64,000 nucleotides of DNA from an uncultured Poribacteria bacterium (GTDB lineage Bacteria > Poribacteria > WGA-4E > WGA-3G): positions 736,001-800,000 of the forward strand of contig OX638351.1 of assembly GCA_951813565.1 (NCBI GenBank), in the 5' to 3' direction. A program made the translations under genes and the position numbers. The notes under the pieces are model-generated. The model made no database searches, had not been told where the DNA came from, and worked only from the letters and a program-made list of their open reading frames with translations. Numbering within the stretch: position 1 is the stretch's first letter; the number at the start of each line of letters is the position of its first letter. Positions 1-64,000 of this stretch are shown piece after piece.

Positions 1-480
1 GACTTCTATACCTTGATGCGACAACTCTGATGCCGCTTCTCTATAGTCAAGAAGGGCAGACAGACGACACATCGTTTCAGCAACACGACGCGTGTATTGA
101 CCCAATAACTTCTGTTTGACCTCCCACGGCGCGTGACGATGTCCTTGTTCACAACAATACACCCAACGATTTACGCTTGTTTTTCCACAAAGTGTTGTGA
201 AATAACGCGCACGCATACGCAATGGACGACAAAGTTCTTGACACGCTGGACATTCAACTGGTTCACGCTCTTTCTTATTTGACTTTTTAGAAACACACAT
301 TTCTAAAAACTTTTGTTTAAAAGAACAAAATGCTTCGGAAACACGGACTTCAACATCACCTAAAGATAAACCCTCGTCAGAATTGATGTCTACATAAAGA
401 TCGTTGATCTCTTTTACAAACTCGTTAAAATCTGCTTTGTAATCGTTGCCTTCACAAGGACTTAATGATATACTTGGCAT
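1..480 (-). CDS. ISKra4-like (IS256 superfamily) transposase, N-terminal part; runs off the window start
   Basis: Manual translation from the ATG at 480 (RBS GGAGAGG): MPSISLSPCEG...VECPACQELCRPLRMRARYFTTLCGKTSVNRWVYCCEQGHRHAPWEVKQKLLGQYTRRVAETMCRLSALLDYREAASEL. The CxxC / R..T.LG...R..Y.C pattern is typical of ISKra4-type transposases. Open frame 1..480, absent from the ORF track. Confidence 0.8.
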   Translation of the reverse strand, partial: MPSISLSPCEGNDYKADFNEFVKEINDLYVDINSDEGLSLGDVEVRVSEAFCSFKQKFLEMCVSKKSNKKEREPVECPACQELCRPLRMRARYFTTLCGKTSVNRWVYCCEQGHRHAPWEVKQKLLGQYTRRVAETMCRLSALLDYREAASELSHQGIEV

Positions 481-592
481 TGGTATCCTCTCCTATAATA
501 GTGTGATAATTATTAGGGTAGGATACCAGTTATATACATTTTCTACAAGAACTCCATTCATTTCAATTTCATGCCAAAAACTTTACACACCC
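1..592 (-). mobile_element. IS element left end; putative terminal IR GGGTGTGTAAAGTTTTTG (575..592, minus strand)
   Basis: Lies upstream of the transposase; the same motif forms both ends of the element at 9896..10142. Confidence 0.6.
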
Positions 593-608
593 ATAAATCA
601 GAAAAAAG

Positions 609-637
609 TTGACAAATACTTGGTAATCGTGTATACT
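609..637 (+). promoter_or_regulatory. sigma70 promoter of the tRNA pair
   Basis: TTGACA-17 nt-TATACT. Confidence 0.8.
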
Positions 638-653
638 ATTATATTGTTCTTTA

Positions 654-739
654 GGTCGAGTGGTGGAATCGGTAGACACAATGGACTTAAAATCCATCGC
701 CCATAAACAGGCGTGAGGGTTCAAGTCCCTCCTCGACCA
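654..739 (+). tRNA. tRNA-Leu (TAA)
   Basis: Acceptor GGTCGAG/CTCGACC, anticodon arm ATGGA-CTTAAAA-TCCAT, long variable arm, TTCAAGT T-loop. Confidence 0.95.
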
Positions 740-752
740 TATTGATTTTTGC

Positions 753-826
<74 letters not shown>

Positions 827-886
827 TCTTCCTTATTTCCCCCGCAATTTTTTCCTTCTATACATCTATAATACATAACACCTCAA

Positions 887-914
887 TAGGCGCGCTTACA
901 AAAAGCGCGCCTAC
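887..914 (-). repeat. GTAG-type REP-like hairpin (GTAGGCGCGCTTTTTGTAAGCGCGCC), possible terminator between convergent units
   Basis: Palindrome with a 5' GTAG on the minus strand. Confidence 0.6.
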
Positions 915-979
915 TTGTGATTGTAAGAGCCGTTGATGCTGCGCTATAAATGTTTTATGTGATGATGTAGTAACTTGGG

Positions 980-2044
980 TTAGTGTAAGACACTGAAATC
1001 ATCGGGAGGATGCACTGGATAGGGACTGATATCGTAGTCACCATCCAGCGAAATATCGTCAACCATGACGATTTTATCTGATAGCGCGGATTGGTGCATC
1101 GCAAAAATAGTCTGGATGATGTGTAAGTTGCTGCGTCCATCTGTAAGCGGTTTGTTGCCCATTTGCAAGCATTCAAGAAAGTGAACCATTGCATTACCGA
1201 AAGCATCAGGAAACCAAGTTCCGTCTATTTCGGGTTTAATCTGGTGTATTTCAGGTTCTGTGAGGTGAACGGTCATATCTGCGCTATTTCCGTAGATAAC
1301 ACCTTTGGTGCCTTGAATTCGGATTTCTTCGTGTGGATGTTTGAGATTGTGGCCAGAATTTGCGAGGAATGACCAGTTACAGGAAAGCAATCCTTTTATT
1401 CCGCTGCGGCATTTGAAAAGAGCGACAGAAATTGTTTCGCCTTCTTCAACGGATCGGTCATGTCCATGTGCTTGGCAGTAGACACTTTCAAACTCTCCAA
1501 ACCATTTATGGATAAGACTGATATGATGCACTTGCATTACAGGGATAAGGTGTTTTCCGGGATAGGTGGTATGAAATCCGTTGCAGGTAATGGAAACGTG
1601 GTAGATTTCACCGAGGTGTTCGGTGTTTATATTGGGCTCAATAGCGAGAAATCCCGGCACAAAACATGAGTTTTGGTTTATCATGAGTTGCACATTGTGC
1701 TTGTCACAGGTGTTTACCATCTCAACGGCTTGGGGCATCGTCATTGAAAAAGGTTTTTGGCAGAAGATGTGTTTTCCTGCTTGGGCGGCAGCGTTCACAA
1801 TGGGCGACCGTATCCACGGATGGACTGCCATGTCAACGATATCAACATCTGCATCAGCAATCAAGTCAACGATGCGGGTATACCGTTTGTGGATGTTAAA
1901 CCTGTCGCTAACCTCATGCAGGCGTTCTTCGTTTTTATCACAAATTGCAGCGACTCGTAAGTTCTTACGTTGATAACCGAGTAGGTGTTGCTGTCCTATT
2001 CCTAAGCCTATTAGACCGATGCCGAGGTCTTGCAAGTTTGTCAT
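980..2044 (-). CDS. Gfo/Idh/MocA family oxidoreductase
   Basis: GLIGLGIG Rossmann start, GKHIFCQKP motif. Confidence 0.9.
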   Translation of the reverse strand: MTNLQDLGIGLIGLGIGQQHLLGYQRKNLRVAAICDKNEERLHEVSDRFNIHKRYTRIVDLIADADVDIVDMAVHPWIRSPIVNAAAQAGKHIFCQKPFSMTMPQAVEMVNTCDKHNVQLMINQNSCFVPGFLAIEPNINTEHLGEIYHVSITCNGFHTTYPGKHLIPVMQVHHISLIHKWFGEFESVYCQAHGHDRSVEEGETISVALFKCRSGIKGLLSCNWSFLANSGHNLKHPHEEIRIQGTKGVIYGNSADMTVHLTEPEIHQIKPEIDGTWFPDAFGNAMVHFLECLQMGNKPLTDGRSNLHIIQTIFAMHQSALSDKIVMVDDISLDGDYDISPYPVHPPDDFSVLH

Positions 2045-2101
2045 GTGTTTTGTAATTTCTTGATAGAGAGACAGCTTGTATTACACTATAAACACAAAAT
2101 C

Positions 2102-3364
2102 TCAAATGCCTAACCCGTCATCAATTTCTTGCTGATAAGTATTGATGGATTCGTCAAGCATTTTGTCCAAGTGAACGATTTGTCCTGTCGCACCGGATTC
2201 AAGCATCGCATAAGAGATTGCAACGGAACGGGTGCCTTGATACGCATCAACTTCAATAGGATGATTGCCAGCAATTGCTTCCGCGAAATCACCATACTCA
2301 ATTGCAATGATCTTCGCATCCGTATCGGGAAACGGGAAATTATATTGCCACAGACGGTCACCACCGAACAGGTCAGTCGTAACGGCATCAAGACGAAAAT
2401 CCGGCACAAGGTCTAATAATTTTTCATCGTTAATCGTGCCTTGTCCATCAATTTGTAGAGAGATAACTCTGCCACTTCTGTCCCCTGGAAGTGTCATTGA
2501 GCCTTGAGACCCGTTAATTTGTCTGACCCAACCCCCTTGTCCCCACGCGCCGTGGTCTTCAATATATTGCCCGACGACTCCATTTTTAAAAGTCAACGTT
2601 GCATACGCCGCGTCTTCTGCTGTTGCCTCAAATTCAGCAGGCATTTTACGTTGCCATTCCGTATAGACACCCGCGGGATTCGACCCGGATTCACCACTTA
2701 TTGCAGCAGGGTTGTGTCGGATCGGTTCATGAAGGCGAGTTTGCGCGTAGACGGTTTCAACTTCACCGAGCAGATACTCAATGATATCGGCATAATGGAC
2801 ACCAACATCAAGCAGGACACCACTTTGATCTTTTTGATGCCGCCAGACAGAGATAAGCATGCGATTTGAACCACCAATCGCATGATGAATAAGAAAGCGC
2901 GGTTTCCCAATAACTTCCGCATCAAGCAAGGCTTTAGCAAGCCGATTGACAGGGTCGCGCCGATAGTTCTCTGCGACACTCAGCACAGCATCAGATTTTT
3001 CTGCTGCACGACGGATTAGGTTACATGCGCGAACGGTCAATCCCATCGGTTTTTCTACCATCGTATGCCATCCACGTTCAAGTGTTTCAACGGCAACGGT
3101 ATGGTGATACGGTGGTGTAGTTGTTACGTCAACGGCGTCAACACCGATTTCAGCGAGTTCTTCCAGATTTCCAACAACAGCAGGTTTCTTGCCGAAACGC
3201 CCCTCTGCTTGTGCAGCAAGTGACTCAGCATTGGCAAGAACAGGGTCACACGCGCCGACGAGATCAAACCGCTCCCATCCTGCCCGATGGAGTTCTGCTA
3301 ACCCATACATGTGTCGGTGTCCCATACCGCCACATCCAACAATTGCTAATCGAATAGTATTCAT
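2102..3364 (-). CDS. Gfo/Idh/MocA family oxidoreductase
   Basis: IVGCGGMG, MVEKPM, DVGVHYAD. Confidence 0.9.
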   Translation of the reverse strand: MNTIRLAIVGCGGMGHRHMYGLAELHRAGWERFDLVGACDPVLANAESLAAQAEGRFGKKPAVVGNLEELAEIGVDAVDVTTTPPYHHTVAVETLERGWHTMVEKPMGLTVRACNLIRRAAEKSDAVLSVAENYRRDPVNRLAKALLDAEVIGKPRFLIHHAIGGSNRMLISVWRHQKDQSGVLLDVGVHYADIIEYLLGEVETVYAQTRLHEPIRHNPAAISGESGSNPAGVYTEWQRKMPAEFEATAEDAAYATLTFKNGVVGQYIEDHGAWGQGGWVRQINGSQGSMTLPGDRSGRVISLQIDGQGTINDEKLLDLVPDFRLDAVTTDLFGGDRLWQYNFPFPDTDAKIIAIEYGDFAEAIAGNHPIEVDAYQGTRSVAISYAMLESGATGQIVHLDKMLDESINTYQQEIDDGLGI

Positions 3365-3373
3365 ATCTCGTTC

Positions 3374-4996
3374 CTAATTCTTAAGTATAACTTCCAACCT
3401 TTTTAGATCTTTTTCCAGTAGTTTTCTATCACTTTTATATAGGTCTCGACGGTTTAGCACACTTTCAGCGTATTTTTTCCCTCTGCTGATAAGTGGGCCT
3501 CTTATCCTTACTTTGCCGGGACCGACATTATATGCACCGAGTGCCAGGGTTACATTATTGAGATATTTCTCTAAAAGATAGTTGAAATAGACCAATCCCG
3601 CGTTTAGGTTTTTCTCAGCGTCAAATCGCTCATCTACTTTCCTATCAAAGTTTGGTTTAAGTTTATTCGAGTATCTTGGGACTTTCAAGCCGTATTCCCG
3701 TGCGGTTCCAGGCACCATCTGCATTAAGCCGCCTGCCCCAGTTTTTGACACAGCCACAGGATTAAATTTTGATTCTACATAAATAATGGCTAACATCAGT
3801 TCAATAGAGATGTTGTGTTTTTTTGCAATTTGAATGCTCTTTTTTAGTGAAGAATTAGGTGTAGGTTTAACTTTTTCGGGGTAAGGCTTATCAGGTGTTT
3901 GCGGTGTTACGTGGGGTGTTGTACTGCTAAGGTCTGATTCAGCACCTTTTAGGTTATCAGGTGTTTGCGGTGTCTCAATGGGAGTTGTGTTGCTGGATAT
4001 AGGTTTGACTTTTTCGTTTCTAAGCCTATCAGATGTTTGTTGTGGTTCACCAAAAGTGAGACCAATTGAAAGTAGATGTTTATACTCAAGATTGTTTTCA
4101 TTCAAAAAAGTATAATAGGTTTGCTTCCCCCACTGTTTGAATGCGAGTCCTAAACTCCATGAGTGAGTAGGTGTTCCAGTGTCAAAGGAGAAATGCGATC
4201 CGACATTAGCAGAAAGAGGTCCTGTCACGATTTCCACACTTGTACCCAAACTCGGAGGTACAGTATTAAAACTGGCATGCCATCTAACAAATTGATGGGG
4301 TATTAGGGTAGTTCCTACAGCAAATTGCGGGTCAAAGGTTTTTAAAACTATACCATTTTTATCTTGAATGGATACACCGCTAATATCGCGAATCTGCATG
4401 CCTACGATAGCATGAGGGGAAAGAGTCATCAATGCTCCGATATCATAATTTGGAGCCCAGAGGCTGTTCTGATAAGGGGCACGACTATATCCAGTGCTTG
4501 CTCCAAGCTGCACCGGTCCGAATTTCCTTGCATAGGAGAGTAGAGCTTGATTGTAACCGTACTCAAATGTGCCAATAGGGTTGGAATCGTGATTTACCAA
4601 GAAACGATCAGAAAGGTTGAGATCAAGGAGGTTTATACCGAAAGTTCCAATTGGGTTAATAGGATATGCAAGGGAAAACGCACCTTGTGAGAAATCATAA
4701 ATCAGATTTCCACGGTCAAGGGATGCGAGTCCTGCGGGATTCCAAAGCGGACTTGTTGCATCATCAGCACCACTAATAAAAGCACGACTCAATCCGAGTC
4801 CGCGCGTTCCAATTGCAGGTCTCGGTTGATGTGTTTCAATTTCGTGCTGACTGTTGACCGAATCTGAAAAGATGTGATTTCCACTGGGAAAACACATGAA
4901 TAGGAGGAGTAAGATGACTGTGAAAAACCATCTTGGTTCACGGGAGATCAAGGTGGCGAGCTGGATTTTCACTTTTCCCTTTGTATCTAATTTCAA
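3374..4996 (-). CDS. PorV/FadL-like outer-membrane beta-barrel fused to a C-terminal SLT lytic transglycosylase (start uncertain, possibly GTG at 4972)
   Basis: GTRGLGLSRAFISGADDATSPLWNPAGLA N-terminal motif; Pro/Thr linker; SLT motifs YVESKFNP, GAGGLMQ, AYNVGP. Confidence 0.8.
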   Translation of the reverse strand: MKLDTKGKVKIQLATLISREPRWFFTVILLLLFMCFPSGNHIFSDSVNSQHEIETHQPRPAIGTRGLGLSRAFISGADDATSPLWNPAGLASLDRGNLIYDFSQGAFSLAYPINPIGTFGINLLDLNLSDRFLVNHDSNPIGTFEYGYNQALLSYARKFGPVQLGASTGYSRAPYQNSLWAPNYDIGALMTLSPHAIVGMQIRDISGVSIQDKNGIVLKTFDPQFAVGTTLIPHQFVRWHASFNTVPPSLGTSVEIVTGPLSANVGSHFSFDTGTPTHSWSLGLAFKQWGKQTYYTFLNENNLEYKHLLSIGLTFGEPQQTSDRLRNEKVKPISSNTTPIETPQTPDNLKGAESDLSSTTPHVTPQTPDKPYPEKVKPTPNSSLKKSIQIAKKHNISIELMLAIIYVESKFNPVAVSKTGAGGLMQMVPGTAREYGLKVPRYSNKLKPNFDRKVDERFDAEKNLNAGLVYFNYLLEKYLNNVTLALGAYNVGPGKVRIRGPLISRGKKYAESVLNRRDLYKSDRKLLEKDLKRLEVILKN

Positions 4997-5753
4997 AATG
5001 CAGATGAGGACCTGTTGAAATTCCGGTGTTTCCGGTCAAACCGATAACTTGTCCTTGTCGGACGAAATCACCGACGGATACATAAATCCTTGACAAGTGT
5101 CCATAAGATGTGCTGAAATCGTCTTCGTGTTGTATGGAGACTGTTTTGCCATAGCCGCCTTTTCTTGCTGCATAGGTAACTGTCCCTGTCTTTGAAGCAT
5201 AAACTCGTGTACCAGTTCTTGCACGGAAATCTATGCCTTCGTGCAGACGGTAATGGCGCGTTACAGGATGGTTGCGATAACCGTAATGTGATGTTACAAC
5301 TAAAGGAATTTGTAACGGAATTTCGAAACCGACACTTTCATGAACCGGGATAAAAATTTCCTGACCTATTTGGAGTTGTTTCGGATTGGAAATGTTATTT
5401 ATTTTTTGAAGTTCTTTCCAATCCTTAATATTGTGCTTTCGTGCGATATTATATAATGTATCCCCGTCTTTAATAACATGCCAAGTCCCATCCGCACTTC
5501 CACCGGCATTTGGGGTTTTTGCGTCGATTGGGATTATTAACTTTTTTCCAATTTGCAAGTGATCTATAGACTTCAAATTGTTGGTTTTGGCAATAGATTT
5601 TACGGACACATCATATTTTCTGGCAATCCCTGACAATGTTTCTCCTGCCTTGACCTTATGTACTAGTCCTGCAATACACGAAGATGTCCACGATACTGAA
5701 ATAAAAACAATGGATAAAACGGTTATAACTACTTTAAAATTTTTTCTCTTCAT
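4938..5753 (-). CDS. LysM-LysM-M23 peptidoglycan endopeptidase
   Basis: Two LysM repeats; HEGIDF, YGHLS and GPHLHFE M23 motifs; signal peptide. Confidence 0.92.
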   Translation of the reverse strand: MKRKNFKVVITVLSIVFISVSWTSSCIAGLVHKVKAGETLSGIARKYDVSVKSIAKTNNLKSIDHLQIGKKLIIPIDAKTPNAGGSADGTWHVIKDGDTLYNIARKHNIKDWKELQKINNISNPKQLQIGQEIFIPVHESVGFEIPLQIPLVVTSHYGYRNHPVTRHYRLHEGIDFRARTGTRVYASKTGTVTYAARKGGYGKTVSIQHEDDFSTSYGHLSRIYVSVGDFVRQGQVIGLTGNTGISTGPHLHFEIRYKGKSENPARHLDLP

Positions 5754-6044
5754 TTCATACCTACAATTGGGTTATGCCAGCCTGAAACTATCTTATGAAC
5801 TGCAATAAATAGTGCTTAATAGACCCTTGCCACGCTTATGAGGTGAATATTATAATAGATTTTACAATTGAATGATACATCTTGATAGGTCCGCTTACAG
5901 AGCACACCTCCAAGTAGATGTATACCTATTTTATACTTTACTATACCATATAAATAACGAAATGCCCAATGAATTTTTTCTGTTGACGAGATTTACGCTC
6001 CATTTGAGTTTAGTACGATAGTTCGTTTTCCTATAGCTGCGATG

Positions 6045-6578
6045 CTATTCACGGGCTACCTTTAGCAATATCTCTGTCGTATCTGAAAAAATTTGCGTGT
6101 CGGTTTGAATTCCTGTGGATTCAACAGAAACGACTTCGCTGATCACAGTCACAACGAGTTGTAGAACCTCAACCCGCGTATTTACTTCACCTAACGTATC
6201 GGGGGCTGTCCATGTTACTGGATTGTCGTTGGTGGAGGAAAGCGTTCCATAATCGGTAATGTTTAGCCAATGTAAGACGACACTTGTTCCTCTAACCCCC
6301 TTAACTGCAGCAGTCAGTTCTACTTGTTCTCCCGGCTTGACCACTTTTTTTGTAACCGTCACTGTTACATCAAGATCACCCGCTTCCTCTACGTTTCCTA
6401 CCTCTTCGGTGGTTTCTAATGCAACGATAGCATCACCAGAATCCGCTATATCCTCTTCCACCAAATCAGCGTCAGTTACGGGGTTATTCAAGTTACTACC
6501 ACCGCATCCTGAGATATTTAAAACTAACCCAACAAAAAAAATGCTAAAAAATAATACAAGAAATTGAAATGTTCTCAT
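6045..6578 (-). CDS. hypothetical lipoprotein with Ig-like region
   Basis: Hydrophobic N-terminus ending in an ISGC lipobox; VTWTAP beta-rich region. Confidence 0.65.
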   Translation of the reverse strand: MRTFQFLVLFFSIFFVGLVLNISGCGGSNLNNPVTDADLVEEDIADSGDAIVALETTEEVGNVEEAGDLDVTVTVTKKVVKPGEQVELTAAVKGVRGTSVVLHWLNITDYGTLSSTNDNPVTWTAPDTLGEVNTRVEVLQLVVTVISEVVSVESTGIQTDTQIFSDTTEILLKVARE

Positions 6579-6811
6579 GACTCCACCCATTTTCTACATT
6601 TGGGACAGAACGCTCAACATTACTTGTCCAAATCCCGTCTCCGTAGATAAGACAGATTAGGTTTTTGGTTTTAAGCGCACACGCAACACTATACGCCTTA
6701 AAATCTTTGGGCAAACCCAATCCGTAAAAATTAATATGGATACACAATAATTTTAATACGGATAAAGCGGAAAACGGTTGCAAAAAAAAATGAGTGAGAC
6801 ACTAAAAGAGG

Positions 6812-6845
6812 GATTTGGCAGGGCAGAATTGCCTCTGCCAAATCA
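6812..6845 (-). terminator. hairpin downstream of the cytochrome c gene
   Basis: GATTTGGCAG...CTGCCAAATC inverted repeat. Confidence 0.5.
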
Positions 6846-6850
6846 ATAGG

Positions 6851-7630
6851 TTATCTTGCGGAACTTTCCAATTGCTCACGCAGGAAGGTGACAATGTCCG
6901 CTATATCTTGGTCACTGAGGATATCAGAAGCGTAGAAAGGCATTAGAGTGCTACCGCCACCACGAATTGTTTTAGCCCAGCGAACTACTGTTTTATCAAT
7001 ATCACGCGGTAATCTGGTCCCAACAATCCGAATACCGATACCGGATTTTTTAGCCGTAGGATGACAGACGACACAAGCACGTCCGAAAAGTTTCCATCCT
7101 TTTTCTGCATCACCGGGCATCGCAGCGATTTTTTCGCCAGCTGCCGTTTTTGCATCATCATCTAACATTTCCATTTTAAATTCCGGGCCTTTGTTATCTC
7201 CCGAAATTGCTTCAAAGTAAGCCATGAGTGCTTCCGCATGCTCGGCTGGAATCGCAGTAGGGTTAACTTTATCGGGACGGACCTTTTGTAAAAAGTGCTC
7301 ATAACAGAAACCACCACCACCGGCAGCACGTGCAAAATTAGCACCTGAAATCATCCCGCCTTTTGCTGATCCGCGTTGTGGGACACCGATCATACTATGT
7401 CCCGCACGAATTAAACCGTCAGGCTTGGCAGATTCATCAAAATCTGCATGGCAGTCCGCGCAAGAAAGTCCTGTTGCGACTTTAGGACTGATAGTTCCTT
7501 TAAATGTTGGGTCATGAAAAAGTTCGCGTCCAAGTTGCGCTTTGTCTCCTAACTGTTGTGCTTGTGTAAAATAGACTAACGCCGCTATCAACATTATTAC
7601 GCAAATTGAAAGCGATACGACTTTACGCAT
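6851..7630 (-). CDS. exported diheme c-type cytochrome (TsdA/SoxA-like layout)
   Basis: Signal peptide, CADCH and CVVCH motifs, extra Cys (GFCYEHF) between the hemes, distal LMP motif. Confidence 0.8.
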   Translation of the reverse strand: MRKVVSLSICVIMLIAALVYFTQAQQLGDKAQLGRELFHDPTFKGTISPKVATGLSCADCHADFDESAKPDGLIRAGHSMIGVPQRGSAKGGMISGANFARAAGGGGFCYEHFLQKVRPDKVNPTAIPAEHAEALMAYFEAISGDNKGPEFKMEMLDDDAKTAAGEKIAAMPGDAEKGWKLFGRACVVCHPTAKKSGIGIRIVGTRLPRDIDKTVVRWAKTIRGGGSTLMPFYASDILSDQDIADIVTFLREQLESSAR

Positions 7631-7777
7631 CAAAAATCTCCTTTTATGTTAAAAATATGTTATGCTTTAGACATTCTATCAAATATAAAATACGTTGTCA
7701 AGAAAAAAACGTTTAAATTAAAATATTATCGCTGTTGATATTGATAATTAATAGGATTTCTGGTGTATTCAGCAATG

Positions 7778-8305
7778 TTAAATGTTTTCTAATACAGCAA
7801 TGTATGGCAAATTTCGATGTAATTGTCCATGGTCAAGCCCATATCCTACCACGAAAACGTTCGGAATTTCAAAACCGGAATAATCAACCGGAACTGAAAC
7901 TTCGCGTCGAGATGGTTTATCCAGAAGGGTACAGATCTTAATAGTCTTTGGGTTTAATGAACCGAGATGTTCTACAAGAAACTTCAAGGTGCGTCCTGTG
8001 TCAATAATATCCTCTACAATAAGAACATGTCTATGTTTAATGTAATCGCTCCCCGCCCGGATAAATTCAATATTTTTAGATGATTCCGTACTATTATAGT
8101 AACTTGAGGTTTGCAAGAACTCAAAGCGAAGTGGTAAAGATATTTCACGGGCGAGATCCGCGAAAAACAACGTTGCACCTCTCAGTACGCAGACAAGGAC
8201 AAGTTCCTGATTTTCATAGTCCTTGGATATTTGCTTGCCGAGTTCCTGAATTCGCTTCTGAATCTGTGATTCAGAAATCAGAACGGATTTAGGAAACGGT
8301 TTCAT
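7778..8305 (-). CDS. hpt: hypoxanthine phosphoribosyltransferase
   Basis: VLIVEDIIDTGRTL PRPP motif, FVVGYGLD; follows tilS. Confidence 0.95.
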   Translation of the reverse strand: MKPFPKSVLISESQIQKRIQELGKQISKDYENQELVLVCVLRGATLFFADLAREISLPLRFEFLQTSSYYNSTESSKNIEFIRAGSDYIKHRHVLIVEDIIDTGRTLKFLVEHLGSLNPKTIKICTLLDKPSRREVSVPVDYSGFEIPNVFVVGYGLDHGQLHRNLPYIAVLENI

Positions 8306-9719
8306 CTTTTCCATAATGTAAGTGAAGATACCTTTGTGTTTGCGGTTGGATTTTGAACCTCTCATTGGTGGTAAACCCAATGACCCACAAAATTTCATCA
8401 CCATAGACAAGCATTGGAATACGATTGCGTTCACTGCCTGGCACCTTTATATCCATAAAGAAATCCTTAATTTTTTTCGTCCCGTGCATGCCATGCGGTT
8501 GAAATCGGTCACCCTGTCGCCGATTGCGGACTATTAGTGGCAATTGGATCTCGCTGTAATCAAGCATTGCCTCAAAAGTTCCATCAGGTAAGGGTGGAAA
8601 ATCGTCTGGAGATGTATCGTATAAATATGCCGTGATTTCTGTATTTAATGCGGGGATAAACGTTTTCCCCGGCACATTCAGTGGATAGGCGAAATCCCCT
8701 GTCTCAACAGGTGTTTTCGCAAAAACAAGTTGTTCATAAGCACGTCTGAACTGGATACCGTTCGGAAGCGATAACACAGCATTCGGCTTATCCCTATTGA
8801 TAAGACCGAGAATTGCTTGAAAATGTTCGAAATAGAAGTCATCTACCTGTCCAAAAAATTCAGCGATGCTGTGCCTTAGAATCCGTCTTTGCAATGCAAT
8901 GTGATTCTGTAGGAATTTTTCCCTATCTAACACAATGCATGTAGATTGAGATGACGGAAGTCTACAAAGGTCAAATGTCTCACGCGCAATTGCGCCAAGA
9001 TAATCCGATTCTGCGTTTAAAACTTCAGCGGTCCGACTTAATCCTGTTCTGATATTTGAATTATAGTCCTGTTCAAGCAGCGGAACCAACTCATGGCGAA
9101 TTCGGTTACGAAGATAACGTTTATCTGTATTCGTTGAATCCAATCTTGGCACAAGATTAATTGATTTGAGAAATGCTTCAATTTCTTGGCGGGTGAACGC
9201 TGCGAGCGGACGGATAAACTTTCCGGCTCTGATAGGTGCGATCCCTTTTAACCCATCAGATCCTGTGCCACGAAGTAGATTCATCAACACTGTTTCGGCT
9301 ATATCGTCTCGGTGGTGTCCGAGGGCAACTTTGGTCGCGCCTATTTGTGCACAGACAGATTCATAAAATTCGTAACGTGCCTTACGCCCTGCAGCCTCTA
9401 CAGAAAGTTTCCACTGTTTTGCTAAATGTGGTAAATCGACGGCGTGCTCAATAAAAGGTAACCATAAATGCACGGCGTGTTCACAGACAAATTGAGCGTC
9501 TGCGTCAGAATCATCTCTGATACCGTGATCAAGGTGAACAACGTGAAGGTGGCAGTTTAGATGTGTGTGCAGGGCATGCAACCCGTAAAGTAGTGCAAGT
9601 GAATCAGCACCACCTGAGACTGCAACGAGCACCGTTTCTCCATCCTCAATCATCGTGTGCTGCAAAATGAAACGATACATCTCTTGCACAAAACGGGCTT
9701 CCATGAGGTGGGCCTTCAA
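8289..9719 (-). CDS. tilS: tRNA(Ile)-lysidine synthetase (start may be ATG at 9704)
   Basis: VAVSGGADS PP-loop, GHHRDDIAET, RNRIR, TilS C-terminal domain. Confidence 0.95.
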   Translation of the reverse strand: MKAHLMEARFVQEMYRFILQHTMIEDGETVLVAVSGGADSLALLYGLHALHTHLNCHLHVVHLDHGIRDDSDADAQFVCEHAVHLWLPFIEHAVDLPHLAKQWKLSVEAAGRKARYEFYESVCAQIGATKVALGHHRDDIAETVLMNLLRGTGSDGLKGIAPIRAGKFIRPLAAFTRQEIEAFLKSINLVPRLDSTNTDKRYLRNRIRHELVPLLEQDYNSNIRTGLSRTAEVLNAESDYLGAIARETFDLCRLPSSQSTCIVLDREKFLQNHIALQRRILRHSIAEFFGQVDDFYFEHFQAILGLINRDKPNAVLSLPNGIQFRRAYEQLVFAKTPVETGDFAYPLNVPGKTFIPALNTEITAYLYDTSPDDFPPLPDGTFEAMLDYSEIQLPLIVRNRRQGDRFQPHGMHGTKKIKDFFMDIKVPGSERNRIPMLVYGDEILWVIGFTTNERFKIQPQTQRYLHLHYGKDETVS

Positions 9720-9726
9720 AGAACAA

Positions 9727-9798
9727 TGCCGGTGCGGAGAGTCGAACTCCGGACAGCACGATTATGAGTCGTGTGCTCTACCACTGAGCTACACCGGC
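9727..9798 (-). tRNA. tRNA with CAT anticodon (elongator Met or Ile2)
   Basis: GCCGGTG acceptor, CACGA-CTCATAA-TCGTG anticodon arm, TTCGACT T-loop. Confidence 0.92.
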
Positions 9799-9895
9799 AC
9801 GTTAAAATCTGATTTAAGTATATCACATGTTTTTTTTAAAGTCAAACATATTTTGTTCTCTCTGTGGGAAGTTTTCTCCATAATCTATAAATCAG

Positions 9896-10142
9896 GGATA
9901 TGTAAAGTTTTTGTAGAAATCCGCACAACTCCTATTGTAGGGGCGGGTCTCCGGGGAATGCCGAAAGGCATTCGGACCGTTGATTTGGTGCCTGCCCGTT
10001 GCATGGCACGTCCTGCGCAGTGGCGGGGCACCAAATCAACGGTATGAATGCCTTATGGCATTCCCCGGGACCCCGCCCTACAGTGGGAAACGCCGCGTAA
10101 TCATTGCAAATTGAACCTGTATAACCAAATATTTACACACCC
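9896..10142. mobile_element. MITE with ends matching the IS end at 575..592, carrying an inverted GTAG-REP pair
   Basis: Ends GGATATGTAAAGTTTTTG and (reverse complement) GGGTGTGTAAATATTTGG match the IS end at 16/18 and 15/18 positions. Confidence 0.65.
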
Positions 10143-10167
10143 CCTCAGCAATAACTCAGTTTGGATA

Positions 10168-10196
10168 TTGCGAATTCTGAATAACAGTGATATAAT
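10168..10196 (+). promoter_or_regulatory. extended -10 sigma70 promoter of argG, probably leaderless
   Basis: TTGCGA-17-TATAAT with TG; ATG 6 nt downstream and no SD. Confidence 0.6.
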
Positions 10197-10202
10197 TTAG
10201 TT

Positions 10203-11441
10203 ATGAATATACATCAATTAAAAGGAAAAACCGTCGGCGCAGCGGTCTCAGGCGGTCTTGATAGCTGCACAATTACGAAGTGGTTAGTTGATAACGGTGT
10301 CAACGTTGTCTGCTTTACGGCTGATCTTGGACAGCCCGATGAGCGGGATGTTGAGGAGATTCGGGAACGGATGTTGGCCTGCGGTGCCCAAGAAGCGGTC
10401 ATGGTTGATGCAAAGGATAACCTCGCTGAGGCAGGTATCCGCCTCATCCAATGTCAAGCGATGTATGAAGGCGGATATTGGAACACGACTGGCATCGCTC
10501 GGCATGTTACAGTAAAAGCACTGCTGCCAGAGATGGAAAAGCGCGACATTTCTATTTTAACACATGGGGCAACAGGGCGTGGGAACGATCAAGTTCGATT
10601 TCAACTTGCGACTAACATGCTTAATCCGAATTTTTCTGTCTATGCCCCATGGCGGGATGCCGAATTCCTCAAACACTTCGGCGGCAGAAAAGAGATGATA
10701 GATTTCTGCCAAGAACACGGCTTGCCAATTACAGCGACCCATGAAAAACCATACTCTACAGATGCGAATTTGTTGGGATTAACGCATGAAGCGGGCAGGT
10801 TAGAATCGCTAAAAACACCAGCAGGTTTTATTACACCGGGGATGGGTGTACATCCGAAAGACGCACCAGACGATGTAGAACACTTCACCGTTACATTTGC
10901 ACGGGGAATGCCTGTTGAAGTCAACGGCAGTCCTTGCACACCACTGATGAGTCTGATAGAGGCGAACCGAATTGGCGGACGGAACGGAGTTGGTATCGGG
11001 ATTCATACTGTTGAAAACCGATTTGTCGGGATCAAAAGTCGCGGGGTGTATGAATCACCCGGAATGGAATTGCTTGGCAGATGTTATGAGTTTCTGCTGC
11101 AACTGATTTTAGATAGACGTGCCCGTCGGCATTTTGATGGCGTAGCTTCTACAATCGCTGAACAGATTTATCAAGGCTACTGGTTTGATGCTGCTACGCA
11201 GGCATTGCTGGCATCAATTGAACCTTTGACACATTTGGCAAGTGGCACGATTACGGTTGCACTGTATAAAGGGAATGTTGCTTTTCATGCTGCAGGTGGT
11301 GTTTCGCATTCACTCTATTCTGAAGAAACAGCTTCAATGGAAGCAATTGGCGATTTCGACCACGCGGATTCAGAAGGGTTTTTGGCTGTGCTTGGTGTCG
11401 GTGCACGGGCTTCTGCTATTGCTGGGCAGACAGAGGAATAG
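10203..11441 (+). CDS. argG: argininosuccinate synthase
   Basis: SGGLDS, HGATGRGNDQVRF, VENRFVGIKSRGVYESPG. Confidence 0.96.
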   Translation: MNIHQLKGKTVGAAVSGGLDSCTITKWLVDNGVNVVCFTADLGQPDERDVEEIRERMLACGAQEAVMVDAKDNLAEAGIRLIQCQAMYEGGYWNTTGIARHVTVKALLPEMEKRDISILTHGATGRGNDQVRFQLATNMLNPNFSVYAPWRDAEFLKHFGGRKEMIDFCQEHGLPITATHEKPYSTDANLLGLTHEAGRLESLKTPAGFITPGMGVHPKDAPDDVEHFTVTFARGMPVEVNGSPCTPLMSLIEANRIGGRNGVGIGIHTVENRFVGIKSRGVYESPGMELLGRCYEFLLQLILDRRARRHFDGVASTIAEQIYQGYWFDAATQALLASIEPLTHLASGTITVALYKGNVAFHAAGGVSHSLYSEETASMEAIGDFDHADSEGFLAVLGVGARASAIAGQTEE

Positions 11442-11444
11442 TAT

Positions 11445-11579
11445 TATAGTAGATTTTAGAATTACTTGCACACTTTTGAGCTGTAGGAGGGAACTCCGAT
11501 TCCCGACATTCACAAGAGGTCGCGATTCGGAGATCGCTCCTACAAAAGACGTGTAAACTTATTTTTCTATTCTACTATA
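11445..11579. mobile_element. TATAGT-ended MITE containing a GTAG-REP pair
   Basis: IRs TATAGTAGA.../...TCTACTATA; same family as 30036..30189. Confidence 0.6.
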
Positions 11580-11602
11580 ATCGGTTTTACTTCTTCACTG
11601 AA

Positions 11603-12595
11603 TTAAGGAACTTCAATTTTTGAAAATACCTGCCTGACAATGCTTTCAATGTCAAGTCCTTCCGCCTCTGCTTCATAACTTATGATCACCCGATGTCTTA
11701 GAACATCCATTCCCACTTCATGAATATCTTCAGGTGTAACATATCCGCGCTGAGAGAGAAATGCTCGTGCCCGAGCGGCAAGTGCCAGAAAAATGGTTGC
11801 ACGAGGCGAAGCACCATACTCAATCAGAGGACTCAAATCATCTAATTTATATGCCTCTGGCGCGCGTGTTGCACACACAAGGTCAACAATGTAAGTTTCT
11901 AACTGGTCTGCCATATAGATATCGCGTGTGAGTTCACGAAATCTGATAATATCTTCACAGGAGACCACCTGCTGAATTTCTGGTATATCTTCCGTTGTCA
12001 TCCGGCGAAGGATTTGTAATTCCTCTGAGTGTGATGGGTAGTTAACCTTAACCTTTAGCATAAATCTATCTACTTGTGCTTCGGGAAGTGGGTAAGTGCC
12101 TTCATGCTCAATCGGATTTTGTGTGGCTAAAACGATAAAGGGGTCGTCAAGTGGATAGGTGGTGCCGCCAATCGTAACCTGCCGTTCTTGCATCGCTTCC
12201 AGTAAAGCGCTCTGCACCTTCGCTGGTGCGCGGTTTATTTCATCTGCGAGGACAACGTTCGCGAAAATGGGACCTGTTTTGGTATAGAACTCGCTTTTTT
12301 GTTGGTCGTAAATCAAAGTGCCGATGAGGTCTGCTGGGAGCAGGTCAGGCGTGAATTGAAGTCGGTTGAAAGAAGCATCAATCGTTTTTGCAAGTGCTGC
12401 GATAGCGGTGGTCTTTGCAAGTCCAGGGACACCTTCCAGCAAAACATGCCCGTTACAAAGCAATCCAATAATCAAGCCTTCAAGCAGTGCGCGTTGTCCA
12501 ACGATGATTTTGCCTGCCTCATCCAGGATTTGCTGTATGAGACTGCTATCGGCTTGGATGCGGGCATTCATTGCCTCTAAATCGTAGTTTTGCAT
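11603..12595 (-). CDS. MoxR family AAA+ ATPase
   Basis: LLEGVPGLAKT, LADEINRAPAKVQSALLEAM, ATQNPIEHEGTYPLPEAQVDRF. Confidence 0.95.
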   Translation of the reverse strand: MQNYDLEAMNARIQADSSLIQQILDEAGKIIVGQRALLEGLIIGLLCNGHVLLEGVPGLAKTTAIAALAKTIDASFNRLQFTPDLLPADLIGTLIYDQQKSEFYTKTGPIFANVVLADEINRAPAKVQSALLEAMQERQVTIGGTTYPLDDPFIVLATQNPIEHEGTYPLPEAQVDRFMLKVKVNYPSHSEELQILRRMTTEDIPEIQQVVSCEDIIRFRELTRDIYMADQLETYIVDLVCATRAPEAYKLDDLSPLIEYGASPRATIFLALAARARAFLSQRGYVTPEDIHEVGMDVLRHRVIISYEAEAEGLDIESIVRQVFSKIEVP

Positions 12596-12602
12596 ATTAT
12601 AA

Positions 12603-12686
12603 TGGCTATCGGTTGTCAGTTTTCAGAGGAGGGGTTTGATAAAACAAATCTCTTTCTGACTGCTGACCGCTGATTACTGACTGCTA
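12603..12686. repeat. short heptamer tandem repeats (CTGACTG-like) in inverted arms
   Basis: CTGACTG CTGACCG CTGATTA CTGACTG at 12656..12683, with a degenerate complementary arm at 12603..12626. Confidence 0.55.
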
Positions 12687-14045
12687 TTACGTGAAGAAAG
12701 GCTGTGTTTCCCCTTCCTGAAAAGACTGCTCAAGCCAGGGGTCTTTGGTTTTCTGCCTGAATTCAATGACCTTTCGGCGCATTTCGTTTACTGTGTCTTG
12801 TAATTCCGCAACATCAATCAGGTTTTGGGATTCTGCTGGGTCACTCTGCATATCAAACAACGCTTCACGACTTTGATGCACAAAATCTTCCCGTTGTCGC
12901 TCTCCCAACTTCTGAATGTTATCATTTCGCACGGCTGTCCATGAAATAGAACGGAACAGGTCGCTCGGAAGTGGTGTTTCTAACTGATATGCCAAATTGC
13001 GGACATACTTATATCTTCGGCCACGCAATACCCGATATGGATAGTAGTTGGTTACTTCGTGGAAGCAGTGAGAGTAATATGTTTCTTCCCATTGTCCGTT
13101 GCCGGGATGGGGACTGTCGTCTTCAAGAATAGATAGCAATGACCTACCGGGGAGCGCATCTTCTCCATCAGGGTGAGAGACACCGCACCAGTCTAATATG
13201 GTTGGGCAGAAATCAACCCAATTGACAAGTGCCTGATTGCGGAGTGCACGCCGCTGTTGTGTGGGACTGGCAATAAGCAACGGACAGTGATGTCCACTAT
13301 CAAAACTGGATGCTTTTGCGCCGGGAAACGGCATCGCATGGTCTGTTGTTACAAAGACGAGTGTATCATCTGCACGTCCAGAAGTGTCAAGTGCATCTAA
13401 AGCGGCACCGACAACAGCATCCCATCGCGAGACACTTTCATAATAGTCGGCAAGGTCTTCGCGCACGGCAGGAACATCTGGTAGGAAATTTGGCACAATT
13501 ATCTCATCAGGGCTGTAGGAACCCGGCTCTATCCCAGCATGCTCCCGATCATTTCCAAATCCCTTGCCAGCCCGATGCGGATAGGTGCATCCAATATGCA
13601 AATAAAATGGTGTCCCCGTGTTTTGTGCAAAGAATTGTTCAATTCTGTCCGCTACTTCCACAGGACTACGGGGGTTAACCTTTGGTTCATAATCAAAAGG
13701 GTAAACACTCTTAGGTTCAACATGCTTTTTTCCAATACAGGCAGTAGCAAATCCGTGTGCTTTTAGAATTCTTGGGACAGACTGCATGTGTTCATGCGTG
13801 CGGAATCCGTGAATGCCGTGGCAGTGCCCATATTGCCCGTGTGTGTGGCTATGTTGCCCCGTGAGAATACATGCGCGGCTTACAGCACAGGAGGGACTTG
13901 TGCAGAATCCGTAATCAAAAACAACACCGCGCTCTGCAAATTCATCAATACGAGGTGTTCTGATAACCTCATTACCGTAACATCTTGCGATGCGACTCCA
14001 ATCGTCCGCAATAACGAACATAACACTTTTATGGAAATTTTTCAT
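12687..14045 (-). CDS. formylglycine-dependent sulfatase (sulfamidase-like)
   Basis: IADD, SPSCAVSRACILTG, IGKKH, TTDHAMPFPGAK. Confidence 0.9.
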   Translation of the reverse strand: MKNFHKSVMFVIADDWSRIARCYGNEVIRTPRIDEFAERGVVFDYGFCTSPSCAVSRACILTGQHSHTHGQYGHCHGIHGFRTHEHMQSVPRILKAHGFATACIGKKHVEPKSVYPFDYEPKVNPRSPVEVADRIEQFFAQNTGTPFYLHIGCTYPHRAGKGFGNDREHAGIEPGSYSPDEIIVPNFLPDVPAVREDLADYYESVSRWDAVVGAALDALDTSGRADDTLVFVTTDHAMPFPGAKASSFDSGHHCPLLIASPTQQRRALRNQALVNWVDFCPTILDWCGVSHPDGEDALPGRSLLSILEDDSPHPGNGQWEETYYSHCFHEVTNYYPYRVLRGRRYKYVRNLAYQLETPLPSDLFRSISWTAVRNDNIQKLGERQREDFVHQSREALFDMQSDPAESQNLIDVAELQDTVNEMRRKVIEFRQKTKDPWLEQSFQEGETQPFFT

Positions 14046-14162
14046 AGTTTCCTGACTCAATCCTTTTTTGTGGAGGCATTTACGATTTTCGAGTATTTTT
14101 GTCAATGAAAAAGGCGGTGGGCATTATACACAATACCTACCACCTCTGCTATAACGAGAGTG

Positions 14163-14656
14163 TTACTTATCTTCGCTTTCAAGTGTTTCATCTGCCCAAT
14201 CTTCTTCGGTGTAGTTAAGTCCATGTTTCTCACAGAAATGTTTGAAGCGTGCGCGCTCTTTTTGTTGTGTTTCCGCTACAGCTTCTGCTACAGCCTTCGG
14301 CACAGCTTCTGCTACAGCTTCTGCCACAGCTTTCTGTGCTGCCTTCTCAATAATCTCTGGCATTTTCTTTCTCAATTCCCAATACATTATCATCCTCCTC
14401 ATGTGTGGAAGTATCATAAAAAATACGGCTTCAACAAATCCAAACCGAGCCAATGAGGAAAGCGTTGATCTAAACGCAACAATTTCGGTTGATCTACAAG
14501 AAACTCCCAAGTCGTGATGCCCACTGTTGCTACGCAAAAGATAATACCGTAAATTAGGAGCGATATGTTATATTTCCTGCGCGGAATTAACATTCCAAGC
14601 ACGGATACCGTATCATCTTCTCCGAGCAGTTCGGAGAACCAGTTTCTATCTTTCAA
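14163..14656 (-). pseudogene. small membrane protein with AVAE helical repeats, split across two frames (probable frameshift near 14490); the C-terminal part has its own RBS and ATG (14387)
   Basis: ORF 14414..14656 carries TM1; the overlapping frame 14163..14537 carries TM2, GAGGAGG-ATG and 12-bp repeats encoding AVAE. Confidence 0.5.
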
Positions 14657-14780
14657 AATGCTCTCTCATTCTGTCTTTTTAACTCAACACGTCCTTCTCT
14701 ATGTGATTCTCTAAACCGGCTTGCTAATTTCTCCATAGCACTATTGTAACTTCTTATGTTGTGATTGTCAAGGAAAATGC

Positions 14781-17102
14781 TTACACCAACCCGCCCCGTT
14801 TCCGTAAGAACCACTCAAGACCGAGTAGCATAAGGATCATACCGAAAATCAGCGGTAGATCCCAGATATCAACATCAGTTATCTGTGATGTTGCACTCTC
14901 CACAAGTGAAATTTGGTTAACTAATTGGTCTGCCTCTTCAATAGGGTAATATTTGCCGCCGCTCCTGTCTGCAAGGTTTGTGAGGAGTGAGACATTGAGT
15001 GCTGCATCACTAAACTCTGCATAAGAAGGTTTCACCTCAAAAAGTGCCTGCTGTTTGCCGAGGTTTTCGCCATTAAGGGTCCCCGTTGCTGTGACGGTAT
15101 ATTCACCAAACCGTCCCGGAATAAATCGAGCGGTGTATAAACCATCTTTGCCTAATACCTGTTCAAGTGGAAGTTCCGTTCGTGTACCAGTTTCGTCAAC
15201 AATGATTGCGCGCAACTTCGCTTTATTCGTTAATTCAAAGGTTTTATCCATTGCGGTGACCTCAATTACAACGGGTTCCTTCAATGTATATTCAGTCTTC
15301 GCAATATCAAGTTTGAGAGCAGCTTTTGGTGCGGTTGTCAACCATTTTGCCATCTGCCGCCAGAAACGTTCATTACTGTCATCTTCGGACGGCATGCCCA
15401 ACTGCCATGGCGCTGAATTATTCGGGGTAAACACCATGACCCGTCCTGCATTAAAATTATGAGTTGCGATGAGGATGCGCTTCCCAAATTCATTTCGCTC
15501 ACTTGGATGTTCGGCGAGGACCGTTGCCCCTGCTTTCGCGCGTTTGACTTTGCTATAACCAAAAAGTTCCGACATCTTGTTCCAACGTTGCAGGTTTTCA
15601 GCGGAGTTACCTGCCAATTCCATCAACGGGTCCGATTTACCTTCTGTTGTCAGTTGCAACTTGAAGCCTTCTGCTCTTGGCATCTGGGATGGTGGAAGGG
15701 TAGACACTGGTGGTGGAGGGGTGCCTAATTCTAATTCAACAGGAAGTAATTCGGCGATTGGTGTGTTGAGATATGAATCAGTTACTTCCGAACTACCTAT
15801 GGAAAACGTCCCACCTAACATTAAAAAACCGCCGCCGCGTGTGCGAACGAATTCAACTGTATTTTCAAGCTGCGTTCGCGTGAATTCGGAAGCCGAAACA
15901 TTACCGAAAATGATTGCGTCAAAATTGAAGAGAACATCTTTTGAATCCGGATAGAATTTGAAGTCTTCGTCTGCACCACCTTGTGTGCCCCCGAAACTCT
16001 GTTCACTTGTCTTATACCGGTCAGTTAAGACGATATTCGGATCGTCTTGCAAGGCACGTTTGATAAATTTAAAACCAGAATAAGGTCTGGAAACGAATAG
16101 TATCTTTACACGTTTCGTAGGGGCGACTTTCAAAATAAAAGTTTTGGTGTTGTTTTGTGGGATTGCTTCGTCTGCTTCGGTGAGTACATGCACCTCATAT
16201 TTTTGGGTGCCTGGCTGGCGCGGGGTAAATCTGAGTGGGACTCTTGTTGTGTCACTTTTAAATGAGACCGGAACTGTTTCAAGAATCCTTCCATTCTCTA
16301 TTAATTGGATTGTAACTTTCTTTTGGGCGTTACCTGTACGTCTCACCGTCGCGGATATTTCGACGGGAAAATCTTCCTCTGCGGTCCGGGGGGTATCCAC
16401 CTTGACCAATTCTATGTCAGGGACACCTTTTTCTGATCCAATACCGACGGTATGGATAGGTGCTTTTCTTTCTCGGACTTGCATCACAAATTTTGTTATG
16501 TTTGTACCACTTCGGTCAACTCCATCGGTGCAAAGTACAATACCAGAAAGTGGGATGCCTTGTAAGTCTTCAAGTGCTTCATTTATTGCGTTCGGGATAT
16601 TTGTGTTTTCCCCTTTTGCGCTCGGTAATGGTTCATTTTCAATTCGTTTTGCTTCTGTGTCGAATCCAAAGAGTCTGACCTTGAATTTGTTCGCGTTCAG
16701 TTTGTCAATAAGCCCGCCGCCATCTTCAGGATTTTCACCAAAGAGCAGCTGATTAGTTCGATTCAATCGCGATTCACCATCATCTGAATCGGTAATCTGC
16801 ATACTCTTGGAACGGTCAACCATTACTAAAAGGTAGGAATCATCAGGATTGTTTTGATAGATTGTCAAGAGAGGTTTGAGTAGACAGAAGGCGAGGAAAC
16901 ACAAGACAATTGTGCGGAGAACAATGAGAAATCCGCGGAACACGCGTCCAGTTCGACCTCTTGCGCTCCGATATGCCCAAATAGTTGCTGCAACAAGCGC
17001 GACCATTAGGACGAATATAAGAAGTCCCGGTATTGGCACGCCGAACGAGAAATCCCCCTCCCGAAAAACGTCAATCGGGTACTTCATAAGTTGTTCAAAC
17101 AT
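14781..17102 (-). CDS. membrane-anchored vWA + GATase1-like domain protein (MoxR-partner type)
   Basis: Two N-terminal TMs, DRSKSM MIDAS, CTDG, GGGFLMLGG, C-terminal EWFLRKRGGLV. Confidence 0.85.
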   Translation of the reverse strand: MFEQLMKYPIDVFREGDFSFGVPIPGLLIFVLMVALVAATIWAYRSARGRTGRVFRGFLIVLRTIVLCFLAFCLLKPLLTIYQNNPDDSYLLVMVDRSKSMQITDSDDGESRLNRTNQLLFGENPEDGGGLIDKLNANKFKVRLFGFDTEAKRIENEPLPSAKGENTNIPNAINEALEDLQGIPLSGIVLCTDGVDRSGTNITKFVMQVRERKAPIHTVGIGSEKGVPDIELVKVDTPRTAEEDFPVEISATVRRTGNAQKKVTIQLIENGRILETVPVSFKSDTTRVPLRFTPRQPGTQKYEVHVLTEADEAIPQNNTKTFILKVAPTKRVKILFVSRPYSGFKFIKRALQDDPNIVLTDRYKTSEQSFGGTQGGADEDFKFYPDSKDVLFNFDAIIFGNVSASEFTRTQLENTVEFVRTRGGGFLMLGGTFSIGSSEVTDSYLNTPIAELLPVELELGTPPPPVSTLPPSQMPRAEGFKLQLTTEGKSDPLMELAGNSAENLQRWNKMSELFGYSKVKRAKAGATVLAEHPSERNEFGKRILIATHNFNAGRVMVFTPNNSAPWQLGMPSEDDSNERFWRQMAKWLTTAPKAALKLDIAKTEYTLKEPVVIEVTAMDKTFELTNKAKLRAIIVDETGTRTELPLEQVLGKDGLYTARFIPGRFGEYTVTATGTLNGENLGKQQALFEVKPSYAEFSDAALNVSLLTNLADRSGGKYYPIEEADQLVNQISLVESATSQITDVDIWDLPLIFGMILMLLGLEWFLRKRGGLV

Positions 17103-17346
17103 AACAGTATGATACCTCTATAAGCAGAATAACAGCGAATTAGGGAGGCGTATTTAATCTCGACAAATTTGGCTTCGCTGTTTGTATAATTATATTATAC
17201 ACGGGAGTAGCAAATGAGTTCAACCTATTTTGAATCATATAGGTTTAATTTATGAAGAGAACCTCGCGTTTCTCTACTGTAGGGCGAGGTCTCTGTGCCT
17301 CGCCATGTTCAACATGTCAAAGCAATGGGTCGGACCAGAGAACACC

Positions 17347-17519
17347 CATAACTGTCAATTTAGCGGTTCGCCACCTTAGTAGGCGCGTTTTGATGAAGAT
17401 TAATTTTTTAATTCGGTATTATTTTCTTAAACTTCATCAAAACGCGCCTATCTTTGGGTAATAAATCGGGCTTAGAAAGCCCTCCCACAAGAAAATCAGG
17501 CACTAAATTGATGGCAATG
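17347..17519. mobile_element. IS231-like (IS4 family) MITE with 19-bp target duplication, inserted in a REP
   Basis: IRs CATAACTGTCAATTTAG / CTAAATTGATGGCAATG; flanks GGT(C/G)GGACCAGAGAACACC at 17328..17346 and 17520..17538. Confidence 0.75.
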
Positions 17520-17587
17520 GGTGGGACCAGAGAACACCCTATGATAAAGGTTGACCTATCTGAAAGGAAACTCAGACTCACAAGAGT

Positions 17588-18571
17588 TTAGTCAGGTAAA
17601 CGAATTCGCTGCCCGGTATGTGCAGATTCATGCAATGCATCAATGACGCGCATATTTCCGAGCGCGTCTGCAATGGGCAAGCGGAGCGGTGTGCCGTTTT
17701 GGACTGCTTCACACAGATTTAAAATCTCAGCAGCATAAGGATTCACACCGTTAACGCTGAAAGTTTCTCCATTGACGGTAAAGTGTGATTCTCCTTCACC
17801 GTTTCCCCAAGCCTTCTGGACAAAGAGAGTTCCTTTTGTGCCAGCAACTTCATAACATTCACGCCATGTCCAACCAAAACTGCAGTCAAATTGTCCGGTG
17901 ATACCATCGCCAAAGTCTAATGTTCCGATGAGGGTTTCCCAGACGTTGTTAATCGGTTCATACTTGCCTGTAGCCCACACAGACTGCGGTTCTTGTCCCA
18001 TGACATAGCGAATAATGTTGATACAGTAGCACCCTAAATCCATCACAGCACCGCCACCGAGGTCACCTCTTAACCGCCAATTTGTTCTATCGGTGAGTCC
18101 AGTTGAAAAAGTGGAGCGTGCATAGCGGACCTCCCCGATTGCGCCCTCCTCAACCTTTTCCTGGACCGCCAACGTTAACGGATGATGCCGATACATAAAC
18201 GCTTCCATCAAGATGATGTTGGCACGTTCTGTAACTTGAATCATCTGCTCAAGTTGCGATGTATTGACAGCAATCGGCTTTTCAACGAGGATTCCCTTGA
18301 CACCACAGCGTACTGCTTCCAAGACATTTTTAAGATGGCTTGAAGGCCAAGTGGCAACAACGAGAATATCAGGGTTCTGTTTCTCCAGCATCTGCCGAAG
18401 GTCGTTGTAAGTATTCTCAACGTTATATTCTGTGGCAAAACGCGAGAGCGACTCAAATTTCTCATCGCATGCACCGACAATCTCAATCTCTGACACATTT
18501 CGCCAGGCGTTTCCGTGCGCGTGTGAAATTCCACCGCACCCAACGATTGCCACGCGATATTTTTTCGCCAT
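17588..18571 (-). CDS. Gfo/Idh/MocA family oxidoreductase
   Basis: IVGCGGIS, ILVEKPI, GGGAVMDLGCY. Confidence 0.92.
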   Translation of the reverse strand: MAKKYRVAIVGCGGISHAHGNAWRNVSEIEIVGACDEKFESLSRFATEYNVENTYNDLRQMLEKQNPDILVVATWPSSHLKNVLEAVRCGVKGILVEKPIAVNTSQLEQMIQVTERANIILMEAFMYRHHPLTLAVQEKVEEGAIGEVRYARSTFSTGLTDRTNWRLRGDLGGGAVMDLGCYCINIIRYVMGQEPQSVWATGKYEPINNVWETLIGTLDFGDGITGQFDCSFGWTWRECYEVAGTKGTLFVQKAWGNGEGESHFTVNGETFSVNGVNPYAAEILNLCEAVQNGTPLRLPIADALGNMRVIDALHESAHTGQRIRLPD

Positions 18572-18580
18572 TATTTTACC

Positions 18581-19552
18581 CTATAACGAAGAAATCTGGA
18601 CAAGTCTATTCTCCTGTGCGGAGATATTTGCTGCGAGTGATATTTCAAGCGTCTTGACTGCATCGGTATAAGGACTCAATATCTGAGATGCATCACCGCT
18701 ACGGACTGCATTCACAAAAACTTCGTCAATGGTGGGACCAGGTTCCGTCTTATCTACCCATTCACCATCTTCTTGCACAGAGACTCTCGCTGGATTCCAA
18801 TTCAACAATTCACCGTCATATAGGATATCTAAAACATTGGCATTGTTCCAACCGCCTGCATAAGCCCATGCTGCTGTCATTGAACCTACAACGCCATCAG
18901 TAAATTGGAGCGTTACACTATTGCTATCGGGACAATCAATCTCTTTCAGGAAGCGATTTGCCTGCATTGCATAGACTGATTCCACCTCACCGATGAGATT
19001 ACGCATCATGTCAATTGTGTGTGTCGCCTGTTCAACTAATTGTCCACCAGATTTGTTCATTTGTCGCAACCAACCTTCAGGATTACCACGTCCGCTGCCG
19101 CACCAATACTTGCCGACAACCATGTTAATTGTCTTGCCTGCAAGGATTTCCTGCGTTATTCGTGTTGAGCCAAGATAACGGAGTTGATAGCCGACACAGG
19201 TTATTAGTCCTGCTTTGGTTACCGCAGCTTCAACTTCACGCGCGATGTCCATGTTGATCGCTACCGGCTTCTCAACGAAGAATGGTAAGCCCCGTTCAAT
19301 CACGTCTAATTCAGGTTGACCGTGTGCAAAAACAGGGAGACTCAGATAGATAGCGTCAAGGTCATCTCGTTCCAACATTACGCGGTGTTCTGTATACGGA
19401 TCCGCGTTGTGTTTTTCCGCTGCATTTTGTGCTTTTTGTGGCACAATATCACATATTGCAACGACGTTTGCGCCTTCCATTTCAGATAACCGATTCATGT
19501 GACCATTCGCATTGCCACCCGATCCAATAAACCCAATTTTAATTTCTTTCAT
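18581..19552 (-). CDS. Gfo/Idh/MocA family oxidoreductase
   Basis: FIGSGGNA, FVEKPV, SGGQLVEQATHTID. Confidence 0.92.
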   Translation of the reverse strand: MKEIKIGFIGSGGNANGHMNRLSEMEGANVVAICDIVPQKAQNAAEKHNADPYTEHRVMLERDDLDAIYLSLPVFAHGQPELDVIERGLPFFVEKPVAINMDIAREVEAAVTKAGLITCVGYQLRYLGSTRITQEILAGKTINMVVGKYWCGSGRGNPEGWLRQMNKSGGQLVEQATHTIDMMRNLIGEVESVYAMQANRFLKEIDCPDSNSVTLQFTDGVVGSMTAAWAYAGGWNNANVLDILYDGELLNWNPARVSVQEDGEWVDKTEPGPTIDEVFVNAVRSGDASQILSPYTDAVKTLEISLAANISAQENRLVQISSL

Positions 19553-19643
19553 ATTTTACCTTTCTGTTCGCAAATTCAAAGCTGCAGATTTTCTTATGTT
19601 TTGGATACTGCAGCTTGTTGTTATGCGCCGCATCTAACGACGT

Positions 19644-20858
19644 CTAACGCGCTTTAAAATTAACCTGTAATGCTTTTTCTATATCTTCACGGGGATGAAC
19701 CCCAAATTGTTTTTCGAAATTCTCATCAAATGCAGCTTCTTCTTCCGGATCAGGTTGAAGGGGTAATTGAATAGGTTGCCGATTTGACTGCACAGAACGA
19801 CGTGCGGCGATAACCATCTCCTGATCAGCTCTACCCATCTCTCCTGTCCAAAGCGGTTGTGTATTATCTCTAACTGCACGTCCGATACCATCAAGCATTG
19901 TGGCAAGTGAAATGCCGCCCTCGGAGATTTGGGTATGCCGATAGGGATTAAGCCATTCAACCGTACCACCAAGAGATTCGGGAAGTTCAACAAAGATACG
20001 CTGCAGCACCTTATCCTCACCGTATTCCCTCTGAAATTCATAAGTTTGTGCTCTTCCTGCATTTTGGCTAATATCTTCATCTGTGCAAACGTTGACAGTT
20101 TCACCGCCAGAAGCACCTTGGTTGCCGTTTGTGATAATTGTGCCGCGCTCACCACACGTCTCAAAACCGACAAGTTTGTTCCGTCCGAGACATCCATTCT
20201 TGTTGCCTACCATTGCGATGCCGAGTCCACCATTGTCAAAATCAACAGCGTAAAATTCTAAGCCTTCCTGATTGAAATCTCGTTTTGCTCTGTCAACATA
20301 AGGCACAACAGGCATAGAATGTCCGATGCTACTTACCGTTATTGGTGCAGCGTTCATTCTACACCGTATTGCTGCAAGACCGTGATAACCTGTTGTGGAA
20401 AACAACCGATAACATTTATGCACCTTGCCAATTACGTCTTCCTGAATAAGTTTGCAGACAAACTGTTCCACAGGAACAAATGGAAAGTTCTCTGATGTTT
20501 GGAGTTGGACCCCATTTTCAGCAGCATCCGCTATCATCATATCCATCAAACCGAGAGTCGGGGCAAGTGGGGTTTCCACATTCTGTGATATACCGCAACG
20601 GGACAGGTAACAGGAAACGATATGATGTAGCGGTGCAGGCACAACGACATCGCAGACATCGGGCGACATCTCGTCAACAAGTTTTCGGACATCGGTATAT
20701 GCCTTTACACCGACTCTTGCTGCGCCCGCCTCCGCTGATTCTTGATGTGCATCGCACACCGCAACGATTTCAAAGGTATCCTTTAGTGCGGCAGCGGTTG
20801 ACAGATGTGCTGAACCGCGCCGTCCATGACCGATTAATGCGTATTTTAAACGTGACAT
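19644..20858 (-). CDS. divergent Gfo/Idh/MocA family oxidoreductase
   Basis: LIGHGRRG, NVETPLA (variant of EKP). Confidence 0.8.
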   Translation of the reverse strand: MSRLKYALIGHGRRGSAHLSTAAALKDTFEIVAVCDAHQESAEAGAARVGVKAYTDVRKLVDEMSPDVCDVVVPAPLHHIVSCYLSRCGISQNVETPLAPTLGLMDMMIADAAENGVQLQTSENFPFVPVEQFVCKLIQEDVIGKVHKCYRLFSTTGYHGLAAIRCRMNAAPITVSSIGHSMPVVPYVDRAKRDFNQEGLEFYAVDFDNGGLGIAMVGNKNGCLGRNKLVGFETCGERGTIITNGNQGASGGETVNVCTDEDISQNAGRAQTYEFQREYGEDKVLQRIFVELPESLGGTVEWLNPYRHTQISEGGISLATMLDGIGRAVRDNTQPLWTGEMGRADQEMVIAARRSVQSNRQPIQLPLQPDPEEEAAFDENFEKQFGVHPREDIEKALQVNFKAR

Positions 20859-20895
20859 TTTCTTTCAACTTCCTAAGAATTGGAAATCGCTCCTA

Positions 20896-23355
20896 CTACT
20901 TGAGGATTAGCATTTTGCGCGTGGCAGTAAAGTCACCGGCGGTGAGGGTGTAAAAATACACACCGCTCGCAGCAGGTTCACCGAGTGCGTTTCTGCCATC
21001 CCAATGCGCAGCACGGCTGCGAGTTTGATACAGGCCTGCACGCTGATGTCCTAAATCTAAGGAACGTACAACATGTCCCTTGATGTCGTATATCGTCAGT
21101 GTGACATCGGCAGGTTTGGACAGCTGATACGGAATCCACGTCTCTGGGTTGAACGGGTTCGGGTAGTTCGCAAGCAGTGCGGTTTCTTCTGGTGTGAACA
21201 GTGCCAAGAGTCGCTCTACAACAGCAATACCCCGCTGGTAAGTGCGGGAGGTGTTTCCCGATGCGCGCGCCTCAGTGAGATATCTTTGGAGTTGTGCTTT
21301 CGTGAAATGTGATTGCACCTGCGCGCGGGCAGCGGGTGCAGCTGCCGCACTGTCCACCGCGGCAGCAACCAAGATGAAATCGTCCACGTTGACAATTTCA
21401 TCTCCGTTGACATCCGCAGCATTGCTCCCGGTACGTCCATACCGCTGTGCGACTACAATCAGATCATTAACATCCACAATCCCATCACGGTTCACGTCCT
21501 CCTTGACGATTGTGGGATTAACTGGAGAAAAAATGCCGATGGCTATACCTAATGGAATTTCCAATCCTTGTGTGACGAGGTCTTCGACGTTTGAACCATC
21601 AAGGTTTGCGCGCTGGATTTTATCCGTGCCAGTATCTGTCCAATACATCTTGCCACCCGCCACATCTAACGCTATGCCCCTTGGACTGCGTAATCCCTGT
21701 GTAACGAGGTCTTGAATGTCTGATCCATCCAGGTTTGCCCGTTGGATTTTATCCGTGCCATAGTCTGTCCAATACATCTTGCCACCTTCCACGTTTAACG
21801 CTATTCCGCTTGGAAACTCTAATCCTTGTGTGACGAGGTCTTGAACGTCTGATCCATCCAGGTTTGCCCGTTGGATTTTATCCGTGTCAGCATCTGTCCA
21901 ATACATCTTGCCACCCGCCACATCTAACGCTATTCCGCTTGGACTGCGTAATCCCTGTGTAACGAGGTCTTGAACGTCTGATCCATCCAGGTTTGCCCGT
22001 TGGATTTTATCCGTGTCAGCATCTGTCCAATACATCTTGCCACCCGCTACATCTAACGCTATGCCCCTTGGAAACTCTAATCCTTGTGTGACGAGGTCTT
22101 GAACGTCTGATCCATCCAGGTTTGCCCGTTGGATTTTATTCGTGTCAGTATCTGTCCAATACATCTTACCATCTTCTACATCTAACGCTATGCCCCTTGG
22201 AAACTCTAATCCTTGTGTGACGAGGTCTTCGATGTTTGAGCCGTCCAAGTTCGCCCGTTGGATTTTATCCGTGCCAGTATCTATCCAGAAAATCGTCAAC
22301 AGAGCTTCTCCCCTGTTTGCAGTGACGTGTATTTCTGTAGTTAGCGCGGTGCCTTTATAGTTTGTGATCGCGCCAGATGCCACACTGAAGGTCAATGCAC
22401 TATCCCTGACAAAGTCGGTGCCATCAAAATCAAGTTCAACCGTTATTTCAGTATCGCTGAGGCGTTGCACGGAAGCGGTGTCTACTGCTACGCCATTGAT
22501 ACCGGATACCATCACGGCATTTCTGATCGTGGAGATGTCCTGCTCAAAAGCTGCACCAGTAAGGACCAGTGAGACAATGCTCTCATCCAGCGTCGCTTCT
22601 GTCAAGGGAGAAACCACTGAAGCAGAAACAACTTCTTTAATAGCGGTGACAGTTATTTCTGCAATGAGTTCTTCTCCTATGTAGTTTGCTATTGCCTCTG
22701 CTGCCACGTTGAAACTGAGTGCAGTATCAGTGTCAAAGTCGGTCCTATCAAAATCAAGATCAATTGTTATTTCAGTATCGCTGAGGCGTTGCACTTTTGC
22801 GGTGTCTATCGTTACACCATTGATACCGGAGACCATCACAGCATCTCTAATCGTGGCAACGTCCGCCTCGTAAGTATCATAACTGAGTGTCAATGTGACC
22901 ACACCTTCATCCAAAGTCGCCTCTGTTAATGGAGACACAGCTGAGGCTGAAAGCCTTGTGTAACTTGTCGTTCCTTCGTGAATAGCGCCTGAATCTATGC
23001 GCACCTCGTACGTAGTCCCGGGAACAAGACTTTCAATTGTATAACTTCTTGTAGCAGTCTCAACTTCGTTGGGTATCCGATAAAATCTCCAAATCACTGT
23101 ATAACTCTTATTGGCTGATTTCCACTCCCCTGGGGATGTTTTTTGCCTCCATTCAAAGAGAAATGTTTTAGTCTCAATACCCGAATGATTCTCCAAATAA
23201 CTGAAATTAAATGTTACTTTTAGCGAAGTGTCGTTATCACCAGGCTCAACTGAGACGATATCAGCGTAACTTGCAGTTTGTGCATTACATATCAATACTA
23301 TCACCATGAGAACTAACAAAGTAATTTTTCGATTCATAACTAACATTTTCATCAT
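20896..23355 (-). CDS. secreted modular protein: Fn3-like, two Ig-like repeats, six LDL-receptor YWTD repeats, dockerin-like motif, FlgD/T9SS-like C-terminal sorting domain
   Basis: GKMYWTD repeats, EDVNRDGIVDVNDL, LLANYPNPFNPETWIPYQL...SGVYFYTL...KMLILK; RBS AAAGGAG. Confidence 0.9.
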   Translation of the reverse strand: MMKMLVMNRKITLLVLMVIVLICNAQTASYADIVSVEPGDNDTSLKVTFNFSYLENHSGIETKTFLFEWRQKTSPGEWKSANKSYTVIWRFYRIPNEVETATRSYTIESLVPGTTYEVRIDSGAIHEGTTSYTRLSASAVSPLTEATLDEGVVTLTLSYDTYEADVATIRDAVMVSGINGVTIDTAKVQRLSDTEITIDLDFDRTDFDTDTALSFNVAAEAIANYIGEELIAEITVTAIKEVVSASVVSPLTEATLDESIVSLVLTGAAFEQDISTIRNAVMVSGINGVAVDTASVQRLSDTEITVELDFDGTDFVRDSALTFSVASGAITNYKGTALTTEIHVTANRGEALLTIFWIDTGTDKIQRANLDGSNIEDLVTQGLEFPRGIALDVEDGKMYWTDTDTNKIQRANLDGSDVQDLVTQGLEFPRGIALDVAGGKMYWTDADTDKIQRANLDGSDVQDLVTQGLRSPSGIALDVAGGKMYWTDADTDKIQRANLDGSDVQDLVTQGLEFPSGIALNVEGGKMYWTDYGTDKIQRANLDGSDIQDLVTQGLRSPRGIALDVAGGKMYWTDTGTDKIQRANLDGSNVEDLVTQGLEIPLGIAIGIFSPVNPTIVKEDVNRDGIVDVNDLIVVAQRYGRTGSNAADVNGDEIVNVDDFILVAAAVDSAAAAPAARAQVQSHFTKAQLQRYLTEARASGNTSRTYQRGIAVVERLLALFTPEETALLANYPNPFNPETWIPYQLSKPADVTLTIYDIKGHVVRSLDLGHQRAGLYQTRSRAAHWDGRNALGEPAASGVYFYTLTAGDFTATRKMLILK
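21540..22290 (-). repeat. six near-identical 129-bp (43-aa) YWTD tandem repeats
   Basis: Repeated TGTCCAATACATCTTGCCACC...GGATTTTATCCGTG blocks. Confidence 0.9.
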
Positions 23356-23430
23356 AAACTCCTTTGTAAACATTCTTTGAAGATCAGGCGCACAAAGTCA
23401 TCTCCATTTATGAAATAGATTGTAGTTGAA

Positions 23431-24378
23431 TTAGTTAACACATTGATACCCAACTGCCTCAAGTTCACTCCGAATTTTGTCTATTTCAGCAGTAGACAAC
23501 TGACGCAGTGGTCTGCGCATCGTCATGGATGGAAATCTACCCATCAACCATCTGGCACACTTCATGCGTTGGTGTGCATCACTACTCGGTTCACCGAAGT
23601 TGTAAACAATCCGAGCTAAGGTATCTACCTGATTACGTGCTTTGCGTGCGCCTATCAAATCATTATTGAGCGCGGCGTGTACGACAGCGACCATCAATTC
23701 GGGAACAAATCCAGCAAATCCAATGAGTGCGCCATCGCTACCTTCCAAGAGGGAGGCAAGTAAATATTCATCATGGCATGTTAAAATAGGGACATGTGGC
23801 GCTGCTTCTCTCAATTGTTCGTAATCCCACCGCCAACGCGCCATGTCGCGGGTGCCCATTTTAATACAAACAACTTGTGGGATTTTCACCATCTCCAACA
23901 TCTCTTCAAGGCTATATCCTGCCTTTGTCCACGCGGGGTACTGATGCACAATAATAGGTATGTCCGCACCTTCAGCGACATCTTGGAAATAGCCGACTGC
24001 GGTTTCAGGTGTTCTGCCGAAACGCAACCAGTGATGTGCAGGCATCAACAGAATCGCGTCAGCCCCTGCTTCCTTCGCTGCGAGCGCATCGTCAATTGCG
24101 GGCAAACTTCCTTCAGCACTAACGCCTGAAACGACTTTAACCTTGTCGCCAACGGCATCTGCAGTGATTTGGGTTACGCGCTGCCGTTCATGTAAACGGA
24201 GCGACATGATTTCACCGGTGTGCCCATTACAGACGACACCTTTTATACCTTCTACGTTGGCGAGTCCCTGCATATATTGACGTAAACCGTCTTCATCAAT
24301 TGATTCATCTGAATGGAAAGGACAGAGCGTTGCCGGAAATACGCCCGCCCACGGATGCTGCTGCCAATTAAGATTCAT
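23431..24378 (-). CDS. dihydrodipicolinate synthase/N-acetylneuraminate lyase family aldolase
   Basis: CNGHTGE, AGADAILLMP, VVCIKM Schiff-base Lys. Confidence 0.9.
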   Translation of the reverse strand: MNLNWQQHPWAGVFPATLCPFHSDESIDEDGLRQYMQGLANVEGIKGVVCNGHTGEIMSLRLHERQRVTQITADAVGDKVKVVSGVSAEGSLPAIDDALAAKEAGADAILLMPAHHWLRFGRTPETAVGYFQDVAEGADIPIIVHQYPAWTKAGYSLEEMLEMVKIPQVVCIKMGTRDMARWRWDYEQLREAAPHVPILTCHDEYLLASLLEGSDGALIGFAGFVPELMVAVVHAALNNDLIGARKARNQVDTLARIVYNFGEPSSDAHQRMKCARWLMGRFPSMTMRRPLRQLSTAEIDKIRSELEAVGYQCVN

Positions 24379-24700
24379 TATGTTATCAATACCTCTCTTT
24401 ATCACAGATGAGGAAAATATAAGAGGCGCAATAAATTGCGCGACTACAAACACTTTTTTGTTAATGAAAAGCGATCATTCAGAAATGGTATTATATAAGG
24501 ATAAGCACGGAATTCCGTAATAGTTTTCAATTTGACACTATTTTAACTTGATTTTAAATCCAAAGTCAAGTATTATTTTTATAATGGAAAAGGATTTATT
24601 ATATCTATTTTAGGGTAATTCAATAACATCGTTGACGGACGATTATGTTTTTCATTGGTGTGTTTTAGGGAGATTTCGTATTGTTACGGAGGATTTTCAC

Positions 24701-25126
24701 ATGAAACAGAGAAGACTGAAAATTATCGCTGCCAGTGCCATTTTGCTCTGTGGTTTCGCGTTTTTGGTGCTGTCTATGACTAAAAAAGAGAGCATGCCAG
24801 AACTTTCCCCTGCTAAACTTGTCGCTAATGCGGACAAAACGGATAATCAAAATGTCAAGCTTGTTGGAGTCATCTTAGAGGAGAGTTCTACATGGGATGC
24901 TGCCAATACTAAATTGACCTTTGCAATACGCGAACCTGAAGGCAGTGAGACAGTTAACGTAGTTTACGCTAATCTCAAACCGGACAACTTCACTGATGGT
25001 GGCAATGTTTTTGTAGAAGGCATGTATGATGCAGAGGAAAATCTCGTTGTGGCTACTAAGCTAACGACAAAATGTGCTTCTAAATACGAAGGCGCTGAGA
25101 GTGCGACAACGCAGAAGAGTTCCTAA
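24701..25126 (+). CDS. ccmE: cytochrome c maturation heme chaperone CcmE, CxxxY variant
   Basis: N-terminal TM, KPDNF..G..V.VEG, LTTKCASKY; RBS GGAGG. Confidence 0.88.
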   Translation: MKQRRLKIIAASAILLCGFAFLVLSMTKKESMPELSPAKLVANADKTDNQNVKLVGVILEESSTWDAANTKLTFAIREPEGSETVNVVYANLKPDNFTDGGNVFVEGMYDAEENLVVATKLTTKCASKYEGAESATTQKSS

Positions 25127-25189
25127 CTAAACTCTAACGTTAGGGATTTTTCGATACATTTCGCAACAGTCAGATAATAGAGGATTACT

Positions 25190-27346
25190 ATGTTCATAGA
25201 GGGCCTTGTGGGAAGTATACAACAGGTGACAGCTGAACTTGGGCAAGCTGCTATATGGCTTTCCGTATTCTCTGCGTTATGGACAATTGGTGCACTCCTC
25301 ATTGGACTACGTCAGCGCAATTCCAACGTTGTGCGGAGTGGTCGAAACGCTATAATTGCCACCTTTATCCTCATCAGTATTGCCACTGGCGCGCTAATCT
25401 TCGGCTTTGTGACGAATGATTTCTCAATGAAATATGTCGTTGAGGTTTCCAGTGCAGCGCAACCGATCCTCTATAAAATCACGGCATTCTGGGGGGCAAT
25501 GTCTGGTTCGCTCCTACTCTGGCTTTGGATACTTACCATTGCTGGTGCTATCGTTGTCTGGCAAAACCGGAAAGCAAACGATACCCTTCCGGATTATGCC
25601 CTGATTCCCATCGCCATTGTCCAACTTTTTTTCATTATCCTTGTCACTGGCTTAATTGAAGGGATTTACAATCCACTTGATCGATTTCCTGATGGCGTAG
25701 TAATGCCTGATGGTCGTGGGATGAACCCACTCCTACAGACACCCAGCATGGCGATCCATCCACCAACGTTATATATCGGTTGGATTGGTCTAACAGTGCC
25801 ATTTGCTTTTGCTGTAGCAGCGCTTATGTCCGGTAGAATAGGAAGCGATTGGATACTCCGTTCTCGAAGATGGATGTTGTTCTCATGGATTATTTTAACT
25901 ATTGGCATTACCCTTGGTGGTAATTGGGCGTATCAGGAACTTGGTTGGGGCGGATACTGGGCATGGGACCCAGTTGAAAACGCTTCCTTTATGCCGTGGC
26001 TACTCGGCACCGCTTATCTGCACTCTGTGATGATTCAAGAAAAGCGGAATATGCTCAAACTGTGGAATATCCTCCTGATTACCTTAGCCTTTCAATTCAC
26101 CTTGTTAGGTACATTTATAACCCGAAGTGGGATTATCACATCGGTGCATTCCTTCGCACAATCCGATATTGGCGGGTATTTTCTGGGTTTTATCCTCGCT
26201 TCAACTGGGGGTGTTATAGCACTTATGGTATACCGCTGGCAACGACTCAAAAGTGCTAACCGTCTTGAATCTCTCCTTTCACGTGAAAGTGCTTTTGTTC
26301 TAAATAATTGGCTCCTTGTTGGATTAACCTTAATTATTCTTTGGGGAACGTTGTGGCCTATTATCTCCGAAGCGATTAAAGGTGAAAAAGCAGCTGTCCC
26401 CGAATCCTTCTTCAACCAAGTTGTTATTATTCCTGGACTCCTACTTCTCTTTTTGACCGGTGCCGGACCCATTATTTCATGGAAAAAGATTACACCCAAC
26501 AATTTTCGCCGCATGTTTTTATCACCAATTTTTGTCGGTTTGGTAGCAGCAGCAGTGGCATGGATATTTCTTGCTTTCAGAGCTACCGCTGCTACTGTCG
26601 CAACTGCAGAAGCAGCTGCTGTAGCGGTTACTGATGTTTCTACACCTAATTTGTTTACGCGGGTATGGGAATTTCTTATTTTTAAAGGGAATTCAATCCC
26701 AATTTTTTCAGTACTCTGTGTTTTTGCCAGCGTATTTGTGATTGTCGCAATCTTTAGCGAATTTTATCGTGGTGCTAAACTCCGAACAAAACGGCAAGAA
26801 ACATCCTTCCTTAACGGTTTGTGGCTTCTTATCCAGCGCAACAAACGCCGGTATGGCGGTTATATCATCCATATCGGTATTGTTATTGTCTACATAGGTA
26901 TTATGGGGTCTAAAGGGTATTTTCTACTTGAGTCGGCAAGTCTTAAACTCGGTGAGTCAATGGAGGTAGGTGTCTATCAACTCACGATGATAGATACGTT
27001 TCAGGAGGAACGCGGAAACCACTTCCGGGCGGGAGTCGTTTTTGAGGTTGAAAAAAATGGTCAACACGTGACAACAATGAGACCTGCGCGCCACTACTAT
27101 TATAAAGCAGGACAAGGAGAAAAAGATACAATTGAATCTGCTATCCATGCAATCGGTATGAACCATCTCTATATCGCCCTCGGTCCGTTGCCCGCAAATA
27201 TTGATCCAGAGACCGATGTCAACGTCCAAGTTTACCACAATCCACTGATTAGGGTGGTCTGGATCGGTGTTGCTGTGATGGTGTTGGGTGGAATTATAGC
27301 GATTGCCCAGAAGTTCGATCCTGAGCCACGTTCCCAGACAGCATAG
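25190..27346 (+). CDS. ccmF: cytochrome c heme lyase CcmF
   Basis: WAYQELGWGGYWAWDPVENASFMPW, SVHSFA. Confidence 0.96.
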   Translation: MFIEGLVGSIQQVTAELGQAAIWLSVFSALWTIGALLIGLRQRNSNVVRSGRNAIIATFILISIATGALIFGFVTNDFSMKYVVEVSSAAQPILYKITAFWGAMSGSLLLWLWILTIAGAIVVWQNRKANDTLPDYALIPIAIVQLFFIILVTGLIEGIYNPLDRFPDGVVMPDGRGMNPLLQTPSMAIHPPTLYIGWIGLTVPFAFAVAALMSGRIGSDWILRSRRWMLFSWIILTIGITLGGNWAYQELGWGGYWAWDPVENASFMPWLLGTAYLHSVMIQEKRNMLKLWNILLITLAFQFTLLGTFITRSGIITSVHSFAQSDIGGYFLGFILASTGGVIALMVYRWQRLKSANRLESLLSRESAFVLNNWLLVGLTLIILWGTLWPIISEAIKGEKAAVPESFFNQVVIIPGLLLLFLTGAGPIISWKKITPNNFRRMFLSPIFVGLVAAAVAWIFLAFRATAATVATAEAAAVAVTDVSTPNLFTRVWEFLIFKGNSIPIFSVLCVFASVFVIVAIFSEFYRGAKLRTKRQETSFLNGLWLLIQRNKRRYGGYIIHIGIVIVYIGIMGSKGYFLLESASLKLGESMEVGVYQLTMIDTFQEERGNHFRAGVVFEVEKNGQHVTTMRPARHYYYKAGQGEKDTIESAIHAIGMNHLYIALGPLPANIDPETDVNVQVYHNPLIRVVWIGVAVMVLGGIIAIAQKFDPEPRSQTA

Positions 27347-27355
27347 GTGATTGCA

Positions 27356-27892
27356 ATGAAAATTATGAATACACGTTCTGTTGAAAAAATTTGTGCCGCT
27401 CTGCTATTGGCTGCTGTTTTATTATTCTTCACTAGTTCTCCAATAGCACAAGAAACGGGTGACGCTTTGACCATTGTATCTGATGATGGTAAAATGTTTG
27501 AATCACAATTAGAAGAACTGCTGACAACGGTTTACTGTTACTGTGGATGTGTGAAAGAAACTATCAAAGCATGTGTCTGCGGGACGGCGCAAAACGTTGA
27601 AACCGATTTTCGTAATCGATTATCAGGTGGTGACACAGTTGATGCAATTCGCACCGAGTATCTTGAAAAATGGGGGCCTCAATTTTCCGCACTTATGCCA
27701 GCAAAAGGTGTCAATCTTCTTGCCTATTTGATGCCAGCAGTTATTCTAATTGCTATCGGGGGTGTCATCTTCATTATTCGGCATCAATCAAGCGGAAACA
27801 AGATACCCGCAGCGCAACCCAACCAACAGATTTCTGATGAACTCCAACAAAAGCTTGAATCAGAACTCGAAAAATACAAGGAAGAAAATTAA
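27356..27892 (+). CDS. ccmH: CcmH/CycL-like protein with CxCGC...CxC motif
   Basis: VYCYCGCVKETIKACVC, C-terminal TM; follows ccmF. Confidence 0.75.
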   Translation: MKIMNTRSVEKICAALLLAAVLLFFTSSPIAQETGDALTIVSDDGKMFESQLEELLTTVYCYCGCVKETIKACVCGTAQNVETDFRNRLSGGDTVDAIRTEYLEKWGPQFSALMPAKGVNLLAYLMPAVILIAIGGVIFIIRHQSSGNKIPAAQPNQQISDELQQKLESELEKYKEEN

Positions 27893-27901
27893 GGCGTTGT
27901 T

Positions 27902-28255
27902 ATGGTTTTTATTGTCTTCTTGTGGATAGTTATTCTTGGAATTATGGTTTTGGTGTATGTCACCTTCCCACTTTTTGGTAGATCAGGTATATTCCCAGAA
28001 GCTGATCCTACAGAAGCACGCATGCAAACCCTCTCTCTTGAACGCGAACAGAGTTATTCTGCTTTAGTTGATCTTGATGAAGATTATGAATCGGGTAAAC
28101 TTTCAGAAAATGATTATAAGGAATTACGGGATGCTCTTTTGCAAGAAACAGCTGATATTGTTAGCCAGCTTGAAGCTGATAGCCAGCTTGAAACTGCTGC
28201 GAAAACAGATGTTGAAGCTGAGATTGAAAGGTATAAACAGCAGAAAAGCGGATAA
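27902..28255 (+). CDS. CcmI N-terminal-like membrane protein
   Basis: TM followed by LVDLDEDYESGKLSENDYKELR. Confidence 0.65.
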   Translation: MVFIVFLWIVILGIMVLVYVTFPLFGRSGIFPEADPTEARMQTLSLEREQSYSALVDLDEDYESGKLSENDYKELRDALLQETADIVSQLEADSQLETAAKTDVEAEIERYKQQKSG

Positions 28256-29580
28256 TGAAAATACAGAATAGTATGTTTTTTATTAAAAGGAGTTGCAGCA
28301 TCTTAAGCCGTGCAAAAACCGTTAGGTCCCTTAGAAAGTTATTGGTAGTAGCACTTGCATTTCTGTTATGGGTTCCGGTTACGCATTCCCAAAATGAGGT
28401 CGGTGACATTCACGGTAAATTGACCGACAGTAAGCAGAACGAACCTATTGCTAATCATCCTGTTATTCTCAATATCCATAAAGCGGGAGACGTTACACAA
28501 CAAGAAACGACAACTGATGAAAACGGCACCTACCGTTTTGAGAATCTGCCAATTGATTTTGAGACACACTATTCACTCTCTACAACCTATGATGGTGTTG
28601 AACATACAGAGAAGGATTTGGTACTATCTTCACTTGTGCCAAACCTTCTTGTTGACCTTAATGTCGGTGAAGTAACGGATAAGGTGACAGATGACTCATC
28701 ACAGATTCGGGTAAAATCGTATACTATTCTGATTGGGTTAGCGCCTGAACAGCACGCAAAAGAAGGGGCAGTGGCAGTCAATGAGTTTCTGAATGTAGAA
28801 AACTTGAATATCTCTCCATTCCAAATTATACGCGAAAAAGAAGCAGTTGGGTTTAGTTTTGATCTGCCTGAAAGGTCAAAGGAATTCCAACCGCGTAATC
28901 CGAAATCCCTAAAACGTAGTGCTACCGGCAATTATATCGTCCTTGATGAGCCGTTACCTCACGGTGCAACTGTAATATGGTACGACTACCTCTTTCATGC
29001 TAATACCCCCCAAAATGCCAGTAGCCTTGAACTTGATTTATCCCGACGAATGCAATTTCGCACGGACGAAATTTCTATCCTTGTCCAAGATGGTATCAAC
29101 TTAACTCCACATTCAAAATATTTTAAGCAGACTAAATCTGAAGCGATTAACAATGTGGTTTACAAAGCTTACGCAGCAGTTCGAGGGGTAGGGTTCTCAG
29201 AAGGTGAAATAGTGGACTTGAAACTGGGAGTACCTAAGCCACAATCCAATATCGGTCAAATGGTGTTTATAGCCTGTGCTGCAGCTTTGGCTGGTGGGTT
29301 TCTTGTCGCAGCGATTTTCATGCTACGCGGCGCACAACGCGTTTCCGAAGAATCTGATGATGGGCAGTCTGTGTCAACGGACGCAGGCTGGCTTCGTAAA
29401 CTTAGCGATGTTGACCTTGAGCATGCACGTGCCACCAGACTTGAATTTATAACGAGACTTGATGAAATGCACGAAGAACAGAATATTTCGGAACGGGTCT
29501 ACAACCGATTACGTAAGGAACAGACTGAGCGCCTCACAGAGATTCTTAACCAACGTCAAGAACGCGGATTAAACAACTAA
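28255..29580 (+). CDS. Ccm-associated membrane protein with carboxypeptidase-regulatory-like domain
   Basis: TTTDENGTYRFENL, C-terminal TM and helical tail; in the ccm operon. Confidence 0.6.
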   Translation: MKIQNSMFFIKRSCSILSRAKTVRSLRKLLVVALAFLLWVPVTHSQNEVGDIHGKLTDSKQNEPIANHPVILNIHKAGDVTQQETTTDENGTYRFENLPIDFETHYSLSTTYDGVEHTEKDLVLSSLVPNLLVDLNVGEVTDKVTDDSSQIRVKSYTILIGLAPEQHAKEGAVAVNEFLNVENLNISPFQIIREKEAVGFSFDLPERSKEFQPRNPKSLKRSATGNYIVLDEPLPHGATVIWYDYLFHANTPQNASSLELDLSRRMQFRTDEISILVQDGINLTPHSKYFKQTKSEAINNVVYKAYAAVRGVGFSEGEIVDLKLGVPKPQSNIGQMVFIACAAALAGGFLVAAIFMLRGAQRVSEESDDGQSVSTDAGWLRKLSDVDLEHARATRLEFITRLDEMHEEQNISERVYNRLRKEQTERLTEILNQRQERGLNN

Positions 29581-29593
29581 CATTACTACAACT

Positions 29594-29742
29594 TATCTCA
29601 TAAACCACTTGTAGGGCGAGGTCCCTGTGCCTCGCCATGTCTTGAGGATGGAACATCGGGCGGGCACAGGGACCCGCCCCTACAATAGAAGTGAACTTCA
29701 GTGCGAACAATGAGTAAACTCAAAAATCGGATTTATGAGATA
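29594..29742. mobile_element. MITE with TATCTCATAAA IRs carrying an inverted GTAG-REP pair
   Basis: TATCTCATAAA/TTTATGAGATA; internal GTAGGGCGAGG... and ...CCCGCCCCTAC. Confidence 0.6.
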
Positions 29743-29757
29743 CACTCTACTATTATA

Positions 29758-30032
29758 ACCTAAGTTTCTACGGACAAGATTTTAAGTTAGCAAACACTGC
29801 TTTTTACTGAAAAAACAAGGCTTTTTCGCTGATTCTTATGTTTTTTGTTCTAAATCGGTAGCAACTTGGGTTATTATAACCTAAGTTGCTACGGACAAGA
29901 TTTCAAGTTAGCAAATACTGCTTTTTACTGAAAAAACAAGGCTTTTTCGCTGATTCTGGATGTTTTTTGTTCTAAATCGGGGTTAGAAACCCCTCCTACA
30001 AGAGCATTTGCGAAATAGGTGGCAACTTGGGT
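29758..30032. mobile_element. two tandem IS982-like MITEs (29758..29871 and 29879..30032) separated and flanked by TATTATA
   Basis: IRs ACCTAAGTT(G/T)CTAC / GT(A/G)GCAACTTGGGT; about 110 bp near-identical; 7-bp direct repeat present three times. Confidence 0.75.
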
Positions 30033-30035
30033 TAT

Positions 30036-30189
30036 TATAGTGAAATCTAAAATTACTTTACAGTTCTTTATAGGTTTGATGTGTTTGTAGTCTTTTGTAG
30101 GAGCGACTTCCCGGTCGCGACTTTAAAAACTGTAGAACACTTTGTCCGTGCCGAGTGACAATGTCCAGTTAATTGTAAAATCCACTATA
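30036..30189. mobile_element. TATAGT-ended MITE with a GTAG-REP
   Basis: TATAGTGAAATCTAAAATTA / TAATTGTAAAATCCACTATA. Confidence 0.6.
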
Positions 30190-30243
30190 AGGCGTATTAA
30201 AAGGACAAACCATTTTTTAGGAATAGCAAAAGGATTTAATAGG

Positions 30244-30849
30244 ATGAGTGATGAACAACGTATTGCAGACTTAATTGAGGATTTAGAGGAATTGGATGAC
30301 GATATTCGTGATGCTGCGAAGGTTGAATTGATTGAAATCGGTGAACCGGCAATACCGCAGCTGATTGAAGCACTGGCACATAACCTTTCGGATGTAGCTG
30401 ACCAGGCAGCCGATGTCTTAGTAGCAATCGGTGAACCCGTAATACCTAATCTTGTTGATGAGATGGAGATTGCTGAAAAACACCATGCCCTTGCTATCGT
30501 CAGTGCACTTACCCGTATAGGTGAACCCGCAATACCGTTTTTGTTGGAAGTATTAACCCAAAAACCGAGCGAAGAGCTCCGAGAATACGCAGTTCGCGCA
30601 TTCAGTGGGATGGGGGTTACGGCAACAATTGCAATCCCTGCACTTATTCAATCTTTAGGCGATCCCGACGATGAGGTTCGGACTTATGCTGCTTATGCAC
30701 TTTCTAAAATGGGTGAAGCAGCAGCGGATGCAGTACCCGCTCTCATCAAGGCACTTGAAGATGATTCTGAGCGTGTTCAACATCATGTAGCTTTTGCATT
30801 GGATAAAATTGGAACTCCAGAAGCACAAGAAGCACTTAGAGCATTGTAG
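30244..30849 (+). CDS. HEAT/PBS-lyase repeat protein
   Basis: Repeated IGEPAIPxL and AVPALIKALED units. Confidence 0.88.
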   Translation: MSDEQRIADLIEDLEELDDDIRDAAKVELIEIGEPAIPQLIEALAHNLSDVADQAADVLVAIGEPVIPNLVDEMEIAEKHHALAIVSALTRIGEPAIPFLLEVLTQKPSEELREYAVRAFSGMGVTATIAIPALIQSLGDPDDEVRTYAAYALSKMGEAAADAVPALIKALEDDSERVQHHVAFALDKIGTPEAQEALRAL

Positions 30850-30875
30850 TGTAACGCGAGTTCAATTATACCGTA

Positions 30876-31191
30876 ACGTGAATTTGATAAATCCCGTAGG
30901 GAATCAACACCGAATGCGCCTATGGCATTCGGTGGGGTAGAACGAAAATGGGCAATAAAAAACAGCCTCTAAAAAGAGGTTGTTGACCCATTTGAGGTCT
31001 ACATTTCTGAAAAAATAAGTGAAACCCAACTCTTTAGGACTGTCAAGATGGTTGAATTGTTGGGTTTCGCTTCGCTCTACCCATAGGCGTCAATTTAAGG
31101 TATATCCAGCATTTTTTCTTAAGTTGACAGTTATGGGTTTCGCTTCGCTCTACCCAACCTATTATATTCAATTTAATTATCAAACTCACGT
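30876..31191. mobile_element. composite IS982-like MITE with nested REP, IS231-like mini-MITE (31082..31135) and AATCAAC module
   Basis: IRs ACGTGAATTTGATAA/TTATCAAACTCACGT; inverted homologue at 48115..48553; 19-bp duplication at 31063..31081 and 31136..31154. Confidence 0.75.
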
Positions 31192-31376
31192 TACCTGTAG
31201 TAAATCAAGCCTCATGTACTTATAGTTTTCGTCATATTAACGCCTTGTGCGTGGCACGCTGCAGGACACAGAGAACACTGCCCTACCATAGAAGTAAATA
31301 ATCGGGCTTGCAAAGCCCTCCTACAAGATATGGTGTGGTTAATGTCAAAAACTTTACATGTAGATTAAAATAAAAC

Positions 31377-31406
31377 TTGAAAACTAATCTGTAAATATGG
31401 TATAAT
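31377..31406 (+). promoter_or_regulatory. sigma70 promoter upstream of korA
   Basis: TTGAAA-18-TATAAT with extended TG. Confidence 0.55.
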
Positions 31407-31528
31407 TAAAAAAAGAAGATTATTAGTATTGTTGACAAAGGAAATTTTACGAACCTCTTAAGAAGGCGCGAAATAATAAAATAATTAATAGATTGAGCAA
31501 ATTTGCTAACAATTAGAAAGGAGCCAAG

Positions 31529-33325
31529 ATGGCAAAGTACGATTTTGTAGTCGCCATAGGTGGGGCACCTGGACAAGGTATAGCTACAGCAGGCAAGAAC
31601 TTAAGTCAATTTTGTGCTCGGCACGGACTTCATGTTTTCGCTTATAGCGCTTACCAATCCCTCATCCGTGGCGGTCATACCTTCCTTACCATCCGAATTA
31701 GTTCGGAGCCAGTTGCAAACCACGGTGACCAGATCGACCTGATCATTGCCCTTGATAAAAACAGTTTAGAAAAACACATACCGCATGTCAGACCCGGCGG
31801 GGCAATTGTCTATAACAGTGATGATGTAAAAAAACAGGCACCGGAACGGGACGATATCCAGTTGTGTTCTATTCCTTATAAAGAGTTTTCCAAGGAAATT
31901 AAAGATAGAAAGACACAAAAAGCAGCTCTGAATACATGTTTGCTTGGTGGTGCTCTACGACTCGTGGGTGCAGATTTAAAACCGCTTGAAGAGATTCTCA
32001 TCGGCGCACTTCTCAAACGTAAAGGGCAGGAAGTCGTGGATGCCAACATCTCTGTCGCCCGAGCAGGTTATGAGCACGCCGCTGAACTCTTCACACAATT
32101 TGATGCTAAGTTTATGGAACAGGAACCTCCACTTGCTTTCGGTCAAGGCAATGAGCTTATGGCGATGGGAGGGGCATCAGCAGGTGTCAAATTTTATTGT
32201 GCATACCCGATGAGTCCATCTACAGGGGTGCTGCGTTGGATGGCGAGAAACGCTCGCGATCTCAACATTATGGTCCGCCAATGTGAAGATGAAATCAGTG
32301 TTGTCAATATGGTTATCGGTGCCGCACATGCAGGCTGCCGTGCAATGTGTGCAACTTCCGGTGGTGGTTTTGCCCTTATGTCGGAAGCAATCGGTAGTGC
32401 AGCGATGATGGAAATTCCGATTGTGGTTATTAACGTCCAACGCGGTGGTCCTTCTACCGGTTTGCCAACGAAAACGGAACAAGGCGATCTGTGGCAGATA
32501 CTCGGTGCAAGTCAAGGCGATTTCCCGAAGATAGTTGTTGCACCTACGAGTATTATTGATGGATTTAACACTATCCCAGAACTTTTCAACCTCGTGGATA
32601 AATTCCAATGCCCCGGCATGGTTCTCTCAGATCTTATGCTCGGTGAAGGTTATACAACATTTGAACCAGATGCGATTAATTGGCAACCGGAAATTGATCG
32701 CGGCGAGATGATAACCGAACTCGCTCAAACAGATGAGGAATACCTACGTTATCAGATTACAGAGAGTGGAATTTCGCCTCGTGCTATTCCTGGCACCCCC
32801 GGTCACGTACATGTTGTTGCTACCGATGACCATGACGAAGATGGTGGTTTAATTAGTGATGAATTTACGAACCCGCATAAACGTCGTGACATCATGGAGA
32901 AACGACAACGGAAAATGGAAGGGATCGTTAAACTTCTCCCACCGCCAACACTTGAAGGGCCGGAAGATGCTGAAGTCACGCTCATCGGTTGGGGGTCTAC
33001 ACACGGTGTTATTAGTGAAGCAGCGCAATCTTTAACTGAAAATGGTATTGTAACGAACCATATCCATTTCAAATGGCTCTATCCAATTGATGAAGATGTT
33101 GTTAACGAAGTGTTAGCAAAAGCAGGACGATCCATTATTGTTGAATGTAACTATACAGGTCAGTTTGCCCGATTCTTACGTGGTGAAACAGGCTTTAAGG
33201 CAAATGGTCACATTCGCAAGTACGATGGTGAACCGTTTATGCCGCACCACATTGTTGATGGTGCCCGTGAACTACTAATCGGTAAGACAGAACTCTATGT
33301 GCCATACCAAGAAATTGTTGTCTAA
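31529..33325 (+). CDS. korA: 2-oxoacid:ferredoxin oxidoreductase alpha (gamma-alpha fusion) subunit
   Basis: GGAPGQG, AYPMSPST, QCEDEI, QRGGPSTGLPT. Confidence 0.9.
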   Translation: MAKYDFVVAIGGAPGQGIATAGKNLSQFCARHGLHVFAYSAYQSLIRGGHTFLTIRISSEPVANHGDQIDLIIALDKNSLEKHIPHVRPGGAIVYNSDDVKKQAPERDDIQLCSIPYKEFSKEIKDRKTQKAALNTCLLGGALRLVGADLKPLEEILIGALLKRKGQEVVDANISVARAGYEHAAELFTQFDAKFMEQEPPLAFGQGNELMAMGGASAGVKFYCAYPMSPSTGVLRWMARNARDLNIMVRQCEDEISVVNMVIGAAHAGCRAMCATSGGGFALMSEAIGSAAMMEIPIVVINVQRGGPSTGLPTKTEQGDLWQILGASQGDFPKIVVAPTSIIDGFNTIPELFNLVDKFQCPGMVLSDLMLGEGYTTFEPDAINWQPEIDRGEMITELAQTDEEYLRYQITESGISPRAIPGTPGHVHVVATDDHDEDGGLISDEFTNPHKRRDIMEKRQRKMEGIVKLLPPPTLEGPEDAEVTLIGWGSTHGVISEAAQSLTENGIVTNHIHFKWLYPIDEDVVNEVLAKAGRSIIVECNYTGQFARFLRGETGFKANGHIRKYDGEPFMPHHIVDGARELLIGKTELYVPYQEIVV

Positions 33326-33342
33326 CAAAGGAGGATGAATCA

Positions 33343-34233
33343 ATGGCAAAAAAAGAAAGACCTATTCAAGGTGCTCCTACAGCGAGAGATTTTAAAGGGG
33401 ATGTCCACCCCGACTGGTGTCCCGGTTGCGGTGATTTCGGTGTACTGAATGCCCTACAAAATGCTTATGCTGAACTCGGTCGTGGCAATCATGATCACCT
33501 CACCGTTAGCGGAATCGGATGTTCCTCGAATCTCCCTGGCTTCATCCGTACTTACGGCATGCATACTTTGCATGGACGTTCACTTGCTGTAGCAACGGGG
33601 GCAAAACTCGCCAATCACGATTTGAATGTCGTCGTAACAGGCGGCGATGGCGATGGATACGGCATCGGTGGAAACCATTTCATTCATACAATGCGGAAAA
33701 ATGTTGATCTCCTCTACATTGTGATGAACAACGAAACTTACGGGTTGACGGTTGGTCAAGCTTCACCTACGACTCAAGTTGGCGAGAAAACTTATAGCAC
33801 ACCGTTTGGTAATATAGAAACACCCCTCAATCCGGTCGCTATGGCGATTGTCACGGGTGCTACTTATGTCGCAAGAGCATTTAGTTCTGCAAGAAAAGAA
33901 CTCATAGAATTGATGTATAACGGCATGCAGCATAAAGGGTTCGCCTTTATTGATGTTATCAGTCCTTGTGTAACGTGGAAGGATGATGAAATTTTCGATT
34001 ATTGGAAGGAGCGAGTCAATTTTCTTGAAAATCATGACACAAGTGATAAAGCCGCGGCACTTGAACAGGCAGTCAAGACGGGTCATGATACTCAGATTGG
34101 GTTATTCTACCATGACACAAGTCGTCCCTCCTTGGATCAGATGGAACCTATTTTAGAAAATGGACCTGTGGCGCACCAACCCCTCGGTATTACCCCTGAA
34201 CAGGGTGCTGCAATTATCCAGCACATGATGTAA
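33343..34233 (+). CDS. korB: 2-oxoacid:ferredoxin oxidoreductase beta subunit
   Basis: WCPGCGD, GIGCS, GGDGD TPP motif, ISPCVT. Confidence 0.92.
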   Translation: MAKKERPIQGAPTARDFKGDVHPDWCPGCGDFGVLNALQNAYAELGRGNHDHLTVSGIGCSSNLPGFIRTYGMHTLHGRSLAVATGAKLANHDLNVVVTGGDGDGYGIGGNHFIHTMRKNVDLLYIVMNNETYGLTVGQASPTTQVGEKTYSTPFGNIETPLNPVAMAIVTGATYVARAFSSARKELIELMYNGMQHKGFAFIDVISPCVTWKDDEIFDYWKERVNFLENHDTSDKAAALEQAVKTGHDTQIGLFYHDTSRPSLDQMEPILENGPVAHQPLGITPEQGAAIIQHMM

Positions 34234-34244
34234 AACGGAACGGT

Positions 34245-34276
34245 AAGGGCAGGTATGTATCTGCCCTTTTCTTTTT
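34245..34276 (+). terminator. intrinsic terminator after korB
   Basis: AAGGGCAG-loop-CTGCCCTT followed by a T tract. Confidence 0.75.
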
Positions 34277-34311
34277 GCTCTACGCCAGAATTACAAATAT
34301 CTCCTCACACT

Positions 34312-35025
34312 ATGCGTCTTAACGCTTCCCAGATCACAAAAAATTTCGGACACCGTACGATTGTTAAAAACGTTAATCTCACGATTAACCCTGGAGAAGT
34401 ATTGGCGATTTTCGGTCCTAACGGTGCGGGTAAAACGACGTTCATTAAAATACTTGCGACTCTCCTCCGCCCCACATCGGGGAAACTTGAAATCGAAGGC
34501 ATAGATGCAATCGCTGACTACGCACAAGTGAGAAATACTTTAGGCGTTATTATCCATGAGCATTTAGCGTACCCTACATTAACTCCTTATGAGAATCTCA
34601 GGTTTTTTGGGCAGATGTACGGTGTTGAACATTTAGAGACTCGCTGTAAGACACTTTTGGGTGAAGTTGGCTTGCACCGCTTTATCCATGAACCGCTTCA
34701 CATCTTTTCACGGGGCATGACGCAGCGTTTTATGATTGCCAGAGCCCTCCTCCATCACCCTTCAATTTTACTACTTGATGAACCTTTCTCTGGACTTGAT
34801 GCATCTGCCAAGCAGTTTGTGATAGATCGCATTGCACAAGAACGAGAAAATGGGAAAGGCATCCTCATTACAACGCATAACAGCGAATTGGGATATCTTG
34901 TCGGCACGAAGTTTCTTTTTATGATAAAAGGAGAATTGGAGGAGATCGCAAAAAAAGATGAAATTGAAGTAGAGACGTTACTACACATGTACGAAGAGAG
35001 GTTGATAGACACCACTTCAAATTGA
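34312..35025 (+). CDS. ccmA: heme exporter ATP-binding protein CcmA
   Basis: GPNGAGKTT, FSRGMTQR, LLLDEPFSGLD; next to ccmB. Confidence 0.85.
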   Translation: MRLNASQITKNFGHRTIVKNVNLTINPGEVLAIFGPNGAGKTTFIKILATLLRPTSGKLEIEGIDAIADYAQVRNTLGVIIHEHLAYPTLTPYENLRFFGQMYGVEHLETRCKTLLGEVGLHRFIHEPLHIFSRGMTQRFMIARALLHHPSILLLDEPFSGLDASAKQFVIDRIAQERENGKGILITTHNSELGYLVGTKFLFMIKGELEEIAKKDEIEVETLLHMYEERLIDTTSN

Positions 35026-35032
35026 GACACAC

Positions 35033-35728
35033 ATGAAGGCACTCCGTCAGATTGCCGCGTTGATTCGTAAAGACTTTAGGCTGCAATTCCGTTCGAAAGA
35101 GACGCTGGCATTAATTTTTGTTTTTAGCGTACTTGTTGTTCTCATTTTTGCGTTTGCGTTTGGTCCAGATTTTCCTAAAGAAGAAAATGAACGCGGAAAA
35201 TTAGCCGCCAGTGTCCTCTGGGCAGCATTCGTTTTTGCGGGTATTATCAACTTGAATCGTTCATTCGTGGTAGAACGCACACACGGTGCGCTGCACGGCA
35301 TGCGACTTACTGGTGTTGATGCGAGCAATATTTACCTTTCCAAAGTTGTCAGCAATTTTGTTTTTCTATTTTTACTGGAAATTGTCATTACCCCCATCGC
35401 ACTTCAATTTTTAGACCTATTTGACGCTGTGACGGTGGGCATATTATTAAAACTACTTGGCGTGCTGAGTATCGGCACGCTCGGTTTTTGTGCTGTCGGT
35501 GTGCTGTTAGCTGGGATGTCTACAAGCACAAATGGTGGTGAAAGCCTACTTTCTGTAATTTTACTTCCACTTATCATTCCAATTATTATGGGCGGAACAA
35601 AATGCACTGTCTCTATTTTGGTAACTGGTGGATTAGAAGACAGTTTTTGGCTGAAAATGGTGGTAGGGTCAACTCTTATCTTTTTGGCATCAGCGTATCT
35701 GCTTGCTGATGCCGTTATTGAGGAATAG
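35033..35728 (+). CDS. ccmB: heme exporter permease CcmB
   Basis: KDFRLQFRS, LNRSFVVER...GAL, LLSVILLPLIIP; multi-TM. Confidence 0.9.
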   Translation: MKALRQIAALIRKDFRLQFRSKETLALIFVFSVLVVLIFAFAFGPDFPKEENERGKLAASVLWAAFVFAGIINLNRSFVVERTHGALHGMRLTGVDASNIYLSKVVSNFVFLFLLEIVITPIALQFLDLFDAVTVGILLKLLGVLSIGTLGFCAVGVLLAGMSTSTNGGESLLSVILLPLIIPIIMGGTKCTVSILVTGGLEDSFWLKMVVGSTLIFLASAYLLADAVIEE

Positions 35729-35789
35729 TGGTGGCTTAAATACCCGAACGGTAATATAATCGTATCAGGTATTAGTTGCCACACCTTGA

Positions 35790-37118
<1,329 letters not shown>

Positions 37119-37184
37119 AACCCTGTTTTCGTATTGGGCCGGTGTTTGTGCTGTCCCAATACATCCTCTTTAAAGAGTTGCTTT

Positions 37185-37472
37185 ATGCGTATTTTTCGCG
37201 CAATCTTACTTATCATCGCATTAGCCCTACTCATAGTCAGCGTCAGGCAATTTATGCGTGGTTATAGAGACTGGGAACAAGCGCAAATCGTTGAGAAAGG
37301 CTACCAAGCGGAAATACGAGAGTTGGAAGCCGAACGCGATCGGCGTAAGCAGCGTGTTGAACTGCTAAAAGATGATACCTTAACCAAAGAACGTCTTGTC
37401 AGAAAAAGGTTCGGTTATGTCAAGCCTGGTGAGGTCAAATACAAAATAATTAAACCCACACAATCTGAATAA
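37185..37472 (+). CDS. ftsB: septum formation initiator FtsB/DivIC
   Basis: TM plus coiled coil plus GYVKPGE; conserved position after eno. Confidence 0.8.
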   Translation: MRIFRAILLIIALALLIVSVRQFMRGYRDWEQAQIVEKGYQAEIRELEAERDRRKQRVELLKDDTLTKERLVRKRFGYVKPGEVKYKIIKPTQSE

Positions 37473-37750
37473 TTATCAAATCCAAACGAACCGTTTGTTT
37501 GATCTATAGATAACATTCCCCGCACAATTTTACACAAAATTGAATAGAGCAAACACCTGTGTTTGTCTTCGTGTTTCGCGATTTGTCCAATAAACCTTTT
37601 GCAATATAGAATAATATTAGTTATAATTGAGAATAGCACAATCAGACAAATTCCGGGTTATAACGTTCTGACTAAAAATAGTCACGCTATTACTGCCATG
37701 AAATATAGGACAATTTTATGTTGCACGCAGAAAACAATCGCCGAAACCCT

Positions 37751-39073
37751 ATGCCTAAGCTAATTGCTATATGTGGATTGCTGCTGCTTTTCATTTTCGT
37801 CATTAATGCTGTTCGGGTTTTTGAGAATAAGACATCTGAGCCGTCCATTACTAAAGTTGGTGTGGAGGAAACGCGGCCGAAATCTATTAGGGCAGAGGTG
37901 AAGGAATTGCGTCCGAAATCTGTTAGACGCAAGGATGCACTTGATACAAGGCGATGGCCCGATGGATTCAGGCTATACCGCTATCAGTGGGTTGGGGGCG
38001 CTGCTGTTTACGTTGCGGAAATGGATCGTGATGTCAAAAACCTTAGATTCGATATAGAACTTGCCAACTCTCAAATTCTTAGGCGTGAAACTATCACCAG
38101 TGCTACGAGACGGCTCAAACGAAAAGGAATACAACCTCTGGCGGGTGTCAATGGGAGTTTTGGGATTCGTGAGGACAGTTATGGTCGTGGCGGTATGATT
38201 TTCAACCTTCATATCCAAGCAGGTGAACTTGTCAGTATTCCTAAATTAATTGATAGATGGGGTTATTCACCACCTTCACCATGGGGCGAAACAAGTTTTG
38301 GAGTTACCCCTGATGGCGAATTTCTTTTACAGGCGGTTCAATTAAACGGCAAACTTCGCATTGGCGAAGAAACACTTACGATAGAAGCGGTCAACCAAAT
38401 CTGCGATTCGTTGTGTCAGGCAGTGCTTTACACGCCACGTTTTGGAAGATCGACTTTGACACGTCGATGCTACGAATTCACCCTTAAAAAACTAACACTT
38501 CCGCTCACCGGTAAATACACGAGTCGTTTTGTTGTGACCGCAGTTAATCCGCGTGGCAACAGCGTCATACCGTCTGATGGTGTTGTCCTCGCTATGGAAC
38601 CTCGCTTGGCAGTCCGCTGGTACAAAAAGATTTCAAAATCTACGACTGGTGTATTGGATATTGCGCTCACGCCTGAAAAATGGCAGACAGTTCAGACGGG
38701 TATTGGTGGTAATCTACGGTTGTTACGTGACGGTGAAATTGAACCTGAATTGTTTGAGTTTGCACGTGGTAGAAACAACAGTGCTTACAGACATAGCAAT
38801 GCTGCCCATCGGCATCCGAGAAGTGCATTAGGGTTTAATGATGAGAAACTCTTTCTTATTGTTATTGATGGCAGGCAATCTGGGTACAGCATGGGTATGA
38901 CCCTTTATCAGATGGCAGATTTTTTTAATGACATCGGCATTAAGCACGCTATTAACTTTGATGGTGGTAGTTCCTCTGCTTTGTGGGCATTGGGCAGGAT
39001 TGTAAATAGACCTGCACACGGTTATGAACGTCGCATCTTCAACGTAGCGTTGATTCGCACTAAAGAAAAATAA
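37751..39073 (+). CDS. phosphodiester glycosidase (NAGPA-like) family protein
   Basis: GVNGSF, RHPRSALG, VIDGRQ, AINFDGGSS. Confidence 0.85.
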   Translation: MPKLIAICGLLLLFIFVINAVRVFENKTSEPSITKVGVEETRPKSIRAEVKELRPKSVRRKDALDTRRWPDGFRLYRYQWVGGAAVYVAEMDRDVKNLRFDIELANSQILRRETITSATRRLKRKGIQPLAGVNGSFGIREDSYGRGGMIFNLHIQAGELVSIPKLIDRWGYSPPSPWGETSFGVTPDGEFLLQAVQLNGKLRIGEETLTIEAVNQICDSLCQAVLYTPRFGRSTLTRRCYEFTLKKLTLPLTGKYTSRFVVTAVNPRGNSVIPSDGVVLAMEPRLAVRWYKKISKSTTGVLDIALTPEKWQTVQTGIGGNLRLLRDGEIEPELFEFARGRNNSAYRHSNAAHRHPRSALGFNDEKLFLIVIDGRQSGYSMGMTLYQMADFFNDIGIKHAINFDGGSSSALWALGRIVNRPAHGYERRIFNVALIRTKEK

Positions 39074-39077
39074 TCAC

Positions 39078-39488
39078 ATGAAACTACGATATGCTATACT
39101 ATCCATCCTGTTGTTAATCGCGTGTTCAAATAGGAATACCCCACAAGCAGTCGCTGAAGATTTTATCTATAATTACTACAAACTTGCTAACCAAGAAACG
39201 GCACTCCAACTGAGCTATGGACAGGCTACAGAAAAATTGGAAGCGGAAATAGTGCGGCTGCAGGATGTGCGGGCACCGGGCGATCCTGGACCCGAAATGC
39301 CAAAAATGGAATATAAACAAACCGGAAAAGAAGTCGCGAATGAAGTTGAAAACATAGAACACATATTATTCGACTATAAATTGACAATCAAAAATAGCGT
39401 CGGCACAACAACACATACCCGAAATGTTGTGATTACCACTGAAAACATAGAAGGGCAGTGGAAGGTTGTCAATTTTGATGAGTATTAG
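39078..39488 (+). CDS. hypothetical lipoprotein
   Basis: LIAC lipobox, C-terminal GQWKV. Confidence 0.7.
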   Translation: MKLRYAILSILLLIACSNRNTPQAVAEDFIYNYYKLANQETALQLSYGQATEKLEAEIVRLQDVRAPGDPGPEMPKMEYKQTGKEVANEVENIEHILFDYKLTIKNSVGTTTHTRNVVITTENIEGQWKVVNFDEY

Positions 39489-39544
39489 AATATTATGGTT
39501 TGAGGTGACGCGGGAATCCTAATTTTATCCAATGGAAGTTTTCC

Positions 39545-40654
39545 ATGAAAACCGGCAAGGTCGCTATCTTTACACAACCACAAACGCCGTTGGAATTTCG
39601 GGAATATCCGATCCCATCCGTAACAACTGACGATATGCTTGTACGAATCCGAATGGCGAATATCTGCGGTTCAGATCTGCACTTTTGGCGAGGGCACGGT
39701 CCCAAAATCACAGGAGGAATTCCCCAAGTGTTGGGTCATGAAATGATCGGCACGATTGAAGCGATGGGACGCAACGTCCAAAATGACAGCATAGGACAAC
39801 CGCTGACCGAAGGAGACCGAATCGTCTACTCCTATTTCAAACCCTGCCAACGCTGTTGGATGTGTCTCAACGGAAAACCTGGTTGTCCGAATCGCTACAG
39901 AGATTGGCTCGGTGTTTCAAGTGAACAACATCCACATTTCCACGGTGCTTACGGTGAATACTACTATATGAAGGCAGGACATTGGGTTTTTAAAGTGCCT
40001 GATGAACTGCCGGACACGCTTGTTTCTCCTATAAACTGCGCTTTATCGGAAGTTATTTACGGACTCAATCAAATCGGTATCACACTTGGAGATACGGTTG
40101 TTATCCAAGGTGCTGGCGGGCTCGGGCTTTATGCAACTGCGGTGGCAAGGGAGATGGGTGCAGGGAAAATCGTTGTCCTTGATCGGCTTCCTGCACGGCT
40201 TGCACTCGCGCATGAATTTGGCGCGGATTATACGCTCAACGTAGATGAACTTGAAATAGCAGAACGCGTTGATTATGTTCTTGACCAGACAAGTGGCATC
40301 GGTGCCGATCTTGTCGCGGAGTTTGTTGGCTCGCCGCGCGTGCTCGCTGAAGGTATAGAAATGCTTCGGTGGGGTGGACGTTATCTCTGGATCGGTAATA
40401 TCAATCTCGGTTTTCCAACGGAAATTGATCCTGGTAATATCGTTCGGTGTAGCAAAGCGATTCGAGGTGTGATCGTTTATGAGCCATGGGTAATTCCGCG
40501 TGCACTTGATTTCCTGAGCCGCACACGAGACAAATATCCGTTTCATAAAATCATCTCCGATACTTTCCCGTTTGACCATATTAACGACGCTTTCTCTTAC
40601 GCTGATGAGGGTTCTGCTATCCGAGTCGGATTGAAATTTGATGAGGTCCATTAA
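39545..40654 (+). CDS. zinc-dependent medium-chain dehydrogenase
   Basis: ICGSDLH, LGHE, CxxCxxC, QGAGGLG. Confidence 0.93.
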   Translation: MKTGKVAIFTQPQTPLEFREYPIPSVTTDDMLVRIRMANICGSDLHFWRGHGPKITGGIPQVLGHEMIGTIEAMGRNVQNDSIGQPLTEGDRIVYSYFKPCQRCWMCLNGKPGCPNRYRDWLGVSSEQHPHFHGAYGEYYYMKAGHWVFKVPDELPDTLVSPINCALSEVIYGLNQIGITLGDTVVIQGAGGLGLYATAVAREMGAGKIVVLDRLPARLALAHEFGADYTLNVDELEIAERVDYVLDQTSGIGADLVAEFVGSPRVLAEGIEMLRWGGRYLWIGNINLGFPTEIDPGNIVRCSKAIRGVIVYEPWVIPRALDFLSRTRDKYPFHKIISDTFPFDHINDAFSYADEGSAIRVGLKFDEVH

Positions 40655-40662
40655 TTTATGCT

Positions 40663-40983
40663 ATGGAGTTAGAAATATATCAAGACCAAAATGGGAATGA
40701 GCCTTTTTTAGAATGGCTTTCTGGCATTAAGGACAAAGTGATGACTGCAAGAATTCGTAGTCGCTTAAGAAAGATTGAAGAAACCGGAAAATTCGGTGAT
40801 TTTCGGTCAGTAGGAAGTGGCATGTATGAATTTCGGCTGCAGTTTGGACCGGCGTACCGGATTTACTTCGGCAGAATAGGAAACGATACCATTTTACTGT
40901 TACGGGGTGGTGACAAGGGTTCGCAAAGTCAAGATATCGGAAAAGCAAAGATAGATTGGAAAGAACATAATTCAAGGGAGTAA
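40663..40983 (+). CDS. RelE/HigB-type toxin (HI1419-like addiction module killer)
   Basis: GKFGDFRSVGSGMYEFRLQFGPAYRIYF...LLRGGDKGSQSQDI. Confidence 0.9.
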   Translation: MELEIYQDQNGNEPFLEWLSGIKDKVMTARIRSRLRKIEETGKFGDFRSVGSGMYEFRLQFGPAYRIYFGRIGNDTILLLRGGDKGSQSQDIGKAKIDWKEHNSRE

Positions 40984-40987
40984 AAAA

Positions 40988-41314
40988 ATGCATAACTACA
41001 GAAAATTCAAAGACTATCATATTGAACAACTACGCGATCCAGAAGACGCAAAAATATATCTTTCTGTAGCACTTGAAGATTATGAGAAAAACGAAGATAT
41101 AGATGCTTTTTTACTTGCGGTTAGAGATGTAGCAGAGGCACAGGGAGACATGTCTAAGTTAGCCGAAAGTGTTAGCCTCACCAATGAGGGACTTTACAAA
41201 ATTCTTTCTGAAAACGGGAATCCACAACTTAATATGATGCGTAAAATATTGCACGAATTAGGTTTTAAATTTTCTATAGAAGCACGCGAGAACCGACTAC
41301 AAGCAGGTCACTAA
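40988..41314 (+). CDS. HI1420-like antitoxin (HTH)
   Basis: VAEAQGDMSKLAE...EGLYKILSENGNPQL; directly downstream of the toxin. Confidence 0.9.
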   Translation: MHNYRKFKDYHIEQLRDPEDAKIYLSVALEDYEKNEDIDAFLLAVRDVAEAQGDMSKLAESVSLTNEGLYKILSENGNPQLNMMRKILHELGFKFSIEARENRLQAGH

Positions 41315-41367
41315 AATAGAACAGCGTCTGTTCACGACAAATACTAAATATCAATAATCCCGTTAAA

Positions 41368-42492
41368 ATGCCATCTTCCCTCTACATCCACATTCCGTTT
41401 TGCGCGACGAAATGCTACTATTGCGCTTTCAATACCTATTCTTTTTACAAAGAGCAAGCGAAAATTTACTTAGACGCGCTCCGAACGGAGATAGAACTTT
41501 ACGCGCCGCAAACCGACCCTTTACGAACAATTTTCATTGGCGGCGGCACCCCTTCCATCCTTTCTGCCAACGCTTTAGAACAGTTGTTTGCCGATATACA
41601 GAAACATTTCCAGATATGTCCTGATGTTGAAATCACAGTAGAATGCAATCCGGGCACCGTTAATGGTGAAAAACTCAGTGTGATGAAAAATGCTGGTGTA
41701 AATAGACTCAGTTTCGGTTTGCAAGCGATGCAGGATGAGACATTACGGCAATTAGGCAGAATTCACACCGTTGATGAATTTCTGCACAGTTATCATTTGG
41801 CACGCGAACACGGCTTTGACATTATCAACATTGACCTCATCTTTGCTCTTCCAAAGCAAACGAAGGAAGCATGGCAGCATACCTTGAGCGAGACAATTGC
41901 ACTTGAACCCGAACATATCTCTACCTATAATCTCGTTATGGAAGAGTCAACACCGTTTTACGAGTGGTGGAAAGCCGGTGAACTTGTCCTCCCTGCTGAA
42001 GATACCGAAGCAGATATGTTCCAATGGACTATTGAAACACTCACCTCGCACGGATATACGCACTATGAAATCTGCAATTTTGCCCGTCCGAACCGTGAGG
42101 TGAAACACAATCTTGTTTATTGGAATAATCAGGAATATGTCGGATTAGGCGTTGGCGCATGCGGGTATGTTGATGGTGTCCGTTATACGAACATCCGAGG
42201 TATCCGACCCTATATTGAAGCACTCCATCAGCACAAAAAACCGATTTCAGAGACTGAACGCCTAATAGGGCATGCTGAAAAAGCAGAGACTCTCATGCTT
42301 GCACTCCGTAAGCGAGAGGGTATCTGTTTAGCGGATTATGAGCGACGTTTCGGTGAAAAACTTGAGGTAGAATTTGGGGAGACTATTCAAAAGTGGATGG
42401 ATTTAGAGTTGTTAGAGCAGAACGGGACATATCTTCGCCTTACTCGGCGCGGACTTTTCTTGGCAAATGAGGTTTTTGTGGAATTGATGTGA
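41368..42492 (+). CDS. hemW: radical SAM heme chaperone HemW (HemN-like)
   Basis: YIHIPFCATKCYYCAF, GGGTPS, YEICNF, HNLVYW. Confidence 0.9.
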   Translation: MPSSLYIHIPFCATKCYYCAFNTYSFYKEQAKIYLDALRTEIELYAPQTDPLRTIFIGGGTPSILSANALEQLFADIQKHFQICPDVEITVECNPGTVNGEKLSVMKNAGVNRLSFGLQAMQDETLRQLGRIHTVDEFLHSYHLAREHGFDIINIDLIFALPKQTKEAWQHTLSETIALEPEHISTYNLVMEESTPFYEWWKAGELVLPAEDTEADMFQWTIETLTSHGYTHYEICNFARPNREVKHNLVYWNNQEYVGLGVGACGYVDGVRYTNIRGIRPYIEALHQHKKPISETERLIGHAEKAETLMLALRKREGICLADYERRFGEKLEVEFGETIQKWMDLELLEQNGTYLRLTRRGLFLANEVFVELM

Positions 42493-42526
42493 GGATTTCC
42501 GCGTTCTTGGTTGTAAGGAAAGAATC

Positions 42527-42862
42527 TCAGCGCTCTTCTTCATAATCAGGGTTCACCCATTTAAGCATATCTGTTGTGTACTCAGGTTCGTCTTCGTCGT
42601 ATGCTCGTGCCAGCATCTGCATAGAGAAACTGTACCAAGTTTCACGTTCCTCCGTCTCTTGTTCTGATTCGTACTTTTCAATCAGCGCCCCAACAACTTC
42701 CATTAATGAAACCAACGGGTGATTTTCGCTTTCCCCGATAAGAGTCTTTAACTCGTCCCGTAGAGTCGAAAGTCTACGGTAATCAGTCTCTGTACGCGGT
42801 ACGAATACAATAGAAGCAAGTTCTGGCCATATCTCTTGAGCAGTTTGTATTTCGGGGACCAT
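42527..42862 (-). CDS. orphan HigA-N-like antitoxin-related protein lacking an HTH
   Basis: PRTETDY...HPLVSLMEVVGALIEKYE followed by an acidic LARAYDEDEPEY tail; RBS AAGGAG. Confidence 0.55.
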   Translation of the reverse strand: MVPEIQTAQEIWPELASIVFVPRTETDYRRLSTLRDELKTLIGESENHPLVSLMEVVGALIEKYESEQETEERETWYSFSMQMLARAYDEDEPEYTTDMLKWVNPDYEEER

Positions 42863-43000
42863 GCTAACTCCTTATTAGAAGGCTAAAATTGTCCAAAACC
42901 CATACACATATTATAACACATATTTGATGAAAACCCATCTGTTTTTGATTTAGGGTATCTAAAAGTTTGTCTGAATCTCGGATTATGGCTTTGGGTGGAA

Positions 43001-43177
43001 TTGTCTGAACAGAGATTTACAAGATTATAGGATTAGCAGGATTATTCTTATGGTATGCAATTATTCTCAAAATCTGTATTCTCTGTATTTATCGGGTTTT
43101 TGTTGTCTGGTTCAAAAACAGTTCTGTTGCCAACATTCTTGGAAATCTTGTAATCCTGAAAATCCCGGTTCAGACAA
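43001..43177. repeat. inverted repeat element TTGTCTGAAC...GTTCAGACAA with internal AGGATT-type short repeats
   Basis: Complementary arms at 43001..43045 and 43140..43177; related half-copies at 42967 and 46723. Confidence 0.6.
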
Positions 43178-43450
43178 AAGGCGAGCACAAAGACTCCGAT
43201 GAATACCACACGTGCATTCGCCGTTGATTCCCTACGCCATTTATCGAATTTACGTCTTATTAGCTAATTTTATGCACCCTTTCGGTTTCAAAATAGTATC
43301 TTATAATAATTAAAAGCATGGCATGTGTTTATCAATAGTCCTGCTAAATCAATGCCAATTCCAAGTGATTCATTAGCGGGAACATTTTACGCTAATGAAG
43401 TGTGAATATAGTATACACCGATCTTATCAAAACGATATTGGAGTGTTTAG

Positions 43451-46400
43451 ATGGTAGATGACGATGTTCTACTCATACGCAAAATATTATTAGGGGACGA
43501 TACTGCATTCAGCACCTTAGTTGAAAAGTATCGAAAAGGTGTTCATGCTTTCGCGTGGCGAAAAATAGGAGATTTCCACCATGCTGAAGAGATTACGCAG
43601 GATGCTTTCATCCAAGTCTATAAAAATCTTTCCACACTCAGGAATCCAAACCAATTTGCTGGATGGTTATACGTAATTGCCAACCGTCTGTGTATCAAAT
43701 GGAAGGAAAAAAGAAAAATAACGACTCAATCATTAGAAGGCACATCAATGTCAGAGATTAACGCATCTTCATACACCAAGTATATATCCGAACAGAGGGA
43801 TAGAGAAGCAACCGAGAAACGACTTGAAATTGTAAACAAACTCCTGAAAAAACTGCCTGAAAGTGAACGGACTGTCATCACACTCTATTATTTAGGCGAA
43901 ATGACTGCCAAAGAGATTGGCAAGTTTTTAGGTGTATCTATTAACACGATTAAGAGCCGACTTCGCCGTGCGCGAGAGCGGTTAAAAGAGGAAGAAGCAA
44001 TGATACGAGAAAACATCAATTGTGTCCAATTTCCGACACAGACAACAGCAAACATTATGAAGGAAATATCGCAACTAAAACCTACCGCACCGTCTGGTAA
44101 CAACCCTTTAGTGCCGATAGGTATATCCGCTGCGTCAGCGTTGATTGTCTTATTGTTGATGGGCGTTGGAATGCAATATCTTGTTCATTTTCAGAAGCCG
44201 TATACTTTAGAAGCAACATCAGAACCAACGATTAAAATTGTTGATGCACAACTTGTCCTTGAGTCTCCCGTAGAAACAGCAGTGCGAAATCAGGTTGGAC
44301 GGTCAGATGCTATCGGTAGAAACAGTGGGAAAGGACAACAACCAGATACTCCCCTATTCGCTGCAGCACAAGCAGATGATAGAGTGAAATCAGATGCGAA
44401 ATCAGAATGGACTCAAACGAAAGGTCCAGAAGGCGGTGCAATCGGGACTTTATTCACAACCACAAGAGGTGACGTGTATGCCGGCACACTAAACGGACTC
44501 TACAGATTTTCTGATGATGAACAAGCGTGGACACTCATAAACACAATCAAAGGTCCGCCATTGCCACTATATGATGGCGGATGGTGGTGGCCCGTTGCAG
44601 AGAGTCAGAGTGCCGATATACTCTACCTTGCCACCGATATAGCGATATTAGAATCATTTGATAGGGGTGAAACATGGGAGACACTTTGTAAAGGTACAAA
44701 TATAAATAGAGATACGGACGTGTATGCAGTGCATCCTGTTGGCTTAGTCATAGCAGACAATGCTGTAGATATAACAATCTATCTCGCTTATAGAAATGGT
44801 GTTTTCCGAACAGACGATGTTGGTAAAACATGGACACCTTTGCTCGCAGGTTTGGAAAACACGAAAATCCGAACAATTGCTGCTATTCAAGACACAGTTT
44901 TCGCTGGCACTTACAAAGGGTTATACCGCCTCAATAACAATGTATGGGAACAAGTGTTGATTGATCCGGAGAATGTGCAAAACAAAACACTTTACATCGC
45001 AGCGTTAGTAGTCTCAGAAAACAATCTGTATGTAGCGGCAAAGCAGGTTGAAAAAAGTCGCTCTACTGGGATTGGGATAGATATAGCATTAGATACGTTG
45101 GATATAAATTTAGAATTAGCCCCGTTCAAACAAAAACAGACCACATGGTCCCTTTATCACACAAACGACATGGGGGATTCATGGCATGTTATAACGCCGA
45201 AACTGGATACCGCAGACAATAAAGACAACTATATACGTGATCATTTGTCGGCATTATATAGGACAGTCGTCATTGAGAGTCCATCTATCCACTTAGCAGC
45301 ATCTGGAGAAAAGATCATGGTGGTTGTTGGGAAGTATCATTTCTACTCAATTAATGGCGGTAAGACATGGACACATTTAGATGATATAAGCAATGCGGAT
45401 CATGTGTCAGGGGTCGTCCTATTGAATGACAACACCGTCTATAGAAGCGGATTATCCGGGATTCATCGCACAACTGATTGCGGTGCATCGTGGCATAAAT
45501 CGGATACAGGGATCATCAATACATTTATCCACCAGCTGATTTACATGAACAACACACTCTACGCGAACATAGGTCCACTCAGGGTATTAAGTTCCACTGA
45601 CAGTGGAGATTCGTGGACACCGGTTGCTGGAGACACACATAAATACGCATCTTTAGTCGAATATGATGGCGCGCTATATGCCACAAACGAATCATATTCC
45701 GCTCTTAGAGTTTTCAGATTTTCACACGATGAGAATAGGTTCATTGAAATCCCTGACGTGCCAGTAATTGGAGAAAAGAAGCCACCGAACCCCAATAAAG
45801 TTGTGGTGGAAACAGTTACATTTGGTGAAGAAGAAAAACGCCCCATTGACAGACCTTTAAATCCAGATGATTTAGCTGACATTAACCCCAGAAACAAAGG
45901 TCTGACTTCAACGGATCACAACATTGATATTAATGTTTTCCATGTATTACCTTTCGGAAGTTTTGCGGCGAGTCGGACAGCCTACTATGTGGAATACGAA
46001 CACAAACTCTTCAGATGGAAACCCGATACCACAGAATGGTATGACACCGGACTGGTAGATACAGGCCAAATTGATACTAATTTTGAAAACCCAGGAAACA
46101 ATGGTTTTGTTAATAATTTCAAACTTGCAGTTTCAAAAAACACCGTTTACGTAGGAATGCGAGACGGGCGGCTCATGCGATCCTTTGATGAAGGGGACAC
46201 TTGGAAACATGCAGCCGCAGATCTTCCATTTCATGTTGAAAATTACAAGCAAATCATTTTTGTAGGACAAACCGTCTATGTCGCGACCGATAGGGGTGTT
46301 GCGCTATCCATCAATGGCACTGATTGGCAAGCCATCATGGACACGCAAGGTGAAATTCTTGTCGTGGATATGTTTGCGGTTGATAGATCGAAGGTTTACG

Positions 46401-46579
46401 GTCTGTCCGGACAAAAGGTGTATTTATTATCCGAGCATTCTGGGACATGGCAGCAGGTTACACCTGAAATTACACATTCTATTTCCACTTTTGAGGTGGA
46501 TGGGGATACGGTATACGTTGGGACACAAGGGAAGGGCGTGTTCCGATTTACACTTGATGATTCGGGGAACGGTAAGTAG
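43451..46579 (+). CDS. ECF sigma-70 factor fused via a TM helix to a large BNR/Asp-box beta-propeller region
   Basis: Sigma2 (AEEITQDAF, FAGWLYVIA), sigma4 (LPESERTVITLYY...IKSRLRRAR), TM, repeated SxDxGxTW. Confidence 0.9.
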   Translation: MVDDDVLLIRKILLGDDTAFSTLVEKYRKGVHAFAWRKIGDFHHAEEITQDAFIQVYKNLSTLRNPNQFAGWLYVIANRLCIKWKEKRKITTQSLEGTSMSEINASSYTKYISEQRDREATEKRLEIVNKLLKKLPESERTVITLYYLGEMTAKEIGKFLGVSINTIKSRLRRARERLKEEEAMIRENINCVQFPTQTTANIMKEISQLKPTAPSGNNPLVPIGISAASALIVLLLMGVGMQYLVHFQKPYTLEATSEPTIKIVDAQLVLESPVETAVRNQVGRSDAIGRNSGKGQQPDTPLFAAAQADDRVKSDAKSEWTQTKGPEGGAIGTLFTTTRGDVYAGTLNGLYRFSDDEQAWTLINTIKGPPLPLYDGGWWWPVAESQSADILYLATDIAILESFDRGETWETLCKGTNINRDTDVYAVHPVGLVIADNAVDITIYLAYRNGVFRTDDVGKTWTPLLAGLENTKIRTIAAIQDTVFAGTYKGLYRLNNNVWEQVLIDPENVQNKTLYIAALVVSENNLYVAAKQVEKSRSTGIGIDIALDTLDINLELAPFKQKQTTWSLYHTNDMGDSWHVITPKLDTADNKDNYIRDHLSALYRTVVIESPSIHLAASGEKIMVVVGKYHFYSINGGKTWTHLDDISNADHVSGVVLLNDNTVYRSGLSGIHRTTDCGASWHKSDTGIINTFIHQLIYMNNTLYANIGPLRVLSSTDSGDSWTPVAGDTHKYASLVEYDGALYATNESYSALRVFRFSHDENRFIEIPDVPVIGEKKPPNPNKVVVETVTFGEEEKRPIDRPLNPDDLADINPRNKGLTSTDHNIDINVFHVLPFGSFAASRTAYYVEYEHKLFRWKPDTTEWYDTGLVDTGQIDTNFENPGNNGFVNNFKLAVSKNTVYVGMRDGRLMRSFDEGDTWKHAAADLPFHVENYKQIIFVGQTVYVATDRGVALSINGTDWQAIMDTQGEILVVDMFAVDRSKVYGLSGQKVYLLSEHSGTWQQVTPEITHSISTFEVDGDTVYVGTQGKGVFRFTLDDSGNGK

Positions 46580-46783
46580 ACCGTATCTCATGAATCATCT
46601 GTAGGGCGGGGTCTCTGTGCCCCCCTGTGTAAGACACATGCCAAGCAACGGGCGGGCACCAAATCAAGAAATCAACGCTACAAATGCCTTTAAGGATTTG
46701 CAGCGTTGATTTCTTGATTTGGTCTAATCCGAGATTCAGATTTCACCCTTGACACAACTCTTAATTTCTGCGAAAATAACCCC

Positions 46784-47296
46784 ATGCCACGCAAAAACAA
46801 GATTCTCAATATCGGCGATACAGCGCCCTCATTTTCACTGCCATCACATCGGCGGCAAACTGTTTCACTTGCGTCTTACCGCGACGAACAACACGTGATT
46901 TTGACATTTTTTAGAGGGACATGGTGACCAAACAGCCGCCGCCAGTTGGCTGCATTACAAGAACATGCGAATGATTATGCAGAACATAACGCTACACTGA
47001 TCGCTATTGCGGGACAGTGGCCTCGTGAATTACGTGGTTTTGCCGAGCGGAACGGAATTACGTACCCACTATTGGTTGACAAAGATCGGAGCGTTATCAA
47101 GAGTTATGGCGTCTACCACTGGCTCAGTTTTGAGGCTTACAACATCGCCAGACCAGCCACCTTTCTCATTGACAAACTCGGGACAATTCGGTATATGTAT
47201 ATTGGGTCGCATCAATTCGATTTGGTGGATCATGCTGAGGTGCTTGAATGCTTGAAATCAATAGATAGTGGCAAAAATGATTTTGAATTGCAGTGA
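46784..47296 (+). CDS. AhpC/TSA (peroxiredoxin-like) probable selenoprotein, Sec at codon 48 (TGA 46925..46927)
   Basis: MPRKNKILNIGDTAPSFSLP...VILTFFRGTW-TGA-PNSRRQL is in frame with the downstream ORF containing ARPATFLIDKLGTIRY; the TGA sits at the catalytic Cys position. Confidence 0.85.
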
Positions 47297-47478
47297 AAAT
47301 ATGGTATACTAATGTATGCTTAGCATTGTAGCAGATGTATCAGGTTTCGTTAAAGTCATGTAAGAGAAAGCAGAAGCACATCCTTTGGGAACAGTAAGGT
47401 CTTCATGGGTTTCATAAGTCTGGTATTTCTTGAGATATACATTACACCGAAATATTGCCTCTGTTTAATGGAATAACC

Positions 47479-47976
47479 ATGAAGAAACTTATATTCTCTT
47501 TCTCAGGGCGAATTAATCGTAAAACGTTTTGGTTATGTTCAATTTTGTGGTTAATCTGCTTTCTCTTTTATATAACATTTATCGCGTTTCTTTATGGTGC
47601 GGGATACATATCTGTGTTTTTTTATAACGTCTTATTTATATGGGGAATGTTAACAAATGCGCCATTTTGTATTAAACGATACCAAGATAGAGGTAAACCC
47701 GCAGGGAAGCTGCTAAAATGGTCAATTATTTGGGGGTCTGTTGCTTATATCGCAAATTTTTCAGGTAAAATTGCAAAGCAAACGGAACAGTTCCAAATTA
47801 CTGGTGAATATAATCTTGAACCAGTGAATCCTTATGATGATCCTTTAGGAACTTTTGCGGGAATATTTTTTTTAGGTGTCTTTGTTTTTATCATAATTGC
47901 TTGTGGATGTCGTAAAGGAATGGATGGACCAAATCAATACGGTGAAAGGCCTAATTTCTTTTCAGTGAGTAATTAA
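47479..47976 (+). CDS. DUF805-like membrane protein
   Basis: FSFSGRINRKTFW, IKRYQDRG, GPNQYG. Confidence 0.8.
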   Translation: MKKLIFSFSGRINRKTFWLCSILWLICFLFYITFIAFLYGAGYISVFFYNVLFIWGMLTNAPFCIKRYQDRGKPAGKLLKWSIIWGSVAYIANFSGKIAKQTEQFQITGEYNLEPVNPYDDPLGTFAGIFFLGVFVFIIIACGCRKGMDGPNQYGERPNFFSVSN

Positions 47977-48114
47977 ATAACCAGGACCTACGCACAAGCG
48001 GTAGGCGCTGAATCGTGGCAAGTCATTGGACTTGCCACGATTCAGCGTGTTCAGTTGAATTTAGGTAATGAACAAACTACTTAATGAACAAACTACTTAT
48101 AGAGAACTTACGTA

Positions 48115-48553
48115 ACGTGAGTTTGATAATTAGATTGAATATAGATGTAGGTTGGGTAGAGCGAAGCGAAACCCAAATCAACGGTATGAATGCCTGTTGG
48201 CATTCCCCGGGTGTCAATTTAAGAACAAATGGTTGAATTATCTCTTGTGGGAGGGGTTTGTAACCCCGATTTTTAAGATTCAAGCAGTTAAATCCAAATC
48301 AACGCCAAATGCGCGTATGGCATTTGGCGGGGTTGAAAACCCCTCCCACAAGAAGATGAATCCTTAAGTTTACACCTATGGGTAGAGCGAAGCGAAACCT
48401 AACAATTCAACCGTCTTGAGAGTAATAAAGAGTTAGGTTTCACTTATTTTTTCGGAAATATCGACCCCAAATAGGTCAACAACCTCTCTTTAGGGTCTGT
48501 TTCTATTGTAGATTTCCGTTCTACCCAACCTACGGGATTTATCAAACTCACGT
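48115..48553. mobile_element. composite IS982-like MITE (TSD TACGTA) with nested IS231-like MITE (48174..48380), REPs and two AATCAAC modules
   Basis: Perfect IR ACGTGAGTTTGATAA; TACGTA at 48109..48114 and 48554..48559; 19-bp duplication GGTAGAGCGAAGCGAAACC. Confidence 0.8.
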
Positions 48554-48712
48554 TACGTAAAATAAGGGGACCATCGTTGGTCTAAATGCCCCAGTAGAAA
48601 CATTATCAATTTGAGGATAGTGAGGTCTATAGTTTTATTCGGAACACAATGATACAACAAACCAAAGGCTAAACAACGGTTTTCGATTAGAAACAGATTT
48701 CAGTTTATTACG

Positions 48713-49816
48713 ATGGATGAAGGGCATGTAGCGTTTATGCAACGCGCATTAACTTTGGCAGAACAAGGAAGGGGACGCACGAGTCCGAATCCGCTTGTCG
48801 GTGCGGTGATTGTTAATGCTGGAAAAATCATTGGTGAAGGATATCACCAGAAAGCGGGTGGACCGCACGCGGAAATTCACGCATTGCACGCAGCTGGAGA
48901 GGAAGCAAAAGGTGGAACACTCTATGTAAATCTTGAACCTTGTTGTCATTGGGGACGAACACCACCTTGCACTGATGCACTCATCCAAGCGGGAATCACA
49001 CATGTTTATGCCGCACATTTGGACCCAAATCCGAAGGTTGCAGGAAAAGGCATCCAACAGTTAGAGGAAGCAGATATAACAGTTAACGTAGGTGTGTGTG
49101 CAGAAGCAGCGGAAAAACTGAATGAAATCTACATAAAACATGTGCGAACGGGTTACCCGTTTGTGATACTGAAAATGGCGATGAGTTTGGACGGGAAAAT
49201 CGCAACGTCCACCGGTGAATCGCAATGGATTACATCTTCAGCATCACGGCAAAAAGCGCATAAAATACGGGATGAGGTAGACGCCATTCTGGTCGGAATT
49301 GGGACAATTACAAGCGATAATCCTGCTCTAACGACAAGACTACCGAACAAACAGGGGAAAGACGCAACGCGGATTGTTTTAGATTCACACGGACGAACAC
49401 CTACATCAGCAAAGATATTCAATTCGTTGAGTGAGGCAGGTGTTATTATTGCTGTTACACCACAAGCATCTGCCAAAAACATTGCTACTTTAGAAAAGGC
49501 GGGTGCTGAAGTCATAACCACATCTGTGAAAGGTGGACGGGTCTGTTTTAAAACGTTGATGAAGACATTAGGTGCACGCGGCATAACAAGTGTATTGGTA
49601 GAGGGTGGTGGTAAAGTCAACGCAAGTGCATTAGCGTCAGGTGTTGTGGATAAGGCAATATGTTTTGTGGCACCTAAATTCATCGGAGGCAAAGAAGCAC
49701 CAGGTGTCCTTGATGGTGAAGGCATTAAACGTTTGGCAGATGCACCGGAATTAGAACGAGTCACTATCACCCAATTTGACTGTGATCTATTGATTGAGGG
49801 GTATTTCGTTAAATAA
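48713..49816 (+). CDS. ribD: bifunctional riboflavin deaminase/reductase
   Basis: PHAE, LEPCCHWGRTPPC, SLDGKIA, VEGGG. Confidence 0.97.
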   Translation: MDEGHVAFMQRALTLAEQGRGRTSPNPLVGAVIVNAGKIIGEGYHQKAGGPHAEIHALHAAGEEAKGGTLYVNLEPCCHWGRTPPCTDALIQAGITHVYAAHLDPNPKVAGKGIQQLEEADITVNVGVCAEAAEKLNEIYIKHVRTGYPFVILKMAMSLDGKIATSTGESQWITSSASRQKAHKIRDEVDAILVGIGTITSDNPALTTRLPNKQGKDATRIVLDSHGRTPTSAKIFNSLSEAGVIIAVTPQASAKNIATLEKAGAEVITTSVKGGRVCFKTLMKTLGARGITSVLVEGGGKVNASALASGVVDKAICFVAPKFIGGKEAPGVLDGEGIKRLADAPELERVTITQFDCDLLIEGYFVK

Positions 49817-50460
49817 TGTTTACCGGTATTATTGAAGAAATTGGCACAATTACCGAAGTACAGCCACAATCCAACGGTATAACTGTCAAAATTAAGGCAG
49901 AAACGGTGTTGGAAGATGCCAAAGTAGGTGATAGTATCGCTGTTGACGGCCCGTGCTTAACAGTGCGCGATCTTGAACAAGAAGCATTCGTAGCTGATAT
50001 CAGCGAAGAGACCCTCCGCAGAACAACTTTACGTTCATGTAAAGTCGGTACACGTGTCAATCTGGAACGTTCGCTTCGGTTAGGTGATCGTATTGGTGGG
50101 CATTTGGTATTAGGTCATGTTGATGAAATTGCGACCATCAGCGGATGGAAAAACGAAGGCAGCTCTTCAATCATGCAGGTAACAGTAAGTCCAAAAGTAA
50201 AACCCTACATCGCCTATAAAGGTTCTATCGCTGTTGATGGCGTAAGTTTAACTATCGCGAACGTGTCCGATAATAAATTTGAGGTGGCACTCATTCCTCA
50301 TACTTTGCAAGTTACAGCCCTTAGCGGAAAACGAAACGGCGATATCGTGAACATTGAAGTTGATGTGATGGCGCGTTATATTGAAACCCTGATGCAAAAC
50401 CAGGTCCCGCCATCGCAGACACTTGATTTAGAATTTTTACAAAAACATGGATATGGTTAA
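49816..50460 (+). CDS. ribE: riboflavin synthase alpha chain
   Basis: MFTGIIEEIG, GDSIAVDG, VNLER. Confidence 0.97.
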   Translation: MFTGIIEEIGTITEVQPQSNGITVKIKAETVLEDAKVGDSIAVDGPCLTVRDLEQEAFVADISEETLRRTTLRSCKVGTRVNLERSLRLGDRIGGHLVLGHVDEIATISGWKNEGSSSIMQVTVSPKVKPYIAYKGSIAVDGVSLTIANVSDNKFEVALIPHTLQVTALSGKRNGDIVNIEVDVMARYIETLMQNQVPPSQTLDLEFLQKHGYG

Positions 50461-50483
50461 GGAACTGAAACCCAAAATACATC

Positions 50484-51701
50484 ATGAAATTTAGTACCAT
50501 TCCCGAAGCCCTCTCTGCTATTAAAGCTGGTGAGATGATTATTGTTGTTGACGAACCTGACCGCGAAAATGAAGGCGACCTCATTATGGCGGCGGAAAAG
50601 GTAACAGCAGAATCCATCAACTTTATGGCAAAGCACGGGCGCGGATTGATTTGCCTTCCCACCTGTTCCGAACGTCTCGCTGAACTCCAACTAAATCCGA
50701 TGGTCTCGGATAACACCGCACAGATGCAGACTGCGTTTACTGTGACGATTGACGCGAAGGAAGTCACCACTGGAATTTCTGCCCAAGAAAGAGCCTACAC
50801 TATTCGGAAATTTGTTGATGAAAACGCTGTTCCATCAGATTTTGTGAGACCAGGACATATCTTTCCATTAGAAGCTAAACCGGGAGGCGTGCTACGCCGC
50901 GCAGGACACACGGAAGCAACGGTTGATTTGGCACAACTCGCAGGATTATACCCAGCAGGTGTTTTATGTGAAGTCCTCAACGATGATGGCACGATGGCAC
51001 GTGTCCCTGAACTATTTGAATTTGCACAACACCACGACCTCAAAATTATCACTATTTCTGACCTTATCGCATATCGCCGCCGCACCGAAACCCTGATAAA
51101 ACGGATTTCAACAGCGGAAATTCCGACTGTTCACGGAGAATTCAAACTTCATGCTTATGAAAGCAACGTTGATGGGTCGCCAACACCGGGTGAGCCAACT
51201 GATACACACGTTGCGTTAACTAAAGGACAAATTGTGGATGGAGGTCCTATATTAGTTCGGGTGCATTCGCAATGTTTAACAGGCGATGTTTTCGGTTCAC
51301 TCCGTTGTGATTGTGGTGAACAACTCCAAATAGCGCTTCAAAACATTGAGAAAGAGGGTAGAGGCGTGCTGCTGTATATGCGTCAGGAAGGTAGAGGCAT
51401 GGGACTCAAAGACAAAATTCGCGCGTATCACCTCCAAGACAATGAAGGTTTAGACACTGTTGAAGCGAACGAACGCCTCGGATTTCCGCCAGATTTACGC
51501 GATTACGGTATAGGTGCGCAAATACTTGTTGATTTAGGCGTTGAAAAGATGCGGCTTATGACGAATAACCCTCACAAAGTCAAAGGGTTATCAGGTTATG
51601 GGTTGGAAATCGTTGAACAAATTCCCTTGCAGACGACCCCGAATCCATATAACAAGCGTTATCTACAGACAAAACGAACAAAATTGGGACATCTCCTCTA
51701 A
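50484..51701 (+). CDS. ribBA: DHBP synthase / GTP cyclohydrolase II
   Basis: [34 protein letters not shown]. Confidence 0.97.
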
Positions 51702-51707
51702 AATATA

Positions 51708-52057
51708 CTATAGTTTGGACAATTCTTGTCTCGTGGAAGTTGGGTTTTAACGGAAATCTATTTTTTTAAGAGTTTCGAATATCAGTGGAACACAGCGAAA
51801 ATTGCCGCACTCCAGCGGAGTGCTATGTCTATAGAAAACGTTATGCCACATTCTTGCACTCCAGCGGAGTGCTATGTGTCGGAAATCACATGCCGCTCCG
51901 CTGGAGCGGATATATCGGTTCATAAAGTGGCTATAAACATTTTGCTCCGCTTGAACAAAGAGGGTTCCATTATGTCCGTTATGTGTTGATTGGGTGAAAT
52001 AAGTGGTGAACTAATTTCTTATATCATCTCACGTTTTTAAAATTGCCCAAACTATAG
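51708..52057. mobile_element. MITE inside the rib operon, with internal GCACTCCAGCGGAGTGC palindromes
   Basis: IRs CTATAGTTTGGACAATT / AATTGCCCAAACTATAG; palindrome twice plus the inverted variant CCGCTCCGCTGGAGCGG. Confidence 0.7.
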
Positions 52058-52094
52058 CGAATTATAAGCGAATTTTATTGTAGGAACGATAACT

Positions 52095-52574
52095 ATGCCA
52101 AACATATATGAAGGTGACCTAAATAGCAGCGGACTCAAATTCGGAATCATTGTAAGTCGGTTTAACAGTTTTATCACGACAAAACTTTTGGATGGCGCAC
52201 TTGATGCTATTAAACGCCATGGCGGCAACTTAGATGAAGTAGACGTTGTCTGGATTCCTGGTGCTTTTGAAACGCCAAGTATCGCCAAACAACTTGCCGA
52301 AAGTGAGCGATACGATGCACTTATCTGTATTGGTGCTGTTATTCGCGGTGCTACACCACACTTTGATTATGTTGCGGGTGAAAGTGCCAAAGGCATCGCG
52401 CACGTTTCTCTAAATACTGGTATTCCGATTATCTATGGAATTATTACCACAGATACGATTGAACAAGCGATTGAACGCGCAGGTACAAAAGCCGGGAACA
52501 AAGGTGCTGAAGCAGCTGTAACCGCAATTGAAATGGCAAACCTTCGCAAACAACTGCAAACGCTTGATTCTTGA
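52095..52574 (+). CDS. ribH: 6,7-dimethyl-8-ribityllumazine synthase
   Basis: [25 protein letters not shown]. Confidence 0.97.
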
Positions 52575-52696
52575 AGCACTTGTGATACTAAAATTAACCT
52601 AATTTGCAGAGCAGGGTCTCCATGCTTCATCCTGCGGGGAGGCGAAAAATCCTTGCACTATTTGAAACGCAAACACTTTTGATGGAGATTAACCCA

Positions 52697-53341
52697 ATGC
52701 AATATGACAAAAACAGATACCAAATATGGGCACTACCTCACCCTCTGGTCTTATTCTGGATATTAAACCCGGCTGCGATAATCAATGAACTGATTTTGGG
52801 GCAACGGTTGCCAAAGATAATGTTGATAGACGCAGAAAGCGATGCACCTTTTGCGGAACGTAGTTATATTCCGTGTCCTCACTGCGAAACACTAAATGAT
52901 GGTCGTATATGGGGAAAAGGAAATGCACTCGGACATTGGTTTGGGTTTGTTTGTCCAAATTGCCATCAAATAATTCCGTGTCTATGGAGTTTATATAGTT
53001 ATGCTGTCTTGGCGGTTACTTATCCACTGTGGTATTTTCCTGCTCGGTTCTTCCGCGATAGATGGATAGCGAAAGAAAAAGCAAGATTGGCAACAGTTCT
53101 TGAACGTCCTTTAATTCAAGCGAATGAAGTAAATTGGCTTTTAATAGGCATTTCCTGTTTGGGTGGATTCATGTGGTTGATTATGGGGTTTATTCCGGAG
53201 GTGCGGAATGTCTTGAATGGAGAAGAATGGGATTTTATAATGTTGTTTGTTATTCAGTTGCCACTTTGGTTGGTAACAGGCTTCTGCTGGGGCTTGTTTA
53301 TGCGTATTTTCATGAATAAGAAGGGGAAGGGGAGACGCTAA
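52697..53341 (+). CDS. hypothetical membrane protein with two CxxC pairs (zinc ribbon)
   Basis: CPHC and CPNC motifs, hydrophobic helices; RBS GGAG. Confidence 0.7.
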   Translation: MQYDKNRYQIWALPHPLVLFWILNPAAIINELILGQRLPKIMLIDAESDAPFAERSYIPCPHCETLNDGRIWGKGNALGHWFGFVCPNCHQIIPCLWSLYSYAVLAVTYPLWYFPARFFRDRWIAKEKARLATVLERPLIQANEVNWLLIGISCLGGFMWLIMGFIPEVRNVLNGEEWDFIMLFVIQLPLWLVTGFCWGLFMRIFMNKKGKGRR

Positions 53342-53369
53342 ATTCCCGCGCTAACCGTAAAGTGAGCGC

Positions 53370-53486
53370 GGCACTGACCGTCCCGATAACCTACAACTGC
53401 TCTGCGGTGCGTGTAATTCAACGAAAGGCAACGGCACGCAGGCACAACTCATCGCCCGATTGAAAGAACAAGGTGTGTTACAGTAA
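53370..53486 (+). pseudogene. C-terminal remnant of an HNH endonuclease
   Basis: GTDRPDNLQLLCGACNSTKGNGTQAQLIARLKEQGVLQ*, no start and no N-terminal His region. Confidence 0.7.
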
Positions 53487-53512
53487 ACAGATGTGGTAGA
53501 AGAAAATGATTG

Positions 53513-53716
53513 CATAGGTGTCAATTTAGTCCCACATTGTAGGACGGGGTCTCTGTGCCCCGCCATCACATAGGACATGCCAGGCAACGGGCGGGCACCA
53601 AATCAACGGTATGAATGCCTTTTGGCATTCCCCGGAGACCCGCCCCTACAATAGGGTAGGGTTTAGTTAAGCAATCACGTAAAAATTTGAAATAAATTCT
53701 TAAGTTGACAGTTATG
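53513..53716. mobile_element. IS231-like MITE carrying a REP pair and an AATCAAC module, directly before hisH
   Basis: CATAGGTGTCAATTTAG / CTTAAGTTGACAGTTATG; degenerate 19-bp flanks that share AAATGATTG. Confidence 0.7.
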
Positions 53717-53728
53717 GATAAAACATAA

Positions 53729-54340
53729 ATGATTGCAATTATAGACTACAAAGCTGGAAACCTTACAAGCGTTGCGCGTGCTTTGGACCACCTCGGCTAT
53801 GAAAACCAGATCACGGATGATGCGGAAACCATTCTTGATGTAGAACGCGTTATCTTTCCCGGAGTCGGTGCTGCAAAAGCGACTATGGGAAACTTGCAGG
53901 ATCGTTCTCTTGACGATGTGCTTCTCAAGTTCTACGAATCTGGCAAACCGATGTTAGGCATCTGTATCGGCATCCAAATCCTTTTTGAACACAGTGAAGA
54001 AGAAGATACTGAGTGCCTTGGACTGCTATCGGGTCACGTGAAAAAATACCCTGTACATAAGCGACTCAAGGTGCCACAAATCGGATGGAATGAAGTCCAG
54101 CAGGTTCGTCCGCATCAAATCTTTGAAGGCGTGCCGAATCCTGCTCATTTTTACTTTGTTAATGCCTATTATCCTGTTCCAGAGGTGGAAGAAACCATCA
54201 TTGGGAAGACAACTTACGGTCTTGAATTCTGTAGTGTCATTGCCCATAACAATCTGGTCGCAACACAATTTCATTTGGAGAAAAGCGGTAGCGTCGGTTT
54301 AAAAATGTTGGCAAATTTTTTGAAATGGCAAGCGGGTTAA
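53729..54340 (+). CDS. hisH: imidazole glycerol phosphate synthase glutaminase subunit
   Basis: IIDYKAGNL, FPGVG, LGICIG, QFHLEKS. Confidence 0.95.
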   Translation: MIAIIDYKAGNLTSVARALDHLGYENQITDDAETILDVERVIFPGVGAAKATMGNLQDRSLDDVLLKFYESGKPMLGICIGIQILFEHSEEEDTECLGLLSGHVKKYPVHKRLKVPQIGWNEVQQVRPHQIFEGVPNPAHFYFVNAYYPVPEVEETIIGKTTYGLEFCSVIAHNNLVATQFHLEKSGSVGLKMLANFLKWQAG

Positions 54341-54388
54341 CTCCGTTTTTTGAAGGATTTATAACCTGTAACTGCGCGCAAACGTCTC

Positions 54389-55942
54389 ATGAGAACGTTA
54401 TTTTTAGCACTCGGTGTGGTGTGTGCGAACATCATTGTATATGTATCGGGGATGTATCAATACTATCTTCCCGTTTCGCACCTTTATTACGGCGTGATGC
54501 TGTTAGCAGCAATTTACGAAAATTCTCGTAACCAGAATTTACTGCTTGGGTTGACAACAACTGCTAATTGGATATACGTTTTGCGATATCCACAGCAAAT
54601 AGAGGGTATTGCTGTGGCGTTCCTATATCCGATTATCGGGTACATCTTGTCCACAACGATTCGTCAGTTGCGGATTCAGCGTTTGAATCGTGCTAAAGAG
54701 ATGGATAAGATTAGTACTGCAAAGACCACGTTAGAAAAACGCGTACGCGAGTTATCGGTTGTTTTTGAAGTAAGCCAAGCAGCGGATGCTGCACTTGAAC
54801 TCGAAGAACTCTTCCATAGAATTGTAGAAATCCTCTCTAAACGACTCGGTATTTATCGTGGCGCATTGAAAATCTATGAAAACGAAGAAATTGTGACATC
54901 CGTTGAGGTGAATTTAGGATTAACTGCTGCAGAACAAAAGCGCGGAACAGACCATCAGATAGAGGAAATTGAGAAACAGGTTTTAGCTGAAGGTGAAGCA
55001 CGTGGCGTGCCACAGTATCGCATTCCACGTCCCTCCGTTAAGTTATTTCCGCCTGAGAAGGTTGAATCAAAAGATACGATCGCCTTTTGGGTCCTACCCA
55101 TCTTTGTAGAGGAACGCGTTATTGGAACTTTGACGATTGACAAGGCAAAAGATGAGCTTTCGGCATCTGAAGACGAACAGTTATTAACGATCATTACTTC
55201 AATAATTGCACAGCGGGTCAAAATTAAGCAGACAATTGACGCATTGGTGCAATCGGAACGATTGGCGGCACTCGGTAAATTGGTGACGACAATAGCACAT
55301 GAGGTCCGAAATCCGTTAGGCAGTATTCGGTTAGCAACACAACTTCTGAGTGAACCTGATGATCGGTTTGCACCGCTACCTAAAGATGAACGCACCGAAA
55401 TTGACGAATATACCGCAATTATTATCAAAGAGGTAGATAGACTTAACCGCTCTATTGAGCAGCTGCTTGCTTTTGGCAAACCGGCAATCGCAAATGCGGA
55501 ACTTTGCAATGTTCACGAATTACTTGATAACTGCCTCGCTACCTATCAACCCGAATTTGACCGATACAATATCAATGCCGTTCGTGAATACACGGCATGT
55601 CCGTCAGTGCATATCAATCAAGATGGCATAACACAAGTCATTCTGAATCTGTTTTCTAATGCAATTGAAGCGATGGAAGTCGGAGGGAATTTGACAATTC
55701 AGACGTACACAAAGCCAGAAACCGAAAACGTTTACATTCGCTTTCAAGACACAGGCCCGGGTATTCCTACAAGCGATGTTCCTAATCTTTTTGATGCGTT
55801 TTATACTACAAAACAGAAAGGGACAGGACTTGGACTTTATATTACTCAGAAGATTTTGGCAGAACACGGTGGCAGTATTGAAGTTGATACTTCTCTTTCA
55901 TCCGGCACCGCTTTTATTATAACGCTTCCTTGCACAATTTAG
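54389..55942 (+). CDS. membrane sensor histidine kinase with GAF domain (NtrB-like core)
   Basis: N-terminal TMs, GAF, IAHEVRNPL, NAIEA, DTGPGI, GTGLGL. Confidence 0.92.
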   Translation: MRTLFLALGVVCANIIVYVSGMYQYYLPVSHLYYGVMLLAAIYENSRNQNLLLGLTTTANWIYVLRYPQQIEGIAVAFLYPIIGYILSTTIRQLRIQRLNRAKEMDKISTAKTTLEKRVRELSVVFEVSQAADAALELEELFHRIVEILSKRLGIYRGALKIYENEEIVTSVEVNLGLTAAEQKRGTDHQIEEIEKQVLAEGEARGVPQYRIPRPSVKLFPPEKVESKDTIAFWVLPIFVEERVIGTLTIDKAKDELSASEDEQLLTIITSIIAQRVKIKQTIDALVQSERLAALGKLVTTIAHEVRNPLGSIRLATQLLSEPDDRFAPLPKDERTEIDEYTAIIIKEVDRLNRSIEQLLAFGKPAIANAELCNVHELLDNCLATYQPEFDRYNINAVREYTACPSVHINQDGITQVILNLFSNAIEAMEVGGNLTIQTYTKPETENVYIRFQDTGPGIPTSDVPNLFDAFYTTKQKGTGLGLYITQKILAEHGGSIEVDTSLSSGTAFIITLPCTI

Positions 55943-55974
55943 TTTTCAGCTAACCGGTAAAATGGATACAAATT

Positions 55975-57399
55975 ATGTCTAATTCAGTTCTAATTGCGGA
56001 TGACGATCATAGTCTACGTTTAGTCTTAAGTGCTGCACTTGATAAGGCGGGGTATCACACAGTCAAAGCACGAAGCGGGAAAGAGGCTATTGATTTTGTT
56101 CAGAAAGATGAGTTTGATGTTATTCTCCTTGATATCTTTTTAGGAGATGCGGACGGACTGGAATTGATAGAACCTATTCAGAAACTGAATCCGACAGCGG
56201 CTATCATTATTATCACTGGACACGGGACAACACAGACCGCTATTGATGCAGCCAAACAACGCGCTTATAGTTATCTTACCAAACCGATTGATCTAAAACA
56301 TTTGTTAGACCTCGTGTCGCGCGCTGCTTCTGCTACAAGCCAAACCAGAAATGTTAAAGCAGCAATTACTTCTATTGATGCTGATGGGAAAGGCAAAATG
56401 GTAGGGCAGAGTGCTGCCATGCAAGCGGTTTATCAGATAATTGGGCGTGCTGCTGTTAGCGATGAAACCGTCCTCATTATGGGGGAAAGTGGTACTGGTA
56501 AAGAATTGGTAGCAGAACTGATTCATCAAAATAGCCCGCGCAGTGATAATCCATTTGTGGTGGTTGATTGCAGTGCTATTCCTCCCAGTCTTATTGAAAG
56601 CACACTTTTTGGGCATGTCAAAGGTGCGTTTACAGATGCACATACTGACCGAAAGGGTAAGTTTGAACAAGCGGATAGTGGAACTATTTTTCTTGATGAA
56701 GTTGGGGAATTGCCTATTGATGTGCAGATGAAGTTGTTACGCGTTCTCCAAGAACGAAAGATAGAACCGGTGGGTAGTAACGAAACACGACCTGTGAATG
56801 TGCGTATCATTGCTGCAACTAACCGAAAACTTGATACCGCAATATCACAAAAAACATTCAGAGACGATCTTTATTATCGTCTGAATGTCGTGCCGATTTC
56901 GCTACCACCTCTTAGGGAACGTAAAGAGGATATTCCAGAACTCATTGACCTTTTCACAAGCCGATTTGCGCAGGAATATCAACTTCCAAAAATTGGCATT
57001 TCCGCTGAGACAATAAAGAAACTCATAGAATATGAGTGGCCTGGCAATGTGCGTGAACTTGAGAATGCTATCAAACGCGCGCTTGTGATGTGTTCTGGAC
57101 AGATGTTACTGACAGAACATTTTTCACAAATTTTTGACAAACCGATTTCAGGTAGCACAACAGACAACCAAAATCCTAATCAACAAATTCACGCGCTTCT
57201 TCAAGGTGAAGTGGAGCGCTATTTGGAATCCGATGTGGATGCAGGACAATTATATGCTGCAATTCGATCGATTTTCGAGAAACCACTCTTTAAAATTGTC
57301 CTTGAACACACTGGCGGCAACCGCAGCAAGGCATCAGAGATACTTGGGATCAACCGAAACACCTTGCATACCAAATTAAACGAGTACGACATCAAATAA
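55975..57399 (+). CDS. sigma54-dependent response regulator (NtrC-like)
   Basis: REC domain, GESGTGKE, GAFTDA, WPGNVRELEN, Fis-type HTH GINRNTL. Confidence 0.95.
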   Translation: MSNSVLIADDDHSLRLVLSAALDKAGYHTVKARSGKEAIDFVQKDEFDVILLDIFLGDADGLELIEPIQKLNPTAAIIIITGHGTTQTAIDAAKQRAYSYLTKPIDLKHLLDLVSRAASATSQTRNVKAAITSIDADGKGKMVGQSAAMQAVYQIIGRAAVSDETVLIMGESGTGKELVAELIHQNSPRSDNPFVVVDCSAIPPSLIESTLFGHVKGAFTDAHTDRKGKFEQADSGTIFLDEVGELPIDVQMKLLRVLQERKIEPVGSNETRPVNVRIIAATNRKLDTAISQKTFRDDLYYRLNVVPISLPPLRERKEDIPELIDLFTSRFAQEYQLPKIGISAETIKKLIEYEWPGNVRELENAIKRALVMCSGQMLLTEHFSQIFDKPISGSTTDNQNPNQQIHALLQGEVERYLESDVDAGQLYAAIRSIFEKPLFKIVLEHTGGNRSKASEILGINRNTLHTKLNEYDIK

Positions 57400-57450
57400 C
57401 AGTTTTGAATTCTAAAATAAAATGAATAAAATCAAATTGAGATCATACTA

Positions 57451-57744
57451 ATGGACATAGGAAAAGTTATTGGAACAGTTGTCGCAACGCGAAAAGACCC
57501 GAGTTTAGAAGGCACACGCCTTCTCGTCGTGCAACCTTTGGATGAAAAACATAATCCTATTTCCGAACCTCTTGTCGCAGTAGATACACTACAAGATGCG
57601 GGGGTAGGAGAAATAGTCTACATAGTTACCGGAGGCGATGCGGTAGGTGTTATACCCGGAAAGCGGATGCCGGTAGATGTGGCAATTGTCGGTATTGTTG
57701 ATTCTCTCTCGCTGCTTGAAGAACCGGGCAAAACGTTACCGTAA
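57451..57744 (+). CDS. EutN/CcmL bacterial microcompartment vertex (pentamer) protein
   Basis: GKVIGTVVATRKD, VAVDT..AGVGE, VDVAIVGIVD. Confidence 0.93.
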   Translation: MDIGKVIGTVVATRKDPSLEGTRLLVVQPLDEKHNPISEPLVAVDTLQDAGVGEIVYIVTGGDAVGVIPGKRMPVDVAIVGIVDSLSLLEEPGKTLP

Positions 57745-57801
57745 CATCGTGAAGTTTTAGTCTCGCGTTACGCGATATTATGCAAAATCTTGTTGGTTTT
57801 T

Positions 57802-58098
57802 ATGTACCTTGCAAAAGTAATTGGTAAAGCCGTATCTGTGCTTAAGCATCCTGCATATAAAAATCGGACGCTGCTGCTTGTCCAACCTTTGAGTCTGAAA
57901 TCCGAACTTGTCCGCACACCAACAATTGCTGTGGATTATGTGGGGGCAGGTGAAGGCGACACGGTAATTGTCGGTGCCGGTCCCGGTGTTGCACAGGAGG
58001 TTTTTGGTATAGAAAATGCCCCAATCCGAGAACTCGTAATGGGTATTGTAGACCATTTTGATGTGGAATTTCTGGAGGAAACAAAATGGCACGAGTAA
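57802..58098 (+). CDS. EutN/CcmL bacterial microcompartment vertex protein, second paralogue
   Basis: MYLAKVIG, IAVDYVGAGEGD, VMGIVD. Confidence 0.9.
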   Translation: MYLAKVIGKAVSVLKHPAYKNRTLLLVQPLSLKSELVRTPTIAVDYVGAGEGDTVIVGAGPGVAQEVFGIENAPIRELVMGIVDHFDVEFLEETKWHE

Positions 58099-58754
58099 GC
58101 AAAGAAAATCCTTTTAACCTCAGTCTTTTGTCACAGAGTTTTACTGTTATAGGTCCTACACTCCGAAAAGACCTATTTTGCGTTTTCTGCTTACTATTTA
58201 TCTGTTTAACCCTAAATGCTTGTAACCTTGCTACGATATTATCAACGCAGTATAGTGAAAATATAGCACAAGCCAATTATGGGACCGAAGCAAACCATCC
58301 CGGTCTGAATGATGGAAACCTCGAAACTGTAGCAACTATTCCGGCAAGGAATGATCGCAACTTTGTCATCCGATTTGCTGAAGTAAACCCGGTCCGCAAA
58401 ATTGTCATTCACAACGAAAACTTGTTCCGATTTGAGATGGACTACCTGAACCATGAAACCGGTAAATGGGAAACCTTCCATTCTGTCATTCAGCGGCGTA
58501 ACCTTAAAGGCAAGCGTGCCCAATCCGAGTTTGTCTTTGACAGATTGAACTTTCGCACACAGATGATACGGATTACCGTAACTCGGACTGTAGATGACAT
58601 CGTTGTGAACAAATTTGTCACCGATCCTGGAGACAAAGTGGTGAACCAGCGTAAAACGATGGCTGGCCAATACTTACCTCACTACCGAGTGGTCCGACCT
58701 TCCATTGCTCAAATCCGAGAAATTGAGGTCTATCACCTCGCCCAAAATAAGTGA
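58086..58754 (+). CDS. hypothetical lipoprotein with discoidin-like beta-sandwich
   Basis: LNAC lipobox, LNDGNLET, IREIEVY. Confidence 0.6.
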   Translation: MARVSKENPFNLSLLSQSFTVIGPTLRKDLFCVFCLLFICLTLNACNLATILSTQYSENIAQANYGTEANHPGLNDGNLETVATIPARNDRNFVIRFAEVNPVRKIVIHNENLFRFEMDYLNHETGKWETFHSVIQRRNLKGKRAQSEFVFDRLNFRTQMIRITVTRTVDDIVVNKFVTDPGDKVVNQRKTMAGQYLPHYRVVRPSIAQIREIEVYHLAQNK

Positions 58755-58822
58755 TCTATAGTAAATTTTACAAGTAACGATAAACTTTGATCGACGCGCT
58801 TACATAGCGCGTTTACCAGTTG

Positions 58823-61800
58823 ATGTTTAATATTATGATTTCAATGATGAAACACATTACATTATTAACAGTCATTTTACTCCTTATAAATATAGTGTCT
58901 TTTTTTGCTGTTATCTCTGTGGAAGCTTCCCCAGTTACCCCTAATAACCGATCACATATTAGGGGAATATCACACAGTAGCGGAAAGATTGAATTGGTAA
59001 GTGCTACATCCCAAGGGGTAACGATTCAACTTGCTATCGCTGAATCAGATTTCGAAATAGAAACACAGGAACGTAGTGGCAAACATTTTCAGACGCTCTC
59101 ATTCCCAGAATGCCGTTTCACAACAGAACATGGAACCCACCGTCTACCTATGCAGACTGCCCTGATTGGGGTTCCAGCAGATGCAAGTTTTACGTTACGT
59201 GTTGTTGAAAGTAGTGACTTTAGCATATATAAACTTCAACACACGCTCGCGGATCGTAGTGTTTATTTCGGGCAACACAATTTTAATGCAGCGGCGCCAA
59301 CATCAGAGAAGGTTTATACAACCGATCGTTTTTTTCCACACAACCTTGCTGAAATTAGAACGGCAGGATGGATTCGGGAAAACCGCGTTCTTCCTATCCA
59401 ACTAAATCCGGTTCAATATAACCCTGTCAGTGGCGAGGTTCGGCTTTACCACCGCCTTGTAGTCGAGGTGCAATTCAACGGGTTAGGTAAAGCACCGTCA
59501 GCGTTTCAAGGATTCCCTCGTCCAGAATCTTCTATTTATGAGGAAATGTTCGGGAATCTACTGATTAATCCACAAACTGCTAAGCAGTGGCGTTCTCCAG
59601 TTATGGGTGAAATTCAAGGGAACAATGTTTCCACAGTTGGGACACTTACTGAGCGCAGTCCTGCCTTTTCTCTACCCAGTGCCCCCCCAATTACCTCGCC
59701 TCGCTATAAGATCACTATTACTGAGTCAGGCATGTACCGCATTGCGGCAAGCGACTTAGCAGCAGCTGGAGTTGATATAACTACTATCAGACCTTCCTCA
59801 TTGACAATGTCAAACAAAGGAAAACAAATCCCGCTTCTTGTGCGGAGAACAAGCAGTGGACAATCAGCAACAGAGGATGGGATTAATTCCACTGGGTTTG
59901 ATAGCAACAGTGAAATCATTTTTTTCGGTCAACGCCACGGTGGTGAAAAAACTTATATTGATCCATATTCAGATGAGAATGTCTATTGGCTTTCGTGGAA
60001 TTCAGGACCGGGACTGCGGATGGAAACAAAAGTGGTTTCAACAGATACATTCGGAAGATATGAACCTAAGAACTTCCTCACACGTGTCCATTTTGAAAAA
60101 GATAATCAGTTTAGACGTTTTAAAAATTTTGGTCTTGCAGCAGGAAGTGAATATCAACAAATTAGTGACGGTCTCCAAGAACGGCGATTCACACTAACAG
60201 CCTTACCTGAGTTGCCAGACGATAGTTGGTTTTGGGCACAACTCAGTGCACCACAAGTAAGAGGCTTTCCTTTTACGATAACCGGTGTTGCGGGAACAGC
60301 TGAAAAAGCTACCGTACGGATTGCGCTCCACGGCAGATCAGAAGATGTGCACTTTACTGAACTGTGGCTGAATGAGGATATTGTCCTTGGAGGACCGCGA
60401 TGGGAAGGAGAAACAGAATTCCAATTTGAGAATCAACAGATTTCCCAATCCGTTCTCAAAGATGGTAGAAATACAATTAGCGCGGTTAATCCTGGGGGGA
60501 GTGGTCTGGATCTCATCATGCTGAACTGGTTTGAAATTGACTATTGGCGAACTTTTGAAGCAAATGCGGATGTTCTGCCTTTTTCAATTACATTACTCCC
60601 AGACGATGAAACCGGCAACGTTAATCCTAATTTTAAAGTTGAGTTAAAGAACTTTTCCAATCCTAACATTGAGATTTATGGTATTGATGGCACGCGGTAT
60701 GTTGGTTTATCACCGATAGAAGATGAAGATCGTCCAGGCATCTACAATGTCGTTTTTCAATCTTCACGGATAGGCGGCGTGTCGCAAAACCGATCTGCTG
60801 TACCACTTGATACAGATATCCAATATATCGCGCTAACAAGCGACAAATACCTAAAACCTAACAAAATCATCAAGGACACATCATCGGATTTAAGCGGTCT
60901 ACACAACGGTGCAGATTACATTATCATTACGGATACAGAATTTATGCGAGATGTGCAACCGCTTGTCGACTTTCGAATCCAGCAAGGAATGCGGGCTAAA
61001 GTGGTGGATGTCCAAAATATCTATGATGAGTTTAATCATGGAATTTCCAATCCTTATGCGCTCCGCGATTTCCTTAAGTATGCTTATGAAAACTGGCAAC
61101 CGCCAGCACCAACCTATGTTTTGTTAGTTGGGGACACAAGCCCAAAAGACAAGGTAAGTTTTGTTCCTACAATTCAGGTGCAAATCCCGGGTTACGGTTC
61201 ATCTGCGAGCGATCACCAATTCGTCACATTTCGCGGCGATGACAGTTTCCCGGATATGCTTATCGGAAGAGTGCCAGCAGCAAATAGTGTAGATGCGCGG
61301 ATATTCGTTGAACGTACCATCAACTATGAAAATACTGCCGAAGTAGGTCCTTGGCACAAACGTATACTTATGCTCGCGGGCTCAGATAAAAGATTTCACG
61401 CCCAAACCGATGAACTGATTGAAGTGAGAAGGCTCCCTGAAAAATATGAAACTAAACTAATCTATGCGCCTCCTACTGCAGAAGATGAACTGACCTTAGG
61501 TGAAGGCAGCACTCCTGTTGGACGACAGGTTATTGATGGTTTCAACGATGGAGCGACTCTTGTTAATTATATCGGTCACGGTGGTGGAGGCGTTTGGTCA
61601 TCCAGTCGTATGATGGATTTAGAGGATCCAGAAAAAAACCTAACAAATATATCGCGGCTTCCCTTTGTTATCAGTATGACGTGTTTCACGGGTGAATTCG
61701 ACAGTCCATCAGGCTGTCTCGCGGAAGCGTTGCTTCGTTCGGAAAGTGGTGGTGCCATCGCGGTCATCGGCGGAACGAGCATCGGACTATTAGATGGGGA

Positions 61801-64000
61801 CCATCTTCTCAATAAAGAGATTTTTGAGGTTATTTTTAATGACAACACACAACATATCGGTGGCATTCTCGCCGAAGCGAAGACACAATTTCTGATTAAC
61901 TTCCCGGGATTCCTTGATCTTACGGAAGTTTTTACCCTTTTCGGTGATCCAGCGACTCGGTTGAGATTGCCGCACACGCAGATGCAAGTCACAGTTGATT
62001 TAGATGAGACATCTGATCCGGAAAATTTCAAAACAGAAACATTACTATCTATTTCTGGAACGCTACCTAACCCCGATTTTAGTGGAGATGCCGAGATTAC
62101 TGTGCTTCCGAATCCGCCAGACAGAAGCATAAAAAAGAAACGTTCAAGTCGTAATCCTCCGGATATGGTTGTTCGTCGTTCTATAGACGACGAACCTCGT
62201 ATGGAAACTGTGTCGGTGATTGATGGAAAGTTCGAAACACAAATACGGATTCCTTACAATAGCGCATTTGATGCGCTGAAGTTGAGAGTTTACGCGTGGA
62301 ATGCTGAAGAAGACGCAATTGGATATATGGATTATACCCCTCTTGATCGATACATCAAAAACGTCCGTCTTGAACCTTATCCTGTTGCCCCCGCCCAACC
62401 TGTCCATATTTATGCTGAGGCAGTTAATCCAAGTGTAATTGACGAAATAACCCTCTATTGGAGTTTTTTTGTCATAGAAGATCGTCGTACAGAGGCAGAT
62501 GCAATCCCGATGGTTTTACACGAAGGAAGTACCTACAGAACTGAACAACCTATCCCCGCGCATCTATCAGGTGACCTAATTGATTACTATCTACTTGTCA
62601 AACCGAAGGATGGGCGTATTCTTCACACAAAGGTTGTTACCTATGAAGTTGGTGAAGCGGATCTCACCGTTTTAGAACATACTATCAACTGGAATTCCGC
62701 TGCACCTTTCTTGCTTTCCGCGCAAATTAGAAACCGCGGTTCTCTTCATGCCAAAAACGTGCCTGTCCGCTTTTTTCAGATGCGCGTGACTGATGGTTCA
62801 GAAACGCAAGAAGTAACACTTGAGGCACTCCAGAACGCGACACCTATTGGAGAGGAACAGATTATCTCTGAAGTTCCTCCCGACGGTTCTGTTGTAGCGA
62901 GTGTCCCTTGGCAACCTGCCCTGGGTACATACCTTGTAACAGTATTTGTAGACATGCCGTCGGAAGAACAACCGAATGGTATTCTTGCTGAATTTAGGGA
63001 ACACAATAACAGCGCATCACGGCAATTTATTAATAACCAACTCTTCCTTACTCCCGATAGTCTTAATACGCCGATTCAGAGCGCAGATGGCGTTTTTCGT
63101 ATAACTCTACCGCCAGAGAGCCTGCAAACACATCCAATGATGACGTTTGAAACGGAAGAATTGACTATTACGAACCAACCAGATATAACACCTATTCCCA
63201 CAACAATTGAACAAGCTGTGCCTCTTGCCTATCGCCTTAACTTCAGTCAACAAACTGAATTGACAGGGACAGCAACGTTCATGAACACAACGGGTGCGGA
63301 CTCGCATATCTATATGCGTGACGATGAAACAGGGAATTGGATTCGGGTTGGAAAGCAGAAAGATAACGGTGAAATAATTTCCGCGGAAGTTAAACTACCG
63401 GGGACGTTCGCACTGCTCTCCTACACAGATTCTCACCCACCAACATTGGAATTAACCGTTGAAAATCAGGGATTCATTGATGGTGATTACATCTCCGATA
63501 TGCCCACTATTTCTGCGAGAATAGAAGACGCAAATGGTATTGATCCTCGGCCCGAGAATATCATTCTCACCAAAAATGGTAACCGCGTCCCACAAGACGA
63601 GTACATAGTATCCGCTTCTCCTACAAGTAGCAACGTCCTCCTGATAACCTATTCCCCGGTTGATACGCTGCAAGCAGGTGAGTACCGAATTCGGTTACAG
63701 GCTCAGGATGCAAATGGTAATGTCGCAGACACCGATCGGACAGCAAGGGTCGCAGGTGGATTTGAAATAAAAAACATCGCTAATTTTCCAAACCCGTTCC
63801 GTTCTGGACAAGGCACTGGAAAAGGGACAGACTTCGCCTATTATCTAACAGAAAGTGCGGATAAAGTTACCCTCAAGATTTACACACTTACCGGCAAACT
63901 TATCACTACTATTGATACACTTGACGCGTCTACTTCTTACAACGAATACCATTTCAATGGCTTGGATGCCGATGGTGAACCGCTTGCGAACGGCGTCTAT
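58823..64000 (+). CDS. large secreted C25 (gingipain/PorU-like) cysteine peptidase with propeptide, Ig/CARDB-like domains and C-terminal sorting domain; runs off the window end
   Basis: Manual translation: signal peptide, YKITITESGMYRI, ADYIIIT, IYDEFNHG, YVLLVGD, VNYIGHG (His 61577), SMTCFTG (Cys 61682), NFPNPF...KIYTLTGKLI...LANGVY. All checked segments are in one frame; the start could be 58823-58847. Confidence 0.88.
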   Translation, partial: MFNIMISMMKHITLLTVILLLINIVSFFAVISVEASPVTPNNRSHIRGISHSSGKIELVSATSQGVTIQLAIAESDFEIETQERSGKHFQTLSFPECRFTTEHGTHRLPMQTALIGVPADASFTLRVVESSDFSIYKLQHTLADRSVYFGQHNFNAAAPTSEKVYTTDRFFPHNLAEIRTAGWIRENRVLPIQLNPVQYNPVSGEVRLYHRLVVEVQFNGLGKAPSAFQGFPRPESSIYEEMFGNLLINPQTAKQWRSPVMGEIQGNNVSTVGTLTERSPAFSLPSAPPITSPRYKITITESGMYRIAASDLAAAGVDITTIRPSSLTMSNKGKQIPLLVRRTSSGQSATEDGINSTGFDSNSEIIFFGQRHGGEKTYIDPYSDENVYWLSWNSGPGLRMETKVVSTDTFGRYEPKNFLTRVHFEKDNQFRRFKNFGLAAGSEYQQISDGLQERRFTLTALPELPDDSWFWAQLSAPQVRGFPFTITGVAGTAEKATVRIALHGRSEDVHFTELWLNEDIVLGGPRWEGETEFQFENQQISQSVLKDGRNTISAVNPGGSGLDLIMLNWFEIDYWRTFEANADVLPFSITLLPDDETGNVNPNFKVELKNFSNPNIEIYGIDGTRYVGLSPIEDEDRPGIYNVVFQSSRIGGVSQNRSAVPLDTDIQYIALTSDKYLKPNKIIKDTSSDLSGLHNGADYIIITDTEFMRDVQPLVDFRIQQGMRAKVVDVQNIYDEFNHGISNPYALRDFLKYAYENWQPPAPTYVLLVGDTSPKDKVSFVPTIQVQIPGYGSSASDHQFVTFRGDDSFPDMLIGRVPAANSVDARIFVERTINYENTAEVGPWHKRILMLAGSDKRFHAQTDELIEVRRLPEKYETKLIYAPPTAEDELTLGEGSTPVGRQVIDGFNDGATLVNYIGHGGGGVWSSSRMMDLEDPEKNLTNISRLPFVISMTCFTGEFDSPSGCLAEALLRSESGGAIAVIGGTSIGLLDGDHLLNKEIFEVIFNDNTQHIGGILAEAKTQFLINFPGFLDLTEVFTLFGDPATRLRLPHTQMQVTVDLDETSDPENFKTETLLSISGTLPNPDFSGDAEITVLPNPPDRSIKKKRSSRNPPDMVVRRSIDDEPRMETVSVIDGKFETQIRIPYNSAFDALKLRVYAWNAEEDAIGYMDYTPLDRYIKNVRLEPYPVAPAQPVHIYAEAVNPSVIDEITLYWSFFVIEDRRTEADAIPMVLHEGSTYRTEQPIPAHLSGDLIDYYLLVKPKDGRILHTKVVTYEVGEADLTVLEHTINWNSAAPFLLSAQIRNRGSLHAKNVPVRFFQMRVTDGSETQEVTLEALQNATPIGEEQIISEVPPDGSVVASVPWQPALGTYLVTVFVDMPSEEQPNGILAEFREHNNSASRQFINNQLFLTPDSLNTPIQSADGVFRITLPPESLQTHPMMTFETEELTITNQPDITPIPTTIEQAVPLAYRLNFSQQTELTGTATFMNTTGADSHIYMRDDETGNWIRVGKQKDNGEIISAEVKLPGTFALLSYTDSHPPTLELTVENQGFIDGDYISDMPTISARIEDANGIDPRPENIILTKNGNRVPQDEYIVSASPTSSNVLLITYSPVDTLQAGEYRIRLQAQDANGNVADTDRTARVAGGFEIKNIANFPNPFRSGQGTGKGTDFAYYLTESADKVTLKIYTLTGKLITTIDTLDASTSYNEYHFNGLDADGEPLANGVY

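Follow-up and report, generated by a model that had tools for sequence, protein, structure and literature searches.

Results

Module copies in the window

The window (the whole 64-kb stretch of DNA analysed here) contains eight copies of a short module that consists of a fixed AATCAAC leader followed by a small hairpin. All eight had been listed in an initial annotation of this DNA, and position and strand proved right for each of them. Of the 26 AATCAAC sites in the window, 9 belong to these copies (the double at 46660 being counted twice), and seven of the eight fold better than shuffled sequences (z from -2.9 to -11.2).

Two of the copies, both bulged-stem variants with the CA leader, occupy a REP doublet (9937..10081) located 140 bases from a tRNA gene: one on the minus strand within a GTAG-footed REP (9952..9987), and one on the plus strand in the partner REP (10032..10067), where the host base A has been lost relative to the empty allele. 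An empty doublet of the same host family lies at 29611..29683, with its empty site at 29658-29683; genome-wide, the empty alleles of this family exist in an A form (n=111) and a G form (n=4). Another copy of the same variant (53599..53634, plus strand) lies in a REP and is a clean C|G insertion when compared with the G-form allele. The G-leader module at 30901..30934 (plus strand, A-T foot variant) is found near the left end of a MITE (30875..31192) with 16-base terminal inverted repeats, and its junction is identical in 20 copies. The right end of a further MITE (48114..48554), at 48519-48533 on the minus strand, is the empty form of this site; both of the empty forms previously claimed, at 29658 and 48519, do exist. 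Two CA-leader modules are found on the plus strand between the ends of the latter MITE: one behind a REP (48174..48209), with four host bases missing relative to the empty allele, and one that is a clean C|G insertion in a REP (48295..48329), for which the genome holds 80 empty alleles.

The module at 43197..43230 (minus strand, G leader) is decayed, with a fold z of -0.6; it lies in a decayed REP and replaces two host bases. At 46660..46721 we find a 62-base palindrome, leader-hairpin-leader with the leaders doubled, which likely arose by deletion between two inverted copies. Its left flank is a REP and its right flank a GGATT tandem repeat, and so it is not the case, as had been proposed, that every copy interrupts a REP hairpin or a MITE end. 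An Rfam search of the window returned nothing but three tRNAs. Clean empty alleles of the window copies are absent from the contigs of four runs; since contigs break at repeats, this says nothing about present activity.

Structure, abundance and spread

The module is 33-36 bases long. Its 3' end is fixed, its 5' end varies by one or two bases, and its stem covaries and carries a bulge; the tetranucleotide at the hairpin foot is AACG, or AACA in one variant. The leader occurs in a CA form and a G form, and there are further variants with a bulged stem or an A-T foot. The genome, probably one of Ca. Poribacteria, contains 623 simple copies, as against none in reversed controls, with 333 in one orientation and 290 in the other; GC skew is too weak to place origin and terminus. 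Five of the 623 fall within the cores of long ORFs, two of these being false hits; the location of the module is mostly intergenic.

The covariation of the stems, noted earlier for the window, holds genome-wide. Counted by script, six of nine stem positions have changed on both sides (27 arm pairs, each seen at least twice). The Watson-Crick fraction of the arms, 0.897, is reached in none of 2000 shuffles (0.758 ± 0.019 in shuffled arms), part of this excess being built in by a search that required at least 7 of 9 pairs.

A wider pattern matches all 39 other genomes of the genus and all 65 of the sister genus, with counts at chance level in some of the latter; across about 100 genomes, the copy number of the module ranges from 1 to over 600. 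The module is carried by independent assemblies and by contigs of runs from four studies. Leaderless hairpins are also present (n=126), and 101 of them belong to a sister unit, the hairpin plus ATG, which joins via bases that it has in common with the module's own arm. A sole copy was encountered in another family; its contig encodes several proteins that are 86-95% like those of this genome, and is probably misbinned.

Host repeats and nesting

Both flanks are repeated at 474 of the 623 copies, and neither flank is repeated at 44. The claim that the module is found only inside other repeats thus describes the window but not the genome, as these 44 copies and four coding insertions (described below) attest. 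The contexts fall into 52 clusters for the CA-leader form and 33 for the G-leader form. Independent junctions exist in dozens of hosts, which speaks against descent from a single fixed composite repeat. The module also lands in the non-palindromic GGATT tandem repeat, nests in itself, and forms tandem head-to-tail arrays; iterative excision resolves the simple nests, not those containing sister units.

Copy counts exceed insertion events, because modules multiply with their host: the 30901 site represents one insertion and 20 filled MITE copies. The enrichment in repeats is in part such co-amplification with the host repeat and in part, we infer, the loss of frame-breaking insertions in genes.

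Insertions in genes and the target site

Exact in-frame insertions of 33 or 36 bases are found in four genes that have empty relatives: a lipoate-ligase-like gene, an ISAs1 transposase, pstA and ogg. In the lipoate-ligase-like gene, 3 of 25 orthologues are filled and 22 of 25 have an exact 36-base gap, with C|G in several of the empties. Empty orthologues number 8 of 12 for the ISAs1 transposase, 3 of 5 for pstA and 2 of 14 for ogg. At the filled ISAs1 site, the hairpin variants differ among four genomes. These filled and empty pairs in four genes establish independent insertion without target duplication, bearing out what had been surmised from the window. A set of 199 modules in 131 loci, nearly all in other genomes, contained no coding insertion.

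Among 247 distinct non-tandem contexts, 49 have a clean empty allele, 47 have only non-clean ones, mostly differing by 0-5 bases, and for the remaining 151 no empty allele was available. The module in its commonest form goes in cleanly at C|G (44 of 45 clean sites); other insertions replace 1-5 bases. The replacement of 1-4 nt is therefore not the rule that it had been taken for, since the 49 contexts match a clean empty allele and even the host of the 53599 copy has a clean C|G allele (4 copies, against 111 of the A form).

C|G is found at 41 of the 52 context clusters of the CA-leader form; in the 33 clusters of the G-leader form, the base before the cut is T in 16, G in 8, C in 7 and A in 2. 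Conservation of the target is confined to -1 (C, 90%) and +1 (G, 88%), with G reaching 67% at +2: there is no conserved tetra- or pentanucleotide 5' of the insertion, nor does the cut site favour any particular fold. On its left side, the main form has the junction C|C.

Search for a mover

A HUH, RAYT or TnpA gene for which the module serves as the gene's own flanking repeat, as had been envisaged, does not occur among the flanks listed for 70 Y1 loci of the genus, which are part of the family's Y1 loci. Thirteen strict modules lie across these loci, none of them forming a free pair around the gene. RAYT genes are plentiful in this family, and their own REPs are the host repeats of the module. 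Two near-complete, module-rich relatives are without both Y1 enzymes and reverse transcriptases (RTs): G023 (one contig, 238 matches) and G001 (four contigs, 102 matches), both lacking a PF01797 match. Together with the 70 loci, these two genomes leave the earlier attribution to a Y1 HUH enzyme unproven.

A motif scan for HUH proteins gave 27 ORFs, none both new and linked to the module, and the multi-copy ORFs (at least 311) are ordinary IS families among those listed. One RRXRR/IscB gene lies beside a CRISPR array, with no module at its ends; there are two Cas1 genes, and the module near one of them sits in a MITE. In a comparison with the ends of 20 of this genome's 37 TnpB-type elements, the module matched no IS200/IS605 end.

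Discussion

Mechanism of movement

Independent junctions in dozens of hosts, nesting and tandem arrays, and exact filled and empty orthologue pairs in four genes give good support to the view that the module is a minimal mobile unit moved in trans. It probably ranks among the smallest mobile DNAs and probably depends on an enzyme for its movement. The initial annotation had added that this unit targets other repeats, which is too narrow, given its insertions in single-copy genes and in a tandem repeat.

The best mechanism that we can offer, with a confidence somewhat short of even, is that a RAYT-like Y1 HUH enzyme, supplied in trans, cuts and joins the module as single-stranded DNA. The folded top strand would be the substrate, and AACG at the hairpin foot would act as a guide. 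Under the published GTAG pairing rule, the third and fourth bases of the guide pair with the dinucleotide that is cut, and a guide of AACG would choose C|G, which is what we see both at the target and at the right junction. If two neighbouring sites were cut and rejoined, 1-5 host bases would be replaced, as they are in a minority of insertions. Every insertion would re-create C|G at the 3' end, and the module loop would supply more C|G, which would account for the arrays and the nesting. The copies that sit in REPs and MITEs would then have multiplied with their hosts. The exact insertions in genes, the prevalence of C|G at the target and the many RAYT genes of the family favour this mechanism. 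As double-stranded DNA, moreover, a unit of 34-36 bases has too little length to be bent into a circle.

Lacking both terminal inverted repeats and target duplication, the module fits Y1 substrates, which have neither according to PMC3333891 and PMC6006769. The guide rule and the retargeting of cut sites are described in PMC8266576; tandem amplification and variable cut sites belong to TnpA-REP models (PMC3333891), and the CGTC class provides a precedent for palindromes that carry a tag but have no transposase linked to them (PMC3733652). By the rule of PMC8266576, C|G would fit AACG, but the C|C left junction of the main form is not predicted, which counts against a RAYT-like mover, as do the lack of a cognate gene among the 70 Y1 loci, the two module-rich relatives with no PF01797 match, and the varied base before the cut in the G-leader form. 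Moreover, where AACG pairs with C|G in cis, this pairing is the stem foot itself, and hence no independent evidence for a guide. A bolder possibility, which we judge rather unlikely, is a transposon of 33-36 bases made of one self-guiding hairpin, for which the host genome would need no dedicated gene: mobilised by a housekeeping or undescribed enzyme, it would pick C|G with its own foot and re-create the target at each insertion. It would have colonised two genera, added inserts of 11-12 residues to proteins, and produced the leaderless sister unit as an offshoot.

Movement might also require no dedicated enzyme. Where DNA rich in hairpins and repeats is nicked or replication stalls, a host polymerase or repair pathway would jump to a short folded DNA copy as its template and then return, with 1-3 bases of microhomology per end. 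The fixed 3' and ragged 5' ends, the joining of the sister unit via bases shared in the module's arm, and the different hairpin variants at the filled ISAs1 site in four genomes are in keeping with this route, as are the richness of the module in genomes without a Y1 or RT match and the failure to find a linked gene or master locus at ten loci of low-copy genomes. Yet over about 100 genomes the seven-base leader stays constant and the bulged stem is conserved, which suggests that a protein recognises them, and exact C|G insertion in single-copy genes without a site hairpin would be hard to achieve by chance switching; we consider this route unlikely, though by no means negligible. The fixed 3' end, the variable 5' end and the leaderless forms also resemble target-primed copying, in which a short RNA would be reverse-transcribed at a nick, a route reportedly proposed earlier for Nostoc small dispersed repeats (SDRs). 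This genome does have two RT genes, but one is CRISPR-linked and the other stands alone with no adjoining module. RT matches occur in 17 of the 39 other genomes of the genus and in none of several of the richest (G034, G006, G023), and the module pattern has no match in 30 RT loci, which makes an RNA route decidedly improbable.

Another transient recombinase visiting the lineage, of the IS110, IS91 or integron type, or a phage HUH protein, would be consistent with the absence of target duplication and with the symmetric doubles of the module, which resemble attC sites. REPs are, moreover, known targets of some IS (PMC3333891). Against such a visitor, which strikes us as quite improbable, we found no IS110 match, one weak integron integrase match below the cut-off, and no IS91 match (the IS91 positive controls gave none either); among 88 loci on viral contigs, 14 reach 8 or more of the 9 pairs (12 are one coding sequence), and none has the module body and junctions. 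The junctions also lie outside the leader box. Finally, the repeated flanks of the 474 copies and the one junction common to many copies could suggest that the module is not independently mobile, but a constant component of a small number of composite repeats, or else an artefact of assembly. This reading is already contradicted by the orthologue pairs, with exact insertions in four genes, and the 52 and 33 context clusters and the recurrence in independent assemblies and in runs from four studies also speak against it; we hold it to be very improbable indeed.

Significance

The spread of REP-sized repeats as single units still calls for an explanation, and SDRs and CGTC repeats have no known mover. 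The module family offers hundreds of junctions and exact filled and empty gene pairs, together with a sharp prediction, namely that C|G is selected by AACG at the foot. Should a Y1 enzyme prove to join a unit of 34 bases at C|G without leaving a scar, this would set a lower size limit for transposition and define a compact insertion chemistry. The insertions also illustrate how proteins can acquire short in-frame inserts.

Comparison with known systems

A search of openly accessible article texts returned no description of the module itself. It has neither the terminal inverted repeats nor the target duplication of a MITE. With IS200/IS605 ends and their non-autonomous derivatives it shares a hairpin and the lack of both of these features, but it has a single hairpin in place of two ends with matching subterminal hairpins, no match to the local IS605 ends among the 20 elements compared, and no tetranucleotide target. 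GTAG-tagged REPs and REPINs with their RAYTs (PMC3333891, PMC8266576, PMC6006769) resemble it in having a short tag 5' of a short, often bulged hairpin, high copy number, a mostly intergenic location, tandem arrays and occasional in-frame insertions; a dinucleotide cut site would be plausible for the module as well. The module, however, is tagged AATCAAC/AACG, with neither GTAG nor GTGG at the hairpin foot, and is a single hairpin with defined ends, not a doublet, that itself inserts into REPs; the 70 Y1 loci contain no REPtron, the cognate tnpA-REP gene flanked by the repeat.

The closest known relatives in kind are the Nostoc SDRs and the transposase-less CGTC-tagged repeats. The latter and the Rickettsia RPEs have, like the module, tagged 8-9-bp stems, 4-5-base loops, no linked transposase and in-frame gene insertions (PMC3733652). 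They form head-to-head dimers, whereas the module occurs as singletons, nests and head-to-tail arrays, has a defined C|G target, and carries a tag other than CGTC and no CCA tail.

Nostoc SDRs are, like the module, very short, structured and non-coding, and insert precisely without a known enzyme. Repeats of the SDR type are under about 40 bases, dispersed, and keep their structure by compensatory change, all of which holds for the module, as do precise insertion, nesting and embedding in other repeats. The SDRs of Nostoc and relatives described by Elhai et al. in 2008 are said to be about 20-27 bases long and reportedly nest in themselves, in tandem repeats and in minitransposons. In papers that cite this work (PMC4390886, PMC5861425, PMC2884548), SDR5 inserts between bases 3 and 4 of HIP1 (PMC4390886). 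Judged by this description of SDRs, the module differs in its length of 33-36 bases, its phylum, its AATCAAC leader, its C|G target and its in-frame insertions in genes.

Anatomy and abundance of the module

The module, an AATCAAC leader followed by a hairpin of 25-27 bases, is a real, mobile and very small element. All eight copies that the initial annotation reported in the window are present where it placed them, and seven of the eight fold into a better hairpin than shuffled sequences do; the copy at 43197 is decayed. Rfam content of the window is limited to three tRNAs.

In the host genome, a single contig of 5.43 Mb, 623 simple modules satisfy a strict search pattern, while the reversed and complemented genomes each give 0. 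If we count leaders with a repeated 18-mer, nested ones included, there are 947, in 568 clusters, and arrays reach nine copies, head-to-tail. Simple copies end in C in 574 cases; 484 have G as the following base, and 118 run directly into CA, the start of the next module. Several 5' ends occur: CA (378 copies), G (200), TA (30) and others (15). The hairpin takes two shapes: in one a G bulges out below the loop, in the other the bulge has two bases and lies low in the stem. Across 27 recurrent arm pairs, both sides vary at six of the nine stem positions, a count that the search filter and self-correction of the hairpin can inflate.

Insertion sites

The initial annotation placed the module only inside other repeats. 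Genome-wide, 474 of the 623 copies are repeated on both flanks, compared with 582 of 2795 random intergenic places (1582 repeated on neither). Exclusivity does not hold, since 44 copies have neither flank repeated and in-frame copies stand in four genes. One host is a MITE family (window 30875-31192 and 48114-48554) with 16-base terminal inverted repeats, which contains both REPs and modules.

We compared filled sites with empty alleles in 247 distinct non-tandem contexts. For the CA form, 45 have a clean empty allele, 44 of them at C|G. Another 4 contexts show clean insertion at A|G; the only empty allele is non-clean in 47, and 151 have no available empty allele. Context clusters, some of them chimeric because of nesting, give C|G in 41 of 52 for the CA form, and T|G in 16, C|G in 6 and G|G in 6 of 33 for the G form. 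The proposal that insertion replaces host bases thus applies to a minority, a recurring case in several REP families being the A of the GTAG foot exchanged for the module; it fails as a rule, given the clean C|G alleles. The REP hosting the copy at 53599 occurs empty in both an A form (111) and a G form (4), so that this copy, too, can be a clean insertion. Copies outnumber insertion events: the junction of the copy at 30901 is common to 20 copies.

Four genes contain in-frame modules, adding 11-12 residues to the protein. Among best-scoring orthologue loci only, the lipoate-ligase-like gene (G000:C1:4511630, on the host contig) is filled in 3 of 25, the 22 empty loci showing a gap of exactly 36 bases; the ISAs1 transposase (G000:C1:3913161) is filled in 4 of 12 (36, 36, 36 and 35 bases) and empty in 8; pstA (G000:C1:1292617) is filled in 2 of 5 (33 bases); and ogg, encoding 8-oxoguanine glycosylase (G000:C1:4444600), is filled in 12 of 14, one decayed (33 bases). 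These filled and empty pairs demonstrate independent insertion without target duplication. That all four inserts are multiples of three follows from their discovery through intact ORFs, and such lengths would also be compatible with purifying selection. The ogg insert is retained in 12 of 14 genomes. At the ISAs1 site, four genomes carry differing hairpin variants at the same place, reflecting either repeated insertion or conversion between copies.

The module is also a target for itself, with insertions in the loop and at the 3' C|G; a doubled leader reads as a module inserted at its own foot. Host repeats differ between the two sides of the palindrome at 46660, as would be expected if two inverted copies had recombined through their palindromic stem. 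A sister unit shares the same 25-base hairpin core, leaderless and with an ATG tail, and accounts for 101 of 126 leaderless hairpins; it sits mostly in the module's 3' arm, sometimes two deep, and forms arrays, for example at G000:C1 917761 and 3536219.

Distribution

A narrow pattern finds the module in 35 of the 36 genomes searched in the genus and in 0 of 24 from other families. With a wider pattern, for which other families give 0-8 matches and reversed controls 0-5, we find 615 matches in the host genome, 12-524 in each of the other 39 genomes in the genus, and 1-241 in all 65 of the sister genus, the lowest at chance level. Three further genera of the family hold decayed copies. The strict pattern, run over 16 of 64 parts of a named genome collection, gives 76 Poribacteria among the 80 loci listed of 111, the other 4 being bacteria; the host is accordingly likely to be Ca. 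Poribacteria. Two sequencing runs that contain the window carry the label sponge metagenome. Repeats with their flanks also occur on contigs of runs from four studies, and one contig spans the copy at 43197; an assembly artefact is thereby ruled out.

Candidate mechanisms

Of the ten Y1 matches in the host genome, five are IS200/IS605 TnpA, three are RAYT and two are class-1.2-like. Across 70 Y1 loci of the genus, every gene whose flanks were seen is surrounded by its own REP family, these families being the host repeats of the module, and none of the flanks seen shows the module as the gene's own repeat. Strict modules number 13 in these loci, and each is either embedded in another repeat or part of a symmetric double. 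Two near-complete relatives, G023 (238 module matches) and G001 (102), have zero matches to PF01797 (Y1) and PF00078 (reverse transcriptase). In G001, the left flank is a GGATT tandem repeat in 15 of 15 copies inspected, with the CA leader after C and no GTAG REP. These tandem repeats are degenerate, in a genome lacking a Y1 match.

The module belongs neither to GTAG REP/RAYT systems nor to IS200/IS605 derivatives or MITEs, and searches of a literature library found no prior description. It behaves like the Nostoc SDRs, to which PMC4390886, PMC5861425 and PMC2884548 refer; CGTC-tagged repeats, as presented in PMC3733652, likewise have no linked transposase.

Our preferred but tentative reading is single-strand cut-and-join, in which a RAYT-like enzyme acting in trans would cut and join the module as a single strand, and the foot AACG would select C|G by the guide-pairing rule. 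Bases 3-4 of a foot tetranucleotide are reported to pair with the cut dinucleotide, and altering them shifts the cut (PMC8266576); tandem amplification with variable cut sites has been modelled (PMC3333891). The left junction, C|C, and the missing cognate gene count against this route, as do the two genomes with modules and without Y1, which would require enzyme loss or a transient donor. A cognate beyond the 70 loci is possible, since Y1 classes with atypical hairpins are reported (PMC6006769).

Polymerase template switching through microhomology we consider rather unlikely. Movement by another recombinase is less probable still. Searches for IS110, integron integrase, IS91 and IscB, and a comparison with local IS605 ends, offered no candidate mover. 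An RNA route seems, by a shade, more improbable again; 17 of the other 39 genomes in the genus have reverse transcriptases, and G023 and G001 carry modules with no such match. That the module is not mobile at all is very improbable beside the filled and empty orthologues.

Neighbouring observations

REPtrons are unusually varied within the genus, with several RAYT groups and GTAG-, GTAA- or GTAC-footed repeats. The class-1.2-like Y1 genes have their own palindromes on their flanks, although such genes are described as generally without terminal structures. An IscB-like RRXRR/HNH gene of 518 aa directly adjoins a long CRISPR array (G000:C1:2828763-2832400), and at G000:C1:3988991-3996000 a long CRISPR array is accompanied by a reverse transcriptase and a separate cas1, between which lies a MITE that carries a module. 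The host contig has 37 TnpB-type ORFs (e.g. 185879, 888296, 989642), and one IS605 family has many copies without tnpA that keep both ends. Finally, a long coding-looking stretch at window 58750-64000, which may be frameshifted, matches no listed ORF of its length and runs past the window end.
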